Origin: a virus
Lineage: Duplodnaviria > Caudoviricetes
DNA length: 63,357 nucleotides
IMG/VR virus record: IMGVR_UViG_3300025000_000098
Location: 1-63,357 of that record
Direction: 5' to 3' (one strand)
This document shows positions 1 through 63,357 of this stretch, piece by piece. The position numbers and the translations under genes are program-made. How positions within the stretch are numbered: the stretch's first letter is position 1; the number at the start of each line of letters is the position of its first letter. Under the pieces are notes generated by a model. The model ran no database searches. It had not been told where the DNA came from and saw only the letters and a list, made by a program, of their open reading frames with translations.

Positions 1-165
1 AGACGGCTGACGAGTACGCTCTTGGATCAATACTCTCCCATTTTCACTTATGTATTTACATTCAGCAAACCACCGGGACGCTTTAGTGCCAACGACACTT
101 CTCCAAATCAGCATCTCCATAACATTCTGGAACATTCCGGATTCATGCTCTACCTTAACTACGTA
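1..165. repeat. Terminal direct repeat, left copy (circular-assembly overlap)
   Basis: Identical to 63193-63357 except A78 vs G63270; it falls inside a gene. Confidence 0.97.
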
Positions 166-282
166 TCCTGGCATTAATGAGCATTCATATACTGTTCTGC
201 TGATACCAAAACCTAGCCTTTCACCGCACATAAGGTTAAACGCTTCTTCAAACAATATTGGATTCGTAGCCTCTATGTTCAC
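1..282 (-). CDS. Minimal protein-kinase-like protein, 5' part (continues to the stop at 63016; 152 aa total)
   Basis: GTG at 282 overlaps the portal TGA; LGFGISRTVY glycine loop, VVK lysine, QNVME alphaC glutamate; in frame with 63016..63327. Confidence 0.8.
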   Translation of the reverse strand, partial: MNIEATNPILFEEAFNLMCGERLGFGISRTVYECSLMPGYVVKVEHESGMFQNVMEMLIWRSVVGTKASRWFAECKYISENGRVLIQERTRQPS

Positions 283-2366
283 GCTTTCTCCTTTTTCTTC
301 TCAGGCTCCACTGCGGTTGACAGCAGGGTCTTCAGGTTCTCAAGCTGGATCTTGTCGCCATCGGACTGTGCCTTGGCCAGGTTGGCCTCGACCCGAGAGA
401 GAATCTCCTGGATCGTGTACTCGGTCGAGGCGGCGAGAGCCTTGGCGTCGACACGTTTTTTCTCGGCGGAGGCGGTGGTGTCCTCAGTCTTGGCGGCGGT
501 AAGGCCCTGCTCGATCTGAGCGGCCTGCGAGGCTGCGGCCCGCATCCCTTCGAGGATTTGTTTTGCCTCTTCTTTCGGCAAGAGTCGGTCAGTCGGCAGA
601 TCGCGGGATTTCAAACGATCCAGCAGCAGGCCGTAGGTATCGATGATCGCTCGTTCTTCTGGCGAGAGGGTGGTGACGAACTGATCGAGGGCTGCGCCCC
701 GGACTTCCTTGGCGACGAGCGACAGGTTGCCTTTGGCCACAACCTGATAGTCGCCCTTGATGTCTTCCTTCTCATTGAACTCCATGTTCCACTTCAGCAA
801 CGAGGTGAGCAGGGAGGTGGTGAATTTGTCGAAGGCCCGAACGGTATCTTTTGTGACCATGTTAGCTGAACCATGCATCATGCTCATGTTGCTGGTAGTC
901 CGGAAGGCCTCACCGAGCGGCTGCTGCATCCCGCCCATGGTGTAGGCTGGCAGGTTGCTCTCTACGTCGAGCTGCTGCCTGTGCATCTCTATGGCCGACA
1001 TAATCTCCGTGACATGCGACTGGGTGACAATAGGCCGGACGGCGGGATACTGGGCAGTGATATCATCTCCCTCCCGCTCAATGGTCATGAAGGAGTGGAT
1101 AGGGCCGATGCTCTTTCTGCCCTTCGCCATCAGAGAAGTATTTACCTCAAAGATCGGCCCTGCTATGGCCGCCATGTTGTCCATCAGCATCCTTGAGTCC
1201 ACGCACAGCGACATCTGCGAGTCCCGGACTTCTTCTGGCAGTCCGATGCCGGTGAGCCCTGAGTCCTCGTCCTCTTTGTAGATGAAGGCATGATACTGAT
1301 CAGAGGGGCGTTCGCCAAAGGCGGCTTTCTCTGCCTTGATAACCACATCGTCGACGAACCACAGGTCGGCCAGAACGTCCTGATCGAGTTCCTTTTCAGA
1401 AACTTCAACCCCTACGGACTGCAGGGTGTGGGCGGAGACAAAACCGAGGGCTCTGTAAATCTCGTACCTTCGGACAGTCCGATCGGCGAGATTGGAGGTC
1501 TTGGCAATAACGTGTAGGTCGGCCTCGAAGGTCTTGGCAGTATAGTTGCCGGTCGGGTGATCCTTCAGATACTGGTAGATTACCTCAGAGAGAAAATCAT
1601 CTCTCTTGGCAAGCTGGCGGAAATCGTGCCGGGTAAGTACCATCCGCTCGAAAACAATGTCCTGGTCCTCCCAGTGCTTGGCCATCAGGTCGCCATAGAA
1701 ATCCCACCCTCTGACATACTCAGGGTACGGCCGCCGGTTGGTCTTAGTAACAGCCTCATAGGCTCCGGTCCTCGGGTTCATTTCCCATACCCGCTCCTGC
1801 TGGGTGCGAACCATTGGGGAACGCGCTATGCCGTAGCCGTAGATATAGCCGCTGCGTACTACTCGCTTACACAACTGCGGATAGTCGGTGCCTGAGTCGG
1901 AGAGCTGGTCGGCCATCTCGGTCTCCATCTTCTCTTTTCTGGCTTCGGCAAAGGCTCGGACGGCTCGCTCAATGGCGTCACTACTGAGAGGTGTTGGCTC
2001 CTGCTGTGCTTCGGCAGCCTGTAACAGAGCTTCTCTGGTCAGGGCGTCGAGGATCTGTTGTAGGGCCTCCTGAGGGATGGACGGAGAAGGCGAGACACCG
2101 AGCCCCCAGTTGCGGTCCTGGGCTGGGAACATCATCTCCATCATCTTCGCTACGCCGCCATTGACCTTGACCCGGGTATCTCGAGGATACACATGCGAGC
2201 GCTCGGCCGGGATGTTGGCGAGAATATCAGGGTCGTACTGACCGAGGTACTGCCGCAGATTCTTCAGCCACTGCACTTCGAGCGGCTGACGGTCGTTGAT
2301 GAACTGATTGAGCTGGCCCTTAAGGTAGCTGCCGAGTTTTGCCAGACTTTCTGATGTCGTGTCCAT
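279..2366 (-). CDS. Portal protein
   Basis: 695 aa, directly downstream of terL and upstream of scaffold and capsid on the circle; helical protein with coiled-coil C-terminus. Confidence 0.85.
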   Translation of the reverse strand: MDTTSESLAKLGSYLKGQLNQFINDRQPLEVQWLKNLRQYLGQYDPDILANIPAERSHVYPRDTRVKVNGGVAKMMEMMFPAQDRNWGLGVSPSPSIPQEALQQILDALTREALLQAAEAQQEPTPLSSDAIERAVRAFAEARKEKMETEMADQLSDSGTDYPQLCKRVVRSGYIYGYGIARSPMVRTQQERVWEMNPRTGAYEAVTKTNRRPYPEYVRGWDFYGDLMAKHWEDQDIVFERMVLTRHDFRQLAKRDDFLSEVIYQYLKDHPTGNYTAKTFEADLHVIAKTSNLADRTVRRYEIYRALGFVSAHTLQSVGVEVSEKELDQDVLADLWFVDDVVIKAEKAAFGERPSDQYHAFIYKEDEDSGLTGIGLPEEVRDSQMSLCVDSRMLMDNMAAIAGPIFEVNTSLMAKGRKSIGPIHSFMTIEREGDDITAQYPAVRPIVTQSHVTEIMSAIEMHRQQLDVESNLPAYTMGGMQQPLGEAFRTTSNMSMMHGSANMVTKDTVRAFDKFTTSLLTSLLKWNMEFNEKEDIKGDYQVVAKGNLSLVAKEVRGAALDQFVTTLSPEERAIIDTYGLLLDRLKSRDLPTDRLLPKEEAKQILEGMRAAASQAAQIEQGLTAAKTEDTTASAEKKRVDAKALAASTEYTIQEILSRVEANLAKAQSDGDKIQLENLKTLLSTAVEPEKKKEKA

Positions 2367-3839
2367 TTAATATCCTTCGCGCTGCGCTGGGCGATAAGAT
2401 TGTTGCCTAAAGGCAAGTGGGTCAAACTCGTCGTATACCTCGTAGTCGGCAGGGTCGTACTTTCCGCCGGTGAGGAACATCACCCCATACTGCCCGGCTT
2501 CAACAAGATGCGAGCACGGCTGGGTTTTGTCTGGTTTGTCGTCGTACAACTCGGCGATAGAAAGCTTGAGCCGCCGGTACATATATTCTGTCTGCATAGC
2601 CCGGATAAAACTCTTGCACGCCGGGTCGATAAGGACTCTCGGCTCTCTATCCGGATACTCACTGAATACGTCGTCCAGTGCTTTTATCCTCACGTCCGGA
2701 TCATTGGTCGACGCTCTCTTGGCGAGAATGTCTGCGGTCTTGAACTCTTTATAACAAGTGCCCTCGTCTGAATCCGCTCTCCGCCCACCAGAAGGATCTC
2801 CGACCACGACGATAGGGTTGGTAGGGAATGTCGTCATCTGCATAGGCTTGAACTTTGACTTGATATACCTCTTGGTGCCCATGTCAAAAGCCGGGGTTTC
2901 CCTCAAGATGTAGATCCTACCATTCTCCTGCATCTGCATCCATAGCCCTGCGGGGGTGAGCCCGAAATCTTGTCCAACGATTACAGGTAGATACGGATTT
3001 ATCGGGAGAGGTACCTTGGACACATGCCAGTCGTACCGAAAGGAGTCGTGGTACACAGGCTTGCCTGCCATGGACAGTGCATATTGTGCCTTGATGAAGA
3101 CGTTGATATACGCCTTACTGCGCCCTTTGGCTTTCCTATCATAGTATCCTGGTTCGAGGTTCTGCTTGTTCTCCGCTTCTGGAGATATGCCGCTCGGCTG
3201 CTTGAACGTATCGCACTGTACTACGGTATCCGGATCGTCGTCCTCGAGCGGCATGTGCTCGAAAATCTTCCACCAATAAGAGCCGAGTTGTGGAGGATTA
3301 GTATCAGCGATCAGCAACCAATGAGATGACCCGCCCATCTTCTGCGAAGGGTATCGCTCGAGACGCCCTTGCAAACTTTCTACAATTTCTTGAGGAATTT
3401 CACGGCACTCGTTGAGCCATGCCGCGGTGAGTTCGAGTGAAAGAACCTTCGCAACGTCGGCGGGAGTATCAAGGGCACGAAAGAGAATCTCTGCGCGAAC
3501 GTCGCCGAAATGGAAGTGGTAGGTCATGGTGGTTTCTTTCCAGTATCCCACCCCTGCTCCCGGTGCTCCGCTGTCTGGGAACCAGTCGAACCAGGTCTTT
3601 AAGGTCGTGTCTTTGAGCTGGCCTTTGGTATTCCTAACAACCGCCCACCGCGACCTCCGAAATCCGTCAGGACCTACTCGCTGCTCCTGACACCTGCGAA
3701 AGATCTCCACACAGCAGGCAACTGATTTCCCTCCGCCGATCGGTCCGAGGATTGCTCGGAAGTCCGCGTTAGACCGATGAAATCTGGCAAGCGTAGGAGC
3801 CGATACACGGACATCGTATGTGAGGCTAAACTCGCTCAA
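2367..3839 (-). CDS. terL: Terminase large subunit
   Basis: Walker A GPIGGGKS, Walker B-like AAWLNE, DTNPP coupling motif, nuclease GQDFG. Confidence 0.93.
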   Translation of the reverse strand: MSEFSLTYDVRVSAPTLARFHRSNADFRAILGPIGGGKSVACCVEIFRRCQEQRVGPDGFRRSRWAVVRNTKGQLKDTTLKTWFDWFPDSGAPGAGVGYWKETTMTYHFHFGDVRAEILFRALDTPADVAKVLSLELTAAWLNECREIPQEIVESLQGRLERYPSQKMGGSSHWLLIADTNPPQLGSYWWKIFEHMPLEDDDPDTVVQCDTFKQPSGISPEAENKQNLEPGYYDRKAKGRSKAYINVFIKAQYALSMAGKPVYHDSFRYDWHVSKVPLPINPYLPVIVGQDFGLTPAGLWMQMQENGRIYILRETPAFDMGTKRYIKSKFKPMQMTTFPTNPIVVVGDPSGGRRADSDEGTCYKEFKTADILAKRASTNDPDVRIKALDDVFSEYPDREPRVLIDPACKSFIRAMQTEYMYRRLKLSIAELYDDKPDKTQPCSHLVEAGQYGVMFLTGGKYDPADYEVYDEFDPLAFRQQSYRPAQREGY

Positions 3840-4199
3840 CTACTTCTCCCACTTATCGATCATTTTCTGCGCTTCTCGAACTCTGTCAACCTGCTGTTGT
3901 CTCTCAATCGCCCTGGTAGCATCAACCCATCTTGGATTGGCGCTCGGCCACGACGGGTACGGATAGACTAGATGCGACCACGTATTATTCACACATCGCT
4001 CGCAACAACTGGTTGGTAACGTACAGCTACATACTCCCATTTTCCTCTCCTCATCCTCAGCAATCTTCAAACATTCCTGAATAGCCTTCGCCCTGATGCT
4101 GGCGTCGACCCCGTCCGGCCGGATAACTCCGGCAGCGTCATGCACCGGGATACGGACCGCACAGTTCAGCAGTTCCTTGATCCGTTCTATCGTTGCCAT
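3840..4199 (-). CDS. Hypothetical protein
   Basis: 119-aa ORF coupled to neighbours, with a Cys cluster. Confidence 0.6.
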   Translation of the reverse strand: MATIERIKELLNCAVRIPVHDAAGVIRPDGVDASIRAKAIQECLKIAEDEERKMGVCSCTLPTSCCERCVNNTWSHLVYPYPSWPSANPRWVDATRAIERQQQVDRVREAQKMIDKWEK

Positions 4200-4402
4200 G
4201 CCGGCTTCCTCTGAAGAAGTTCTGCGCAGTCAACGCAGTGCTTGCAGCCTTTGACCGCCTGTCGACGAGCTTCCGGAATAGGTTCTTCGCATTCCTCGCA
4301 GTGCGTCTTCGACTCACCTCTCGGCAACTGCGCTCGGGCTGCTAAGATCCCATGTTCTCGGAACATGGTCTCGAACTTTTCGGCCTGTTCAAGCTGCTCC
4401 AT
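4187..4402 (-). CDS. TraR/DksA-family C4 zinc-finger protein
   Basis: CEECEEPIPEARRQAVKGCKHCVDC; ATG at 4402 just after the endolysin stop. Confidence 0.9.
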   Translation of the reverse strand: MEQLEQAEKFETMFREHGILAARAQLPRGESKTHCEECEEPIPEARRQAVKGCKHCVDCAELLQRKPAWQR

Positions 4403-4403
4403 A

Positions 4404-4904
4404 TCACGCCTCTCGTAACTGCTTGTAGGCCCGCTCAATCCGACGGACATAGTTCAAGGTCTCCCAGGAGTTGTCCTTGCCGGTCACGGCGTGAAGGCAA
4501 CACCCTACAGATACCCATTTATCCTTGACGACTGCCAGCTTCTGGGCTTCAATAATATTCCCTGCACCGGCGTTGTAGGAGGCGAACATGAAGCGCAACC
4601 GCTCGAGCCCCTCTTCCTTCTTCCAGATGTTCCAGCACCGCTTATCATAGCAGATCCCGGCCCGGATGTTGAACTCGGGGTCTCTTGGGTCGTTCAGGAT
4701 TTTGAGCTTGTCGGCCATCTCCTGCGAGGTCGGAGGCATCAACTGCATAATCCCCATGGCCCCCACCGGTGAGGTGGCAGTCGGATCGATCAGGCTTTCT
4801 GTCCATGCCTGCGCCTTGAACCACTGCCAGTCGAACTTATTTCCGAAGAACTCATAGGAGAATTGCTGAAAGAGAGGGTCGTATTTGGTGGGGATGGCTA
4901 TCAT
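4404..4904 (-). CDS. Endolysin, SLT-type lytic transglycosylase
   Basis: AQAWTES catalytic Glu, SPVGAMGIMQLMP, ASYNAG motifs. Confidence 0.92.
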   Translation of the reverse strand: MIAIPTKYDPLFQQFSYEFFGNKFDWQWFKAQAWTESLIDPTATSPVGAMGIMQLMPPTSQEMADKLKILNDPRDPEFNIRAGICYDKRCWNIWKKEEGLERLRFMFASYNAGAGNIIEAQKLAVVKDKWVSVGCCLHAVTGKDNSWETLNYVRRIERAYKQLREA

Positions 4905-5311
4905 CGATTACTCCGTATCTCGGTAATTATGTCCTGAAAGTTCTGGGCCTGGGCATCCTTGATTTCTTCGACCTTCCTCTCGAGATTGCCGAACCGTTCC
5001 TGCCCCGCGGCGAACTTTTCAGCCAAGGCCGCATGGCACTCAGCCTGCTCCCTCGCGCATACAATAGATGTGGTGAACCGCGGTTCTCCATCCTCTCTGA
5101 TGAACGCTGCAGTAAGTGTTCTGATGGCCTGCTCCAGACTCTCGTACTTCTTCTGGGTCTCGTCGTGTCGTTCATGGCTTCTGGTGAGGCTCGACTCAAA
5201 CCGCTGAATCTTTTTACCAACGCCTAGAATGGTGGCTACTCCGCCGGCTATGAAGCTGCATAACCCGATAAACACCCCTACAAGTGTGGCTCCGTTAGAC
5301 TCTGGTGACAT
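4901..5311 (-). CDS. Membrane protein with coiled coil (holin- or spanin-like)
   Basis: N-terminal transmembrane helix then coiled coil; adjacent to endolysin. Confidence 0.55.
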   Translation of the reverse strand: MSPESNGATLVGVFIGLCSFIAGGVATILGVGKKIQRFESSLTRSHERHDETQKKYESLEQAIRTLTAAFIREDGEPRFTTSIVCAREQAECHAALAEKFAAGQERFGNLERKVEEIKDAQAQNFQDIITEIRSNR

Positions 5312-5344
5312 TCCTTATCAACCTTTCCGGCTCTTTCCCGGGGT

Positions 5345-5695
5345 TCAATACCATCGATCAGCCATGCCTTGGCAGTGCCGTAGTTCGTGTTTCATCGCTC
5401 CGAGGTCGCCCTTCGGCACCCACACCTCGCATTTACTGACTCCGCCTGTACCGTCGTGATACGCTCGTCCGCAGGCAGGGGCTACTCCCAAGGCGAGGAT
5501 CGGCAGGATGGGGTTGACTTCCCAGGCTATTTTGTTACAGGCCCACAAGCACTCCCCAAGAGAAACTTCGTGGATGATGAGCTCCACATCCTCAAGTGGT
5601 GTCAGGTGGGTTACGCCTGGGAACAGCTTGTCCGGCTGCGGCATCGGGGCGCAGGAGGTTAAAGAAAGTAGGAGTAATAGAAGAAGAGGTTTCAT
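5345..5695 (-). CDS. Lipoprotein with HExxH motif
   Basis: MKPLLLLLLLSLTSC lipobox; C-terminal HELRH. Confidence 0.65.
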   Translation of the reverse strand: MKPLLLLLLLSLTSCAPMPQPDKLFPGVTHLTPLEDVELIIHEVSLGECLWACNKIAWEVNPILPILALGVAPACGRAYHDGTGGVSKCEVWVPKGDLGAMKHELRHCQGMADRWY

Positions 5696-5994
5696 TTGCC
5701 GATTATTCTCGTCCAAAGGGTGTACAGCCCTACTTTCTTCGAAGTAATCAAGGTAAAGACGATGAGCACACATTGGATGAAGGTGGCGAACAGTCCGGAG
5801 TAGACGATGATCTCCCCGTCGGTGATCGGGAAATCGAAGCCAAGCATCTTCAAGATAGTAACAAGAGCTGACAGCGCCCCGGTGATGGCTCCCACCAGGA
5901 TGCCGCGGTATTTCCATTTCGTCGGGTCTGCGATCTCCTGACCTTCAGATAATGCGTCGATCAACTGTTCACCAATCTCTGTGGCTTTTTGCAT
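5692..5994 (-). CDS. Putative holin (two transmembrane helices)
   Basis: 100 aa, two hydrophobic helices, basic C-terminus, in lysis region. Confidence 0.6.
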   Translation of the reverse strand: MQKATEIGEQLIDALSEGQEIADPTKWKYRGILVGAITGALSALVTILKMLGFDFPITDGEIIVYSGLFATFIQCVLIVFTLITSKKVGLYTLWTRIIGK

Positions 5995-6170
5995 ATCTTG
6001 ACTCCTGTAAAGAGCTGGTTGAAATAACTACACCCACCTTGTTTCACCCCGTTACAATCGAATGAGAAACAAGACTTTGCATCTCCGGCGCAGTGTCTGT
6101 CTTTGACATGGTGAACACCGTTCTCGTCCTTCGCAGACATCTGCAAACTGTCTTCGGAAATAACTCGCAT
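5961..6170 (-). CDS. Small Cys-rich hypothetical protein
   Basis: RBS GAGGAG before ATG at 6170. Confidence 0.55.
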   Translation of the reverse strand: MRVISEDSLQMSAKDENGVHHVKDRHCAGDAKSCFSFDCNGVKQGGCSYFNQLFTGVKICKKPQRLVNS

Positions 6171-6179
6171 GGTCTCTCC

Positions 6180-6275
6180 TCAGTCGTCAGGGTTTTCGTC
6201 GCCAGCCGGCCATCCACACCTCGGACAGTGCTGCCTACCGTGGTACTCGCACCCACAGTATTTACAGACTGTCAC
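6180..6275 (-). CDS. 31-aa zinc-ribbon micro-protein
   Basis: GTG overlaps upstream TGA; MTVCKYCGCEYHGRQHCPRCGWPAGDENPDD. Confidence 0.55.
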   Translation of the reverse strand: MTVCKYCGCEYHGRQHCPRCGWPAGDENPDD

Positions 6276-6952
6276 TTCTTCGCCTTTGTGATAAAGGCAC
6301 ACTCACCATCCTCTCGAAGCAGCTTCTCAAGGTCCTTGAAAGAGATACTGCACTTCCCGGCGTTCCCCCAGGAGTTGCCCCAGGAATTGTGAATATAGGC
6401 GAGGTTCAGGTGATGATTTACTCTGTAGATAAGAGTGCAGTGCCCACCCATGACTCGCCCGGTAGCATGTATCATGTCTTTCCTGTCAGGCTCCTGCATC
6501 CCTGAGTACCAATTCACTCCGATGACAGCAGGTCCGTAATAGCCAACTCCTACGAGAAGGTCATTCAGGTCGAAGGCCCATCGGTACTCTGAAATCTCTT
6601 CGGCGGATTTGGCAGCCTTCAACCCATCAAGCAGTGAGGTGCCTCCGTAGACTGGGTATGCTCCTGGGTACTCTCCGCCAGGCCATGGGTCGTTGTACTG
6701 CGCAGGGTAGTAAATCTCTTCTCGGGCGAACTTCTCAGTGTACTTGGTCGGGTCACCGATCTGAGGTTCAGAAAGAAGGGCATGAGTTACGCCGAAGCCA
6801 ACACAAGCCCCTTCACGCCCCTGATCGAGACAGGTCTGGATAAGCCATACCTTCGAGATAATCTCTCGTTCAGGAACGACTTCCGCGACACCGTATCGTT
6901 TTGAGGCGCTGTCGAAGTTGGGGATTCTGTCAAGTCTGCGGTCGATTTTCAT
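6272..6952 (-). CDS. Papain-like (C1) cysteine peptidase
   Basis: DQGREGACVGF (oxyanion Gln and catalytic Cys), GGHC, HNSWG. Confidence 0.88.
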   Translation of the reverse strand: MKIDRRLDRIPNFDSASKRYGVAEVVPEREIISKVWLIQTCLDQGREGACVGFGVTHALLSEPQIGDPTKYTEKFAREEIYYPAQYNDPWPGGEYPGAYPVYGGTSLLDGLKAAKSAEEISEYRWAFDLNDLLVGVGYYGPAVIGVNWYSGMQEPDRKDMIHATGRVMGGHCTLIYRVNHHLNLAYIHNSWGNSWGNAGKCSISFKDLEKLLREDGECAFITKAKK

Positions 6953-6953
6953 C

Positions 6954-7622
6954 TCATTTGCCGTTGTAATAAAATGTTACAGTGTTCGACTTATTGCCGT
7001 AGGGCGCATGTAAGTATACGCCGTGATGAGAAGTTCCTGTATCGGCGTCACCTTCTCCGTTCGGACCCAGGCCAGGTTTGAAAACAAAACCCTTGCGATC
7101 TCCGGAAGATTCTCGGTAATTATGGTAGGGGTCTTTGATGATGAAGGTCTGGCCGTTGGCGAAGACTATCTTCATGTTTGGGCCGAAGTCCGGCCCCTGC
7201 TCGGGGATACGCCAGGCCTTACGACCTCCGTTACGCTCACCGTAGCTCGTATAGGTTTTCTTGTATTTGTATCCTGTGGTGGGTGTAGAAGGGTTGGACG
7301 GAGTAGAACTTCCGGAAGTCGCAGTATAGGTCTTCCCGTCGGACATCTTGATCACGAACTTCAGCGGCCTGAGGTATGCATCCCCATCCTTGTCAAGCAA
7401 GAACACCGGGCAGCCTTTATACGGCACGCCGCGGCTGGCTACTTCACCATTGACTGAGACGGCTGTTATCTGGGCGTCCCGCAGAGTCCGGAAGAGGACC
7501 GCGGCTTTCTGGTTGTTCTGGTCAGCCGATTTCTCGAAGGTGATCTTATGGGGGAAGGTTGTGGAAGGGGGTGTCGTCCCTCCCTCAGTGAATGTCGTTC
7601 CGCATTTAGGGCAGGTTGGCAT
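6954..7622 (-). CDS. Hypothetical two-domain protein
   Basis: 222 aa, CPKC N-terminus, Thr/Pro linkers. Confidence 0.7.
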   Translation of the reverse strand: MPTCPKCGTTFTEGGTTPPSTTFPHKITFEKSADQNNQKAAVLFRTLRDAQITAVSVNGEVASRGVPYKGCPVFLLDKDGDAYLRPLKFVIKMSDGKTYTATSGSSTPSNPSTPTTGYKYKKTYTSYGERNGGRKAWRIPEQGPDFGPNMKIVFANGQTFIIKDPYHNYRESSGDRKGFVFKPGLGPNGEGDADTGTSHHGVYLHAPYGNKSNTVTFYYNGK

Positions 7623-8039
7623 TTACTCAATCTCCTCTACGATAATCTCGTCGGCGAGTTCTTCCTCGACCGTGTCGACTTCGTCTATGACTACTTCATC
7701 AGGGGCTGGAGGCGGTGTCATAGGCTCTGGCTTTACTTCTTGGTTGTTGGAGTCCTTTACAGAATTATCGATTTTGACTGGCTTGAGGACGTTAGGGGTT
7801 ATCCGATCGAGTAAACTGCCTGCAGCCCCTACAGACCCGTCTCCAATAGGCAGGGTAGCATTTTGCTCACCATCAAGCTCTCCTTTACTGTCTGCAGCGG
7901 AGATGAGCGTGCCGTTACCTTCGTTATGGTTCTCAATGTCAACAAGATATAACGTCCCACACCCACCCAAAAAGAAACATCCTGTTACAATAGCGATCAG
8001 CCCGATCTTCGCTGCACTGCTCTCCGCTCTCCGCATCAT
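7623..8039 (-). CDS. Putative lipoprotein with acidic tail
   Basis: Hydrophobic stretch ending FFLGGC; RBS AGGAGA. Confidence 0.65.
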   Translation of the reverse strand: MMRRAESSAAKIGLIAIVTGCFFLGGCGTLYLVDIENHNEGNGTLISAADSKGELDGEQNATLPIGDGSVGAAGSLLDRITPNVLKPVKIDNSVKDSNNQEVKPEPMTPPPAPDEVVIDEVDTVEEELADEIIVEEIE

Positions 8040-8052
8040 CTCATTTCTCCTT

Positions 8053-8154
8053 TTAGTAGATTGTTCCTGCTATAAAATTGTATACTGTCGATACAAGGAC
8101 CACAAGCATTATTGCCCAGTACGACAACTCTTCGTGATGTTTTTCAAACCGCAT
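8053..8154 (-). CDS. 33-aa membrane micro-protein
   Basis: MRFEKHHEELSYWAIMLVVLVSTVYNFIAGTIY; RBS AGGTG. Confidence 0.45.
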   Translation of the reverse strand: MRFEKHHEELSYWAIMLVVLVSTVYNFIAGTIY

Positions 8155-8239
8155 TCTTTCACCTATGTAAATCCATGTATAATTCTATGGCTTTTTCAAC
8201 TAACATGAAAATCTCCTTTTGATTGATAGTAATTTCTTA

Positions 8240-10039
8240 TCAATCACGCATCCAGCCGTAGCCTGTTCTGGGGGCGAGGTTGCCTGATGTGCGGATACTG
8301 CCGTGGTAGTATGGGCCGAAGAATCCTTCTCTGATAAAGTCGTTCACTGGGCTGGGCATGATTCTACTATCCCAGTTGTAACGATTCTGCGCCCTGGCCA
8401 AGGCAATAAATGCGTCAAGCGTGGCGGTCTCGCCTATTGAGGTCATATAGGTTTCGACCGACCTCGTGGTATCAGGAAACGTAGCTTGCTCAAACCTGGA
8501 AGTATCACCTGTACCAGCGGCCCACTCAGCATTGGTTTTAATATCTGCGTTAAGATAAAACCACGTATCCGCTGTTTTGGTCATGTGGTACTGGTTTCCT
8601 GTAAACGTTACACCGGAGATACTTGCCAATGTTTCAGCATCGACTATATATTTACCTGTCGAGTCGATAGATATTTTATTGCCAGTTAATTCTCCTGTAG
8701 GAGTAAACGAGTTATCTGAGTCAGCATATATTTGGAAAAAATCAGCATTTTTAACATTCCAGATAACATTATTTCTATAGCTGTTACCTCGGTGTGAAAA
8801 CCCGTTGCTGAGAAATTTTGTATCCAGAGTTGCGTCTGTCTGGTGAATCATCAGATTATTATAGAAATCACCGCTATCAACATTCCAGTTGTAGAAAACC
8901 CACGCAATCTCTCTACCTGTGATATTCGACATCCCTGGAGAATGAAAAACATTATTAAAGACCTGCGGATTATAGTGGCCGTGTTGCAAATGCTGGTCGG
9001 ATGCGCCGATTGATATAGCAATATCCCCGTCAATAAAAAGGTTGTTTTCTGCAACAAATCCAACAGTAATGGCATCAGGTTCAGGTGGAGCTGAGTTCGA
9101 TTCTTTTATGCTGTTGCTGCTCGGGCGTGCAAAGATATTGTTCCTTATTGCAAGATTATCACTGAGGGTCACGTATAAATTGTGGTTATACGGCGTTGCT
9201 TCCCCCGCCACAACCGGCTCTGTATTGTCTGATACGTTTAACCAGCCATTGTGATCGAAAATGTTTTCCTCAATAATAAAATCCCTAACGTACATTAAAA
9301 ATAAACCCTGCGAGTGGGCTGTTGATCCAGAATAGTTATTCAAAAATGTATTGCGCCGCAGAGTAAAATCTGAAATAGCTCCTTTGTCATAAGCCTGAAT
9401 TGCATTATCTTTAAAAAACCTGAACGAACATCCCTCTATCAATACCGAGTGCATTACCCTGCCAGGCCCAGCATACCACCAAAGCCCTTGGAAATTTGTG
9501 CCATTCACATAATCAGGCGAAGCCGGATCACGGACAGAGGCGTAAAAACTAATCCCAGATATCGCAAAATATTGTGTATCCAAGCTGGATGTCGTCCGTC
9601 CAAATACCTGCGAGTCGTAAACGGATGGAGGTTTAAACACAGGCATATCGCCGAGGCCATATGCGGCTATAACGGCAGGTTCGCTCTCGCTTTTACCGCT
9701 CCTGATCGAGCCAAACGTTACATTGAAGACAGACCCCCGTTTTATTAAAATCCAATCCGGGTCGCCAGTTGCTGTTTTCGATATCGCGGTTGCCATGGTC
9801 GCACACGGAATGACTGTGCCCGCAGGGTTGAAAGGATCAGGCCCCATGGTCTCGCTCGACGTACGATAACTGATACACGTAGTATCATTCCCAGAAACAG
9901 TATCGACATATACAACATCGGTGTCAGCAGATGGAGTGAATATTGTCCACCCGGCTGTGTCTTTTGGTAGATTTAGCTGTCCAGCGTGTGAGACGTGGCA
10001 AAGAAGCACCACGGCTGCAATTTGCAAAAGGACTTTCAT
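8240..10039 (-). CDS. Right-handed beta-helix (pectin-lyase-like) protein with signal peptide
   Basis: Asn-ladder repeats IEENIFDHN, IRNNIFAR, AENNLFID; N-terminal MKVLLQIAAVVLLCHVSHA. Confidence 0.8.
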   Translation of the reverse strand: MKVLLQIAAVVLLCHVSHAGQLNLPKDTAGWTIFTPSADTDVVYVDTVSGNDTTCISYRTSSETMGPDPFNPAGTVIPCATMATAISKTATGDPDWILIKRGSVFNVTFGSIRSGKSESEPAVIAAYGLGDMPVFKPPSVYDSQVFGRTTSSLDTQYFAISGISFYASVRDPASPDYVNGTNFQGLWWYAGPGRVMHSVLIEGCSFRFFKDNAIQAYDKGAISDFTLRRNTFLNNYSGSTAHSQGLFLMYVRDFIIEENIFDHNGWLNVSDNTEPVVAGEATPYNHNLYVTLSDNLAIRNNIFARPSSNSIKESNSAPPEPDAITVGFVAENNLFIDGDIAISIGASDQHLQHGHYNPQVFNNVFHSPGMSNITGREIAWVFYNWNVDSGDFYNNLMIHQTDATLDTKFLSNGFSHRGNSYRNNVIWNVKNADFFQIYADSDNSFTPTGELTGNKISIDSTGKYIVDAETLASISGVTFTGNQYHMTKTADTWFYLNADIKTNAEWAAGTGDTSRFEQATFPDTTRSVETYMTSIGETATLDAFIALARAQNRYNWDSRIMPSPVNDFIREGFFGPYYHGSIRTSGNLAPRTGYGWMRD

Positions 10040-10794
10040 AATCCACTCACAGGATATACATAAATATCGTTGAGGTATGCCGGGTTGGTAATAGTAGGAG
10101 ACAAAGCCCGGACATACGTTGGATTTACCGTAAAAGCTGTAACAGGGGTGGTATCCTCATCAACTTGCCATGCATTATCCCCAACCTTCACCGCTATCTG
10201 GTTATTAGCAACAGACCATCTGGCGCGAATTACTGTAGGGGTTGCTGCTGATACACTGGCGGTGGACGCCATGTTGACAATTTGAGTGCCATTGCCGCCT
10301 ATATGTAGGAATGTAATTTTACCAGTAGAGTTGGCGGCTAGAGTAATTTCATCGTTTGTAGCTATAGTTCTGACTATGCTGTTTCCGCCTGAAATTGCAC
10401 CAAAATACACGGTTACGACAATTTCACCCTCACTGCCGTTGATGAGTTCGCTAGCCGATCCTGACCATAGTACCTGTTGGCTATTTGCTGTTCCTTTGGC
10501 TACAATACCACCGGACCCTCCGAAACTCGCTGCCGGATCTGAAGCGCTATCTACGAATGTCACACCGGTAACTGACGGGGTAACAGTTCCGGATATTTTA
10601 CACCCGATACTGTTTCCAGTTGTGTGTTCGCCAGTCCACATAAAACTGGCTGTGCCTATGTTTGAGCAGTCTGTGTAGACTGGACTGCCCCCCACAGGCG
10701 CACTCGCAGTAACCCCAGCAATAAACCCCGGAGGGAATGCCCACGCCTGAGACGAGACGAAGCAAAGCAGTATCGTAATGAAAAGTTTTCTCAT
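10036..10794 (-). CDS. Exported beta-sandwich (LamG-like) protein
   Basis: Signal peptide MRKLFITILLCFVSSQAWA; beta-rich Gly/Ser/Thr composition. Confidence 0.65.
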   Translation of the reverse strand: MRKLFITILLCFVSSQAWAFPPGFIAGVTASAPVGGSPVYTDCSNIGTASFMWTGEHTTGNSIGCKISGTVTPSVTGVTFVDSASDPAASFGGSGGIVAKGTANSQQVLWSGSASELINGSEGEIVVTVYFGAISGGNSIVRTIATNDEITLAANSTGKITFLHIGGNGTQIVNMASTASVSAATPTVIRARWSVANNQIAVKVGDNAWQVDEDTTPVTAFTVNPTYVRALSPTITNPAYLNDIYVYPVSGL

Positions 10795-10795
10795 A

Positions 10796-11689
10796 TCAGT
10801 TCGCCGCAAATGTTGAGGTTCCGACGGCAACGGCCTTGCACATCCAATCGTAAGCATCAGTCTTGAATGTCCAGCAGGCAAATGACTGGCCAATCTGAGC
10901 CACAGTCATCCTGGCATAGCCGTTGTCTGAGCCTGCCGCTACAGTGCCGTCGGCGGCCAGTAGGTAGATTTTATCAGACGATCCAGCTCTGACTCCCCAC
11001 TTGTTGCTCTGGGCCGTGCCGACATTGAACAGTGCTGTGTACCCAGCCGCAGCAGTAGGCAGAGTGAGCGCTATGTCAGCCGCCGCCTGTCCAGTATTGT
11101 AGACAATGGTTGAGCTTACTTCGGCGGCAGTGAGAGTGTCATCAGCGCTACCGTTTACTTCAACGGCTATCGCTGTCGCTTTCGGTGCAAGTGCCTCATC
11201 CATCTGCTCGTATGTCGGAGCAATTTTTTGCTTGTCGGCTGTCGGTGTGGTGTCGCTGATAATCGGTCTGAGCGGAGTAGCTGTACCTGTGCCTGACCCT
11301 GCACCCGAAGCGGTAAACTCTACTCCTATTGTATTTGCAGATGCGCCGATTGTGGTGAAATCTGTGGTGCCAACCGCTGTAATTACGTAGACAACTCCGG
11401 TTTCAAATGCCCCGGCTGTTTGCTCAGCACCTGTTATGGTTAGGTCAGCGTAGGTAGCGGCGTTGAAGGCTATGTTGATCTTGTTGGCTTTATCTGCCAA
11501 CAGAGCATCTATTTCAGTCTCGGTGTAAAACAGCAACCCCAATTGCGTCTTGTGAGCCGCCCACGTTTGCCAAATCTGAGCAGCGCCGTTCCACCCGTAG
11601 ACCTGATCCGTATCAGTAAAATCGGTCCCGTAAGAGATTGCCGGAATTGCCAGCAACGCGATAATCAATGGCGCGAATATTTTTTTCAT
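10796..11689 (-). CDS. Fibre-like protein with signal peptide
   Basis: RBS GAGGT; MKKIFAPLIIALLAIPAISYG; fibre-type motifs YTETEIDALLA and VGTTDFTTIGASANTIG. Confidence 0.65.
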   Translation of the reverse strand: MKKIFAPLIIALLAIPAISYGTDFTDTDQVYGWNGAAQIWQTWAAHKTQLGLLFYTETEIDALLADKANKINIAFNAATYADLTITGAEQTAGAFETGVVYVITAVGTTDFTTIGASANTIGVEFTASGAGSGTGTATPLRPIISDTTPTADKQKIAPTYEQMDEALAPKATAIAVEVNGSADDTLTAAEVSSTIVYNTGQAAADIALTLPTAAAGYTALFNVGTAQSNKWGVRAGSSDKIYLLAADGTVAAGSDNGYARMTVAQIGQSFACWTFKTDAYDWMCKAVAVGTSTFAAN

Positions 11690-11696
11690 TTTAACC

Positions 11697-13091
11697 TCAT
11701 GCTGGATTGTAAGCTGGTGAGTCATCTGGATTATACATTAAGCTGTCGTCAGGGTTTACTGCCTGTTCTATTTCACTCGGAGGCAACACTTGCACCCCCG
11801 GCACATATTTCAGTATCTCAGCATCCGCGCAGGATTTGTTCCAGATCTGGATCATCCGCACATAGGTTTCATGCAGCGTGCCGAGGAAAATCTGAAAACT
11901 CTCAATCGGGTCAAACTTGCCATCAGAGGTTTCGAGACTGCTCCAAACTATTGACGCATCATCTGGTGACATATCGGGATTGTACAGCCTGCTGCCGACC
12001 TGAAACTGTGTGCCGTCTGCACTCGTCCTCATGCAGACAAGGAGAGGTTCGCCATCATTGACAGAGGCTGCCATGCTGGCGTAGTTTGCTCCTCCATCGT
12101 TACTCACCACCGTCATCGACGACCCTGATTTGGCCATGCCGAGAGGTACATATCCTGCAACTCCATTAGCGGCCATAACTGGGATGTTGAAGGTGTTATC
12201 GGGGAGGTCAGCACCGTTGAATCCGGGAACTATCAAGCAGGCCACGGTCATAACTGCCTTACCGAAAACAGCAGATGTTCCTATGGTTTTCGCATACGGC
12301 ATCAGCGAGCCAGTGCGAGTTAGATTCTCCCTCGTCATTGCAAACGTCCGAGCAGACTGTCCTACATATTTGATGACGCTGAAACTCGTTCCAGCACCTG
12401 TAGCTGCGCGAGAGGTTGAAACTCTGTAGACACTGCCGGAAACAAGCTCCACTGTGGCAGGGGTAGTAATGAAGGTTGAGTTCATCACAAAACCGAAATC
12501 TCCGGTACTGCTGGATGTCCCAACAACAGGCGCACCGCCGTCATCCATGCGAATGTAGACAGAGAAAATCTGTGCCGTAGCTACATTATCCACCGGCTGC
12601 GAGGCGTATCTCTGAACCGAGTTGTTACCGAAAACCACAACATTATCAGCAAATGCGGCCATCTCGCCGCTTGCTGCTGCAATGGATACATTCAGGTTTG
12701 AAGGTACGTGCGCCAGTAAGCTCGGTTCTGAATATGGAATAAACTGTGTATAAATCCCAGAACCGAGCGCAGCCAGTTCCGCCTCGGTCATGACCTTGCT
12801 GATCTCCTGCCCCGCTGCAACCTGCCCGCCGATACCCCAGAGATAACCTTCAGGGGAGAAATAGACGTGCGGGCCGGGTGAGTCTACGCCGTCTCGGTCT
12901 GGGGTGTCGGCTGTCTCGCTGTAAGTGAGAGGGTCTCCCTTGCGAGGGCGAAGGGCGTTGGTGTCTATGACTGTCGGAGAGAGGGAGTAATAGTAGAGCA
13001 GGTCTGCTGGATACGGCGAAGCGGCCGGAGAGAGCGGCCCCCCACCAGCCGCAGAGAAAACGTCAGCAAAGGGGTTGTAGAACTTACTCAC
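11697..13091 (-). CDS. Putative virion or receptor-binding protein
   Basis: About 464 aa, beta-rich, likely GTG start at 13091. Confidence 0.6.
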   Translation of the reverse strand: MSKFYNPFADVFSAAGGGPLSPAASPYPADLLYYYSLSPTVIDTNALRPRKGDPLTYSETADTPDRDGVDSPGPHVYFSPEGYLWGIGGQVAAGQEISKVMTEAELAALGSGIYTQFIPYSEPSLLAHVPSNLNVSIAAASGEMAAFADNVVVFGNNSVQRYASQPVDNVATAQIFSVYIRMDDGGAPVVGTSSSTGDFGFVMNSTFITTPATVELVSGSVYRVSTSRAATGAGTSFSVIKYVGQSARTFAMTRENLTRTGSLMPYAKTIGTSAVFGKAVMTVACLIVPGFNGADLPDNTFNIPVMAANGVAGYVPLGMAKSGSSMTVVSNDGGANYASMAASVNDGEPLLVCMRTSADGTQFQVGSRLYNPDMSPDDASIVWSSLETSDGKFDPIESFQIFLGTLHETYVRMIQIWNKSCADAEILKYVPGVQVLPPSEIEQAVNPDDSLMYNPDDSPAYNPA

Positions 13092-13401
13092 TGATTTCCA
13101 CCAGGGCGACGCCGATGGTGGCACCTACAGACTCAGTCTTGACGAACTGCAGCATGACAGGCGATGGGATGGTAAGGGGTTGGGAGGTGGCTGAGATAAC
13201 CACTGCGTCGCCGGCGGCGTCGTAAAGGGGCAGTACTGCCGAGGCTGTGCCATCTGCCGCCAGAGCGGTGACGATGTTGACTGCGATGGTGTTGGCCCCG
13301 AACGGCCCTACTGCGTGGATGGTCTTCGGGAAGGGTCCACGGGTGAGGTGAATAACCTCGGAAGTTTTGGCTGTGGTCTGCGGGTCGATGATAAAGCCCA
13401 T
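13084..13401 (-). CDS. Small virion-type protein
   Basis: RBS AAGGAG; 105 aa beta-rich. Confidence 0.65.
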   Translation of the reverse strand: MGFIIDPQTTAKTSEVIHLTRGPFPKTIHAVGPFGANTIAVNIVTALAADGTASAVLPLYDAAGDAVVISATSQPLTIPSPVMLQFVKTESVGATIGVALVEISE

Positions 13402-13421
13402 GGTATCTCCTTGAAATTACT

Positions 13422-13946
13422 TCAGAAGTTGATCTGTATGTTGATCTGGCCTGTGGATGAAGTATCCGTGCCGGTGTCTTTCGTCGGTTCGAGTTTGCCC
13501 CAGCGCACTACAGATTGAATCGCATTCAACCGGGTGCTGGCTGGGGTCTTGTCGTCTTGGATCATCTCGTCGATGTCCGTCAGGTAAGACTCGGCAAGGA
13601 CCTTGGCTTTGGCGGCAAAGGGCACGCCGTTCTCCCGCACGTCCCGCATGGTCATGGCCAGCTCCCGACGGAATGTAGGGACTGAGGACAGGATGTCGTA
13701 CTCTGCTGGGGTGATGTCGTACCTCTCAAGGATCTCCCCCAAGCCGTCCACACCGATAGCCAGGTCGAGGATCATCCTCGGGTCCCAGGCGTTAGCGGCA
13801 GGAGATTCCGCTTTCAGTGCTTTTTGGACGGCTCGGAGAGAGAGGGGGGAGGGAGGGAGCTGCGGAGACCACGACTCGCTGTCGTCGGAGGAGAATATCC
13901 CCTCGAAGTCTGAGTCCAGCAGGTCGTTGAGAGTAGAGGTATCCAT
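13422..13946 (-). CDS. Putative terminase small subunit
   Basis: First late gene; helical, TPASTRLNA motif, C-terminal INIQINF strand. Confidence 0.55.
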   Translation of the reverse strand: MDTSTLNDLLDSDFEGIFSSDDSESWSPQLPPSPLSLRAVQKALKAESPAANAWDPRMILDLAIGVDGLGEILERYDITPAEYDILSSVPTFRRELAMTMRDVRENGVPFAAKAKVLAESYLTDIDEMIQDDKTPASTRLNAIQSVVRWGKLEPTKDTGTDTSSTGQINIQINF

Positions 13947-13988
13947 ATCACAGGGGATACAACAAAATGTTACATATTGCAAGAGGAA

Positions 13989-14005
13989 AGTATCGGGAGG
14001 TTACT
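13989..14005. promoter_or_regulatory. 17-bp palindromic operator-like site
   Basis: AGTATC-gggag-GTTACT upstream of the terS-like gene; partial site at 13958-13974. Confidence 0.55.
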
Positions 14006-14361
14006 TTTTGTGGTGGTCTGACTTTTATTTACTTCGTTTCTGTACTGGTGAGGTTGTTAGGATTTTTGTTGTTTGGTTTACAACTTTTAGAGGGGGGAGG
14101 TCAAAATTTTTGGTGTTGCTGGGTTTTTACTTTGTGTAGCTTGGTTTACGGTTTTTGGGGTTCTGGGGAGGAAATTTGTCAGGGTTTATGGTAAGTAAGC
14201 GAAATTACATTGTTTTGTCGGATTTTTGGTTTTAGGTGTGTGGGAGCATGAAAGAAGGCACGGCCCCCGCGCAGCACAGCCCCCATCGGCCTTCCTAGAA
14301 AACATCTTTTTCCTGCACACCTGGCGCGCGGACCACATAGAGCTGCAGCACTATAACATTC

Positions 14362-14417
<56 letters not shown>

Positions 14418-14499
14418 ATCCGGGAAGTATCCCCCGAGATACAGTAAACAGAACAACACAAAGAAAACAACTAAAAGTGTAAACGGGCTATCTTTTTAT

Positions 14500-14528
14500 T
14501 TGACATAACGAGTATGCTTTGCTATGAT
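14500..14528 (+). promoter_or_regulatory. Sigma70-type early promoter
   Basis: TTGACA-17-TATGAT with A-rich upstream sequence. Confidence 0.85.
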
Positions 14529-14580
14529 AAGGCATAGGATAAAGAAAGGCTGTAACAAACCTTAACAATGGAGTGAGACT

Positions 14581-14724
14581 ATGACAATAACAAAGAACAT
14601 CAACGGCTACTATGTCATATCCGACATAGTAAGGGGACATCTTTTTACTCGTGTATACGCTGGATACACTAAATGCGAAGCTATACGACTGTTTAAACAG
14701 GACGTTAAAAAGGTAAACTCATGA
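14581..14724 (+). CDS. 47-aa early micro-protein
   Basis: RBS GGAG; MTITKNINGYY...; ATGA overlap with next ORF. Confidence 0.7.
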   Translation: MTITKNINGYYVISDIVRGHLFTRVYAGYTKCEAIRLFKQDVKKVNS

Positions 14725-14801
14725 TACTAGAACTCACTGAACAAGATATCGAGGAAGCTTTACAAGCAATTCAACCTTATTTGATTGAGGCGACGAGATG
14801 A
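14721..14801 (+). CDS. 26-aa acidic micro-protein
   Basis: MILELTEQDIEEALQAIQPYLIEATR; ATGA overlaps at both ends. Confidence 0.6.
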   Translation: MILELTEQDIEEALQAIQPYLIEATR

Positions 14802-14875
14802 AGTACTTCCTGTTAATCCTCTTGTGGAGTTTAGTCCCTGGCTATTATCTTTTAAACGCTTTATTGAATGGGTGA
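14798..14875 (+). CDS. 25-aa membrane micro-protein
   Basis: MKYFLLILLWSLVPGYYLLNALLNG; RBS GAGG. Confidence 0.6.
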   Translation: MKYFLLILLWSLVPGYYLLNALLNG

Positions 14876-14879
14876 TGAA

Positions 14880-14999
14880 ATGAAAACAACCTTGATCCGA
14901 TCCGCCTTGAAAAAGCTTCTTAAACAATCCGGTTACTACCGGTTATCCGTGCAAGCTCGCTTGCATCTGGTTCACTATTATATATTTGAGGTGCGCTAA
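14880..14999 (+). CDS. 39-aa basic micro-protein
   Basis: MKTTLIRSALKKLLKQSGYYRL...; RBS GGTG. Confidence 0.55.
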   Translation: MKTTLIRSALKKLLKQSGYYRLSVQARLHLVHYYIFEVR

Positions 15000-15127
15000 T
15001 GAGAGACTATGAACAATTATTGATCCCTGACCATTATCTCCCTGAATACATCGACACGCCGGACGACGAGATGGAGCTGGTAATTGAGGAAGACGAGGAA
15101 GTTGTTTACGAATTAAATTTTGATTGA
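14999..15127 (+). CDS. 42-aa highly acidic micro-protein
   Basis: RBS GAGGTG, TAATG overlap; MRDYEQLLIPD...EEDEEVVYELNFD. Confidence 0.65.
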   Translation: MRDYEQLLIPDHYLPEYIDTPDDEMELVIEEDEEVVYELNFD

Positions 15128-15139
15128 AGAGGATAAATC

Positions 15140-15403
15140 ATGGCTGAAAAATACCCAAACCGCTGCACGTTCTATGTATCTCCGAGGATCGAAAACAATG
15201 AACCGATGGGTGATACTCCCTTCTGGAAATGGTTACAGAAAAACAAGCATAAACGGTTTGTTGAAACTTTGAAAGAATACCTTGCCCCGCAGGGCTTTGA
15301 CATTACCAAGCATGTCCTGGAGGAAGATCAGATTGCGAACCATAAATGTACATATGAGCATTTTTGGTGGTGTTATTATGATAAGAAAAAAGGAGGTAAG
15401 TGA
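15140..15403 (+). CDS. Hypothetical early protein
   Basis: RBS GAGGA; 87 aa. Confidence 0.75.
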   Translation: MAEKYPNRCTFYVSPRIENNEPMGDTPFWKWLQKNKHKRFVETLKEYLAPQGFDITKHVLEEDQIANHKCTYEHFWWCYYDKKKGGK

Positions 15404-15612
15404 TTATGAAAACAGGTGATAGAGTAAACACACCGGACGGCCTTGGTACAATCAAAGACGTTGAACAGCTTGAAGACCACAGAGGGTCTGGAAAAATGGT
15501 TTACACTGGCCGGTATGGTGTGCTGCATGATGTGTTCCCGAAAGGCAAACCGCGGCATCTCTACAAAGATGACATACTGTACTACGTAGAGCGGGAACTG
15601 ACTATGATCTAA
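15400..15612 (+). CDS. Small SH3-like-barrel hypothetical protein
   Basis: RBS AGGAGGT; MKTGDRVNTPDGLGTI pattern. Confidence 0.7.
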   Translation: MIMKTGDRVNTPDGLGTIKDVEQLEDHRGSGKMVYTGRYGVLHDVFPKGKPRHLYKDDILYYVERELTMI

Positions 15613-15629
15613 AGTATTGATGGATTGCA

Positions 15630-15654
15630 GGGGATCGACAACGGTCCCTTGTTA
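15630..15654 (+). terminator. Hairpin, possible terminator or processing site
   Basis: GGGATCG-acaa-CGGTCCC followed by TTGTT. Confidence 0.45.
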
Positions 15655-15689
15655 CTGCAGGGAAATTAAAATTTATGGAGGATAAAATC

Positions 15690-15983
15690 ATGGCCGACAG
15701 AATAACCCAAAAAGACCTGGAGCAGATGGTGCGGAGGATAAACGAGACCTTGGGCCGACCTTTGGAGACCTATACCAAAGACGAGGACACAGGGAGGTAT
15801 AAGGCCAATATCGGTAATTTTCACCTGTCCGGCGCGTATGGCGGCGTAGCCCTGGAAGAAATGGAGAGCGAAAGCGGCGGAGTCCGGCGCGTATCCACAG
15901 GCGGCTACGGCACGAAACGCGAACTGTACAGGTGGATGGACGCGTATTTGAGGGGGATCGAGCAGAGCCGGGAGAACGAATAG
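15690..15983 (+). CDS. Hypothetical early protein
   Basis: RBS GGAGGA; 97 aa. Confidence 0.75.
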   Translation: MADRITQKDLEQMVRRINETLGRPLETYTKDEDTGRYKANIGNFHLSGAYGGVALEEMESESGGVRRVSTGGYGTKRELYRWMDAYLRGIEQSRENE

Positions 15984-16220
15984 AGTAACAAAATGTTACA
16001 CTGAATGTATACTCCTGATACACGCCTCGGAAATGCCTAACAAAGTCAGTTTTTAGGGGTGTGTATCAGGATGTTACTAGGTTTTGTATGCGGAGTTACA
16101 ATGGGTCATTTTGACCCACCAAGGGTGCCGTAAAAATGTTGCACCTAGTTGGGAAAAATTCTCAGGGTTGTGTGATTTCACTACTTTTTCGTGTTACTGG
16201 GGGTGTATAGTGACGATACA
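15984..16220. promoter_or_regulatory. Cluster of four 17-bp palindromic sites (candidate origin or control region)
   Basis: Sites start at 15984, 16006, 16062 and 16204 in a ~700-bp non-coding gap. Confidence 0.6.
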
Positions 16221-16631
16221 CTGGAGGGCAAAAAAAGGCAAAAATCGGAAAATTTAGCAGGTCCGGTTTACAGAACTGACAACATGTGTATATAAGGGCG
16301 GAGAGTCGTCTAAAAGTTAGGCGATTTTTGCGGATGCCCAGCGGGATTGGGGTACAGAGGAAAAATGTGCTTTAGTAGTAGTAGATATCTTTTATGAATA
16401 CATATAATAAGACATTTTTTTCTCGTTTTTTCGTGGAGCGCTCCGCCTGCACACCCGCACCCTCCAGAAATTCTCAATTCCTGTCTCTACCTTGAAAAAC
16501 TGTATTATTATACTAGTTGGCGTAGTTCCGTGCTTTTTTGATGATAAAATATGGGCACCCTAACACCACCACACGCTAGTTGCCGGAATTATGGCAGAAA
16601 AACAAAACAGACAACACACGTATATAATCTC

Positions 16632-16660
16632 TTGACAACCCTACTCCATTGCTGTACTAT
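16632..16660 (+). promoter_or_regulatory. Sigma70-type promoter
   Basis: TTGACA-17-TACTAT with TG upstream of the -10. Confidence 0.8.
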
Positions 16661-16702
16661 ACAGACATACAGTAACATAACTTTACATAGGAGAGTAAAG
16701 AC

Positions 16703-17287
16703 ATGGGATCAACCACCTTCACCATCAAATCCTTACCTAAACTGGATAAACTCGCTGAAACCCTGTGCAACTACAACATCCCTTGGGAGATGGTCCGGAC
16801 TGATCGAGAAATAACTTTATCTACCGAAGATCTAAAGCGTGTGCAGGAAGAAATACCGTTGAATATCAGGTTATCTTTTCCACCGTCAGTATTTTCATAC
16901 TGTAACAACCTCGGAGAGAAGGCCGGCGACACCTGGACCCCACAATACTCCCGCTGGAGACACGGCGGATGGTACGTGAACAACGTCAGGCACAAAAGTG
17001 GAGCCTGTGGCTGCGTCAGTAACAATTACGACGACAAAAAGTGGCGGATCGTCTGCGGAGATGAGAACCTTACGTTCTCCACAAGAGACGAGGCTGCAAG
17101 GGCCGAAAAACTGCTTGCCGACGCCAGCAACGAACAAAAAGCAGAGCGCGGCTGGTGGACGCTGACCACTACAGGCGTAACCGAACTTACTGACGCCGAC
17201 CTTGAGCACATTGCCGCCCTTATTAAGGAAGGCTACCAGTCCGGAGAGCTTGTCCATGAGCCAGAAGGGAGGGAGGACTTCGTATGA
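16703..17287 (+). CDS. Hypothetical modular protein
   Basis: RBS AGGAGA; 194 aa. Confidence 0.75.
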   Translation: MGSTTFTIKSLPKLDKLAETLCNYNIPWEMVRTDREITLSTEDLKRVQEEIPLNIRLSFPPSVFSYCNNLGEKAGDTWTPQYSRWRHGGWYVNNVRHKSGACGCVSNNYDDKKWRIVCGDENLTFSTRDEAARAEKLLADASNEQKAERGWWTLTTTGVTELTDADLEHIAALIKEGYQSGELVHEPEGREDFV

Positions 17288-17766
17288 CCCGCATCAACCT
17301 AGTCGAGCCAGCGGAGCTGTGCGACCAGCACTTGATAGCCGAGTGGCGCGAGCTGACAAGAATACCCAACGGTATAGTAGCTGGTAAATACACTGTCAAC
17401 CTGGCGGAGATCCCAGAGCACTACACCGTCAGGACGGAGGACAACCCGGACGGAGGCAAGGGGCACGTGAAGTTCTTCCTCAACAAGTTGAGGTTCCTGT
17501 CGTATCGGTACGAAGCAATCCGGGAGGAACTGTCTCAGAGAAACCTTGCCAGCCGCAGCATGTGGCCGGTGCTTAGTAATGGGTACTTCAAACTGCACTG
17601 CCTCTGGTAAGACTACACACCGACACCCGAAGCTCTTGCGCTCAACCGTAAGCGCATAGCAGAGCGGATGCCTAAACAACCGAGGTACGCAGGGGAGAAA
17701 ACTATGCCTGATGAGGCCAGTCACTGGCAGCACTGGAGCGGCCAGGACACAGAGGCCGTAGGATGA
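17284..17766 (+). pseudogene. denV: Pyrimidine-dimer DNA glycosylase (T4 endonuclease V-like) with in-frame TAA at 17608-17610
   Basis: MTRINL..EL.DQHL.AE.REL and GHVKFF motifs; similarity continues past the stop as DYTPTPEALALNRKRIAER. Confidence 0.85.
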
Positions 17767-17903
17767 CCATCAACTAAAGGAGGCCCACCATGACCAGCCG
17801 CTAACCCCGGCACCAGTACCCCAAAAACCAATCACATATCGTGCCAATTCACAGCCCTGTCTCTCTCACTGGGAGGCAGGGCACCTTTACAGGAGAGAAA
17901 ACT

Positions 17904-18092
17904 ATGGCTACTAAATTCGTGCAGGAACAACAGCGTCTGGAAAGTGAATATACTCACCGCGGAAGGGTTTTTGCTTCCGGGCATACATTTGCCTACGGTA
18001 ACGGTCGCGGGCTGCGCGGTAAGGCCGCAAAGAAAGCGCAGAAACGGGCGACACATCAGCGGCGGTACTACGCTGCCATGCGCAGTGCATAA
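17904..18092 (+). CDS. Small basic protein
   Basis: RBS AGGAGAG; Arg/Lys-rich C-terminus. Confidence 0.7.
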   Translation: MATKFVQEQQRLESEYTHRGRVFASGHTFAYGNGRGLRGKAAKKAQKRATHQRRYYAAMRSA

Positions 18093-18125
18093 TCCCTAAC
18101 CTCAACCAAGGCAGGAGGTAACACA

Positions 18126-18344
18126 ATGGACAAGCAGCCCACACCGACTGCCGCACATCTGCTTTTCTTTAGAAAGCATTTCTCCTTGAGCCAGGAGGCA
18201 GCCGCCGACCTGGCAGGAGTGTCCCGAGTCACCTGGTCACGCTGGGAGAAAGGCCACACGCCGATCCCTGGCCATATGCTGCACACCCTGAGGGGGATGG
18301 GGCAGCTCTTGAAAGATATTCAGAAGAGGGAGGAAGGGAAATGA
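18126..18344 (+). CDS. XRE-family HTH regulator
   Basis: LSQEAAADLAGVSRVTWSRWEKG. Confidence 0.9.
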   Translation: MDKQPTPTAAHLLFFRKHFSLSQEAAADLAGVSRVTWSRWEKGHTPIPGHMLHTLRGMGQLLKDIQKREEGK

Positions 18345-18577
18345 AGATTGTCACCTTAGCAAACGATTTTCACAATGTTGTAACAACGCTCAGGCCTAAA
18401 AATGGGAGATTGAGTGCACGGCAGGTTAAAAAAGTCAGGAAGGCACTTTGCGGGATTGCCGGATGTTGCTGCGGAGATGCCCTGGGTCGTCGCGGACCTC
18501 AGGAGAATGAGATTGAAGTACTCATTGATAGCCGCACAGGAGAAGTGACCGGGGCACTCGTTTGCGGAGGCAACTAA
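18341..18577 (+). CDS. Hypothetical protein
   Basis: Coupled ORF with LCGIAGCCCG motif. Confidence 0.7.
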   Translation: MKIVTLANDFHNVVTTLRPKNGRLSARQVKKVRKALCGIAGCCCGDALGRRGPQENEIEVLIDSRTGEVTGALVCGGN

Positions 18578-18580
18578 GTC

Positions 18581-18997
18581 ATGACACTCCAAGACACCCT
18601 ACGCCACTTCAGAAACAAGTATGCCCTGACCCGCCCACAAGCCAACGACTTCATGTCGTGGCCCAAGGCTACCTGGACCCATGTGGAGGCAGGCAGGGCA
18701 GAGCCGCCGGACGACATCGAGGAGAAACTCGCACGCCTTGCAACGAAACTCGACCTGGTGATGACCGCACCTGTCAAACGCTGCCCGCACTGCAAGAAAG
18801 ACGTAGCCCGCTGGGCTGCAAACGGAGGCACCCACTGCCCCTACTGTGCCCGGATATTCAGGAGGTCGAAGAAAACCAAGATATTCGTGCACCTCAAACG
18901 CAAACAGCCCAGCGGCACGGATCTGGACCGCAAGGCCCTGGTCGAGCTGGGGTACACTGTTGACTACAAACAGAAGAGAAAAAGGAGGGAGAAATAG
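18581..18997 (+). CDS. HTH-like plus zinc-finger protein
   Basis: LTRPQANDFMSWPKATWTHVEAG; CPHC...CPYC. Confidence 0.7.
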   Translation: MTLQDTLRHFRNKYALTRPQANDFMSWPKATWTHVEAGRAEPPDDIEEKLARLATKLDLVMTAPVKRCPHCKKDVARWAANGGTHCPYCARIFRRSKKTKIFVHLKRKQPSGTDLDRKALVELGYTVDYKQKRKRREK

Positions 18998-19173
18998 TGC
19001 CCTACAAAAGAAAGAAACCCTTTTTCCAAAAATATCAAACCGCTCTTATCAACCTGCTGACCATCCTTGTCTTCGCAACCCTGGTGCTGACTGCGATCAT
19101 GCTGACCCCGAGGGCGATAGAGCATCTGCAAGGTCACGATGTGACCGTAGTCAACGAGGAGGAGAAACGATGA
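18997..19173 (+). CDS. 58-aa membrane protein
   Basis: GTG start after AGGAGG; one transmembrane helix. Confidence 0.55.
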   Translation: MPYKRKKPFFQKYQTALINLLTILVFATLVLTAIMLTPRAIEHLQGHDVTVVNEEEKR

Positions 19174-19358
19174 AACTGTTTTGCAATTGCAACAGTAAGT
19201 GGATAAATTCGCTAAGCCCTAATGCATCACGGCAGCTTGTAGGGCCGGAAACTCGCACAGGGCACACGCTCGGAGGCTGCCCTACTTGTGGACTGCGTTA
19301 CTGGATCGAGGCTGATTACGAGAACATGATGCACGACCTGAAGAGCATGAACACATGA
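19170..19358 (+). CDS. Small Cys-motif protein
   Basis: RBS GGAG; CNC...CPTC. Confidence 0.6.
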   Translation: MKLFCNCNSKWINSLSPNASRQLVGPETRTGHTLGGCPTCGLRYWIEADYENMMHDLKSMNT

Positions 19359-19558
19359 CACCGGCAGAGATAAGAGACCTCCGCCGTATGCTGGGCCGGA
19401 CCCAGCGAGGCATGGCCGACATCATTGAGACCACCAACGTAACCTGGGGCCGGTGGGAGAGGGGGGAGACCGTCCCCCTGCCGGTCTTTGAGGAGAAACT
19501 GCAAAAACTCTTCGCTTTTGCGAAGAAACAGGAAGAGGAGGGAGAGAATGAACTATGA
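19355..19558 (+). CDS. XRE-family HTH regulator
   Basis: MTPAEIRDLRRMLGRTQRGMADIIETTNVTWGRWERG. Confidence 0.9.
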   Translation: MTPAEIRDLRRMLGRTQRGMADIIETTNVTWGRWERGETVPLPVFEEKLQKLFAFAKKQEEEGENEL

Positions 19559-19946
19559 CCAACTGAAAAGATACGACCTGACGCCGGATGAAGCCCGACT
19601 CATACTGGACTGGTTTGAGGCCGCTGCGTCAAAAGCGTTGGAAGACGGTATTAGGCTTGTCCAAAAAGACTACGTCCTCGCCGGAGCCCTTTACAAATTC
19701 AGAGGCCAGCAACCGCCGCCAAGACTCCGCCATTTAATTCCTGCGGAATCTCCTCAAACCCTCCCAGCCGGTCAGATGCACCGATGGTTGCTCGACCACA
19801 AGTACACTCCTGATGATACAGGAGCATGGGTGTCTCCTGACGTTGGCCTTGATTTCATGCCCGGGATGTGGCAATACTGCGGCGGCACCGACCTGGGCGG
19901 CTTCAAGTGGCCGCCTGAATGGTTCGTGAAGGGGGAAAGCGCGTGA
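19548..19946 (+). CDS. Hypothetical protein
   Basis: RBS GGAG; coupled ORF. Confidence 0.7.
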   Translation: MNYDQLKRYDLTPDEARLILDWFEAAASKALEDGIRLVQKDYVLAGALYKFRGQQPPPRLRHLIPAESPQTLPAGQMHRWLLDHKYTPDDTGAWVSPDVGLDFMPGMWQYCGGTDLGGFKWPPEWFVKGESA

Positions 19947-20218
19947 AGATCCTTATAGTAGGCCCGGACACAAAAACAACCCGATGGTTCTATGACATCC
20001 TCAAGGCCGCACACCCCGGCGTAGAGATAGTCCGGCAAGATGCGTTGCCAGACCCTGGGGAGGGGCAGCAAGTAACAGGCGCGTGGATAGACGAGGCGGC
20101 GGATTTCCGACCGACAGGCAAAGACCTGGTGGAGAAAGCTATGTCTCATGTGGAGGTGTACAATTTCTCAAAGCTGGAAAAAGTTATGCACCCTTGGAGC
20201 CGGAGAAAGAAACGATGA
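19943..20218 (+). CDS. Hypothetical protein
   Basis: GTGA overlap; contains GAWIDEAA. Confidence 0.6.
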   Translation: MKILIVGPDTKTTRWFYDILKAAHPGVEIVRQDALPDPGEGQQVTGAWIDEAADFRPTGKDLVEKAMSHVEVYNFSKLEKVMHPWSRRKKR

Positions 20219-20682
20219 GAGACCGCACTGGAGCAAACAATAGCAACTACAGACACGGAGAGTGCGTCGGGGGCACTTCGAAGCTATACCAAATTCACAA
20301 AGAAATAGTGCGCCGATGCACCTGCCCCGCGCATAAGCGGTACGCTGACTATGGCGGTAGAGGGATAGATGTTGACCCGAGGTGGGTTGCCGACGTGCAG
20401 GTATTCATTTCCGATGTAGGGGAGCGACCGAGCAGTAAGCACTCCTTAGACCGCAAGAATAATTCCAAGGGGTACTGGCCCGATAACGTGAGGTGGGCAA
20501 CCCAGACAGAACAGGCAAATAATACGCGGATGAACCGGGTACTCACTTGTGAGGGCGTTGCAAGAACACTGAGTCAGTGGGCTGCGCATCTGCAAGTACC
20601 GGTCACTTCAATACATTGGCGACTACAAAACGGTTGGGGTGAGGAGCGAGCCTTGACTACTCCTTTTAGGAGGCGCAAGTGA
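20215..20682 (+). CDS. HNH homing endonuclease
   Basis: YGGRGI, SLDRKNNSKGYWPDNVRWAT..EQANN. Confidence 0.88.
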   Translation: MRDRTGANNSNYRHGECVGGTSKLYQIHKEIVRRCTCPAHKRYADYGGRGIDVDPRWVADVQVFISDVGERPSSKHSLDRKNNSKGYWPDNVRWATQTEQANNTRMNRVLTCEGVARTLSQWAAHLQVPVTSIHWRLQNGWGEERALTTPFRRRK

Positions 20683-22841
20683 TCAGAACTATTATAGATT
20701 TCGAGAGTGCCTATGGCAAGCATCCAGAGACCGGGGAGAACATCACCCTGTCCAAGATGACCACGGAAGAATATATAAGGCACAATAAGTTCAAAGTACA
20801 CGGTCTGGGCGTCAAAATTAACGACGAGCGCTCGTTCTACGTGTACGGGCAGGACTTAGTACATTTTCTCCAGACACACCCTTGGAAGCGATCCTACGCC
20901 ATCGCGCACCACTCTCATTTTGATGGGGCTATACTCTCCTGGCGGGCAGGTATTCGTCCGCTGTTCTGGGGCTGCACCCTCTCTATGGCCAGGGCGCTGT
21001 ATCCGCATGAGCCCTCCAGCCTGAGCAACGTCGCCCGCCTGCTGCAGATAGGAGAGAAAGGCCATGAGCTGGTCAACTTCGCGGGGAAGTGGACACTCGA
21101 CGCAGCGGAGCAGGCTGTCCTGGGCTCCTACTGTAAAAACGATGTAGACCTTACGGCGGACGCGTTCAACGCTATGAAGAAGCATTTCCCGGTGTCTGAG
21201 CTGAGGTTGATCGACCTGACTATCCGCCTGTTCACCGAACCGGTCCTGAATGTTGAGCGCGGGGTGTTGATCGACGAATATAAGCGGGAGCGCAGGAGCA
21301 AGAGAGCCTTGCTGAAAGCCTGCAACACTGACAAGACCGTCCTAGCCTCCGGTGATAAGTTCGCCGCCCTTCTCCTTACCCTGGGGGTGGGCCCACCGAA
21401 GAAACTCAGCCCCTCGAAAGTAAAGGACGGCAGGGTGAACCCAGAAGAGGCGGGAGAACCGCCGCAGGGCATACTGCCCAGCTTTACCCCGCCCAAGGGC
21501 GCGACGGCTGACGAGCGCCTGCTCCTGAAGGCCGAGAAGAACGCTTACCCATGGGCCTACGCCTTCGGCAAGAGCGATGAAGGGTTCAAGATGCTGCTGG
21601 ACCATCCTGACCCGCAGGTGCAGGCTGTAGTGGAGGCCAGGCTTGGTGTGAAGTCCACCTTGAAGGAGACCAGGAGCAAACGGTTCTTCAAGATTGGCAC
21701 CCGTGGGAAATTCCCAGTGTACCACAACTACTACGGAGCCCGGACAGGCCGAGACAGTGGCGGGGACAAGCAGAACACCACCAACCTGAACCGGGTGAAC
21801 CCGAAAGACCCGACATCCGGAGCCCTGCGCAAGTCCCTCTGTGCCCCTCCAGGCTATGTGCTTGTCGTCCGCGACCTCGGGCAGATCGAGGCGAGGAAAA
21901 TCGCCTACGTCGCCGGCCAGGAGGATCTGCTCAACCTGTTCAGGTCCGGTGGCGACCCGTACAACAGGCAGGCCACGGAGATCTACGGCTATAGTGTTGA
22001 CCGTAAGCTGGCGGATATGTGGCTGGAAGGGCTGGTAGGGAAAGCCTCGGTGCTCGGTAACGGGTACGGCATGGGCTGGGGCAAGTTCCAGGAGTCCCTG
22101 CGGGTGGGCTTCATGGGTATGCCCTCGTTGCTGTTTGACCGGGCAGCCGCTGAGAAGTTGGGAGCCGACATCGACGTGTTCAGTATGTCCCGGAGCTACA
22201 AGAAAGGCTACGGCACCTTGCGGGACGAAGCCCTGGCCGTAAAGCCTCTTAACGTGAGCGAGGAAGCCCACCTGTGGCACTGCGCGGCGGTCAAGCAGAT
22301 CGTAGACAAGTACCGGGCCAGTAACAAAGCCATCGTCTCCCTGTGGGGCGAGGCCGGGGCGGCACTCAGTGCGATCGTGCAGGGTGAAGAGAGGCCAGTC
22401 GGCAAGCGTGGGCTGGTGTCCACCTGTAAGGAAGGGTTCCTTCTCCCCAACGGCATGAAGATCAGGTACCACAAGCTGCGCAGCAACGAGAGCGGCGAGT
22501 TCCGCTACCTGTCCAACGCCCGGAAGAAAGAGTGGTCGTACCTCTACGGCGGTAAAGCGGTGGAGAACATTATCCAAGCCCTGGCCCGGATCGTCCTCAC
22601 CGACCAGATGCTGAACATCGACGGGTGGCTCAAGCTGCAGCGTAAGTACGACTCACGGCGATACTATCAGGTTGTTACGTCGACCTACGACGAGGTGGTG
22701 TGCTGCGTCCCTGAGTACCGGGCAGAGGACTGTATGGAGATGATGAAGACAGAGATGGCAACCGCCCCTGAGTGGTGCTACGACCTGCCTTTAAAAAGCT
22801 CGGGCGGGTACGCAGTCAGTTACGGGGACTGCGAAAAATAA
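20679..22841 (+). CDS. Family A DNA polymerase with 3'-5' exonuclease
   Basis: ExoI DFES, motif A DLGQIEAR, motif B KASVLGNGYG, ENIIQ, motif C YDE. Confidence 0.93.
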   Translation: MIRTIIDFESAYGKHPETGENITLSKMTTEEYIRHNKFKVHGLGVKINDERSFYVYGQDLVHFLQTHPWKRSYAIAHHSHFDGAILSWRAGIRPLFWGCTLSMARALYPHEPSSLSNVARLLQIGEKGHELVNFAGKWTLDAAEQAVLGSYCKNDVDLTADAFNAMKKHFPVSELRLIDLTIRLFTEPVLNVERGVLIDEYKRERRSKRALLKACNTDKTVLASGDKFAALLLTLGVGPPKKLSPSKVKDGRVNPEEAGEPPQGILPSFTPPKGATADERLLLKAEKNAYPWAYAFGKSDEGFKMLLDHPDPQVQAVVEARLGVKSTLKETRSKRFFKIGTRGKFPVYHNYYGARTGRDSGGDKQNTTNLNRVNPKDPTSGALRKSLCAPPGYVLVVRDLGQIEARKIAYVAGQEDLLNLFRSGGDPYNRQATEIYGYSVDRKLADMWLEGLVGKASVLGNGYGMGWGKFQESLRVGFMGMPSLLFDRAAAEKLGADIDVFSMSRSYKKGYGTLRDEALAVKPLNVSEEAHLWHCAAVKQIVDKYRASNKAIVSLWGEAGAALSAIVQGEERPVGKRGLVSTCKEGFLLPNGMKIRYHKLRSNESGEFRYLSNARKKEWSYLYGGKAVENIIQALARIVLTDQMLNIDGWLKLQRKYDSRRYYQVVTSTYDEVVCCVPEYRAEDCMEMMKTEMATAPEWCYDLPLKSSGGYAVSYGDCEK

Positions 22842-22854
22842 ACAGGAGGGGAGT

Positions 22855-23061
22855 ATGCCGGAAACAAGAGCAGGCCGTTCGTGGACAAAGGAAGAGGAAG
22901 AAGACCTTCTCTATAAGCTCGCAGAACTGGTCGATGATTACTCTTTGCAGGTAAGGCGTACCCCTGGAGCAATAGCAGCCAGAATGGAAAAACTCCTGGA
23001 TGGTAGCGCTGTACACAAAGCCGTCCGAGAGATCAGGAACGACCGGAAATATTATTCATAA
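22855..23061 (+). CDS. Small Myb-like helical protein
   Basis: RAGRSWTKEEEEDL...RTPGAIAAR. Confidence 0.65.
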   Translation: MPETRAGRSWTKEEEEDLLYKLAELVDDYSLQVRRTPGAIAARMEKLLDGSAVHKAVREIRNDRKYYS

Positions 23062-23081
23062 AACTTAACAGGAGAAATGCT

Positions 23082-23396
23082 ATGGAAGAGGAAATAGTAG
23101 CAATATTTACAACAGAGACAGCGCGCTGGAATGAGAACCTTGAAGAGTACGTAGATCGTGAGTCTCGCACAGAGGTGAAAGACATAAAGATGGTCGTCGA
23201 AACAAGAGACGACAAAGCGATCCTTCGTTTCGTCGGAGGGCCTACAGGGTATGAATCATATTACATTGAAGACCTTGACGGATGGAAAGACCGAGTCGGG
23301 AGCTTCTGTATCTGTGGAGGGACTGTAAACCGATGGCCGAAGTGTGAGGTGCATTGGCCTGACGTACAGAGGTTCCTTGTAGCAAACGGCTTCTAA
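23082..23396 (+). CDS. Hypothetical protein
   Basis: RBS AGGAGA; 104 aa. Confidence 0.7.
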   Translation: MEEEIVAIFTTETARWNENLEEYVDRESRTEVKDIKMVVETRDDKAILRFVGGPTGYESYYIEDLDGWKDRVGSFCICGGTVNRWPKCEVHWPDVQRFLVANGF

Positions 23397-23420
23397 AAAG
23401 TAATCCCCCTAACGTTTTCA

Positions 23421-23450
23421 GTTGACATAAAGTTGTCAACCGTGTAACAT
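23421..23450 (+). promoter_or_regulatory. Promoter with overlapping inverted repeat
   Basis: TTGACA-17-TAACAT; GTTGACA-N6-TGTCAAC spans the -35. Confidence 0.7.
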
Positions 23451-23469
23451 TCGGTTCGTGCGTTACCCT

Positions 23470-23530
23470 ACGCCTCTGCAGGACTAAATCTCTGGCTGGG
23501 ACTGACTTTCCTGCAGAGGCGTTACCTTTT
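23470..23530 (+). other. 14-bp perfect hairpin in leader (attenuator, processing site or sRNA)
   Basis: ACGCCTCTGCAGGA-N25-TCCTGCAGAGGCGT followed by TACCTTTT. Confidence 0.7.
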
Positions 23531-23546
23531 AGGAGAGAGGTGTGAG

Positions 23547-23891
23547 ATGGACGTTCGTCAGGATATACTTGATTTTATGCTGCACAGTAACTCCAAAGTA
23601 ATGCTTGCAATAAAGGAAACCCATTACATTAACGGAGCGATTTACCATGCAGCCGGTTTTGACACATCAATAGCGTTGCAGTCTATAGTATCTCCGGATG
23701 TGCTAGTGCTGGCTTCGAGAACACTTCCAGAGAAAGGGGTGAGCGCCGTTGGTAAAGTGATGACTCCACAACTGTTCGCTAACCGGAGGCCAATTCATGT
23801 TGGGCCAATACTTTGGATGTACGCTTACCGGAGAAACGGCTCGGTAGTCAGTTTGACTTTCCTCCCCAAAAAAGATCAGGAGCCCCTATGA
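23547..23891 (+). CDS. Hypothetical protein
   Basis: RBS GAGGTG; 114 aa. Confidence 0.65.
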   Translation: MDVRQDILDFMLHSNSKVMLAIKETHYINGAIYHAAGFDTSIALQSIVSPDVLVLASRTLPEKGVSAVGKVMTPQLFANRRPIHVGPILWMYAYRRNGSVVSLTFLPKKDQEPL

Positions 23892-24076
23892 ACTTCTGTA
23901 AAAACTGCGCGAATTATTGTGAGGACTTCGGCACCTGCCGAGCGGCCCGGGCACATCGGGACCTTGTCTCAGGCAGGACGTTTACATCCAATAAACCTGT
24001 CCACGAGATGCGCTACAGTGAGGCCTACTGCGGCTCCACCGGGAGGTGGTTCGAGAAGAAGGAGGAAGGGAAATGA
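23888..24076 (+). CDS. Small Cys-rich protein
   Basis: MNFCKNC...CGSTGRWFE; RBS AGGAG. Confidence 0.7.
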   Translation: MNFCKNCANYCEDFGTCRAARAHRDLVSGRTFTSNKPVHEMRYSEAYCGSTGRWFEKKEEGK

Positions 24077-24282
24077 TGAAATACATAGTAGAGCATGATT
24101 TAGTCACAGTGTACGACGAGGCTGAGTATGCCTCGGCAAACATGTTTCGGGCGTCAAAGGTAAATACGGTGGGAGACTTGCACAACTATTTAAATACTGA
24201 CCCCCACCCTGAATATCGGCTTGTGTCTTGCCAGTTTACATCAACAGGAAAATATGAGCTTGTCTGGGAGCGCAAAGAATGA
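24073..24282 (+). CDS. Hypothetical protein
   Basis: Coupled ORF. Confidence 0.65.
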   Translation: MMKYIVEHDLVTVYDEAEYASANMFRASKVNTVGDLHNYLNTDPHPEYRLVSCQFTSTGKYELVWERKE

Positions 24283-25019
24283 AACTCAACAAAAAAGGAA
24301 GGCCGTTCTCCTGGTCTTTCTCCTCCCTGACCAACTTCGAAGGCTGCCCAGCCAGGTATGCCGCCGAGAAGTTCTACTGCACCCTGCCATGGGTAGAGAC
24401 TGAACAGCAAAGGTGGGGCAACCGGGTCCATAAGGCAGGAGAGAACTTCATCAAGTGCATCCCCGATAAGGACGACGAGGCCCTCGCCCCTGTTGAGGCG
24501 TATGTAACAGCCATGATACGCTCCGGCCATCGCCTTGAGCCCGAGCTTGAAGTTACGCTTACGCGTAACTTGACCCCCACATCGTGGTTCGCCAAGGACG
24601 CTTGGTTCAGGGGGAAGTTGGATGTAGTCTTGACGAAAGTCAAGGAGAAAGCCGTTGTATACTACGATTACAAAACAGGCAAGATCAAAGACAGCCCGGA
24701 CCAGCTCAGGATCTGCATAGCAGCCCTGTCGGTCCTCAGACCGCAGATCGAGAATTTCGACGGTAAGTTCATCTGGACCGCGCACAAGCAAGTTACCGGG
24801 ATAAAACCTATCTCGAAGTCCGAGATCCCTTCGATCTGGCAGGAGTTCCTGCCCCGGGTCGAGCGGATGGAGCAGGCCTGGGAGAGTGAGAACTTCCCGT
24901 GTCGGCCCGGACCTTTATGTCCTTGGTGCGCAGTCCCTAACTGTGCCTGCAAAGGCGAGGAGAGAGGAGAGTATGAAAAGTATACTGGATGCAGTAGGGA
25001 TGTACAAGGTCGGAGATAA
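24279..25019 (+). CDS. PD-(D/E)XK Cas4/RecB-like exonuclease
   Basis: WSFSSL..FEGCP, GNRVH, GKLD, DYKTGK, QL, C-terminal CPWC...C. Confidence 0.88.
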   Translation: MKLNKKGRPFSWSFSSLTNFEGCPARYAAEKFYCTLPWVETEQQRWGNRVHKAGENFIKCIPDKDDEALAPVEAYVTAMIRSGHRLEPELEVTLTRNLTPTSWFAKDAWFRGKLDVVLTKVKEKAVVYYDYKTGKIKDSPDQLRICIAALSVLRPQIENFDGKFIWTAHKQVTGIKPISKSEIPSIWQEFLPRVERMEQAWESENFPCRPGPLCPWCAVPNCACKGEERGEYEKYTGCSRDVQGRR

Positions 25020-25173
25020 AAAGTATCCAAAAGTAAAGGTTGGCAAATTCACAATTTGTCGGCAGGACGAAGTAAGTGTGTGGATACAGGCCGACGAGAG
25101 CGGAGAAGGCGGGCAATTCAGTGACGCTCTTTTTGGGGATGTGGTTGCTGCTTTTTACGACAAACATTTCTGA
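24973..25173 (+). CDS. Hypothetical protein
   Basis: RBS AGGAGA. Confidence 0.6.
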   Translation: MKSILDAVGMYKVGDKKYPKVKVGKFTICRQDEVSVWIQADESGEGGQFSDALFGDVVAAFYDKHF

Positions 25174-25205
25174 AAGACTATTATCAAAGCACAACGAGGT
25201 TCCTT

Positions 25206-25364
25206 ATGCCAGATAACATAGTCCAACTCTTTGGAAAGTATCAAGACTACATAGAGGCCAGGCAGGACCGGGAGACCCTGCCCACTTTCGCCGAATGGCG
25301 GCGGGAGTGTGAGGAGGAAGAGGCGGAAGCGGTCAGAGTGACTGTGGAGGAGGTGCCGAGATGA
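25206..25364 (+). CDS. 52-aa micro-protein (paralog 1)
   Basis: RBS GAGGT; contains LPTFAEWRR. Confidence 0.65.
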   Translation: MPDNIVQLFGKYQDYIEARQDRETLPTFAEWRRECEEEEAEAVRVTVEEVPR

Positions 25365-25513
25365 CAACTACATACGAGTTTTACTTGGACTGGTGCGCGC
25401 AAAGCCAGACACTCAATCAGGAGGACCTACCTACTTTCGAAGAGTGGAGGAAGGCTTGGGAAGACAGGGAAGCGGTGGAATCAGCCGCAACAAATAAGGA
25501 GATGGATAAATGA
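25361..25513 (+). CDS. 50-aa micro-protein (paralog 2)
   Basis: RBS GGAGGT; contains LPTFEEWRK; ATGA overlaps. Confidence 0.65.
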   Translation: MTTTYEFYLDWCAQSQTLNQEDLPTFEEWRKAWEDREAVESAATNKEMDK

Positions 25514-26019
25514 CCGACGTAATGCTAGACCTTGAGACCATGGGGCGCGACCACGACGCTGCCATCATAGCCATAGGCGCTGTGCAGTTCGATCTGAAAG
25601 AGAAAACCCTCGGAAGCGAGTTTTATATTGTCGTCGATCTGGCCTCGGCAATGGCCGCAGGAGGGACGATCTCGGCGGACACCGTGCTCTGGTGGATGCA
25701 GCAAAGCGACGAGGCGAGAGCTGAGTTTAACCGTCCCGGGAAGGTCATTGACTATGCCCTGCGGATGTTCTCGGGCTGGGTGGCCGGACTCGGCCCGTTC
25801 GACGGCATCTGGGGCAACGGCGCAACGTTCGACAATGTGATCCTCCGCACCGCCTTCAACCGGCTGGATATCCCAGCGCCGTGGAACTTCCGCCAGGACC
25901 GCTGTTTCAGGACTGTAAAGGCTATCAGCCCTCCGGCGTGTTTGCACTCGGAAGGGACGGAGCACAAGGCACTTGACGATGCCAAGTGGCAGGCTCGATA
26001 CTTGATGGAGGTGCTGTGA
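25510..26019 (+). CDS. DEDDh 3'-5' exonuclease (Rv2179c/DUF5051-like)
   Basis: MLDLETMG, WGNGATFD, HKALDDA. Confidence 0.9.
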   Translation: MTDVMLDLETMGRDHDAAIIAIGAVQFDLKEKTLGSEFYIVVDLASAMAAGGTISADTVLWWMQQSDEARAEFNRPGKVIDYALRMFSGWVAGLGPFDGIWGNGATFDNVILRTAFNRLDIPAPWNFRQDRCFRTVKAISPPACLHSEGTEHKALDDAKWQARYLMEVL

Positions 26020-26080
26020 TGGGCTGGCCGGAAGCGTTTTGCATTGTTGGGTGTGTCTGGGCTGTCTGCTGGTTGTTCAA

Positions 26081-26485
26081 ATGACTCCCGAAGGACTGGT
26101 CAAGGACCAAGCAAAAAAGCTGCTCGCGCAGTATAAAATCTACCCTGCATCAAAAGTAGGATCAGGGCCGGAAGGCCGAAGTCTCCCGCTCGACGCCGCG
26201 GGCTGGTACTGGATGCCTATAAAAGGCGCTTCGTTCGGCGTCCGCGGTATCCCGGATTTTGAGGGGCACTACCTCGGACTGTACTTTGGGCTCGAAATTA
26301 AGAGAAAGACGAAGAAAGCTGAGGGTTTCCAGAAGCTTCAAGTGGAAGCGATCCAGTGTTCCGGCGGCGCATGTTTCGTCGTAGACGGACCTGATAGCCT
26401 GAAAGTGTTCGAGGGGTGGTTGGAGCGTGTAGGCAATGATCCACATCTTGAACTATCAAGAATGTTACGCAATGATTTACTGTAA
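26081..26485 (+). CDS. VRR-NUC nuclease / resolvase
   Basis: MTPEG.VK, GIPDF, LEIK, LQ, GG..FVV. Confidence 0.85.
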   Translation: MTPEGLVKDQAKKLLAQYKIYPASKVGSGPEGRSLPLDAAGWYWMPIKGASFGVRGIPDFEGHYLGLYFGLEIKRKTKKAEGFQKLQVEAIQCSGGACFVVDGPDSLKVFEGWLERVGNDPHLELSRMLRNDLL

Positions 26486-26804
26486 AACTTTTAAGGAGGG
26501 CGGGATGATCGAGGAGATCCGACAAACAATCTATAGACAGGCCATAGATGCTGAAGAAAAATGGCTTCTCGACAGTGTGTCCGAGTTGGTCGGTGACGAA
26601 GCTCCTTTACTCGAGAGGTTGTACGATACACTCAAAGAGAATCCATCGAGCAAGGTCGCCTTCAACGCCATGAAAAGTTTTCTCGACAAGCATAAGTTGG
26701 CAATAGCCAAGGCTCCGGATCGGGCTGGCGGTACTCTCAGTTGGAGGCCTTTTAACACCCTTATACTCAAGGATGGGGTCGTTGTCAGGAGGATGTATGA
26801 ATGA
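26472..26804 (+). CDS. Hypothetical protein
   Basis: ORF with internal RBS AAGGAGG. Confidence 0.6.
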   Translation: MIYCKTFKEGGMIEEIRQTIYRQAIDAEEKWLLDSVSELVGDEAPLLERLYDTLKENPSSKVAFNAMKSFLDKHKLAIAKAPDRAGGTLSWRPFNTLILKDGVVVRRMYE

Positions 26805-26979
26805 GACCCGACAAGCGGTTCCTCCAGTTAAGTTCTGTTGGGAATGTGGAAGAAAGCTGTACGGTAGGCACCACGTTCTTGCGACGATAGAAGGGCATCC
26901 CAAAACGCTCCACAAACAGTGCTACGACAATATCGTCCGAGAGGGAATACTCGAAGTAAGTGAGATAACAAGGAACTAA
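26797..26979 (+). CDS. Small zinc-finger protein
   Basis: CWEC...HKQC; RBS GGAGG. Confidence 0.65.
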   Translation: MNETRQAVPPVKFCWECGRKLYGRHHVLATIEGHPKTLHKQCYDNIVREGILEVSEITRN

Positions 26980-29496
26980 ATGACCCTCCGCATAATCAAC
27001 GACCACTACGTCCTGCCCACCGACGCCCCGGGCAAGCTGCAGGCCCTGTTCCCGCAGGCCAAAACAGCGAGGGTGCAAGGGCAGGACTACTGCGCGGTCC
27101 CTTTTTCTTTAGAAGCCGCCAGGATTTTGAACAACATTGGAATTCGAGCACCGTCCCCTATCCTCAGCCAGTACGACTGGCCCGGACGCTACCGCCCGAG
27201 GTGGTATCAAAAAGACACGGCGGAGTTCTTCACCCTCAATCTCAGGGCGCACTGCCACAGCGCTCCTCGGTGCGTAGACGGATCTACTGAGTTCCTTACC
27301 CCTACAGGGTGGAAGAGAATCGACGCTTACGTGGAAGGAGACACAGTAGCACAGTGGAATCCGGATACTGACCAGGCCGAGTTCGTCAGTCCGTTGGAGT
27401 ATGTTGATATGCCTTGTGACAAAATGGTCCACCTGCGAACGTCTACAGGCATTGACCAGATGCTCACCAGGAACCACAGGATGCCGTATTTTGCCTGCGG
27501 AAGCACGAAGCTCTCGGAGACTACTGCAGGTGAGGTGTATCGCCTGAACCAGGCGCAAGTTTATGGGTGGAGAGGAAGAGTACCTGTAACCTTCAAAGCT
27601 CCGGATCGCCCGGGACTACCACTGACAGACGCGGAATTACGCGTGATGGTGATGACCATCGCAGATGGATGGTTTCAGAGCAAAACCCCTCGTTGCCATG
27701 TCCGGGTAAAGAAAGAGCGTAAGAAGGAACGAGCAAGAGAAATTCTCGCGTCTGCGGGTATTGAGTTCGGGGAGTACGCTAAAGATCATCCGACGGCGAA
27801 GGGATATTCTATATTTAGGTTCACAGCACCAAGGCGAGAAAAAGAATTTACACAGTTTTGGTGGGACGCTTCGCCTCACCAGCTCGAAATTATTCTTGAC
27901 GAAGTGCAGTACTGGGACTCCAGCTACCGAAGATCTTCAGCGTTCGCTTTCAGTTCGTATAGTCTTCCCTCAGCAGAATTTATCCAGTATGCGGCGGTGG
28001 CATCGAAGCGAGTGGCTTCGCTGAATACTCTCACGAGAGAGCGAAGAGGGGCCGTAGAGCGGGAGCACGTTGTGTACATCAGAGGTGACGGAACGCCTTT
28101 GGGCATAGGTGCCAGACCGAGTAACAAGCAAGAAAACTCATTGATAGTACAGGCTCCAGGCGGGCGGTGCTATTGCTTTACTGTCCCCTCGACGTACTTC
28201 ATAGCTCGCAGGAACGGTTGTGTGTTCATCACCGGCAACACCGGGAAGACCCTCAGCTCCCTCTGGGCCGCGGACTACCTGCGTAGGACCGGCAAGATCA
28301 AGAGGACGCTGATAGTCGCTCCGTTGTCCACTCTCTGGGATGTCTGGGAGCAAAATATCTTCGAGTCCTTCCCGCTCAGGACCTTCTGCGTGCTGCACGG
28401 TAGCCGGGAGAAACGGCTCAAGCTTATGGAGCAGCCGCATGACTTCTACATCACCAATCACCACGGCGTGCAGATCCTGGAAAAAGCCCTGGCTAAACGT
28501 CCCGACATTGACCTGGTGATAATCGATGAGGTGGCAACGCTGCGCAATACCCGGGCCAAGACCCTGTTCAAGCCGCTGAACAACGTCCTGAACCATCAAG
28601 GGATCGTCCGGGCGGCCTGGGGCCTGACCGGCACCCCGACACCCAACGAACCGACCGACGCCTTCGGCCAGTGCAAGCTGATCACGCCGGAGAATTACCA
28701 TGGCCACTTCACCAGTTTTAAGCATGAGACCATGCTGCAGTTCGGCCCGTTCAAGTGGGTACCCAAGCGCGGCTGTGAGACCTCGGTAGCGCGGATACTG
28801 AAACCCTCTATCCGCTTCGAGCGATCAGTCTGCACTGATATGGAGCCCTGTTATATTGAACGAAGGGCACAGCTCTCAGAAGAACAGACCAAGGCCTATA
28901 AGCAACTGCTCCGCCAGGCCTCGACAGAGGTGCAAGGCTCAACCATCACAGCAGTCAATGCCGCAGTGCTGGCCAGTAAGATCATCCAGGTCGCGTCTGG
29001 CGTGGTTATTTCCGCTGACGGATCGCTGGTTAAGATGGACTTCGGCCCCCGGTTGTCCGTCCTTGAGGAGTTGATTGAAGAGAACGACGAGAAGGTGCTG
29101 GTCTTCGTGCCGTTCACCGGGGTCCTTGATGCTCTGGCAACCGAGCTGCGCAAGCGCTGGTCTGTGGCAGTGGTGGACGGCGGGGTGTCAGTCGGGAGGC
29201 GCAACCAGATATTCAGAGACTTTCGGACGCTCAAAGATCCGCACGTCCTTATCTGCCACCCTGATTGTATGAGCCACGGTTTAGATTTGACAGCCGCTAC
29301 GTTATCTATATGGTACTCAGCGTACTGGAAATCAGAGAAGTACCAGCAGGCGAACTGCAGGACAGACGGCAGTAAGCAGACCGTCAAGATCGACATCGCC
29401 CGGATTTATGCAACGCCAGAAGAACGGCGGATCTACGACGTACTCGAAGGCCGCGGCCGGTTTCAGGATATTGTTCTCGGGCTCTCAAATAAATAG
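26980..29496 (+). CDS. SNF2-family helicase containing an intein
   Basis: Split Walker A SAPR|TGKT, IIDE, LTGTPTPN, HGLDLT. Confidence 0.9.
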   Translation: MTLRIINDHYVLPTDAPGKLQALFPQAKTARVQGQDYCAVPFSLEAARILNNIGIRAPSPILSQYDWPGRYRPRWYQKDTAEFFTLNLRAHCHSAPRCVDGSTEFLTPTGWKRIDAYVEGDTVAQWNPDTDQAEFVSPLEYVDMPCDKMVHLRTSTGIDQMLTRNHRMPYFACGSTKLSETTAGEVYRLNQAQVYGWRGRVPVTFKAPDRPGLPLTDAELRVMVMTIADGWFQSKTPRCHVRVKKERKKERAREILASAGIEFGEYAKDHPTAKGYSIFRFTAPRREKEFTQFWWDASPHQLEIILDEVQYWDSSYRRSSAFAFSSYSLPSAEFIQYAAVASKRVASLNTLTRERRGAVEREHVVYIRGDGTPLGIGARPSNKQENSLIVQAPGGRCYCFTVPSTYFIARRNGCVFITGNTGKTLSSLWAADYLRRTGKIKRTLIVAPLSTLWDVWEQNIFESFPLRTFCVLHGSREKRLKLMEQPHDFYITNHHGVQILEKALAKRPDIDLVIIDEVATLRNTRAKTLFKPLNNVLNHQGIVRAAWGLTGTPTPNEPTDAFGQCKLITPENYHGHFTSFKHETMLQFGPFKWVPKRGCETSVARILKPSIRFERSVCTDMEPCYIERRAQLSEEQTKAYKQLLRQASTEVQGSTITAVNAAVLASKIIQVASGVVISADGSLVKMDFGPRLSVLEELIEENDEKVLVFVPFTGVLDALATELRKRWSVAVVDGGVSVGRRNQIFRDFRTLKDPHVLICHPDCMSHGLDLTAATLSIWYSAYWKSEKYQQANCRTDGSKQTVKIDIARIYATPEERRIYDVLEGRGRFQDIVLGLSNK
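27271..28239 (+). mobile_element. Intein (323 aa) with LAGLIDADG-type endonuclease domain
   Basis: Starts CVDGSTEFLT, block B TRNH, TIADG block, ends ITGN before Thr. Confidence 0.92.
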
Positions 29497-29611
29497 TAAA
29501 CCCCCTATCAAATAATCCTTGATTTCCTTTTCAGGATGTGTTAAGTAGTAGACATAAAGAGTGAGGCCACAAAGTCGCCTCCAGTAGCCGTACAACTTAC
29601 AGGAGAGAGGT

Positions 29612-29872
29612 ATGGACAAAGTAAACTTTTTCAAAGCGCAAGAAATGCCGGGCTCCGGCAACAAGGTTCAGTCGAAGCAACTCAGATTTGTTCAGCCACT
29701 ACCCGAGTACACGGACATGAAGTTCCACATGAACATGCTGGAAACCCAAGGCAAGCTGCTGGCCAAAGAATTGATATCGGTGCTTCCACAAGGAGTTGTG
29801 GACATACTCCTGATTGAGCTGCTTGACCACACCAGATCGCTGTTAAGCGTGGTTCATCCGAAGGCAAAGTAA
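29612..29872 (+). CDS. Hypothetical protein
   Basis: RBS AGGAGAGAGG. Confidence 0.7.
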   Translation: MDKVNFFKAQEMPGSGNKVQSKQLRFVQPLPEYTDMKFHMNMLETQGKLLAKELISVLPQGVVDILLIELLDHTRSLLSVVHPKAK

Positions 29873-30081
29873 TGGGCAACAACCGACGAGAAAATTATAA
29901 ATTCGATCCGCCTAAAAAGGAGAGACTGCTGGCGCAGTCGTCACAGCATTCGACAAAAATAATAGGTACGGCCAATCCGCCTTCCTTAGAGGCATCTACT
30001 TTACCCGCCTCACTGATGCTGCCGGTGGCATCACAATTGGCCGACACCGGAGAAGTTAAACCTAAAACCAAGGAGAAACCT

Positions 30082-30480
30082 ATGTCGCAACCTGTAACAG
30101 CCGAGGTGGTTATCGCCGCCTACATCAAGACAAGGGATGAGATCGAGGCCAAGACCAAGGCTCTCAATGCCGAGCTTGCCGAACTCAAGGCCATCCAGGA
30201 GAAGCGGGCCATGTGGCTCATGGGTACCATGGACAAGATCGGCGCAACGAGCATCAAGGGCAGCGCCGGCACCGCCTTCATCGACTGGAAAGATTCAGCG
30301 ACAGTCTCCGACGCCCCTGCATTCCTCGACTGGGTCCATTCGGACTGGGAAGAGAACAAGACTTTCCTGGAGAACCGGGTTTCTAAAACAGCCGTTAAAC
30401 AAAGGCTCGAGGACGGCAAGACCCCGCCTCCCGGTGTGTCGTACACCAAGGTTAAGGATATTAAGATAAGAAGAAGTTGA
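30082..30480 (+). CDS. Coiled-coil replication-module protein
   Basis: RBS AAGGAG; frame is also open upstream to 29872. Confidence 0.75.
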   Translation: MSQPVTAEVVIAAYIKTRDEIEAKTKALNAELAELKAIQEKRAMWLMGTMDKIGATSIKGSAGTAFIDWKDSATVSDAPAFLDWVHSDWEENKTFLENRVSKTAVKQRLEDGKTPPPGVSYTKVKDIKIRRS

Positions 30481-30530
30481 ACCAGCCTCCCTCAGAGGCA
30501 TAACCAAACACCCATTCAAGGAGAATAGAA

Positions 30531-31640
30531 ATGGCAAACGAACTTACTCTCGTAATTCCAGAAGCATCAGCAGTCCCTGCATTCCTCCGTAACCCCGAGT
30601 TGGCAAAGGCAGCCAACGAAGAGGCGGCAGCAGGCATCAGTACAGGCTTTCCAGCCCGTGTAAAACTCTCGGGTAAGCAGTGGATGCTGGTCGACGGCAA
30701 CGGTGAGGAGAAACCCTTCCCGCCGGCAAAACTGTTCGCCGCACCTGATGACAATGTCTACTTCCCGATGGTCGTCCTGCGGGCTAAGAAAGCCCTCAGT
30801 AAGGCCTGGTACCTGAAGAAGTACAGCCCGAACGCTACTGACTTCGTCCCACCGGACTGCTTCAGTAACGACGGTGAACGGCCGGACGCTACCTCGCCTT
30901 CGCCACAGAGCGAGACCTGTGCAGCCTGCCCGCATAACGCCTTCGGCTCCGGCACCGATCAGGACGGCAACGCCACCAAGGGCAAGGCCTGTTCCGATGC
31001 CAAGATCCTGGCGGTCTTCGTCCCGGGCTTTGGTGTGCATTCCTTCAAGCTGCCGCCAGCATCCTTAAAGAACTTCGGGCTGTATGTCAAACAGCTCTCG
31101 GCTGCCGGCATCCCGCTCACCACGGTCAAGACCCTGGTTGGCTTCGATCTCACCCAGACCTACCCCGTCCTGGTCTTCCAGTACGGCGGCTTTATTGGGC
31201 AGGGACAGCCCGAGGACAAGCAGCGGGCCATGATCGATCACTTCGCCAAGATGGCAACCTCCGTCGAGGTGGAGGACATCGTCAATCCGATCGCCGTGCC
31301 TTCAACAAAGCAGATCGCCGCGCCTGCGGCTCAGGCTCCGCCCCCTCCTCCGGAGGACGACATGGGGATCGGTGGCCTGCTTGAAGACGGTGCTGCCGCT
31401 GCCGAGGCAGAAGCTGAGGCGAAGAAAAAAGTCGCTGCTGAGGCCGCTGCCAAGAAAAAGAAAGCCGCTGCTGACAAGAAAGCCAAGGAAGACGCTGCTG
31501 CCAAAGCTGCCGCCAACAAGACTGCGGTCGCATCCTCCATGGAGGCTGACTTCGATATGGAGATGAACGGCCCTGCACCTGACGCCGGTGCCGGCAGTGG
31601 TCCGTCGGACGACGACCTGATGAAGGAACTTGGGCTGTAA
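30531..31640 (+). CDS. Putative ssDNA-binding protein
   Basis: Position in replication module, CAACPHN...C motif, Ala/Lys linker, acidic tail. Confidence 0.6.
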   Translation: MANELTLVIPEASAVPAFLRNPELAKAANEEAAAGISTGFPARVKLSGKQWMLVDGNGEEKPFPPAKLFAAPDDNVYFPMVVLRAKKALSKAWYLKKYSPNATDFVPPDCFSNDGERPDATSPSPQSETCAACPHNAFGSGTDQDGNATKGKACSDAKILAVFVPGFGVHSFKLPPASLKNFGLYVKQLSAAGIPLTTVKTLVGFDLTQTYPVLVFQYGGFIGQGQPEDKQRAMIDHFAKMATSVEVEDIVNPIAVPSTKQIAAPAAQAPPPPPEDDMGIGGLLEDGAAAAEAEAEAKKKVAAEAAAKKKKAAADKKAKEDAAAKAAANKTAVASSMEADFDMEMNGPAPDAGAGSGPSDDDLMKELGL

Positions 31641-31663
31641 TTTAAGTAGGTAAATACTCTATG

Positions 31664-31688
31664 CCTCCCCTTCGGGGGAGGTTCTCTC
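31664..31688 (+). terminator. Intrinsic terminator-like hairpin
   Basis: CCTCCCC-TTCG-GGGGAGG followed by TTCTCT. Confidence 0.65.
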
Positions 31689-31698
31689 AGGAGGACGT

Positions 31699-31929
31699 AT
31701 GCTAAAAAGAATGGCAGGCACACCGCTGCTCAAGAAAATGGAGTTTACGTTCACATGCGAACTAACAATAAATTCTCATGTAGAGGACACTAAACTCCCT
31801 GAGTATATTCAGCAACAGTTGGCAGTTATGTTTGCCGACAAGCAGACACGTGTGGCAGTTAAAAGGGTTATCCGCAACGGCGAAGGGATCATAGAGGATA
31901 TATACCTAGTTTTCAACAAAGCAGTATAA
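31699..31929 (+). CDS. Hypothetical protein
   Basis: RBS AGGAGG. Confidence 0.7.
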   Translation: MLKRMAGTPLLKKMEFTFTCELTINSHVEDTKLPEYIQQQLAVMFADKQTRVAVKRVIRNGEGIIEDIYLVFNKAV

Positions 31930-31942
31930 AAAGGACCAGACC

Positions 31943-32239
31943 ATGGCAACGCCAGCAAAGATCAACGCGAAAGTAGAGTATATCCTCGAAGCACTGGACA
32001 AGTCGCACGTCAGCATGACGGACTTCTCAAAACTTACCCGGGTCTCCAGGATGTCTCTGTATAAATGGAAGGCAGGGAGCAAGATCTCCGACATGCTTCG
32101 TCTCGACCTGGCGTACACCGTTGCTACACGACTGGAGAAGGCTTGCCGGTTGGGGAAACTCCCGCTTGTTGACAGGTACAAACCCGAGCCTCGCAGGAAG
32201 CTCCTGCGGAAAATCATTGCAGAGATGGCCACGAAGTAG
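31943..32239 (+). CDS. HTH DNA-binding protein
   Basis: VSMTDFSKLTRVSRMSLYKWKAG. Confidence 0.75.
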   Translation: MATPAKINAKVEYILEALDKSHVSMTDFSKLTRVSRMSLYKWKAGSKISDMLRLDLAYTVATRLEKACRLGKLPLVDRYKPEPRRKLLRKIIAEMATK

Positions 32240-32280
32240 TTATTTGTTAAGTCCCGATACACTACTCACGTGGAGGCTCA

Positions 32281-35160
32281 ATGTTCCTCAGAAAACTCCT
32301 TCCCTCCGAAGGATATTATTGTGTAGCCATGCTGCTGCAGAGCGGAGGCTTCCGTCATTTCTGGTATCCGCACCTGGACCAGGCCGAACGGCAGTTGTCA
32401 GCGCTGAATAACGACGGCCATACTGTCTATATAGCACAGGCTACCTTCGATCCGGAGAGCATCACCGAGGCCCAGAGCCACAACAAGGCCTTGCCCAAAG
32501 GCCACAGCCGGGACCAGCGCAAGAAAGAGCGCAGCCAGGCCAACGCCATCAAGCTGAAGAACTTCTTCCTGGACATCGACTGCGGTGAGAAGTGGCCCCT
32601 GAAGAATCAGGTCGAAGGCGTGCAGGCCCTCAAACAGTTCATCGCTGACACCGACCTGCCCTTCCCGGCCGTCGTCAACTCCGGCAACGGACTGTACGCT
32701 CATTGGATACTTGAAGAGGCGATCCCTGCCAGTCAGTGGCAGACCATTGCCCAACTACTAAAAAGAGTAGTAGCGAAATACGCCCCGGCGATCGGCGGCG
32801 ACTCCTCGAGGACCTCCGACTCGGCCTCAGTGCTGAGAGCCCCGGGTACCTCCAACCGCAAGCCTGGGAAACCTGAGAAGCAGGTCCTGCTCTTAAAGGA
32901 TGCCGAGCCGATCCCGTTCATGGTCTTCGTCCGTGCCCTGTCCGACGCCGCGAGGAGACAGTCGATCGATAGAACGGCAGTGCTGCCGCCCAAACCCGCA
33001 ACAGACATCAACGCTGAGTTCTCCGCCGGCCTTGATCTGCAGAGTGTCCCGAGCCTTGCCGATAAGATAGCCGACAACTGCGCCCAGCTCGCCGCCATGC
33101 GCGAGTCCGGCGGGAATATGTCCGAACCTGCGTGGTACGCCTGCATCGGGGTTTTGGTGCATTGCTTGGGAGCTGCTGAGATTATCCACCAGTGGTCGAG
33201 CGGCCATCCGGATTACAGCCAGTCCCAGACCGACGCCAAGATCCTCCAGTGGCAAGACGCCGGCATCGGCCCTACGACCTGCAGCAAGTTCGGTGAGATC
33301 AATGCCGAGAAGTGCATCGGCTGCCGGAGCAACGGCAAGATAAAGAGCCCGATCATGCTGGGCCGGCCGGAGCCGGTTGTTAAAGAGGTGCCAGAGGAGC
33401 AATGCACTCCACCCGACGGCTTCAAGCGCGGCGAGGACGGCCTGTACGCCGAGGAGGATGGGCGCTGGCTGCGTTTCTACGACCAGGACTTATATCCAGA
33501 CGCCCTGGCCTACGACGAGAGCCTGGGCTACGAGGTGATGTCAATCAAGCACAGCCTGCCGCACGACGGCGAGATGGAGTGCACCATCCGCTCGTCCATG
33601 GTGAACGACCCGAAAGCCTTGATGACCCTGCTGTCAGATAACCACATCAAAGTAGTAGGGACGAAGGAGAAGAAGTATATGACCGCATATTTAGAAGGCT
33701 ACGCCGCACGCCTGCAACGCCAGCGCCGGATGTCCATGCTGCTCTGCCAGATGGGCTGGAAACTCGACAGGGCCAGTCAGCCGATCTTCGTCCTCGGCAA
33801 GAAAATCTTCCACGCCGACGGCCGGATAGAGGACGCCAGCCTGGCACGAAACGTACCCAAATCAGCGGGAGGCTACCACTCAGCGGGCTCCTTGGATAAA
33901 TGGTCCGAGGCCACTGAGATCCTCGATATGCCTGGGATGGAGCCGTTTGCTTTCGCTCTGCTTGCCGGCGGCTTCGGCGCTCCCTTGATGAAATTCACCG
34001 GCTTCGACGGTGCTCTGGTCTCAATGTACGGGCAGTCAGGCTCCGGTAAGACGCTTATGCTGCGCATGGCCCAGTCAGTCTGGGGGTTCCATCAGGACCT
34101 GATGATGCTGCGGGCCGACACTTCGAACGCCTTGATCGGCCGGCTGGGAGTCTCGGGCAACCTACCCCTGACGATAGACGAAGTGACGAACATGGAGGGC
34201 ATGGTTTTAAGTGACCTCGTCTACCAGATAACCCAAGGCCGGGAGAAAGTCCGGCTGACCCGTGACGCCAAGGAGCGAAATAACATCAATACCTGGAACA
34301 CCCTGGCGGTGACGACCTCCAACACCTCACTGGTAGACAAGCTCTCAGGGGCGAAACACGACGCCAGTGCAGAGATCAACCGAGTATTCGAGTATCCGGT
34401 CATGGAGCACTCAAAGTTCCGTGACGACGTCACAGAGCGCATATTCTGGACCATCCATGAGAACTACGGCCATGCCGGCGAGATCTACGCCCAGTGGCTG
34501 GTGCAGAACCACAAGACAATTAAACGACATTTGGATTTGATCAAGGCAAATATAGACTGCAAGGCGGAGATCACCGGTGATGAGAGGTTCTGGTCAGCGG
34601 TGGCGGCGGTGTCGATCTACGGCGGGCTGGTCGCCCAGAAACTCGGGCTGATCAGGTTCAACGTGCTGAACGTGAAGAAGTGGGTCGAGGCGACGATATG
34701 GAACATGCGCACTGACAAGAAAGACCTGGCCGGCGACTCGATCGGCATCCTCGGACAGTTCATTGATGACCATGCGGCGAACCGTATCCTGGTGAAGAAC
34801 AACACTGTCGGCACCGGCCGCAACTGCATTATCGTCGAACCGCCGCGGGGCGCTCTGGTCATGCGCTACGAGCTGGACACCCGCCGCCTGTTCTTCTCAC
34901 GCAAAGTCTTCCAGCACTGGCTGGCCAAACGCTTCGGCTCGTATACCCAGGTCAAGAACGATCTGCAGGCCTGCGGTGCCCTGCTCAACCCCAACGCCCG
35001 CAAGACCTTGGGTGCCGGCACTTTCTTCGGGGGCTCACAGCAGGTAGTCTGGGAGATCGACATGCGCAACCGTCGGCTGGAGCCGGTGGCTGTACCCTTG
35101 GTGGAGATGGCCGATGACCTGGCCAAAGACCCACGACATATGAATATTGAGGAAGTATGA
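32281..35160 (+). CDS. Primase-helicase (AEP/RepB-like, PriCT-like, DUF927-like ATPase)
   Basis: FLDID, SGNGLYAHW, VLRAPGT.N, Cys cluster, GQSGSGKT, IDE. Confidence 0.88.
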   Translation: MFLRKLLPSEGYYCVAMLLQSGGFRHFWYPHLDQAERQLSALNNDGHTVYIAQATFDPESITEAQSHNKALPKGHSRDQRKKERSQANAIKLKNFFLDIDCGEKWPLKNQVEGVQALKQFIADTDLPFPAVVNSGNGLYAHWILEEAIPASQWQTIAQLLKRVVAKYAPAIGGDSSRTSDSASVLRAPGTSNRKPGKPEKQVLLLKDAEPIPFMVFVRALSDAARRQSIDRTAVLPPKPATDINAEFSAGLDLQSVPSLADKIADNCAQLAAMRESGGNMSEPAWYACIGVLVHCLGAAEIIHQWSSGHPDYSQSQTDAKILQWQDAGIGPTTCSKFGEINAEKCIGCRSNGKIKSPIMLGRPEPVVKEVPEEQCTPPDGFKRGEDGLYAEEDGRWLRFYDQDLYPDALAYDESLGYEVMSIKHSLPHDGEMECTIRSSMVNDPKALMTLLSDNHIKVVGTKEKKYMTAYLEGYAARLQRQRRMSMLLCQMGWKLDRASQPIFVLGKKIFHADGRIEDASLARNVPKSAGGYHSAGSLDKWSEATEILDMPGMEPFAFALLAGGFGAPLMKFTGFDGALVSMYGQSGSGKTLMLRMAQSVWGFHQDLMMLRADTSNALIGRLGVSGNLPLTIDEVTNMEGMVLSDLVYQITQGREKVRLTRDAKERNNINTWNTLAVTTSNTSLVDKLSGAKHDASAEINRVFEYPVMEHSKFRDDVTERIFWTIHENYGHAGEIYAQWLVQNHKTIKRHLDLIKANIDCKAEITGDERFWSAVAAVSIYGGLVAQKLGLIRFNVLNVKKWVEATIWNMRTDKKDLAGDSIGILGQFIDDHAANRILVKNNTVGTGRNCIIVEPPRGALVMRYELDTRRLFFSRKVFQHWLAKRFGSYTQVKNDLQACGALLNPNARKTLGAGTFFGGSQQVVWEIDMRNRRLEPVAVPLVEMADDLAKDPRHMNIEEV

Positions 35161-35161
35161 G

Positions 35162-35377
35162 ATGAAGGTATTCAGACCGAATAACAACAAACATGCGCTT
35201 GACCTAGACCCGTCGGATGAGTTCTTCAGACGTTCTCACGGGGCAATAGAGGTTGAGCACACGCTTTGCGGGTACGCCTGCGAAGAGTGGGGTTATACAG
35301 ACTACACTACTGTGAAGAAGATCACTTGTCAGCATTGCCTTGAGGTAATCAGGGAGTGTAAAGGGTACAAACTATGA
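35162..35377 (+). CDS. Small zinc-binding protein
   Basis: H...TLCG...ITCQHC. Confidence 0.65.
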   Translation: MKVFRPNNNKHALDLDPSDEFFRRSHGAIEVEHTLCGYACEEWGYTDYTTVKKITCQHCLEVIRECKGYKL

Positions 35378-35640
35378 AACTACTGAGCGATGACCACATA
35401 CAAATGAAGAAAGACATAGAGGCCTTACGACGAGGAAATACTGCGTTGCTCGAAGCACTGATGGATATGTGCGACCAGTACCTGAGCGATCTTGATGGCG
35501 ACGTTTGTCACCACGGGTTCATGTCGGCCGGGGAGCAGGCGTTGGCGCTACTGGAGAAAGCTGGGATGGCCTCAACGTCTGACGGCGTAACTTACGAACT
35601 TCAGTATTCAGCGCTTGAGAAACGGAAGGAGTCCGAATGA
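35374..35640 (+). CDS. Hypothetical protein
   Basis: Coupled ORF, HGFMSAGE motif. Confidence 0.7.
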   Translation: MKLLSDDHIQMKKDIEALRRGNTALLEALMDMCDQYLSDLDGDVCHHGFMSAGEQALALLEKAGMASTSDGVTYELQYSALEKRKESE

Positions 35641-35843
35641 ACTCCCCGGACGTAAAACCCTGCAAGAGGCATAAGGTAGTGATTGATGGCGAAAATTTTT
35701 ATCTCATCGTCGGAGACAACTGGGTCCGGGCCACAACGCCGTATGAGAACCGGCCGGAGAACCATAAACTGAGGGTGATCGTCGACACGCTGTGCGCAGC
35801 GATTACCACTGCTCAAGGTGGGCGGGAGGAGGATGAGGGATGA
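35637..35843 (+). CDS. Hypothetical protein
   Basis: RBS AAGGAG; coupled. Confidence 0.65.
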   Translation: MNSPDVKPCKRHKVVIDGENFYLIVGDNWVRATTPYENRPENHKLRVIVDTLCAAITTAQGGREEDEG

Positions 35844-35998
35844 TTAAGGCATTTATTGTAACCCTTGGGGTACTTGTCTTCATGTTCGGTTGTTTGATCA
35901 GGGGCGGAATATCTGACGACGAGGTAAGTTGGCAACTACTCCTCTTGACTGCTGTCGGGTTTATTATGATATTCGTCGGCGCATATTTTCCTAAATAA
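35840..35998 (+). CDS. 52-aa membrane protein
   Basis: Two hydrophobic helices; ATGA overlap. Confidence 0.6.
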   Translation: MIKAFIVTLGVLVFMFGCLIRGGISDDEVSWQLLLLTAVGFIMIFVGAYFPK

Positions 35999-36194
35999 GG
36001 AGGACGAGCAATGACCTGTTCGTCCAAAGAATGAAACGGCGGCGGTGCCGGAAGAAAGGGCATGAGTGGGTGTCTGAGGAGCCGGGGCGAAAGCACTGCT
36101 CGAGGTGTAACGCTGTAAGCGTCATGTGCTACCATAAGTTCGGTGCGACGAGATACTCTTGGAGAACATTTTATATTTGAAGGAGGTGGAAGGG

Positions 36195-36380
36195 ATGATT
36201 CATTTGTGGAGAATACTTTTGATTCTGTACATCGGAGGAAACGTAATCTATGCGTCGGCCTTCGTAGGCGAGATGCCTGACCTATCAGAACCTTACCAGT
36301 GGGACCTCCCTTGGGTCCTGTTAAGTTTTTTGGGAGTCTCTGCGTATCTCGGGTACCTTTGTGGAAGGAGCGAAGAATGA
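36195..36380 (+). CDS. Small membrane protein
   Basis: RBS AGGAGGT; two hydrophobic helices. Confidence 0.6.
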   Translation: MIHLWRILLILYIGGNVIYASAFVGEMPDLSEPYQWDLPWVLLSFLGVSAYLGYLCGRSEE

Positions 36381-36592
36381 CGACTGAAGTCACTGCCAGA
36401 CTCGAGAACTGGGGTTTCCTCGGCAAGGCCCTGTACGGCGAGGTCTACGAGGATAAGAAACAGCGGTGGAAGGACGGCCATCCGATCAAGTTGTCACGGA
36501 TCACCGTGACGCACTGTCGAGGACTGCGGGAAGGGATGATCGTCAAAACCTTAAATAGTTCCTATTTACTGGGAAAGGAGGCGGGGGAATGA
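36377..36592 (+). CDS. Hypothetical protein
   Basis: RBS AAGGAG; coupled. Confidence 0.7.
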   Translation: MTTEVTARLENWGFLGKALYGEVYEDKKQRWKDGHPIKLSRITVTHCRGLREGMIVKTLNSSYLLGKEAGE

Positions 36593-36807
36593 TACTGAAT
36601 ATAAAGATTGAGACAAACAGTAAGGGACTAAGCTGCTCTGCAACGGTTGACGGCGCAGACGCTTTCAGCAATGTAGAGGCCAACACCTTCGCCATAGGTG
36701 CTTTGGAGATAGCAAAGTCGTCCTTGATGGCGCGTCGATGGGGAGTGAACATCGGGACACCTCTTGTCGCACCGCCCGAGAGCACTCTGGAGGAGGATAA
36801 GCCATGA
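36589..36807 (+). CDS. Hypothetical protein
   Basis: Coupled ORF. Confidence 0.6.
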   Translation: MILNIKIETNSKGLSCSATVDGADAFSNVEANTFAIGALEIAKSSLMARRWGVNIGTPLVAPPESTLEEDKP

Positions 36808-37664
36808 AGATAATCAAACCGAGCGTAGAGTTTTTTGGGGCGGTGCCCACAGACTACGAGAGTGCCTTGAAGTTCATCGAGAAATGTGGCCGCACCTGTT
36901 ATAAGTCAGAAGACAAGATTACTGAAAATAGTGCTGAAGGATTTGTCCGGAAACTGATCAAGGCCGGGCATCTGGCTATGGTTGAGCACTCGAATTTTGT
37001 AATAAAAGCAATGTTTACTCCAGGAGATTTACGTCCATTCTTAGAAATGGGTAGATACTTAAATATAGTATCTCATCGACACGAAACTTACGTAGGCGGT
37101 AACTGGACTGCATGGTTCCAAGCTGTAAAATGTGATAAAAGTTTGTTTAAGCCATTTATTGATACAGTAGGAGTATTGTTTGATATGCCTGCTTCCTTAA
37201 TGTATGGCTATGCAGATTATTGGAAAGTCTGTCCTGACGATGAAATCCCCAAGGAACTCCACCGCTACTCAGCAAAATTCATCTGTGATCGCGGAGTCAG
37301 TCATGAACTAGTGCGCCATAGGCCGTGTTCTTTTGCCCAGGAATCAACCAGGTATGTGAATTACGGCGGCAAGGATATGGAATTCATTGAGCCTTGGTGG
37401 TGGGATGGTTCTGAAGATGAAGAAGAAAGAGATTGGATGGAAACATTATTCAGATACGATGAGGATTTATATAGATCACTTATCTCCTATGGACGCACTC
37501 CCCAACAAGCCCGAGCCGTCCTGCCCAACGCCCTGAAAACCGAGATCGTGGTCACAGCAGATGCGGCCGAATGGGCTCATATCAGGAAGCTGCGGACGGC
37601 GAAAGCAGCGCACCCGGACATCCAGAGAGTAATGAACATGATGCCTTGGGAGACCTTCCTGTAA
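36804..37664 (+). CDS. thyX: Flavin-dependent thymidylate synthase
   Basis: GH...EH, RGVSHELVRHRPCSFAQESTRY, ARAVLP. Confidence 0.95.
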   Translation: MKIIKPSVEFFGAVPTDYESALKFIEKCGRTCYKSEDKITENSAEGFVRKLIKAGHLAMVEHSNFVIKAMFTPGDLRPFLEMGRYLNIVSHRHETYVGGNWTAWFQAVKCDKSLFKPFIDTVGVLFDMPASLMYGYADYWKVCPDDEIPKELHRYSAKFICDRGVSHELVRHRPCSFAQESTRYVNYGGKDMEFIEPWWWDGSEDEEERDWMETLFRYDEDLYRSLISYGRTPQQARAVLPNALKTEIVVTADAAEWAHIRKLRTAKAAHPDIQRVMNMMPWETFL

Positions 37665-37850
37665 ATGGAAACCAAACAAATAGAGGCAGCGATCGCACTG
37701 GCCGAAACGATGATCATGCGGGCGAAGGGGCACCTGCTGGCCCGGCAGGTAAAGTCGAACGTCAGGCACCATAAAACGTCCCGTCTGCTGCTGGCAGCGG
37801 CGACAGACCTGACCGCGCAGATCATGAAAATGAAACATTATAGAGGATAA
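37665..37850 (+). CDS. Hypothetical protein
   Basis: ORF abutting thyX. Confidence 0.55.
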   Translation: METKQIEAAIALAETMIMRAKGHLLARQVKSNVRHHKTSRLLLAAATDLTAQIMKMKHYRG

Positions 37851-37861
37851 GGAGGAAGGGG

Positions 37862-38464
37862 ATGAGCGAAGAAGGTATACAGGCAGCGGTAAAATACGCG
37901 GAGCAGTTGGACGGATACTGGGACCTCCAGAAACGCGGTCCGTCAGAGAAAAAACGCTGCGCCCACGGAGTCTTTAAGTACGGGGAGTGCGCTGAGTGTA
38001 GGGAAGAACTGCGGGAGGCGGAGGAAGATGCGCTGATGGAGTCCGAAGGAAGAATTTGCAGCACACACGGATTTTTCACATGCAGCACATGCACAGAATG
38101 CAGAGAGAACCATCCACGACTGAAGAAACTGTATAATGAAGACGGCAGCAAGAAGGACGTTCGAGAAACTGAGTTCGCCCTCAATGCCAAGGAAAAACAC
38201 ACCCTCGGTGACTGCCTGGATGAGGCCAAGAAAACGATCTGTGGCGAGCGGCAGGATGTGTACGGCAGTCCGGAAGATTCATTTACGCTCATAGCCAATT
38301 ACTGGAACTCCTACCTGGCAGCGAAAGATGGAATGCTTTCCGCATTAGATGTAGCCCACATGATGATCCTGTTCAAGATGGCAAGGGTGCAGGGACAGGC
38401 CCCTTGTCGTGACAACTACGTTGACATCGCCGGCTACGCATCGATCGCCGCTGACCGGTTTTGA
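37862..38464 (+). CDS. Zinc-finger plus DUF6378-like helical domain protein
   Basis: Two C..HG....C..C motifs; RQDVYGSPEDSF..IA..W, KMAR, DNYVDIAGYA. Confidence 0.75.
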   Translation: MSEEGIQAAVKYAEQLDGYWDLQKRGPSEKKRCAHGVFKYGECAECREELREAEEDALMESEGRICSTHGFFTCSTCTECRENHPRLKKLYNEDGSKKDVRETEFALNAKEKHTLGDCLDEAKKTICGERQDVYGSPEDSFTLIANYWNSYLAAKDGMLSALDVAHMMILFKMARVQGQAPCRDNYVDIAGYASIAADRF

Positions 38465-38474
38465 GGAGGGAAGG

Positions 38475-39491
38475 ATGAGTGACTTAGGTCAAGACCAATT
38501 GCCCTGGCCGCAGACAATGGACGCGAAGATCTGGGCTGATGAGTTTTGCAAACGTAACACCGCGTCCGATCACGGCACGATGCTTGGATGGTTCGCCAAC
38601 GCCATAATGATTGGCTACGATACTGCGGAGCGACGGTTTCGGAAAGATGAGGCCTCGGAGTATTGCGCTCAACAGGCGGCCGAAGTCGCCGCTGATGTCA
38701 AAAACGACCAGCCACTGGCCGGCGTGCAGGTAAAGACGTATCCAGCAGAAAATCTCCGGGAGAGGGTCCTCGCAGAAATCAACACCGAGCGGGACCGGCA
38801 GGAAGTGAAGTGGGGGAGGCAGGATCATCAGCCGGAGCGATGGCTGTCTATCCTTGGGGAAGAGTTCGGCGAGGTCTGCAAGGCCATCTGTGAGGCCTCC
38901 TTCCCAGGCTACCCAACGACCGGCTACTGGTCGCAGTATCGCAAAGAGCTTATCCACGTCGCGGCCGTAGCGGCTGCAATGGCTGAGTGTTTTGATCGAG
39001 GGAGGGCGGTAGAACCTACCTACTCTACAGAGGTCGCGCAGGAAGACAGCGGTTACTGGTACGCTTGGGACTCGCACCCTGAACAGGTGGCGAAGTGTCT
39101 GCATGGGAGAACTTGGAATATTAACCGTCCTCCGTACTTTATGAAATGCCTTACTTGTGGCGCAAAGAAGAGAGAAGCAACGCGACAGGAAGTTCTCGAC
39201 GCCCATAACAAGAAGGCTGTGGCGGAGGCGAGGGAGATAGGTAGGGTAGGAACTTTTCGTTTCGAGGAGGGGAATGAAGTCCTCTACGGTCAAGACTTCG
39301 ACGTGTACCAGGGAGTACCTCCAGGAATAGATTTCGAAGTTACTTGGTTCACCAGTACCTCCTTTCGACTGTGTGCTCCTGGGTACGGTAAAAAGAATGA
39401 CTACGGCAACGGCTGTCTGTATGTGTACCCTCGCAAGGACAAAGACCTTTTCTCTCGCCTGAAAGAAGTAGCTAGGCCAAAGGAGCCTTGA
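38475..39491 (+). CDS. Multidomain protein with MazG-like nucleotide pyrophosphatase domain
   Basis: ERDRQEVKWG, ILGEEFGEV, KELIHVAAVA. Confidence 0.75.
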   Translation: MSDLGQDQLPWPQTMDAKIWADEFCKRNTASDHGTMLGWFANAIMIGYDTAERRFRKDEASEYCAQQAAEVAADVKNDQPLAGVQVKTYPAENLRERVLAEINTERDRQEVKWGRQDHQPERWLSILGEEFGEVCKAICEASFPGYPTTGYWSQYRKELIHVAAVAAAMAECFDRGRAVEPTYSTEVAQEDSGYWYAWDSHPEQVAKCLHGRTWNINRPPYFMKCLTCGAKKREATRQEVLDAHNKKAVAEAREIGRVGTFRFEEGNEVLYGQDFDVYQGVPPGIDFEVTWFTSTSFRLCAPGYGKKNDYGNGCLYVYPRKDKDLFSRLKEVARPKEP

Positions 39492-39492
39492 C

Positions 39493-39666
39493 ATGAGAGA
39501 ACAGCGAGAAGACGAAGACCGAAGGGACTACATGCTACTCGTCGCCGCGGAGTACATTGAGCAGCACTGTCCTGAAGGAACAACCAAATATGACGACGCT
39601 GACTGCGACGGATATTGCGTGGCGGAGGACTGTCGCATAGCGTCTGAGAGTGAGGAGGAGCCCTGA
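39493..39666 (+). CDS. 57-aa acidic protein
   Basis: RBS AAGGAG; YDDADCDGYC. Confidence 0.6.
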   Translation: MREQREDEDRRDYMLLVAAEYIEQHCPEGTTKYDDADCDGYCVAEDCRIASESEEEP

Positions 39667-39667
39667 C

Positions 39668-39970
39668 ATGAAAAACCTATTGACTTTCTTGGTAGCAGTC
39701 GCAGTGATTCTCGTCCTCGGCAAGATCGCCCAGAGCGCCTTCTGCTCGGCGGTCGACAAGTACGAATCCGCAGTAGCGGATACCTTCGGCCAGTGCCGGG
39801 ACTACGACGTGGTGACGGACGGCACGGTATTCACCATCAGGCAGGGAGTGTACGTCAGCTCCCTGTCGTTCGACACTGCCTGGGAGGCAGCAGCCGAGGC
39901 AATAAAGAGGAAGGTATCCTGTGAGGAAGATAAAGCGCATGAGAAAAAACAATGGAGGGAGGTGGAATGA
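39668..39970 (+). CDS. Membrane-anchored hypothetical protein
   Basis: RBS GGAG; hydrophobic N-terminus. Confidence 0.65.
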   Translation: MKNLLTFLVAVAVILVLGKIAQSAFCSAVDKYESAVADTFGQCRDYDVVTDGTVFTIRQGVYVSSLSFDTAWEAAAEAIKRKVSCEEDKAHEKKQWREVE

Positions 39971-40122
39971 TCTACTGCGCCTGTGAAAGAAGCAAAACCC
40001 AAGTGTGATGAGACCTGTAGCCGGTGGCCTGGAGAGGTAAAGCCGGAGCGAGTTGTCCTTGCTCCTTGGCCGAAGAAACCGAAAGGGCATAACTGGAAAA
40101 TCATGAAGAGGGAGGAAGAGTG

Positions 40123-40395
40123 ATGGGTTACCCAGTATTTGGTACGCACCCGATTAAGTGCGGCAAGGTAAATGGTCGGAAGCATAAGTGCACCTGGATG
40201 GGATATGAGACAGATTTAGTCCCTGTCCCTGTTGTTCCCGTACGTTCAGGTATGAAGTCCTCCAACAATGTCTGCCCAAAGTGCGGTTGTGCATCGTACT
40301 ACTTCATGGACAAAAAAGAAGCTGATAAATTTACTCTCTCACATACTCGGGAATCTCGTACTGACCAGCAACCAAAGACTCCCGAGGCCCAGTAG
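40123..40395 (+). CDS. Zinc-finger protein
   Basis: C...C and CPKC motifs; RBS GGAGG. Confidence 0.6.
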   Translation: MGYPVFGTHPIKCGKVNGRKHKCTWMGYETDLVPVPVVPVRSGMKSSNNVCPKCGCASYYFMDKKEADKFTLSHTRESRTDQQPKTPEAQ

Positions 40396-43300
40396 TCCCA
40401 AGGTCTCCGACAAGAAGTTTCCGGATGGCCGGTCGGATGTCGTCGCCGTTGATGCCGAAGCGAGGCATACTCCGGTTGAACGCGCGGACTCTCTCCAGCG
40501 CGGGTGAGGCGTCATCTCCCTCAACAAAAGCCTGCGCTGCCTGCCGGATAAGTTTACCTCTTCTCTCAGAGATCTTGGTCGAGAGTTTGTTCAGGCTGCG
40601 CTCGGCCGACTGCGCCTTGGCAATCTCATCAGCGTTGAAACCCAGAGCAACGAGAATGATCTCATCCGGGCCGATGGCCTCGTCAGCAAGCAGACGCTTG
40701 CCCTGCCCGTTCTTCAGCCCGTCAGTGCCTATCCTGAGCGCTTTCAGGCCATCCTTAATCGGCTTGGGTGTCGCAGCCTCGAGTCCCTTGAGGTAATTCC
40801 CCTTGTTGACGATCTCGTCGTAGCCCTGGAACCAGCCCTGGCCGACGGAGAAGATGGGGCCGAGCTGACTGGCAGCCCACCACGCCGCCAAGTTGCGGCC
40901 GTGCAGTCCGGAAGGGGGTTCGTTCTGCATCCCGTAAATCCCTGAGAGGCCGATACGCCCTGACAGATCAGCGCCGGCGAGGGTCGGCAGGCCGGAGGCA
41001 ACCACGTCACCGGCGGTCTCGCCCAAGGTCTCACGGAGCCAGTTGGTGTACATCAACTCAGAGTCGATCGGCTCATCGTCGTCGCCCAGCAGCAGGTTCA
41101 TGATGGAGAACACCAGGCCGGAGAGCGGCAGCCCCATGGTGCCGGCGAGAGCAGCGGACATCCCCATGACCCCGACAAGCTCTTTGGTCGCAGCCTGTTT
41201 CACTTCAGCGCTCTCGCCCTTCACAGCGTTTCTGAACAGCATGGCGAGGCGGATACCGGTCATGATCCGGTAGTGCTGGAACTGCAGGACGACCCGGGAG
41301 AGCCCTCCCTGCATGGCGCTGCCCTTGTTCTCTTTCGAGTAGGAGTAGAGGGTGTCGTTGACCACCTCGGCAATGGTGTTCATCGTGCCGAAGAAGTCCT
41401 GCCCTTCCTGCTGCGCAAGCTCGTAGGTGGCGAGGACCGTAGCCTTGCGGGAAGCAAGCTCGGACAGGCTCATCGGCAGCATGGCGAACTTAAAGGCCCT
41501 GTTCCACAAACTCTTCGGGTCTTTACCACGGGTAAGCTCGTAGGCCTCATGCGCTGCTGAGATGTCCAGCAGGTTACGGGCCATGGCCTCACGCAGGGTG
41601 ATAAGCTGCATCTGGTAGGGAGTGAAGGACTTCATCTGGCTGAGGATCTGCTGATCGGTGAACAGCCGTTCGCCCAACTCCTTGCCCCTGGCCTGCGGTA
41701 CGTTGCGGTTCTCGTCGGTAACGACTTCCCGCATGTTCTTATAGACCGTGTTGACCACCGGGTCGGCGAACATCGGGTCCCGGGTGTAGTCTTTCTTGAA
41801 GGCGTCCCGGGTGCCCTTGGCAAGAGCGGTCGTTGCCTTGCCGGCACCGAACATGGTCGAGAGTTTGGGCAGGGTCAGGACCCCAAGCTGGCTCATCTGC
41901 ACCAGGGCAATCGAGGGCGAGGTCATGTAGTAGGCGGTACCCAGCTTACCGAGGACGGAGGCGACAGGGCCGACCGAGACGGAGCGCAGGGCTTGGATAC
42001 GGTTGCGCAGGTCGTTCAGGATATGCCGCTGCAGGGTGACATCGACCATCCCAGGCTCTCCCTTGCTTTCCATGATGTCGTCGGACAGGCTCTTAATGTC
42101 CTGCTCGATCTTCTTGCCCTGCTCGGTCCAGGCGATGTTCGAGGCATGGCGCTGCATGTAGTCCAGGTAACTGCGCAGCATTTCCTTTGAGAAACCCCTG
42201 ACGTTTTTCCTCCTCACAGAGTTCTTCAGGGCGGAGGTCTCGGGCTGCCAGCGCAGCCAGATCTGGTTCATGTCGTCGGTGATGGCCTGCGCCCGCTCCT
42301 GCGCTGCTTCTACAGCGTCGGCGTTGTTCGGGTCTATCCCTGCCAGAGCTTTCTTCTCAACGGCCTCGGCCAGTTGCCCCATCAGCATCTGCGGGATCGC
42401 CACAGAGCCCCGAGGCTGCTTGTCCTTGTAGTCCTCTTTGATAGTGTCAGGGTCAACGCCTTCGGCGAGTATCACAGCCTTGTCTTCCCGGCGTTCAGCG
42501 AGCGTCGTGTAGTGTCGGACAGTGCGGAACCCCTCGATGTCAGTGTACTCCATGCGGAAGTCGCCGACCCTCGACAGGGGCCAGTAGGCTCCATGCAAGT
42601 TAGAGAAGGAGGCCTCGAACTGCGCCATCAAGTTCGCCCGAAGCTCGGAGCCCTGCGCAGATACCGACTCGATATAGGCCAGCAGGTTATTGCGCTCCCT
42701 GATCCGGACGGAGGCGATATGCTCAACCACCTTGATGTAGGCCTGCTTCAGGTCCTCGGTCTTGAGGGCGTCGTAGGCCTTGCGGGACTGAGTGTAGGCT
42801 TGAGTATATGACATACCGGTAGCCTGCTGCATCTTGGCAGAGACCCAGGCCTTCTGTGCGGCTTTGAGCCTGTCACTCTTGGTGCCGGACTCGGGTACCC
42901 ATGCCTGATCATACAGATCAGCCCACGGGGTGATGCGGTTGAACGAGGCGGTAGCCGCGGCGGTGTTGAAAACATCCAGGCCGGCACCCGCCTCAGCGAG
43001 TTTTTCCGCCTGCTCGTAAAGCACGGCCGAGGTGTCGACGATTTCTGTCTTGCTGGCCACGACTGCGTCAAGGTGCTTGGCGAACTGCCTGATCTGCGGG
43101 ATGGTCTTGCCGAAGGTCTGCACCAGGGTGTGCAGCGGGGTGACTGACAGCCACTGTGGGGCGTACTCAAGGTACTTTTCGTGGAGAAAGCGCTTCGGAT
43201 TTTTCAGTGCTTGGACGGCGGTGTCGAGCTTTTTCTGTCCGGCCTTCAGGGTGTCGTCGATGCGGGAGAAAAGGATGTCGGGGTCTGTGACCTCCGGGGC

Positions 43301-46300
43301 GGCAGGAGGCTGCCGCGCCCAAGCCTGTGTCCCTTGAGTAAAGAGAGCGGACATATCCGAGGCAGTCAGCCGACCGTGGGCGATACCCAGGCGGTAGAGC
43401 GCAGCCTTGATCGCTGAGATGACTCGCTTGAACAGCGAGTGCTCGTGGTTCTTTTTCTCCTGTAGCCAGTAGGCCAGACCTTCTTCGGTCTTGACGGCGG
43501 TGGGGGTGTTGGCCGGCACCTTAGCCATGGCGGCTTGGACCGTCGGTTCGGTATTGGCCAGTCGTTCGAAATCAGCGAGGATACTGTCCTTTTGCTTGAC
43601 GAAAACCTTGTCCTCTCTCAGTAGGGCGTGGGTGCCTTCGTGCAGCATGACATACTGAGCGTCTTCTGGTTTGATGTTGTCTGCGACCAGCACAACTTTC
43701 TTCTTACTGGCAAGGTAAACCCCCGCGATCTTCCGGGTCTTGGTGTACAGCGGTACCCCGGCCTCGGGCAACTGCTCAACCCCCTGCACCACCTCCAGCT
43801 TGCCCCGCCTGACGAGGTTATTGAACCCGTTCCCCAGGAAGTCCTTGAGTTCTTGCTCAACCTGCTGGGTTGTGGTGCCGGTGGCTTGGGTTTGGGAGAA
43901 CAAAACTTCTTCATCCTCAACGGCCGTCAGGGCGGCGTACTCAGCCTCCGGCATCCATGCCAGCTCGGACATCGCGGTATCTGGACTGTCGTCAGGATAT
44001 TTCTCCCGGTAAGCGGCGATCGCTTCGAAGGACGGAACCCTTTTAAAATCTTCTGAGACCCCGTCCTCTTTGATCACGGTGTCGATGTCTTTTGCAAGCT
44101 TTGCAAAAGCTTTTGGGACCTTCGGAGCCTTTGAAGAAGGCTTATTCGCTACTGACTGTGGAGCTTTGTAGTCAAACACTGACTGGGTCTGAGCGTCGTC
44201 GAAGGCTATGTATACCCGATGAAATCCGCTCGCTCCCCTGCGACCTCCACCAACATGCGTAATGCCGTCGTAGCCCATAGAGATGAGCCCATCCTGAACC
44301 TTCTCGGCACCTTCCCACATAGGGAGTTGTTCGTCTATTACAGACTCCTCCACTTGCCGGTAGAACTCTTCGTTCGTCGCCCCATCCTTCACCTGCGAGA
44401 AGTCGGCGTCTGGAAAAGCGCTCTCCCACTGCGCGCGCTCTCCGACCACGTCCATGTCGATAGGGTTCTTGATGTCCACATAGACTGGGTGGATGTTCGG
44501 ACTTCCCCCCTTGCCCTTGGTGGTGTAGCTCGACGATATCTCTGGAGAGTCGGTGACGTATGCGCCCTTGCCGAACAGCCCATGGTCGCCGATGTACGGG
44601 TCAATTTTCTTAAAGGCTTTGGAGGTTCCGTGGAAGAACTTCTGAGGGGCTCCGGTATCGTCGGACACTACTCCAGTGACAGGATTGTGGGTATATTTTC
44701 GTACCGCTTCTTTTGAGGCAGCGGTGCCTGGTAAGGGAGTGACCCCCTTCGGTGCGCGTGTCGATGGTTTGACAGAGGCGGAAGGAGTTGCTTGCGGTAT
44801 AAGCGCTTTGTCATTCAGGATAAATTCAACATTCCCTTCGATATTACGGAAAGATACAATATCATATCCGGCCTTCTTGAACGCCTTCATCCTCGCAGGT
44901 GTTAGGGTATTTTCTCCTGCACTTCCTAAATCCGCAGCAAACTCGGAGGCAAAGTTTTTGTCTTTGAGAACCTCCGCTGCCGTTTTAACTCCTTGGTCTG
45001 TATTGAGGTCGAGACGCTTTGCGGTTTCTGATATTACTGCGGTTTGCAGTTCTCCGCCGTCGCCGACAAACCCCTCGGCAATCCCTTTCTGGTCTGTCCA
45101 GTTTAGGCCGGACTCTCTGCTTATACCAAAACCTGGTCGAGTAGGCGAGGTTCCCCTAAAAACGTATTTTCGGCCTTGCTCGTCCCTTTGCGGGCGGTAT
45201 CCATGATCTTGTTCTACTCTGAGATCGTCTACGTCTTGAGGGACTACAGGCTGAGGGCCAGAATCGATTTCTCGTACCGCTTCCGGTATGCCTCCAGCGC
45301 TTCGGTCACTGATCTGGGCGTCGTTTGGAAGGCGTTCTGCTGCTGGGGTACTGGCGGCAGCTTCTCCAACATCTCGGACAACTGCTGCAGGGACATCGCC
45401 GACCCCAGAGGGGCTTGGTATGTTGATAGCATCGTTTATCTCCTCGTTGAGTATCTGCTGTTCAAGTTCTTGGGGCGAGGTGGTCAGTGGCTCAGGGGTC
45501 AGTGGTTCAGGAACGCCCTCCACCACTGGCTCGGGTCTTGGTTGTACAGCCTGAACAGGTTCATTGCTACTCGTTGCTTGCGGCTCAGTCGTCGGTGCAT
45601 TGGTCCTCCGTAAGTTCTCAAATTGATTTCTCCGCTTCCGCACGTCGGCCTCGTCCTGCACAGCCGTAGCCTGGTCAGCGAAGTCATACATTGTGTCGTT
45701 GAGCTCAGATCCAGCTTCGGTGTCTGCAACAGGCGCGTCCTTAATCTGATCAGCGTTCTTCCGCAGCCAAGCGAACTTCTGCCCGGTGTTCATCTTCTTG
45801 GCGATCTCAGCGAAGTCGCTCTGGGTCATACCTTCAGGCAACTGGTAATCGTACCGCTTCCCGTCCGGATTTTTCTTATCTTTGACCCGCAGCGACAACT
45901 GCGTAGGAGTGGCAGGGTCAGACAGGTCATCAATGGAGAACTGCTTCTTCGCCACGTCCTCGACCTTACCTCCGGCAGCCATGACTTTTGCAGCCTCGGC
46001 AACAGGCACCTTCATAGTGGTCGTGCTGTTCGCAGTCTTCTTGGTAATGGTTGCCTCGCCACCCTTGACGGTGACGGTCGTACCTTCAGGTGTGAGCTTG
46101 TCGAGCAGGGCAGCCTGCACAGTGTCCTTCTCTTTCGACTGCCTGAGCATCGGCCCCATAGCCCCGCCCAGCACACCGCCGCCAATAGCACCCATCGTCC
46201 CACCGAAAGCCGTATCAGTAAGGCTCTCCTTGGTAAGCGGATCGTCGCTACTGGCAAGCTGTTCTATCGGGCTCTGGACAAGTTCCTCAGCGCCTTCGAT

Positions 46301-46990
46301 CGCTCCGCCTTTGACTATGCCTTTGCCGATCGCCCCTTTAATCGTGGGAGAAGCGAGCATCCCGGCGACAGCCTTGCGGCCGGCCTCAGTCGTCATGTTC
46401 AAGGCCCAGTTCTGAGGACCGAACTTTGTCTCGATAAGTCCTACAGTACCGGCACCCAGCGCGGCGACGGCCTTAGCTGTCCAGTCTTCTTTAGCCTGCG
46501 GGTCATTCTCAATCTGTTTCTCCCTGATGCCTCCAAACGACGGCAGGGCGGCGACGGCGAGAGGACCGCCCCAAGAGATCGCCTGGCCTACTCCTGCGAC
46601 AACAGGGGCAGCAGGACCAGCAAGCGGAGACACCGCAGTAATGCCTTGGCCCAGCAAGCGGATGCCGAGCATAGCCCCCACGGAGCCGGCGGCGTTGCCG
46701 GTCGCTTCTTTGACGGTGGTGAGGGGCTTGTTGACAATATCTCTAAACCCGCGGACCTCAGTCGGGTTGGCGTCAATCACTTCCTGGCCGTACTGCTTGA
46801 GGGCGTTGTCCTGGGAGATGAGCGCCGGAGCTACGTCGGAGGCAAGCTGACCTGCACCCTTAATCGTTGAGCCGATCGCCTGCTTGGCAGCGGCCCGGAA
46901 GCCCCCAGCAGGGGCACCAGTGAACTCGTTTTCAGAAATGTACCCTTCGGACGGCTTGAGGAAATCATCTTCGGAAATATAGTCAGCCAT
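40331..46990 (-). CDS. Large polyvalent virion ejection-type protein (two ART-like domains, metallopeptidase, PLxRFG-like domain)
   Basis: 2219 aa; VFRGT..WT, FHGT..GAYVT..GYDGI, HEGTH, WPLSRVGDF. Confidence 0.8.
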   Translation of the reverse strand: MADYISEDDFLKPSEGYISENEFTGAPAGGFRAAAKQAIGSTIKGAGQLASDVAPALISQDNALKQYGQEVIDANPTEVRGFRDIVNKPLTTVKEATGNAAGSVGAMLGIRLLGQGITAVSPLAGPAAPVVAGVGQAISWGGPLAVAALPSFGGIREKQIENDPQAKEDWTAKAVAALGAGTVGLIETKFGPQNWALNMTTEAGRKAVAGMLASPTIKGAIGKGIVKGGAIEGAEELVQSPIEQLASSDDPLTKESLTDTAFGGTMGAIGGGVLGGAMGPMLRQSKEKDTVQAALLDKLTPEGTTVTVKGGEATITKKTANSTTTMKVPVAEAAKVMAAGGKVEDVAKKQFSIDDLSDPATPTQLSLRVKDKKNPDGKRYDYQLPEGMTQSDFAEIAKKMNTGQKFAWLRKNADQIKDAPVADTEAGSELNDTMYDFADQATAVQDEADVRKRRNQFENLRRTNAPTTEPQATSSNEPVQAVQPRPEPVVEGVPEPLTPEPLTTSPQELEQQILNEEINDAINIPSPSGVGDVPAAVVRDVGEAAASTPAAERLPNDAQISDRSAGGIPEAVREIDSGPQPVVPQDVDDLRVEQDHGYRPQRDEQGRKYVFRGTSPTRPGFGISRESGLNWTDQKGIAEGFVGDGGELQTAVISETAKRLDLNTDQGVKTAAEVLKDKNFASEFAADLGSAGENTLTPARMKAFKKAGYDIVSFRNIEGNVEFILNDKALIPQATPSASVKPSTRAPKGVTPLPGTAASKEAVRKYTHNPVTGVVSDDTGAPQKFFHGTSKAFKKIDPYIGDHGLFGKGAYVTDSPEISSSYTTKGKGGSPNIHPVYVDIKNPIDMDVVGERAQWESAFPDADFSQVKDGATNEEFYRQVEESVIDEQLPMWEGAEKVQDGLISMGYDGITHVGGGRRGASGFHRVYIAFDDAQTQSVFDYKAPQSVANKPSSKAPKVPKAFAKLAKDIDTVIKEDGVSEDFKRVPSFEAIAAYREKYPDDSPDTAMSELAWMPEAEYAALTAVEDEEVLFSQTQATGTTTQQVEQELKDFLGNGFNNLVRRGKLEVVQGVEQLPEAGVPLYTKTRKIAGVYLASKKKVVLVADNIKPEDAQYVMLHEGTHALLREDKVFVKQKDSILADFERLANTEPTVQAAMAKVPANTPTAVKTEEGLAYWLQEKKNHEHSLFKRVISAIKAALYRLGIAHGRLTASDMSALFTQGTQAWARQPPAAPEVTDPDILFSRIDDTLKAGQKKLDTAVQALKNPKRFLHEKYLEYAPQWLSVTPLHTLVQTFGKTIPQIRQFAKHLDAVVASKTEIVDTSAVLYEQAEKLAEAGAGLDVFNTAAATASFNRITPWADLYDQAWVPESGTKSDRLKAAQKAWVSAKMQQATGMSYTQAYTQSRKAYDALKTEDLKQAYIKVVEHIASVRIRERNNLLAYIESVSAQGSELRANLMAQFEASFSNLHGAYWPLSRVGDFRMEYTDIEGFRTVRHYTTLAERREDKAVILAEGVDPDTIKEDYKDKQPRGSVAIPQMLMGQLAEAVEKKALAGIDPNNADAVEAAQERAQAITDDMNQIWLRWQPETSALKNSVRRKNVRGFSKEMLRSYLDYMQRHASNIAWTEQGKKIEQDIKSLSDDIMESKGEPGMVDVTLQRHILNDLRNRIQALRSVSVGPVASVLGKLGTAYYMTSPSIALVQMSQLGVLTLPKLSTMFGAGKATTALAKGTRDAFKKDYTRDPMFADPVVNTVYKNMREVVTDENRNVPQARGKELGERLFTDQQILSQMKSFTPYQMQLITLREAMARNLLDISAAHEAYELTRGKDPKSLWNRAFKFAMLPMSLSELASRKATVLATYELAQQEGQDFFGTMNTIAEVVNDTLYSYSKENKGSAMQGGLSRVVLQFQHYRIMTGIRLAMLFRNAVKGESAEVKQAATKELVGVMGMSAALAGTMGLPLSGLVFSIMNLLLGDDDEPIDSELMYTNWLRETLGETAGDVVASGLPTLAGADLSGRIGLSGIYGMQNEPPSGLHGRNLAAWWAASQLGPIFSVGQGWFQGYDEIVNKGNYLKGLEAATPKPIKDGLKALRIGTDGLKNGQGKRLLADEAIGPDEIILVALGFNADEIAKAQSAERSLNKLSTKISERRGKLIRQAAQAFVEGDDASPALERVRAFNRSMPRFGINGDDIRPAIRKLLVGDLGTTGPRESLVAGQYEIPEYVRE

Positions 46991-46998
46991 GGAGCCCC

Positions 46999-48111
46999 TT
47001 ATTTTTCTGCTATCAGTCCTTTACCATCCCATACCGCCACTCGCCCGCCTGCACCGATGTACCGTTTGCCAACAACCCTTTTATCTACGGGAGGCAGCGG
47101 CTCAGCTCCGCCGCCCATCTTCGTAGCCGGGTCGAAGATCTCACCCGTTACCGGGTTGGCCATGACCTTGCGGGTAACAGGGGTGCCAAGATTGTCAACC
47201 TCGCCGGTGGGCATGTCGACCACGGAGTACGAGCCCCCTTCTTTACTGTCCTTCATCCCGGTCAGCAGCTTATACTGTTGCAGAAGTTCGGCTTTCTTGG
47301 CTGGGTCAGCCTCGGTGCTGTAGGCATCGAACAGGCTCTGCGCCCGCTTGGCGGAGGCAAGCCCCATCTGGGCAGCCTCGGTCTCGATCTGCTCCTTGGC
47401 TGAGGTCCTCATGCCCTGTCTCTCGGTCTCTTCCCGCATAGCAGCCTCGCTGCCCTGCTGCTGGTTGATAAGCATCCGCTCGTTCAATGCCATCCGCTGC
47501 CGCCAGCCCATGCCGGGTGCGTTCTCTTTCGTGAGGAAGCCATTGTCCGGCTCACCGACCGGCCGGGCTCCGAAGAACCTGCCGCGGGGAGTTGCCACGT
47601 AAGCGTCGTACCGGTCCATTTGCGCCTGTGGCTTGACAGGGTTTTGTAGGAAGGCTGCCCGGGCTCCGGGAGAAACGGAGGAGTCGAAGGACACGTCCAT
47701 ATTCCCTGCCCTCTGCGTCCCGGTGCCCGGGGTCGGCTGCTGAGTGCCTCGCATTCCGCCTTCGGGCCGAGAGATGTCCATACCTGCACTATCTGACCAG
47801 CGCATATCCCCGTTGGGGTTCATCGACACAGTGTTACCGGTTTCTTCACTGCGGATGAAGTTGGTCGTCGGGATGGTGCCGTGAGATGGAGAGAGTGCCT
47901 GACGAGGCATAACCTTCGACACATCGTTCGGGACCTTGGCAAGCTGCGAGGAGGATGTAGGTTGGGTGGGTGTGACTGCCTGAGAAGGGGCAGGAGGGAC
48001 ACCTCCGGCTTGCTGGGTCTCCCCTCGAAGAGCAGCGAACCTACTGCGAAGTCCCTCGTACCCTCGGTTGACCAGCCCTGAGATTCTTTCTTCCGGTGTC
48101 ATATATGCCAT
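46999..48111 (-). CDS. Putative internal virion protein
   Basis: Low-complexity, next to the ejection-type gene; RBS AGGAGG. Confidence 0.6.
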   Translation of the reverse strand: MAYMTPEERISGLVNRGYEGLRSRFAALRGETQQAGGVPPAPSQAVTPTQPTSSSQLAKVPNDVSKVMPRQALSPSHGTIPTTNFIRSEETGNTVSMNPNGDMRWSDSAGMDISRPEGGMRGTQQPTPGTGTQRAGNMDVSFDSSVSPGARAAFLQNPVKPQAQMDRYDAYVATPRGRFFGARPVGEPDNGFLTKENAPGMGWRQRMALNERMLINQQQGSEAAMREETERQGMRTSAKEQIETEAAQMGLASAKRAQSLFDAYSTEADPAKKAELLQQYKLLTGMKDSKEGGSYSVVDMPTGEVDNLGTPVTRKVMANPVTGEIFDPATKMGGGAEPLPPVDKRVVGKRYIGAGGRVAVWDGKGLIAEK

Positions 48112-48127
48112 ATCATTCCTCCTTATA

Positions 48128-48144
48128 TGTAACGCGACTATACA
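48128..48144. promoter_or_regulatory. 17-bp palindromic site
   Basis: TGTAAC-gcgac-TATACA in a 40-bp intergenic gap, within a minus-strand TTGAAA promoter candidate. Confidence 0.6.
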
Positions 48145-48151
48145 CTATTTT

Positions 48152-48598
48152 TCAAAAATAGAAAAGCTGTATATAGTCCAGCGAGAAACTGCAGCCGTTG
48201 GTGTTGGAGATGGTAAAGTCCCAGTATCGTCCTTTTACATTGCGGTCGAGCTGCACCCGGACCCTTTGTTGCTTCGTACCGTTGAGCACTACCGGGTACT
48301 CCCTCACTGTCTCGAGGTCGGTTGTCACTGTCAACAGCAGATCGTCGGTTGCCTCAAGGCCGAAGTACACATACCGGATACGCCGGTACATCTCCCCCAA
48401 GTCAACGGCTGCCAGGGTTGCATAAGCGTCGATCTCAACCGTATCGTCGGTCGCGCCGCAGAGCACCTTGTAGAGACCGGTCGGCCCAGCACCGAGCACC
48501 AAGCCATTGAACCGAGCCATGGAGGTGCAGTTCAGACCTGTCTGCTGAGCTGAGGCCGGTCCGGATGGGCCGCGAAGATTTGTAATTACCGTCTGCAT
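48152..48598 (-). CDS. Tail structural protein
   Basis: 148 aa beta-rich; KGRYWDF motif; tail module. Confidence 0.6.
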   Translation of the reverse strand: MQTVITNLRGPSGPASAQQTGLNCTSMARFNGLVLGAGPTGLYKVLCGATDDTVEIDAYATLAAVDLGEMYRRIRYVYFGLEATDDLLLTVTTDLETVREYPVVLNGTKQQRVRVQLDRNVKGRYWDFTISNTNGCSFSLDYIQLFYF

Positions 48599-51500
48599 AA
48601 CCTGTCCTCTCTATGTCGAATAATAGCGTACTCATCACTCATGACGAACTCTCCATGGATGCCAGGGAGCCGCGGGACAAAATTGCCTAAAATCCTGATC
48701 GCACCCTCGTCTACATAGGAAGATATAGCCGGGGGCTTGATCGTAATATCGGTGATAATGTACGGCACCTCGAAAGCTGACCCGTTGATTTCGGCACCCC
48801 TTGGCACAATCGAGGAATTGATCAACTCAGGGTTTGATGTCAACGAAGATATGGCAGGGGCCTTGATAGTGATGCTTCCAAATGCCGCATAAGGATTCGC
48901 CGTCACTCCACTGACACCCGGGACCGGTGCGTGGATATTGACAATCGCCTGGAATGTGCTGTTCAGATGCGGGTGCACGGCCTTGATATTCCCATTGAGT
49001 GCAATCGGACATGATACCTGAGCGGAGATAACCGGCAAGTTTGTCACGATGTCCGTCATGAAATATACACGCAGTACATACGAGCTAACGGAAGGCACAG
49101 GTGCTACCAGACCACCGTTGATTACTGCGCCATCAGCAGAGAATATCTCAGGCAGAGGGGAGACTATCTCCACATTAGCATATCTGAAAAAATGTGTGAT
49201 TGAATCAACCCCAGGAATAGGCGCATCAATATCGACATTCACGGTTTCGGTATACCGCGTAATGGCGTAAATCTCCGGAATAGGCTGAATTATATCACCA
49301 AGCGCCAGACTGCCATATCCGAAATATGACTGCATCTCCACTATCGGAGGTCGGATGCTACCACCTATCGGTATTGCAGTCTCTTCTTCAACGCTGGTAT
49401 AGAGCGCGAAGTCAACATCCACGCCAGAGAAAGTCGCAACCCCTGTGGTTGCCAGGTCAATCCAATTGTCATCAATGTCTGTGGAAGTTCCACCGATGAT
49501 GTGGATTTTCTCATCAGTGAGAAAGACCGTAGGGCTATGGACCTCTGCTGGCAGATATCCCCTAAAGTCAGCTGTTCCATCGCTGATAACTCCTGCTGTG
49601 ATATCTCTCGAATGAATTTCATCAACACTGAAGTTGCCTGCTATTCCTCCAAGCATGAACAGCTTAGTAGCAGAGCAGACAAAAGCCGCAGCAGGTTTGC
49701 CATACCATGACTCTGCCGTCCACGGCTCGATAATCACGCCCTCGTCGCTGACGCTGACGACATTGGTGTTCAGTGGGTCAGCAAGTGAACCGCCGCCAAT
49801 CAGGTAGAGCAAATTACCAGTGTAGACGCTGAAGCACCTGTCACGGGCATTCGGCATATTACCAGCAAATTCCCATGCGCCGATAGTGCCATCATAATTA
49901 ATTGGTGCATACTCATAAGTGTCAGTGACAATCCCACCAACTGTCTGATCCATGTACCCGCCGAAAACATAGACTCTATTCCTTGTGACTGACAAGGCAA
50001 AGTCTGCTCTGGTTGAGAACATAGGATAGGTGTTTGTCCACGCTCCTAAAGTTCCGTCAGAATTGATCAGCGCTGTTAAAACTGTACTTACTGGCGCTCC
50101 GTATCTATAGCCGCCAACAAGGAAAACTCTCTTATGAGTCTCGAATACTTGGCCACCAACTTGCGCTACGGTCAGGCCAGATGTGGTAGACCACCCCCCT
50201 ACAGTCCCATCGCTGTTTCTTGCTGCATAATATGTCTCTGTCCCGCCAATGACATACGCGAACTCATCTGTCACCAAAGACATTCTGCGCGAAATCGCAA
50301 TCGGGAAATCGTTTCCTTGAACGACTGTGCCAATATTCGTCGGATTAGTTGTATTGAAATTGTACTGATTTATCCACGGCTGGCCATTAACGTAGGTTTT
50401 AGCTGGAGGGTGGTTCCAGACTACCGATGAAATGTCCGGGAGTAGGGTTTTGAAATTGGCAACCTGCGTATCTTCAACCTCTGTCGGCGCAGTGTCAGGA
50501 GTAAACTCTCCGCCCCACCGGGAATATCTTGATGCTCGCAGTTCTTCAATAAGGCAATTATTATTCCCTATATTAAGGACTCTGCCATCATAATTCGTAG
50601 TGTCAACAACAGTGTAGAGCGGGACACCATCACGACAGATGCGCATTACTCCGTCGCGTCGGTCAATGGCAATGTGATACCATGTCCATTCAGATGTCCA
50701 CCACATGGCTGGATTCATGTCGTGATAGCCGACCGGCCCGGAGGACATTCCACTGAACGTCAGCCAGAACTCGCTTGAACTGCTGACCCTCTCAAGGGTT
50801 ATAGCCGGCTTGTTTTGTCCGGTCGGGCTTTCAGAGAACCAAAAGAATTGCCCGTTGGTTGCTGGATAAATCTGATAAAACCAAAAGTCTACTGTGAAGT
50901 CGCCGGAGCCGAAAGCAAAGTCGTCCGTCTCGTCAGTATACAGCACTCCATCGGAAGGTCCATAGAACAATGAAGTGAGCATGATGCACGAATCCCCAAA
51001 GTACGGGGTAGTGCCTATCGGGTCAGTCACATGCCGAACATCGCCGGTTGCATGAACTGGCAGGTTCTTAGCTACATCAAAGAAATCCTTATCGCCGTCA
51101 GGATGTTCAGATTGAACAAGGAAGATGAACGGAACTGGCGCGGAGTTGATCGTTACGCCTGATATTGCTGTAGGCGCTGTTACAAAGTCAACATCTACAT
51201 CCGCTGATTCAGGTGCGTTGTCATTCTGGGTGACCCCTGATATTTCTGCTGTGGTAATGAAATCAACACTGATATCAATACCATTGGCCATGTAGTCATA
51301 AACTATCTGAGGGTCTTCCGTGTCTGCGGCTACATGCTGCGGAAACTCAACGCTGGTTAGATCAGTGCCACCAGTGATCACCCCGTTATATGTCGTGTTC
51401 GCCCATTGATTCGGGCAAACTCTTATACCGACATTTTTCGCTCCCCGGTCTGTAGATGCTCCTGAATTATGGCTATTGTTTATTACTATTTTATCAAAAT

Positions 51501-53148
51501 CTACATGACCTTTGAGGAAATTACATATGAGGCGCTGGTTGGTAATGATGGAATTTGAGTACCATTCGGTACTTGTGATGTCGCCGGTCTTTAAATTGTT
51601 AGTAAATGCGTAGATAGCAGTCAACCCTGCGCCTGCATCAGATGTAGCAAAGGCGGAAACTTCCGCAGTCGTATCCAACTCAAGCCGTACATCATTCTTG
51701 TAAAACTCTACCGACCGTAGCCCGATATAACTGCCGCCCCAGTTGTCGGCTATGTCAAATATTACCGCCTGATATCCGATCGTTGGAGCTGTCCCGTAGA
51801 CGGTTTGGTCATAACCAACATTGTCCGCTGGATGCGCATCAAGCACCCCATCAAACAGGACTGTGCCGTCAGTTATCGTCGCATTATAAGCCGTGTTTGT
51901 GACATTTGCAGGAGCTATCGTTATCTTTACATTCTTCGCCCCTGCTTCCCATCCTGTACCGACATCATGGGAGTTATTGATTACTATCCGGTCAAAGATA
52001 AACGCGTTAGAGGTGTTAAGAATGAGCCGTTGGTTTGTTATTTGGTAAAGAGCGCTGTACCACTGGGTGAAATTTGGAGTTCCTAATTTTGACAGTGAGG
52101 TATTGAAGGCAAACGATGAATAGTTTGTGTCTCCAGATAGCGTTGTAGTTGCTAGCCCCCAAAAACCAGAGGTCATGGCAACCTTGATACCAGCAAGGTA
52201 AAAATCTACCTGCCTAATGCCCATGACATTCGCATTCCCATAGCTATCTGCGATGTCTATTACTACGGATTTGGCAGATACTGATTCTGATAATACGGAA
52301 GAAGAAATGGAGGAGAGCGGAGAAAGCACATCGCCATCTACCTGCGACGGTTGGTAGTTGACACAGATTGAATCGATACTAACCGGAGGCGCTACTATAT
52401 CCCCGTCATTCCCAGGAAGAACGGGCGCGGCTTCTTCATACGGATGTCCTGACGGTAGACTTGTTTGTAATCCCCATTTCCACGCAAGATATCCTTCAAA
52501 TAACTGCCTGTCGGAATCCACAAGTACCGACGAAATAAGGACAATCTCTGCGATATCTCCCTGAAAATATGCATTGGTTCCATCGTATCCGGAGGCTATT
52601 GCTGACAAACCTCCGAGTGCTACGGTAGCTGAGAATGTGGTGCTCTCAAGTACCGTAGCATTACGATATATCCGACTCCCACCAGAGCCTCCAGATGCAT
52701 TAAGCGAATAGCCAAGCACCTGAGAATCGGTTGTTCCTGATGTTCCCCCTACCCAACTTGAAGCGGCAGAGTAATATCCCACATAACTGCCCGCTGACTT
52801 TATTGCCGCAAAAATTAGTCTCCCTGTTTGCGTATCAAGCAGGTACGCGCCGCCAGACTTTGATGCGACGGAGGGAGTTACGACAAAAAACGCTGTCCAA
52901 CTGCTGGCAGAAGCGGTGCCAGATAACAACAGTGAATGGCTTGACCCGTTGAATCTTACAACATCAAGGCTGTTCAGTCCGCCAGCGATCAGTGCCGCCT
53001 GCTTTGACGTTGTTGACTGCGATGCATGTCGTGAGTTGCCTGATTTGTCTCTCCACTCGCTGACTCCAGTACCAATTGTGATAGTACTGGAGTCAGAAGC
53101 ATCAAGCCAAAGAGCAGTTGCGACTTCTGCCGGGGTCCAAAGAGCCAT
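48586..53148 (-). CDS. Multidomain tail fibre / receptor-binding protein
   Basis: LamG-like domains (WLDASD; FGSGDFTVDFW), duplicated DIAD domains, Kelch-like GG repeats, C-terminal Pro/Ile repeats. Confidence 0.8.
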   Translation of the reverse strand: MALWTPAEVATALWLDASDSSTITIGTGVSEWRDKSGNSRHASQSTTSKQAALIAGGLNSLDVVRFNGSSHSLLLSGTASASSWTAFFVVTPSVASKSGGAYLLDTQTGRLIFAAIKSAGSYVGYYSAASSWVGGTSGTTDSQVLGYSLNASGGSGGSRIYRNATVLESTTFSATVALGGLSAIASGYDGTNAYFQGDIAEIVLISSVLVDSDRQLFEGYLAWKWGLQTSLPSGHPYEEAAPVLPGNDGDIVAPPVSIDSICVNYQPSQVDGDVLSPLSSISSSVLSESVSAKSVVIDIADSYGNANVMGIRQVDFYLAGIKVAMTSGFWGLATTTLSGDTNYSSFAFNTSLSKLGTPNFTQWYSALYQITNQRLILNTSNAFIFDRIVINNSHDVGTGWEAGAKNVKITIAPANVTNTAYNATITDGTVLFDGVLDAHPADNVGYDQTVYGTAPTIGYQAVIFDIADNWGGSYIGLRSVEFYKNDVRLELDTTAEVSAFATSDAGAGLTAIYAFTNNLKTGDITSTEWYSNSIITNQRLICNFLKGHVDFDKIVINNSHNSGASTDRGAKNVGIRVCPNQWANTTYNGVITGGTDLTSVEFPQHVAADTEDPQIVYDYMANGIDISVDFITTAEISGVTQNDNAPESADVDVDFVTAPTAISGVTINSAPVPFIFLVQSEHPDGDKDFFDVAKNLPVHATGDVRHVTDPIGTTPYFGDSCIMLTSLFYGPSDGVLYTDETDDFAFGSGDFTVDFWFYQIYPATNGQFFWFSESPTGQNKPAITLERVSSSSEFWLTFSGMSSGPVGYHDMNPAMWWTSEWTWYHIAIDRRDGVMRICRDGVPLYTVVDTTNYDGRVLNIGNNNCLIEELRASRYSRWGGEFTPDTAPTEVEDTQVANFKTLLPDISSVVWNHPPAKTYVNGQPWINQYNFNTTNPTNIGTVVQGNDFPIAISRRMSLVTDEFAYVIGGTETYYAARNSDGTVGGWSTTSGLTVAQVGGQVFETHKRVFLVGGYRYGAPVSTVLTALINSDGTLGAWTNTYPMFSTRADFALSVTRNRVYVFGGYMDQTVGGIVTDTYEYAPINYDGTIGAWEFAGNMPNARDRCFSVYTGNLLYLIGGGSLADPLNTNVVSVSDEGVIIEPWTAESWYGKPAAAFVCSATKLFMLGGIAGNFSVDEIHSRDITAGVISDGTADFRGYLPAEVHSPTVFLTDEKIHIIGGTSTDIDDNWIDLATTGVATFSGVDVDFALYTSVEEETAIPIGGSIRPPIVEMQSYFGYGSLALGDIIQPIPEIYAITRYTETVNVDIDAPIPGVDSITHFFRYANVEIVSPLPEIFSADGAVINGGLVAPVPSVSSYVLRVYFMTDIVTNLPVISAQVSCPIALNGNIKAVHPHLNSTFQAIVNIHAPVPGVSGVTANPYAAFGSITIKAPAISSLTSNPELINSSIVPRGAEINGSAFEVPYIITDITIKPPAISSYVDEGAIRILGNFVPRLPGIHGEFVMSDEYAIIRHREDRLCRR

Positions 53149-53625
53149 TTACGCCTTAGTGGTGGTATAGTTGAAGGTCTGGACTACTGCCGCGACTGCC
53201 TCAACGATAGTCGTATTACTCATCTGCATCTCATAGGTGGACGATGTTCCGATAGCTCCGTCAACCCTGATTGCACTTGTACTTGCACCAGTAACGTAAT
53301 CATTATCGTACCATCTGAAGTATGTAGCGACTGTGCCTGCCCCTGCTGCTGCCAGCCCAACCCCTGACCATGTTTCGCCTGCTGCCTTGGCCAGAACCCC
53401 GTCAGTAGAGGTTCCCATGTTCAGTCCGTTCGTAGCTACGCCTGCCGTGAACGCTCCGCTACTCAGCGTAAGGAGCATCAGCAATGTACCTGTTTCTACT
53501 GCATCCGCCGTGGCTGGCTGCGATGCTCCGCCGTAGATGCCGATGACACCATTTACCATGATGTCCTTGACACAGCCTGTAACATTCAGTGCATTTGCAA
53601 ACCCTGTACTCAATCTCTCTGCCAT
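53149..53625 (-). CDS. Virion structural protein
   Basis: 158 aa, QPATAD..TGTLL, DGAIG; tail module. Confidence 0.7.
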   Translation of the reverse strand: MAERLSTGFANALNVTGCVKDIMVNGVIGIYGGASQPATADAVETGTLLMLLTLSSGAFTAGVATNGLNMGTSTDGVLAKAAGETWSGVGLAAAGAGTVATYFRWYDNDYVTGASTSAIRVDGAIGTSSTYEMQMSNTTIVEAVAAVVQTFNYTTTKA

Positions 53626-53650
53626 AATAATCCCTCAATAAATTGAATTG

Positions 53651-55477
53651 TTAAGGTAAAACTTCCACCTCTCTTCGTTTGACTAAAATCCTATCAGTAA
53701 CACCCCAATTCTCCGTCATCCGCTCCCCGTCCGAAAGACTGCTTGCGATGAAATCACCCGTAGCAATCGTCAAGTCGAACTCAGATGTCACGTACATGCT
53801 GTAATGCCCTTCTCCTGCCTCTTCCTCCCGGTACGGCACATCGGCCATATCAGAGTAGAATACAAACAAAGACTCAGCGACATTCAGTTTTACATGCTGG
53901 CCAATCGGCGTGGCAGTGCCGGGGAGCTTCATTGTCACACTGAACTCTTCGAGGTCGATGGATGCCGCAATATGCAGATCTCCGTCGCGGACCTCAAGCC
54001 CCCGCGGGAAAACTCCGCTTATTGTCGCCGCTCCCAGCAGAAACGGAGGAATTGACAGAACTCTCTGCCATGCCGGATCGCCAGTTACGGTATCAATCTG
54101 CGCCAGTACCGTGCCCATCTGGTCGCCGCCATTTGGATATCTTGGGAATAGAACGTACAGCCTGTTGCCCCACACAGCGATTTCCCCGCTGAATGCAATG
54201 GGGTTTTGTGGACTCCATTCGCCCGGAGACATCACCTCAACAATGCGGTGCCAGAGAAGATCGCCGTCAGGATCAAACTTGAAGATATTGAAATGGCACA
54301 AATCAAATTCCCAGATGTGCGTATGCGCGATGAGGTAGAGATTCCCGGCAGCATCACAGCAGGCGTCGGTGATCTTCACGCCATCGTTGTACCAGTTGAC
54401 CGCCTCATTATTCTGAACCGTTTCGCCATGCAGTCCGCGTTTCCACAACACATTCCCGGAAGGAGAAAACTTAACGATCAGTCCGTCAGGGTAGATGATA
54501 TCCAGCGGGTAATGGTGTCCGACAACATAGGTATTCCCGCTCGGATCGGTGACTGCCGCCTCAAAGTGCGGACGCTCTTCGACGGTTGCATATTCGCCAC
54601 CGGCTGGCGGATCTTCAGTCCATCCTCCACCGCCTGGAACCTGTTCTCCATCGACATATACTCCTGCGGCCTTCTGCCATGCCAGAGAACCATCAGCGTT
54701 GTATCTGGCAATGAATGCACGATAGAGAAAGCATTTCCAGTGATATAGCCGCCCAACAATGGTGTACTGATTGTTCGTCGGGTCACTGGTATCGTACTTG
54801 ATTGAATCACCCCATCCGAAGATATCCACGTCCTCATCGCTCGAAAGTGTCAGTCGCTTTTGCCATTGCAACACTCCTGCCCGGTTGTATTTGGCCACGC
54901 AGCAGTCGTAGCACATCAGCCGTGATTCATTGAGCTTGCTGTAGGTCACATAGAACTCGCCGGTCAGCCGATCAAACTCAATAGCCTGGGCGATATCGAA
55001 TTCGTCAGAAGCGTTGATCAGCTTGCGCCACATCAGCCGCCCGTCCTTGTCATACTTGATGATGGACGGCTCTCCGCTTGCCGGGGACGTGCCGGTCTTG
55101 GCGCAGCCCACCACATAGGTATTCCCCAGAATATCGGTCTGGATATCTTCAAGGCTGTTTGTGTTGAAAAGAATAGCCCCGTCAAGGGTTGAAGAATTAA
55201 AGGCATACCAGTAGAAATCCTCGAGGATCATAAACTTGCGCTGCACGGTTGGCTTGAACCCGCCGACCGGTTCGACATGGATATTCACAGTATCGTTGCC
55301 CATCCACGAATGACAGGAAATCACCACACCGGGATATGGCCGCTTCTCCAGCTTGTTCTGCTGGAGCCTGCCCGGTTTCATGCCCTGCTTGAGTTCGCGC
55401 ATCTGCTCTCTGGCTTCCTTGTAGAACTTCTGCGCGGCAAATCGGTCGCCGGATGTGGTGATTTTCAGCTCACCCAT
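53651..55477 (-). CDS. Tail protein with beta-propeller repeats
   Basis: Repeated D..GN.YVVG and KY...G.L.W motifs. Confidence 0.7.
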   Translation of the reverse strand: MGELKITTSGDRFAAQKFYKEAREQMRELKQGMKPGRLQQNKLEKRPYPGVVISCHSWMGNDTVNIHVEPVGGFKPTVQRKFMILEDFYWYAFNSSTLDGAILFNTNSLEDIQTDILGNTYVVGCAKTGTSPASGEPSIIKYDKDGRLMWRKLINASDEFDIAQAIEFDRLTGEFYVTYSKLNESRLMCYDCCVAKYNRAGVLQWQKRLTLSSDEDVDIFGWGDSIKYDTSDPTNNQYTIVGRLYHWKCFLYRAFIARYNADGSLAWQKAAGVYVDGEQVPGGGGWTEDPPAGGEYATVEERPHFEAAVTDPSGNTYVVGHHYPLDIIYPDGLIVKFSPSGNVLWKRGLHGETVQNNEAVNWYNDGVKITDACCDAAGNLYLIAHTHIWEFDLCHFNIFKFDPDGDLLWHRIVEVMSPGEWSPQNPIAFSGEIAVWGNRLYVLFPRYPNGGDQMGTVLAQIDTVTGDPAWQRVLSIPPFLLGAATISGVFPRGLEVRDGDLHIAASIDLEEFSVTMKLPGTATPIGQHVKLNVAESLFVFYSDMADVPYREEEAGEGHYSMYVTSEFDLTIATGDFIASSLSDGERMTENWGVTDRILVKRREVEVLP

Positions 55478-56931
55478 TATTCAGCAGGGTCGTGCGTATA
55501 ATCATGGCTCTCGCTGATAGACTGGCCGAAGTGGACAGTCTGGGAAATCGACTCATTATGGTCAAACCCTTCACTCCTACTCTCACTGCCGTTGTAGCCC
55601 ATCGAAGCATTGACGTTGGTGGAACTGGCCATGGAGGCGACAACCTGCGTTGCAATCGTTGCCATGTCGTTCGACACACGCTCTTTAAGTAAAGCCTCTG
55701 TTTTGTAACCTTCAATGGAGTTGTCAATCTTGGCGATGATTGCTCGCATCTCGACCTCAGCCTTGGCAACCAGGGCTTTATTGTTCTCCACGACGACCAT
55801 CTTGTCAGCGTTCAAGGCTTTGGTTTCTGCCTCGTAACCGCGAATCTCAGCATCGTACACACTGACTATGGCGTCATTGGCCTTCGCCTGTGCGCCGACG
55901 AGGGTTTCATACACATCCGCCTGCGCTGCGTAGACCTGAACAAGCCCCTTGTTGTATTCGACAGCTCCCTGGAGTGCTGAAACCTGCGCCTCGATATAGA
56001 TCTTGGTGGCTTCCATCTCTCCGAGGTAAGCGCGGACCTGCTCGGCAAACTTCTGAAGGATGAACTGAACCTGAGATTTTTCCTTGTCGAGTTTGCGGTT
56101 CGACTCTGCGTCGCGGGAATCGCGCAGCATCTTTTCAAGCCCTGCTGCCTGCTCAATGATGAATTGCGAGTTCTTTTGGGCGAGGTCGGCTTGTTCCTTC
56201 ATGATGGTGGTGTTGAGGTCTGCCGTCTTGCGCTGCCGCTCGTTGAGGTGTTCTGCCAGTCTGGCGGCAAAGGCTCCGGTCGGAAGATCAAACCCGCGAG
56301 AACTGAAATATTCCTCAATCTCTTCCTGTGCTTTGTCGTCCTCGATTGCCTGCCGTGTCAATGCCCTGTCGAAGATCTCCTCTTCAACCGCTGCGTCAAG
56401 ACCGGTCGCTCCCGTGGTGAGGTCTGCCGTAATTCTGGCCACAAGAAGGTCATACAAAGTGCTGGACAGTGGTATCTCTGACCAATTGATTGTTGTGGTG
56501 ATACTGGATTCGGGAGCGGTAATCAGCGCGAGGGCGCTTGTATCAATGGTCGGCAGGGCAATAGGCACAGGCGCAGTCGCAGTGAATGGCGGGAACGATG
56601 TGTCCACCCCGTCAAGGTCTGCGGTCGGAGGCGATACACCCGCCGTGGGAGTTGTGGTATCAATGTCAATCGTCAGCGTCGGCAGATCGGAAGGAAGGGC
56701 ATATGACTCGATCAAGCTCATCATTGTCCCGAGATACCCGGAGTTCCCGTCAGTCCCGCTCAGCTTGACAAGATATTCCTCGGCCACTTCCATCGTCCTG
56801 TCAAACTTTTCATTGATCAGGGTATAGGGAGCGGACGGAGTGACAGCAGGCCACGGAGTGTGGATACCTCCTACGTCCCCGGATGTCCTGGGGTCAATTG
56901 GAACTATTGCATTTGATTCAGTAAATGCCAT
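55477..56931 (-). CDS. Coiled-coil virion protein
   Basis: 484 aa, SRGF.LP.G motif then long heptad region. Confidence 0.7.
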   Translation of the reverse strand: MAFTESNAIVPIDPRTSGDVGGIHTPWPAVTPSAPYTLINEKFDRTMEVAEEYLVKLSGTDGNSGYLGTMMSLIESYALPSDLPTLTIDIDTTTPTAGVSPPTADLDGVDTSFPPFTATAPVPIALPTIDTSALALITAPESSITTTINWSEIPLSSTLYDLLVARITADLTTGATGLDAAVEEEIFDRALTRQAIEDDKAQEEIEEYFSSRGFDLPTGAFAARLAEHLNERQRKTADLNTTIMKEQADLAQKNSQFIIEQAAGLEKMLRDSRDAESNRKLDKEKSQVQFILQKFAEQVRAYLGEMEATKIYIEAQVSALQGAVEYNKGLVQVYAAQADVYETLVGAQAKANDAIVSVYDAEIRGYEAETKALNADKMVVVENNKALVAKAEVEMRAIIAKIDNSIEGYKTEALLKERVSNDMATIATQVVASMASSTNVNASMGYNGSESRSEGFDHNESISQTVHFGQSISESHDYTHDPAE

Positions 56932-56932
56932 A

Positions 56933-57859
56933 TCACCACACCGAATTAATTACGTTGTGACCATCAACGACCGTTGCACCCTGCGTCCCGGTCGGATAGT
57001 AGAGTTTGTTCTTCGTCACCACTTTTATCTCACCATCAGGAGTGCCGATACATTTCCCCTCGTTGCTCGACCATGTGGCGCACAGTCCGGGTATCTGAAG
57101 ATATGTGTCTGAGTAATCCGTCAACTCGATGTTCTCCGAGAACTCATGCGCCGGGAAAGATGATTTCTTGACCCATTTCATCGCCTCAAATTTCCCTTCG
57201 TCTGCGATAAACCCGGTCTTCTCTGAGTCGGAAACCCATACTCCGTTCTCAACAGGTTTCATCATCAGGATATTGGAATTAAACTGGAAGAACCTCCGCG
57301 CCATGTTGAACTTGCCAAAGGCAAACGGTTCTGACGGGAAGATTACATTATTGACCGCAATCCACATCCGGCCCTTGAAGACACAGATCTTGTTGCTGTA
57401 AGGAGCGGGGTAGAAAACCCGTTGTGTCGGTGCCCCTCTGTGAGTGTACCCCGGCCAATCACCGTTAGTGCCATCCTCAATAACGCCACGCGCTGAAAGG
57501 CTCGACCAGTAGGTTTTATCACCTGCCTGCCAGAATCCGATCCGCTGTCCCTTGACCAGTCCTGACACAACCGGAGTTGCGGGAACAGAAGCGTCTGGGT
57601 TGAGTTGGAATATAGCCGCGTCACTGGTTCGCTGCTGCACCTGGAACGCAGCCGCCTTGTCACACCAGACCTGCGAAGGTACCGCCGAAATTTTCGTCTG
57701 CCCAAGCCTACTCGATAGCCGGCCGGTGTCGTCGATAACAACATTGACAGCTTCGGCCAGTTCTCGCTGCCCGCCCTCCGGATCGAACTTGAGCCGAACA
57801 GTGTCGACGACATTGTTCAGCCCGGGAGTGCCTGTGAATATTGTATAGGGGTTTCTCAC
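56933..57859 (-). CDS. Tail structural protein (nozzle-like)
   Basis: Follows adaptor; GLNN, AVNV.ID..G motifs. Confidence 0.65.
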   Translation of the reverse strand: MRNPYTIFTGTPGLNNVVDTVRLKFDPEGGQRELAEAVNVVIDDTGRLSSRLGQTKISAVPSQVWCDKAAAFQVQQRTSDAAIFQLNPDASVPATPVVSGLVKGQRIGFWQAGDKTYWSSLSARGVIEDGTNGDWPGYTHRGAPTQRVFYPAPYSNKICVFKGRMWIAVNNVIFPSEPFAFGKFNMARRFFQFNSNILMMKPVENGVWVSDSEKTGFIADEGKFEAMKWVKKSSFPAHEFSENIELTDYSDTYLQIPGLCATWSSNEGKCIGTPDGEIKVVTKNKLYYPTGTQGATVVDGHNVINSVW

Positions 57860-58557
57860 GTCCTGTACGCCGGGCTGGTCCCGACCCTCGTGTCGAGATT
57901 ATGCCCTCTGCGAAAGGCAGTGATGCCGTCGGCGACGTAGCCCATGAAGGATTTGAGATGATCCTGCGACTTCACTTTGTCCTGTGAGTCGAGGTCGTGA
58001 TGGATGAGCGCCTTATGGGCTGCCCACTCGATACAGGCTCGTTGGAACCTGGACGGTATTTCAGGTGCAGCCGGCGGGGTTTCCCCCTCTTCGGGCACGG
58101 CTCCGTCGCCGGCAAGGTCGTAGAGACTGTAGCGCCAGACCTGCAGCACGAGGACTCGACCGTTCTCGACCGAAGTAGGGGTAGGTGAGATCTTGACGAT
58201 TCCCGTCTCCACATCGGTGGCCCACAACGTTGGGGGTCCGGTAGCCTCGGTGTTGAATGGAAAACCAGAGTCGTACTGCGTTACATCGCTGCCGGTCAGG
58301 ACCTTTCCCAGCTTGCGCAGCCCATCCCAAATATCGAGTATCTGGATGATACGGTCAGGGATGGGGTAGACGGCAACACCGGTTTGGAGCGTCAGCGTGA
58401 AGTTGGAGATGTCACGGAAATAACCGGTCTCTTCGCAGAACTTATCCTGCCCTTCAGACAGATAGCCCTCGAGAGTGGTGTCGGTCCAGGAGCTGTAAGT
58501 AATGTTCGACTCCCCCAGCACCATCTTCAATTCTGCCAACATCTCCGCTCTGGTCAT
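57856..58557 (-). CDS. Head-tail adaptor protein
   Basis: WTD..L..YLSEGQ, G.P..W, PEIP..F motifs; synteny. Confidence 0.7.
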   Translation of the reverse strand: MTRAEMLAELKMVLGESNITYSSWTDTTLEGYLSEGQDKFCEETGYFRDISNFTLTLQTGVAVYPIPDRIIQILDIWDGLRKLGKVLTGSDVTQYDSGFPFNTEATGPPTLWATDVETGIVKISPTPTSVENGRVLVLQVWRYSLYDLAGDGAVPEEGETPPAAPEIPSRFQRACIEWAAHKALIHHDLDSQDKVKSQDHLKSFMGYVADGITAFRRGHNLDTRVGTSPAYRT

Positions 58558-58558
58558 C

Positions 58559-58981
58559 TTATGCGCGTCTCCAAGGGATAGCGGAATAATGCCGAATGAC
58601 TTCCTCCGGCTCGCCGGTGATCTTGTTCTTGCGATGTTCGACGTTGGTCATCAGGCAGGTCTCAAGAACGGCCACGACTTCCCGAGGCACCATGACCGGC
58701 ACGCCCCGCTTGATCTGGTACACTTTGCCGTTGACCCCGACAACCTCGTAATTGTTCAGGCCTGGGACCTCGTCGATGATGATGCGGGTCTTCGGACTGA
58801 CAGGTACTTCCTCCGGAATCTCGTCCTCTTCTACTTCCTCAACTTCCTCGACTACCGGTACGCTCCTGACAGCTTTCTTTTTAGCTTTGGAAGCTTTCGG
58901 TGGTACGGCCTCTAGTTTTGTATCGAGGTCATCGTTCAATCCAAGGTCTGATCCAAGGTCAAATTCATCATTTACAGACAT
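58559..58981 (-). CDS. Hypothetical head-module protein
   Basis: VGVNG..YQIKRG..V.VP motif; RBS AGGAG. Confidence 0.7.
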   Translation of the reverse strand: MSVNDEFDLGSDLGLNDDLDTKLEAVPPKASKAKKKAVRSVPVVEEVEEVEEDEIPEEVPVSPKTRIIIDEVPGLNNYEVVGVNGKVYQIKRGVPVMVPREVVAVLETCLMTNVEHRKNKITGEPEEVIRHYSAIPWRRA

Positions 58982-59027
58982 GCGGTTCTCCTGAAAGTTA
59001 TTGGCTGGGAGTAAGTAAAGTTCAACT

Positions 59028-59053
59028 GAAGGGAGGGATAAACTCCTCCCCTC
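59028..59053 (-). terminator. Hairpin, possible terminator
   Basis: GAGGGGAGG...CCTCCCTTC stem after the stop at 59062. Confidence 0.45.
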
Positions 59054-59061
59054 TGTTCAAC

Positions 59062-59679
59062 CTACGCGAGACCCCAGATTTCGAGCAAGAACCTGCCGGC
59101 GGTGTAGGTGGCTGCAGTGCCTGCCGCTCCGCCAGTAAGGTAGAGATACTTGTTGGCTGCCACATCGACGAGCAGCGGCTTGGTTGCGCCGAGGGTCCAT
59201 GCTCCGCCGGAAGTGACAAGGGCGGTCTCTACCAAGTCTGTAACAAGCCCATTATACGCTCCTGTGCCTTCAGTAGCGGCATACAGATCGATGTCGGTAA
59301 CACCTCCAGTTGGAACTTCGAGGCAGGTCAGCTTGCCGCCCATGTACGTGCCGTTCACAGCAGCAGTGAATTGACCAATATGTGACACCCCGCTCGTTCC
59401 GATGATGTCGAGGTCAGTCGTCGAAGACGCGGCCCCGGTCAGATCGATGACGATGGAAGTCTTGATGAGACTGCCTTCACGGATTACTGAACTCTCGTAC
59501 ACCGTGCCGGTGCCGAGGAAGCCTGCCCCCGGAGCCATAGCCTCCTGGGCGGAAAGATCGGCGGCGTAGTTAAGCTCGGCTACTGTGGCGTTCAATCCGG
59601 CAACGGCAGGGAATCCTCCGCCGGCGGTCTCAATGTTCTCTGTGACGACTCGCATCGTCCGTACTTCTTGTCTACTCAT
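59062..59679 (-). CDS. Virion structural protein (head fibre or decoration)
   Basis: Gly/Ala/Thr-rich, ATVAELN motif. Confidence 0.6.
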   Translation of the reverse strand: MSRQEVRTMRVVTENIETAGGGFPAVAGLNATVAELNYAADLSAQEAMAPGAGFLGTGTVYESSVIREGSLIKTSIVIDLTGAASSTTDLDIIGTSGVSHIGQFTAAVNGTYMGGKLTCLEVPTGGVTDIDLYAATEGTGAYNGLVTDLVETALVTSGGAWTLGATKPLLVDVAANKYLYLTGGAAGTAATYTAGRFLLEIWGLA

Positions 59680-59721
59680 TGTCGTTCTCCATCAGGTAGT
59701 TATGCCCGCCTGAACAGGCTG

Positions 59722-60021
59722 TTAGCGGATTGCCAACCAGTACACAACATCGGCCGCGGTGTCGCAGATATCGGTGCCGAGGGTGAACCCATTACTCGTA
59801 AGGGTGATCGCCCCGGCAGCGTTGAGGGAAAGCTCGGTGGCGGTGTCGAACGAGGTACCGTCTGCCATGCCGTCCCAGTGCTCGTAGGTCACGACGTTAT
59901 TGACATTTACCGCCCGGACATAACGAGGCGCCCATCCGAGAGTGACGGTGACTGCTGCAGCCGGGTTGGCTACAGTGATCGTTCCGACTTTTTGCATCTG
60001 ATCTGCATAATCAAGGGCCAT
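59722..60021 (-). CDS. Capsid decoration-like protein
   Basis: 99 aa, LGW.PRYV motif, downstream of major capsid gene. Confidence 0.6.
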   Translation of the reverse strand: MALDYADQMQKVGTITVANPAAAVTVTLGWAPRYVRAVNVNNVVTYEHWDGMADGTSFDTATELSLNAAGAITLTSNGFTLGTDICDTAADVVYWLAIR

Positions 60022-60036
60022 GGTAAAATCCTCCTA

Positions 60037-60633
60037 CTATTTTTTAGTTCGCCTGATGGCGTTGTGCAATCTTTTGTGGTCCCCGTCAGTCATGACTTCT
60101 AGATTGCTGGGATCGTTGTTCTTCCTGTCCTCGTCCTTGTGGTGAGCCACATATCCGGGACGAAGATAAAGCTGTCCGCCCATATTAACAAGCGCCGGAG
60201 ATCTCGGGTAGTTTTCTCTAAGGTGCCTTTCAGCCACAAGCCTATGCTGCAGCACATAGCCCTTAGAAGAAAACGGGTGCCCTGGGCACTTCTCGTAGAG
60301 GTACCCGTCGCAATGCTGCGAAATACCTCCAGCCCACATTGCGTTTTTACTGCCTTTGTGCCGGTCTGCCTTATCCTGCAGATGTGACCCGTGTGACTCC
60401 ATGCAAGAAACGGAACAGTACACTCGCCTACCCGCGTGGCTCGCGTGCTCGAAGAAAGTAACTCCGCAGTGTTTGCAGACAACTGCGACCTTCGGTTTGG
60501 TAAGCATCTTTGCTCTGCCGATGACTGAGCATTCATGCCCACAGAACCTTGCTTCTTTTGCCCTGCTCGGCGGAACCCTGAACTCACTACCGCAAATTTC
60601 GCAAGACAATACTGCACCCCTAAACTTAGCCAT
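60037..60633 (-). CDS. HNH homing endonuclease with zinc-ribbon repeats
   Basis: Two C..CG..F...C...C repeats; YVLQHRLV, HHKDEDRKNNDPSNL..H...H. Confidence 0.9.
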   Translation of the reverse strand: MAKFRGAVLSCEICGSEFRVPPSRAKEARFCGHECSVIGRAKMLTKPKVAVVCKHCGVTFFEHASHAGRRVYCSVSCMESHGSHLQDKADRHKGSKNAMWAGGISQHCDGYLYEKCPGHPFSSKGYVLQHRLVAERHLRENYPRSPALVNMGGQLYLRPGYVAHHKDEDRKNNDPSNLEVMTDGDHKRLHNAIRRTKK

Positions 60634-60662
60634 GTGTATCCTCCTATAGTAGAATTTCCTCT

Positions 60663-60692
60663 ACTATACACGACTGGTTTAGGATTTGTCAA
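60663..60692 (-). promoter_or_regulatory. Promoter upstream of HNH gene
   Basis: TTGACA-18-TATAGT. Confidence 0.65.
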
Positions 60693-60728
60693 GTTACTCA
60701 TTGCGGTAGCCTCAGTAAAATCGCCTAA

Positions 60729-61730
60729 TTACAGCTCTGGGATGGCACACTCACAGCAAGCCATCCAAAGTTGTTGTAAAATCAGGGCTGCGAAGTAGGA
60801 TTTCCAGCCGATGTGGCCGCGCTGCCCGAGCTTGTCAGAGTCGCTGACAACGCCGGGGTTCTTGACGAACGGAGTCAGGGCGGTAACGCCCTTGAGCGGA
60901 GTGACGGCCGCACAGTTGGCTGCGATGTAGATCACCGGGTAAACATCGGAGTTGGTGCCGGTGGTGGAGATCATGGTCGTGCCGGACCCAGCCTTGGCTG
61001 CGCCAGCATCTGCCCAAGGGGTGAAGACGGTGGAGGTGAGATATCGCACCGGTCCAACAGAGCCGATCTCGGTCGGATAGGCGGTCATCGAGCCGTAGTC
61101 AACCACGTCCTTGAAGCCTGACATCTTCTGAATCACGTCCTCGAGGTCAGGATGGACAAAGCCGATGAACCCGGGCTTGACGTTGACGGTCTCCATCATC
61201 GCAGAAGACGACAGCTTCTTGGTGATGTTGCTGGCGTTCTGGCGCTTGAACCCGCGGGTGATCTTCTGCTGCAGGGTCTTGGTCAGGGTCGTGTTGACAT
61301 GCGCCCGCTCGGTGCCGGTGGCAAAATACCGGTTGGTGCCTGCTCGCATAACGTAGAACAGTTTGGTCTCAACAGAGAGAGCCGCCTGCTTGGCCAGGAT
61401 GTCGCTGTATTCCTTGATGACCGGATCTTCGTGGGTATCGGCCACGCGGTCGGTAATGCCTACCCAGTCGCCGATCTGCGCGAGGGTGGCCTGGTAATCG
61501 GTGCTGGTGATCGCGCTGCCGGGAGGAGTTACGCCCTCAGTAAGATCAGCAGTAGCTGCGGCAAGGGCTTCGTACCGGCGGAACTTGATGGTGTCCGAAG
61601 CGTTCTTCGGGATGGGTTTGGTCTGCAGGAAGGGCTGCATAACCAGATCGGGGTCGGCCCGCTCTAAAAGATCTACTGCAACATACCCTGCGGTTCGCAG
61701 TCCAATGTCACTTACTGTCTGGGTCGTCAT
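60729..61730 (-). CDS. Major capsid protein (N4-gp56-like)
   Basis: IKFRRY..L, LTEGVTP, EIGSV..VRY, DKLGQRG..GWK. Confidence 0.92.
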   Translation of the reverse strand: MTTQTVSDIGLRTAGYVAVDLLERADPDLVMQPFLQTKPIPKNASDTIKFRRYEALAAATADLTEGVTPPGSAITSTDYQATLAQIGDWVGITDRVADTHEDPVIKEYSDILAKQAALSVETKLFYVMRAGTNRYFATGTERAHVNTTLTKTLQQKITRGFKRQNASNITKKLSSSAMMETVNVKPGFIGFVHPDLEDVIQKMSGFKDVVDYGSMTAYPTEIGSVGPVRYLTSTVFTPWADAGAAKAGSGTTMISTTGTNSDVYPVIYIAANCAAVTPLKGVTALTPFVKNPGVVSDSDKLGQRGHIGWKSYFAALILQQLWMACCECAIPEL

Positions 61731-61748
61731 GGTTTCGTACCTCCGTTA

Positions 61749-62588
61749 TTAATGCTTGGTTGAGGCTGCGCGGAACGCTCCTTCGAAGTCGTTCTCGTCT
61801 ATGCCTCCCTTTTGTGCCACCTGCCGGGTACGAACTCCCTCTTGGGAGCGCAACTTACGTTCCTTAGTGGCTTTGGCCTCGGCATCTTCAGGCGGAGGGA
61901 GAGGAGGTACTTGTGCGCTACCAGTCTCCTTCTTGAAGATGTCGTATAACTTTATGGTTTGGGCTGCTGTGCCCTTATCAAGGACTGCGTTGTAGGAGTC
62001 CTGCAAAAACTCGGGCTGGGTCTTGACCCACTCTTCCACCTTGGGCAGAAGCTCTCCGGCGTCGCTGTGGGCTCCAAGCACCGCAGTCATGAACCGATCG
62101 TGGGCTACCGTCTGGGCTACGTTGATCGCAGGGGCGAAGCTCTGGGAGAGTTTGGTTTCAAGTTCGGCGATCTTCGCCATGAACTTATTCTCAACCTGAG
62201 CGATGGTTACTCGCTTGACGGAATCGAGGAGGGTGCGGATTTCGGGGAAATTGGCATTGACGCTGTCGAGCAGGACAGTCTCTTCCTCGGTGAACGCCTC
62301 GTCGGCCGTGACTACAGGCGCAGGCGGTTCGGGAGTAGGCTCTGGTTTGGCCGGCTCAGGAGGCGGAGGAGGTGCTACAACGACAGGATCAGGTTTGGCG
62401 GCCTCGACGACAGGAGGCTCCGGAACGACAGGGTCAAGTACGGGCGCAACCCCAGCATCCGAGAGGTCGGCACTTTCGGCCGGGGAGGTATCTTCAACTA
62501 CCGGCTCTTCAAGTCCGGCGGCGGCTTCGAAGGCCACTGCAAACTCGTCTTTTGTCAACCCGGTATCATCATTTACTTCTTCGGACAT
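61749..62588 (-). CDS. Scaffolding protein
   Basis: Acidic Pro-rich N-terminus, ends DFEGAF, directly upstream of capsid gene. Confidence 0.7.
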   Translation of the reverse strand: MSEEVNDDTGLTKDEFAVAFEAAAGLEEPVVEDTSPAESADLSDAGVAPVLDPVVPEPPVVEAAKPDPVVVAPPPPPEPAKPEPTPEPPAPVVTADEAFTEEETVLLDSVNANFPEIRTLLDSVKRVTIAQVENKFMAKIAELETKLSQSFAPAINVAQTVAHDRFMTAVLGAHSDAGELLPKVEEWVKTQPEFLQDSYNAVLDKGTAAQTIKLYDIFKKETGSAQVPPLPPPEDAEAKATKERKLRSQEGVRTRQVAQKGGIDENDFEGAFRAASTKH

Positions 62589-62610
62589 ATACTCCTCCTA
62601 GTTTGTTGGC

Positions 62611-62640
62611 ATAGTAACAAGAATATACATATATTGTCAA
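62611..62640 (-). promoter_or_regulatory. Late promoter with embedded 17-bp palindrome
   Basis: TTGACA-18-TACTAT with TGn; AGTAAC-aagaa-TATACA at 62613-62629. Confidence 0.7.
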
Positions 62641-62828
62641 CTAAAAAGTTGTAGCAATTCTTTACATTCTTTCGATCTTCCGCGGACTTGTTCCTGCTCC
62701 GAGGATTCCAGCTTATCCCTGTACCTCTCCCGCCTGATGGAGAAGAGTTCACTATAGAGCATGGACACCTCAGATTGCTTGTAAGCCCTTAACAATTCTA
62801 TAATATCTGCTTCTCGGTTGTCGCTCAT
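62637..62828 (-). CDS. Small head-module protein
   Basis: RBS AAGGAG; 63 aa helical. Confidence 0.65.
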   Translation of the reverse strand: MSDNREADIIELLRAYKQSEVSMLYSELFSIRRERYRDKLESSEQEQVRGRSKECKELLQLFS

Positions 62829-63010
62829 GCTTTCTCCTTTGCTCGCTTCGCCTTCGCTTGCTCCCACATCGCCTGCACCTCTTCGAGGCTTATACCTTTG
62901 CCCGGGTTCATGCACTCTGACAGCCAAGACAGTGCCTTCAGCCCGTTATATGTTCCATCCGGGTTCTGTGCGGCTTCACCGAGAGTCTTTGCTTTTCTTT
63001 GGTCATTCAT
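62825..63010 (-). CDS. Hypothetical protein
   Basis: Coupled ORF. Confidence 0.55.
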   Translation of the reverse strand: MNDQRKAKTLGEAAQNPDGTYNGLKALSWLSECMNPGKGISLEEVQAMWEQAKAKRAKEKA

Positions 63011-63015
63011 AACCT

Positions 63016-63357
63016 TTACCACTCAGCGTTTTTCATACGAGTAGTTTCAGTACCTTTCTGAATAGTCAAATTGTACCCGTAGTCATGACAAACCAGAAAT
63101 TCTTTACCGTTTTCCTTACTACGCGCCATCCCCCAATTATCCAGTTTTACATCGGTAAACCACGCTGGGATCTTACCGAGCAATTCAGTAGTAGACGGCT
63201 GACGAGTACGCTCTTGGATCAATACTCTCCCATTTTCACTTATGTATTTACATTCAGCAAACCACCGGGGCGCTTTAGTGCCAACGACACTTCTCCAAAT
63301 CAGCATCTCCATAACATTCTGGAACATTCCGGATTCATGCTCTACCTTAACTACGTA
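63016..63357 (-). CDS. Minimal protein-kinase-like protein, 3' part
   Basis: LIQER hinge, DVKLDN catalytic loop, HDYG (DFG-like). Confidence 0.8.
   Translation of the reverse strand, partial: YVVKVEHESGMFQNVMEMLIWRSVVGTKAPRWFAECKYISENGRVLIQERTRQPSTTELLGKIPAWFTDVKLDNWGMARSKENGKEFLVCHDYGYNLTIQKGTETTRMKNAEW
63193..63357. repeat. Terminal direct repeat, right copy
   Basis: Matches 1-165 with one mismatch. Confidence 0.97.

What the first reader, a model, noticed from the sequence alone, without database searches (positions are those of the whole stretch)
6965..62629. Genome-wide 17-bp palindrome, WGTAWM-N5-KWTACW: candidate phage regulon
Seen, by start position: 6965 TGTAAT-aaaat-GTTACA; 8079 TGTATA-ctgtc-GATACA; 13958 TACAAC-aaaat-GTTACA (partial); 13989 AGTATC-gggag-GTTACT; 14551 TGTAAC-aaacc-TTAACA; 14652 TGTATA-cgctg-GATACA; 15984 AGTAAC-aaaat-GTTACA; 16006 TGTATA-ctcct-GATACA; 16062 TGTATC-aggat-GTTACT; 16204 TGTATA-gtgac-GATACA; 16671 AGTAAC-ataac-TTTACA; 32245 TGTTAA-gtccc-GATACA; 48128 TGTAAC-gcgac-TATACA; 62613 AGTAAC-aagaa-TATACA. 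The spacer varies freely while half-sites and spacing hold. Most sites are non-coding or just upstream of a start: downstream of both early promoters, over the -10 region of late promoters, and ahead of the primase gene. Inference: one dimeric regulator controls early, replication and late genes in a phage with no visible integrase, possibly a carrier-state or temporal switch. Candidate binders are the HTH proteins at 18126, 18581, 19355 and 31943, or a host factor. I did not scan coding regions exhaustively.
Basis: partly seen in the sequence, partly recalled or inferred. Interest (0 to 1): 0.8.

Follow-up and report, generated by a model that had tools for sequence, protein, structure and literature searches.

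The report
Dispersed operator sites of phage repressor
A 17-base mirror-image DNA word repeated at the control regions of an uncultivated groundwater phage is most likely the docking site of one small phage-made repressor protein that acts on both early and late genes: a familiar kind of switch, used here unusually widely.

Summary
WGTAWM-N5-KWTACW occurs 11 times exactly in the 63,357-bp window, against 0.11 expected. Nine of the 11 lie in the 7.3% of DNA that is non-coding, where 0.023 are expected from its own composition. Only the N5 spacing is enriched.

The motif recurs in divergent relatives at orthologous places with free spacers. It is not enriched in the assembly that holds the closest named relatives (1 match against 4 control). 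The two half-sites choose A or T independently, so it is not a hairpin.

Sites cover the spacer and -10 of a sigma-70-type late promoter and lie just downstream of both early promoters.

Best reading: operators of a phage-encoded Cro/CI-type HTH repressor, most likely the 72-aa product of 18126-18344. In relatives that gene sits directly behind a TTGACA promoter overlapped by the motif.

Binding, dimerisation and the sign of regulation are untested. This is a new member of a known kind. The reach into late promoters, in a phage with no lysogeny genes found, is the unusual part.

The parts
15984..16022 (.). Two exact operators (15984-16000 and 16006-16022), 22 bp start to start with a 5-bp linker, immediately after the stop codon of the last gene of the first early operon
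   Evidence: This pair is the only stretch of the 719-bp non-coding region that aligns with relatives. Relatives carry triple arrays with the same 22-bp phase.
16062..16078 (.). Exact operator in the same non-coding region
16204..16220 (.). Exact operator in the same non-coding region
16632..16660 (+). Early promoter P_E2: TTGACA-17-TACTAT
   Evidence: Promoter scan, 10 of 12
16671..16687 (.). Exact operator about +4 to +21 downstream of P_E2 and 15 nt before the start at 16703
   Evidence: The transcription start position is inferred.
14500..14528 (+). Early promoter P_E1: TTGACA-17-TATGAT
   Evidence: Promoter scan, 11 of 12
14551..14567 (.). One-mismatch operator downstream of P_E1, 13 nt before the start at 14581
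14652..14668 (.). Exact site inside the first small early ORF (14581-14724); role unknown
13958..14005 (.). Divergent control region: a two-mismatch site (13958-13974) and an exact site (13989-14005) bracket a TTGCAA hexamer upstream of the first late-arm gene
   Evidence: Relatives have an operator at the same gene: G003 38662 and G001 9647 with one mismatch.
62611..62640 (-). Late promoter of the scaffold and major-capsid genes: TTGACA-18-TACTAT with TG before the -10
   Evidence: Promoter scan, 10 of 12
62613..62629 (.). Exact operator starting 5 nt after the -35. Its last 4 nt are the first 4 nt of the -10.
   Evidence: Relatives have an operator at the same position with different spacers.
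62650..62666 (.). One-mismatch site 9 nt upstream of that -35, in the 3' end of the upstream ORF
   Evidence: It is exact in the G003 clade. Coding constraint cannot be excluded.
48128..48144 (.). Exact operator 16 nt before the start of the 370-aa late gene (46999-48111)
   Evidence: G002 has a site at the orthologous place and G001 has a plain promoter there. No promoter is called by the scan.
48223..48239 (.).
8079..8095 (.). Exact operator 39 nt before the start at 8039, in a 200-bp intergenic gap
   Evidence: The -35/-10 assignment is my weak inference and is not called by the scan.
6965..6981 (.). One-mismatch site 12 nt before the start of the peptidase gene (6272-6952)
32245..32261 (.). 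One-mismatch site 19 nt before the primase start; doubtful
   Evidence: No counterpart in G001 or G002.
18126..18344 (+). HTH-A: a 72-aa XRE/Cro-CI-type HTH protein and the best candidate binder
   Evidence: Pfam HTH_31 30.2 bits (cut-off 27) and HTH_3 28.1 bits (cut-off 23). AF2 pLDDT 90.9, four helices. Co-occurs with the motif. In relatives its own promoter is overlapped by the motif.
19355..19558 (+). HTH-B: a 67-aa paralogous XRE HTH protein and alternative binder
18581..18997 (+). 138-aa protein with an HTH and a possible zinc ribbon; weaker alternative binder
   Evidence: Only 25% matches in relatives.

Best explanation
The 17-bp dyad is the operator of a phage-encoded Cro/CI-type (XRE) helix-turn-helix repressor. 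Each half of a dimer would read one WGTAWM half-site.

The most likely binder is the 72-aa product of 18126-18344 (about 0.55 within this reading).

At late promoters the site fills the -35/-10 spacer and covers the first four bases of the -10. This is clear at 62613, conserved in relatives, and inferred at 48128, 8079 and 13958. Binding there should keep sigma-70 RNA polymerase off.

At the two early promoters the site lies between the start of transcription and the ribosome-binding site (14551, 16671). Binding there should block escape or elongation. P_E2 heads the gene string that contains 18126, so this would be negative feedback.

The phased pair at 15984/16006 (22 bp, about two helical turns) suggests cooperative binding.

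What is shown: the motif, its enrichment, its conservation, its promoter geometry, and its association with the HTH gene.

What is inferred: the binding itself, dimerisation, and repression rather than activation.

Speculative: how late promoters are released. My guess is titration of a self-limited repressor as genome copies, and hence operators, multiply.
For: Statistics.

Conservation in phages whose shared genes are only about 65-80% identical in DNA:
- G003 has 10 exact sites against 0 control.
- The G003-clade fragments G020 and G023 have 3 and 4.
- 48 metagenome loci (227,503 nt) chosen by HTH-A similarity hold 81 exact sites against 0 for the reversed control.

Footprint at the scaffold/capsid promoter: 16 of 33 loci could be placed. 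Eight of the 16 have an exact operator at TTGACA+5 with differing spacers and half-site types. The other 8 have a 2-mismatch remnant.

In the 719-bp non-coding region, only the operator pair aligns with relatives.

Geometry:
- The scan calls promoters at 14500, 16632 and 62640.
- 10 of 97 sites with up to 1 mismatch, from 10 sources, have a TTGAC hexamer ending 2-6 nt upstream, against about 1.1 expected. These cover four distinct promoter positions, including one in an unrelated data set (L192).

Not a hairpin: 0 of 11 window sites are perfect inverted repeats. Positions 5 and 13 are complementary in 6 of 11 window sites and in 22 of 47 pooled unique sites.

Not a host regulon in the assembly holding 84-87% capsid relatives: 1 match against 4 control in 4.2 Mb.

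HTH-A:
- XRE HTH by Pfam. Nearest solved relatives are PezA, Aca3, Aca2, P22 C2 and MqsA.
- All 7 viral contigs with 58-59% HTH-A homologues carry 2-7 exact sites, control 0.
- In those 7 the gene follows TTGAC(A/T)-N14-operator-RBS directly. The operator is exact in 4 of 7 and has 2 mismatches in 3 of 7.
- The HTH-A profile scores 108 bits or more in 5 of 13 viral records. Each of these has at least one exact site, with no more than one for the control. It finds no match, or only a 22-bit match (G027), in the 8 viral records without enrichment.
- No plus-strand terminator-like or further promoter-like site lies between P_E2 and 18126.
Against: No binding, dimer or expression data exist. The homodimer prediction could not be run because the queue was full.

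G001-type phages carry an HTH-A with the same recognition helix, yet they have 0-1 exact sites and 1-2 relaxed ones. Their HTH-A promoter lacks the operator. So the gene does not by itself predict a large regulon.

The co-occurrence is confounded by shared ancestry. HTH-B is present in the same phages.

In the window only one late promoter passes the scan. None is called at 48128 or 8079.

Two exact sites are in coding DNA (14652, 48223).

Two promoter-like sites with a perfect -35 (23422 and 60692) have no operator.

A repressor of late promoters, in a phage with no lysogeny genes found, has no demonstrated release mechanism.

The host assignment behind the no-host-regulon argument is tentative.
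Confidence: 0.7

Rival explanations
1. The sites are operators of a phage protein, but the binder is another one. Candidates are the paralogous 67-aa HTH-B (19355-19558), the 138-aa HTH plus zinc protein (18581-18997), or an unrecognised DNA-binding protein. Alternatively HTH-A and HTH-B share the sites as CI and Cro do.
For: HTH-B is 38% identical to HTH-A over 42 aa and has a similar recognition helix (TW.RWE.G). It is present in G002, G003 and all seven L144-L150 loci. It is best conserved between the two motif-rich genomes G000 and G003 (51%).
Against: No operator lies next to the HTH-B gene in the window or in relatives, where it abuts the DNA polymerase gene. The five contigs found with HTH-B as query have no motif, but those are only distant matches. 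The 138-aa protein has only 25% matches in relatives.
Confidence: 0.17
2. The protein is not a simple repressor. It acts in both directions, as lambda CI and restriction-modification controller proteins do (both recalled). It would activate from sites upstream of the -35 (13989, 62650) and repress from sites over the -10, giving a concentration-dependent delay.
For: Two late promoters have operators bracketing the -35: 13989 with 13958, and 62650 with 62613. Controller proteins are among the structural neighbours of HTH-A (C.Kpn2I, C.BclI).
Against: The bracket distances differ (31 and 37 bp centre to centre), so there is no common phase. The upstream site at 62650 lies in coding DNA and is absent in the G002 clade. 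The promoters already have near-consensus -35 elements and 17-18-bp spacers, so they need no activator.
Confidence: 0.15
3. A host transcription factor binds the sites, and the phage has plugged its promoters into a host regulon.
For: The host is unknown, so a matching host regulon cannot be ruled out everywhere. The motif superficially resembles GTA-N8-TAC (NtcA) and TGTAAA-N6-TTTACA (TyrR) boxes, both recalled from memory.
Against: No enrichment in the four assemblies that hold capsid relatives: 1 against 4, 10 against 11, 4 against 8, and 9 against 5 for the control. Site number varies greatly among close relatives: G000 27 and G003 25, against G001 10 and G002 5, with up to 1 mismatch. The spacing is one base off both recalled boxes, and only N5 is enriched. 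The motif overlaps the promoter of a phage HTH gene in relatives.
Confidence: 0.06
4. The palindromes act as RNA or DNA hairpins: terminators, processing sites or translational operators.
For: Several sites lie 12-39 nt before start codons, next to ribosome-binding sites. Those downstream of early promoters would be transcribed.
Against: 0 of 11 window sites and 5 of 47 pooled sites are perfect 6-bp inverted repeats. Pairing at positions 5/13 is at chance level. No T tract follows. Rfam finds nothing in the window. Sites over the -10 would not be transcribed from that promoter.
Confidence: 0.02

Closest known systems
Lambdoid Cro/CI repressors with 17-bp operators in tandem arrays (OR, OL). 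Features recalled from memory, not from a call.
   Same: Small XRE-type HTH protein. 17-bp dyad operators with a free centre. Tandem operators a few bases apart (5-bp linkers here; triple arrays in relatives). Operators overlap core promoter elements. Autoregulation.
   Different: No divergent cI-type gene, integrase or other lysogeny function was found. Operators are also scattered at late-gene promoters. The arrays lie after an early operon and about 700 bp before the regulator's promoter.
Aca2, the anti-CRISPR-associated autorepressor of Pectobacterium phage ZF40 (PMC6765145; abstract and passages read)
   Same: HTH-A passes Pfam's Aca2_YdiL cut-off (25.2 against 23.8 bits), and Aca2 is its top fold match. 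In both cases a dimeric HTH shuts off a strong sigma-70 promoter through inverted repeats in the promoter and 5' UTR.
   Different: The Aca2 repeats are TTCG-N6/8-CGAA. Aca2 is about 116-125 aa with its own dimerisation domain, whereas HTH-A is 72 aa and matches only profile positions 6-57 of 118. Aca2 controls one operon, not a genome-wide set.
Stoperators of cluster A mycobacteriophages (PMC9283540; only the title and start of the abstract seen in the search listing)
   Same: One phage repressor with numerous binding sites distributed across the genome. Some sites lie downstream of promoters, where they can stop elongation.
   Different: Those sites are asymmetric and read by a monomer, and the phages are temperate. 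Here the site is a dyad and no lysogeny genes were found.
P1 C1 repressor with operators dispersed over the prophage genome (recalled from memory, not from a call)
   Same: A single repressor controls many separate operons through a 17-bp site in a phage that does not integrate.
   Different: The P1 operator is asymmetric. P1 has plasmid maintenance functions, and none was recognised here.

Membership tests
Cro/CI-type (XRE) HTH repressor with its operators | Candidate binder has an HTH_3/HTH_31 domain | tested here: met
   18126-18344: HTH_31 30.2 bits (cut-off 27) and HTH_3 28.1 bits (cut-off 23). The model has four helices at pLDDT 90.9.
Cro/CI-type (XRE) HTH repressor with its operators | Dyad-symmetric operator with fixed half-site spacing | tested here: met
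   11 exact sites against 0.11 expected. Only the N5 spacing is enriched.
Cro/CI-type (XRE) HTH repressor with its operators | Operators overlap or closely follow core promoter elements | tested here: met
   Met at 62640, 16632 and 14500 and in relatives. Not shown for 48128 and 8079.
Cro/CI-type (XRE) HTH repressor with its operators | The regulator's own promoter carries the operator (autoregulation) | tested here: met
   In relatives, TTGAC(A/T)-N14-operator sits directly before the gene: exact in 4 of 7, 2 mismatches in 3 of 7. In the window, the operator at 16671 follows P_E2, which heads the gene string containing 18126. It is absent from the G001 promoter.
Cro/CI-type (XRE) HTH repressor with its operators | The protein forms a dimer | not tested
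   The homodimer prediction was never accepted by the queue.
Cro/CI-type (XRE) HTH repressor with its operators | Sequence-specific binding of the protein to the site | not testable with these tools
   Needs EMSA, footprinting or DAP-seq.
Aca2 (PF08965) | Score above the Pfam gathering cut-off | tested here: met
   25.2 bits against a cut-off of 23.8
Aca2 (PF08965) | Full-length architecture with the Aca2 dimerisation domain | tested here: not met
   The match covers profile positions 6-57 of 118, and the protein is only 72 aa.
Aca2 (PF08965) | Operator TTCG-N6-CGAA (PMC6765145, passage read) | tested here: not met
   The sites here are WGTAWM-N5-KWTACW.
Mycobacteriophage stoperator system | Asymmetric site read by a monomeric repressor (PMC9283540, title and start of abstract) | tested here: not met
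   Both halves fit the same half-site consensus.
Mycobacteriophage stoperator system | Many sites dispersed across the genome | tested here: met
   11 exact sites and 27 with up to 1 mismatch, between 2175 and 62650
Lambda-type OR/OL region (features recalled) | Tandem 17-bp operators flanked by divergent cI and cro genes | tested here: not met
   Tandem operators are present (15984/16006). No convincing ORF lies on either strand in 15984-16702, and no CI-like protein was found.
Host CRP/NtcA-type GTA-N8-TAC sites (motif recalled) | N8 spacing between GTA and TAC, and a host regulon | tested here: not met
   The spacing here is N9: GTAW-N7-WTAC occurs 18 times against 6 for GTAW-N6-WTAC. There is no enrichment in the four candidate assemblies.

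The most novel reading that the evidence does not exclude
A non-integrating phage that looks virulent gates nearly its whole transcription programme with one Cro-sized repressor. That includes otherwise constitutive sigma-70 late promoters.

This could work in two ways. It could be a replication-coupled timer: a self-limited repressor is titrated as operator-bearing genome copies multiply, which releases the late genes. Or it could be a global silencer that allows a carrier state without any integrase.

The operator set at late promoters has been gained and lost lineage by lineage. G000 and G003 are rich in sites, and G001 and G002 are poor, at the same promoters.
Probability: 0.2. Interest if true: 0.7.

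Novelty: new member of a known kind. Interest (0 to 1): 0.45.

Why it matters
It gives a testable regulatory map for an uncultivated ~63-kb groundwater phage lineage. The map comprises one operator word, its promoters, and a named 72-aa candidate regulator.

The comparison with relatives shows operators appearing and vanishing at orthologous late promoters. That makes it a compact natural case of regulon turnover in phages.

If the same small repressor really holds late sigma-70 promoters in a phage without lysogeny genes, it would be a simple way of timing late expression. No phage polymerase, sigma factor or antiterminator was recognised in this phage.

The operator and repressor pair could also serve as an orthogonal genetic switch.

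Tried and rejected
Dimerisation is untested.
- RNA evidence: 'no RNA holder listed' among the runs that hold the stretch. All six are groundwater DNA runs.
- Rfam and tRNA scans of the window found nothing.
- Megablast of 13000-20000 against phage records found no match. Known phages are only distant: 40% capsid identity or less and 30% polymerase identity or less.
- The word-index search with HTH-A returned only 2 proteins.
- The mixed HTH-A/HTH-B alignment A2 was not accepted as a locus query, so single proteins were used.
- HTH-B as query found only distant loci without the motif, which is uninformative.
- The 102-aa early protein (15675-15983) and the 194-aa protein (16703-17287) do not track the motif. 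The eight records found with them that were searched show no enrichment (0 exact in seven, and 2 against 1 control in G033).
- A 200-aa minus-strand ORF next to the G003 operator cluster looked like a possible CI. It has no Pfam hit.
- The exact 5-mer dyad screen found no alternative motif in G001 or G002.
- The UmuDAb operator, found by a literature word search, has a different architecture (PMC11332147, passages).
- Earlier notes of this scan held nothing for this genome or this protein.
- MerR-type activation (recalled): rejected because the spacers are 17-18 bp and the dyad is off-centre.
- P2 Ogr-type TGT-N12-ACA at -55 (recalled): rejected on both spacing and position.
- Restriction-site or composition artefact: rejected.


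Full report
**What the window is.** The window is a complete IMG/VR virus record of 63,357 bp (CheckV 100%). It has two arms. The minus strand carries the structural, lysis and packaging genes from 13982 to 1 and from 63357 to 40331: portal-like adaptor, large terminase, major capsid, and a 2219-aa virion protein. The plus strand carries early and replication genes from about 14500 to 39970: DNA polymerase, helicase, primase, nucleases and thymidylate synthase. PHROGs scans of the 77 ORFs I chose showed no integrase, RNA polymerase or sigma factor. Cultured phages are only distant relatives. The closest named relatives of the capsid gene (84-87%) lie on small contigs of a Desulfobulbus sp. enrichment assembly. 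No integrated copy was found in the 301 genomes of that order that were searched. The DNA occurs in groundwater metagenome runs. The host is therefore only guessed.

- WGTAWM-N5-KWTACW occurs 11 times exactly, against 0.11 expected. The reversed pattern gives 0.
One exact site (48223) was missed.
- The spacing is specific: 18 for GTAW-N7-WTAC against 0-6 at the other spacings, and 14 against 0, 2, 2 and 0 for N5 against N3, N4, N6 and N7.
- Nine of the 11 exact sites lie in the 7.3% of DNA that is non-coding. Simulations with that DNA's own dinucleotide make-up expect 0.023.

**It is a protein site, not a hairpin.** None of the 11 window sites is a perfect inverted repeat. A or T at position 5 is chosen independently in the two halves: complementary in 6 of 11 window sites and in 22 of 47 pooled unique sites. 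Each half fits WGTAWM on its own. That is what a dimer reading two half-sites predicts, and what a stem does not.

**It is conserved where nothing else is.**
- I fetched three related ~60-kb records whole. Their shared genes are about 65-80% identical in DNA.
- G003 has 10 exact sites and 25 with up to 1 mismatch. G001 has 1 and 10, and G002 has 1 and 5. The reversed controls with up to 1 mismatch are 1, 3 and 3.
- At the promoter of the scaffold and capsid genes, 16 of 33 loci could be placed. Eight have an exact operator at TTGACA+5, each clade with its own spacer and half-site types. The other eight (G001 clade) keep only a 2-mismatch remnant.
- The site before the 370-aa late gene has a counterpart in G002. 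G001 has a plain promoter there.
- Within the 719-bp non-coding stretch 15984-16702, the only part alignable with relatives is the operator pair.

**Where the sites sit.**
- The promoter scan calls two early promoters: 14500 (TTGACA-17-TATGAT) and 16632 (TTGACA-17-TACTAT). It calls one late promoter: 62640, minus strand, TTGACA-18-TACTAT with a TG.
- At the late promoter the operator begins 5 nt after the -35, and its last four bases are the first four of the -10.
- The same layout (TTGAC-N4/5-operator, -10 TACnnT) recurs at other promoters of G003. It also recurs in L192, a contig from another data set.
- At the early promoters the site lies downstream, just before the ribosome-binding site.
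- Four sites cluster after the first early operon. Two of them are 22 bp apart, and relatives have three in that phase.
- The promoters I read at 48128, 8079 and 13958 have weak -35 elements. The scan does not call a minus-strand promoter at 48128 or 8079, and it lists none at 13958.
- The primase site (32245) has a core mismatch and no counterpart in relatives.
- Two promoter-like sites with a perfect -35 (23422 and 60692) lack the motif.

**Who binds.**
- A host factor is unlikely. The assembly holding the closest capsid relatives has 1 match against 4 for the control in 4.2 Mb, and three other assemblies show no excess.
- Three XRE-type HTH proteins are encoded at 18126, 18581 and 19355. 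The ORF at 31943 shows no HTH by any test.
- HTH-A (18126-18344, 72 aa) models confidently as four helices. It resembles PezA, Aca3, Aca2, P22 C2, MqsA and controller proteins.
- All 7 viral contigs with 58-59% homologues carry 2-7 exact motifs, with control 0.
- 48 metagenome loci found by an HTH-A profile hold 81 motifs against 0 for the control. Twenty-three of the 48 hold at least 2.
- The profile scores 108 bits or more in the five motif-bearing records tested. It scores nothing, or 22 bits, in the eight without enrichment.
- In the seven close relatives the gene is a 129-135-aa double-HTH protein. It directly follows TTGAC(A/T)-N14-operator-RBS, with the operator exact in 4 of 7. This is the signature of autoregulation.
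- In the window, P_E2 with its operator heads the gene string that contains HTH-A. No terminator-like site lies between them.

**Weak points.**
- The co-occurrence is confounded by common descent.
- HTH-B (38% identical to HTH-A, similar recognition helix) is in the same phages.
- G001-type phages have the same HTH-A recognition helix but almost no sites, and none at the HTH-A promoter.
- Nothing here shows binding, dimerisation or the sign of regulation. The dimer prediction could not be run.

**Mechanism I commit to.** A phage Cro/CI-type repressor, probably HTH-A as a dimer, occludes the -10 of late promoters. It also blocks early transcription just after initiation, feeding back on its own operon. 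Confidence is 0.7 for the class of mechanism and about 0.55 for HTH-A as the binder. How late genes are released is unknown. Titration by replicated operator copies is my guess. A two-way, controller-protein-like action is the main mechanistic rival.

**Comparison with known systems.**
- It works like lambdoid Cro/CI operators (17 bp, tandem; recalled). It also works like the Aca2 autorepressor (PMC6765145; abstract and passages read), whose repeats (TTCG-N6-CGAA) and architecture differ.
- Dispersed sites recall mycobacteriophage stoperators (PMC9283540; title and start of abstract only) and P1 C1 (recalled). Those sites are asymmetric, and the phages are temperate.
- It is a new member of a known kind. 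The unusual part is the lineage-specific spread of operators to late promoters in a phage with no lysogeny genes found.
- I found no paper describing this motif. The only search aimed at it was, which surfaced an unrelated UmuDAb operator. That is thin evidence of absence from print.

Noticed in passing
window 14362-14415: A perfect tandem repeat of GGCAGACG, 6.8 copies. It lies in the 598-bp non-coding, G/T-rich stretch between the divergent late and early arms.
   Followed up: no
window 16221-16631; L149 5072-5760; L192 125-600: A 400-700-bp AT-rich gene-free stretch lies between an operator cluster and the next operator-bearing TTGAC promoter. It is kept in position in three lineages but not in sequence. 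It could be an origin of replication or an untranslated RNA.
   Followed up: partly
proteins P0003-P0152: The HTH-A-type domain is very often found in tandem: proteins of 300-1000 aa with 4-11 matched stretches. The close relatives carry a double-HTH version (129-217 aa), while the window, L192 and probably G003 have a single domain.
   Followed up: partly
L148 6301-9330: In one relative the DNA polymerase match is split in two (6301-7680 and 8530-9330), with an HNH endonuclease match between the parts (8190-8522). In the window the HNH gene (20083-20682) sits just upstream of an intact polymerase gene.
   Followed up: no
G003 38620-38680 (L042): The first late-arm gene of G003 starts 6 nt after the -10 (TACACT) of its operator-covered promoter. 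The mRNA may therefore be leaderless.
   Followed up: no
window 23422-23450: A promoter-like site (TTGACA-17-TAACAT) whose -35 is part of its own inverted repeat, TTGACATAAAGTTGTCAA. It lies in the 150-bp gap before 23547 and has no WGTAWM operator.
   Followed up: no
window 40331-46990: A 2219-aa minus-strand ORF whose C-terminal ~400 residues match DarB-like antirestriction and helicase families.
   Followed up: no
window 2175-2191 and G003 28149-28165: A one-mismatch copy of the motif (GGTATC-N5-GGATACA) is kept inside the portal-like gene in both genomes. Coding conservation may explain it.
   Followed up: no
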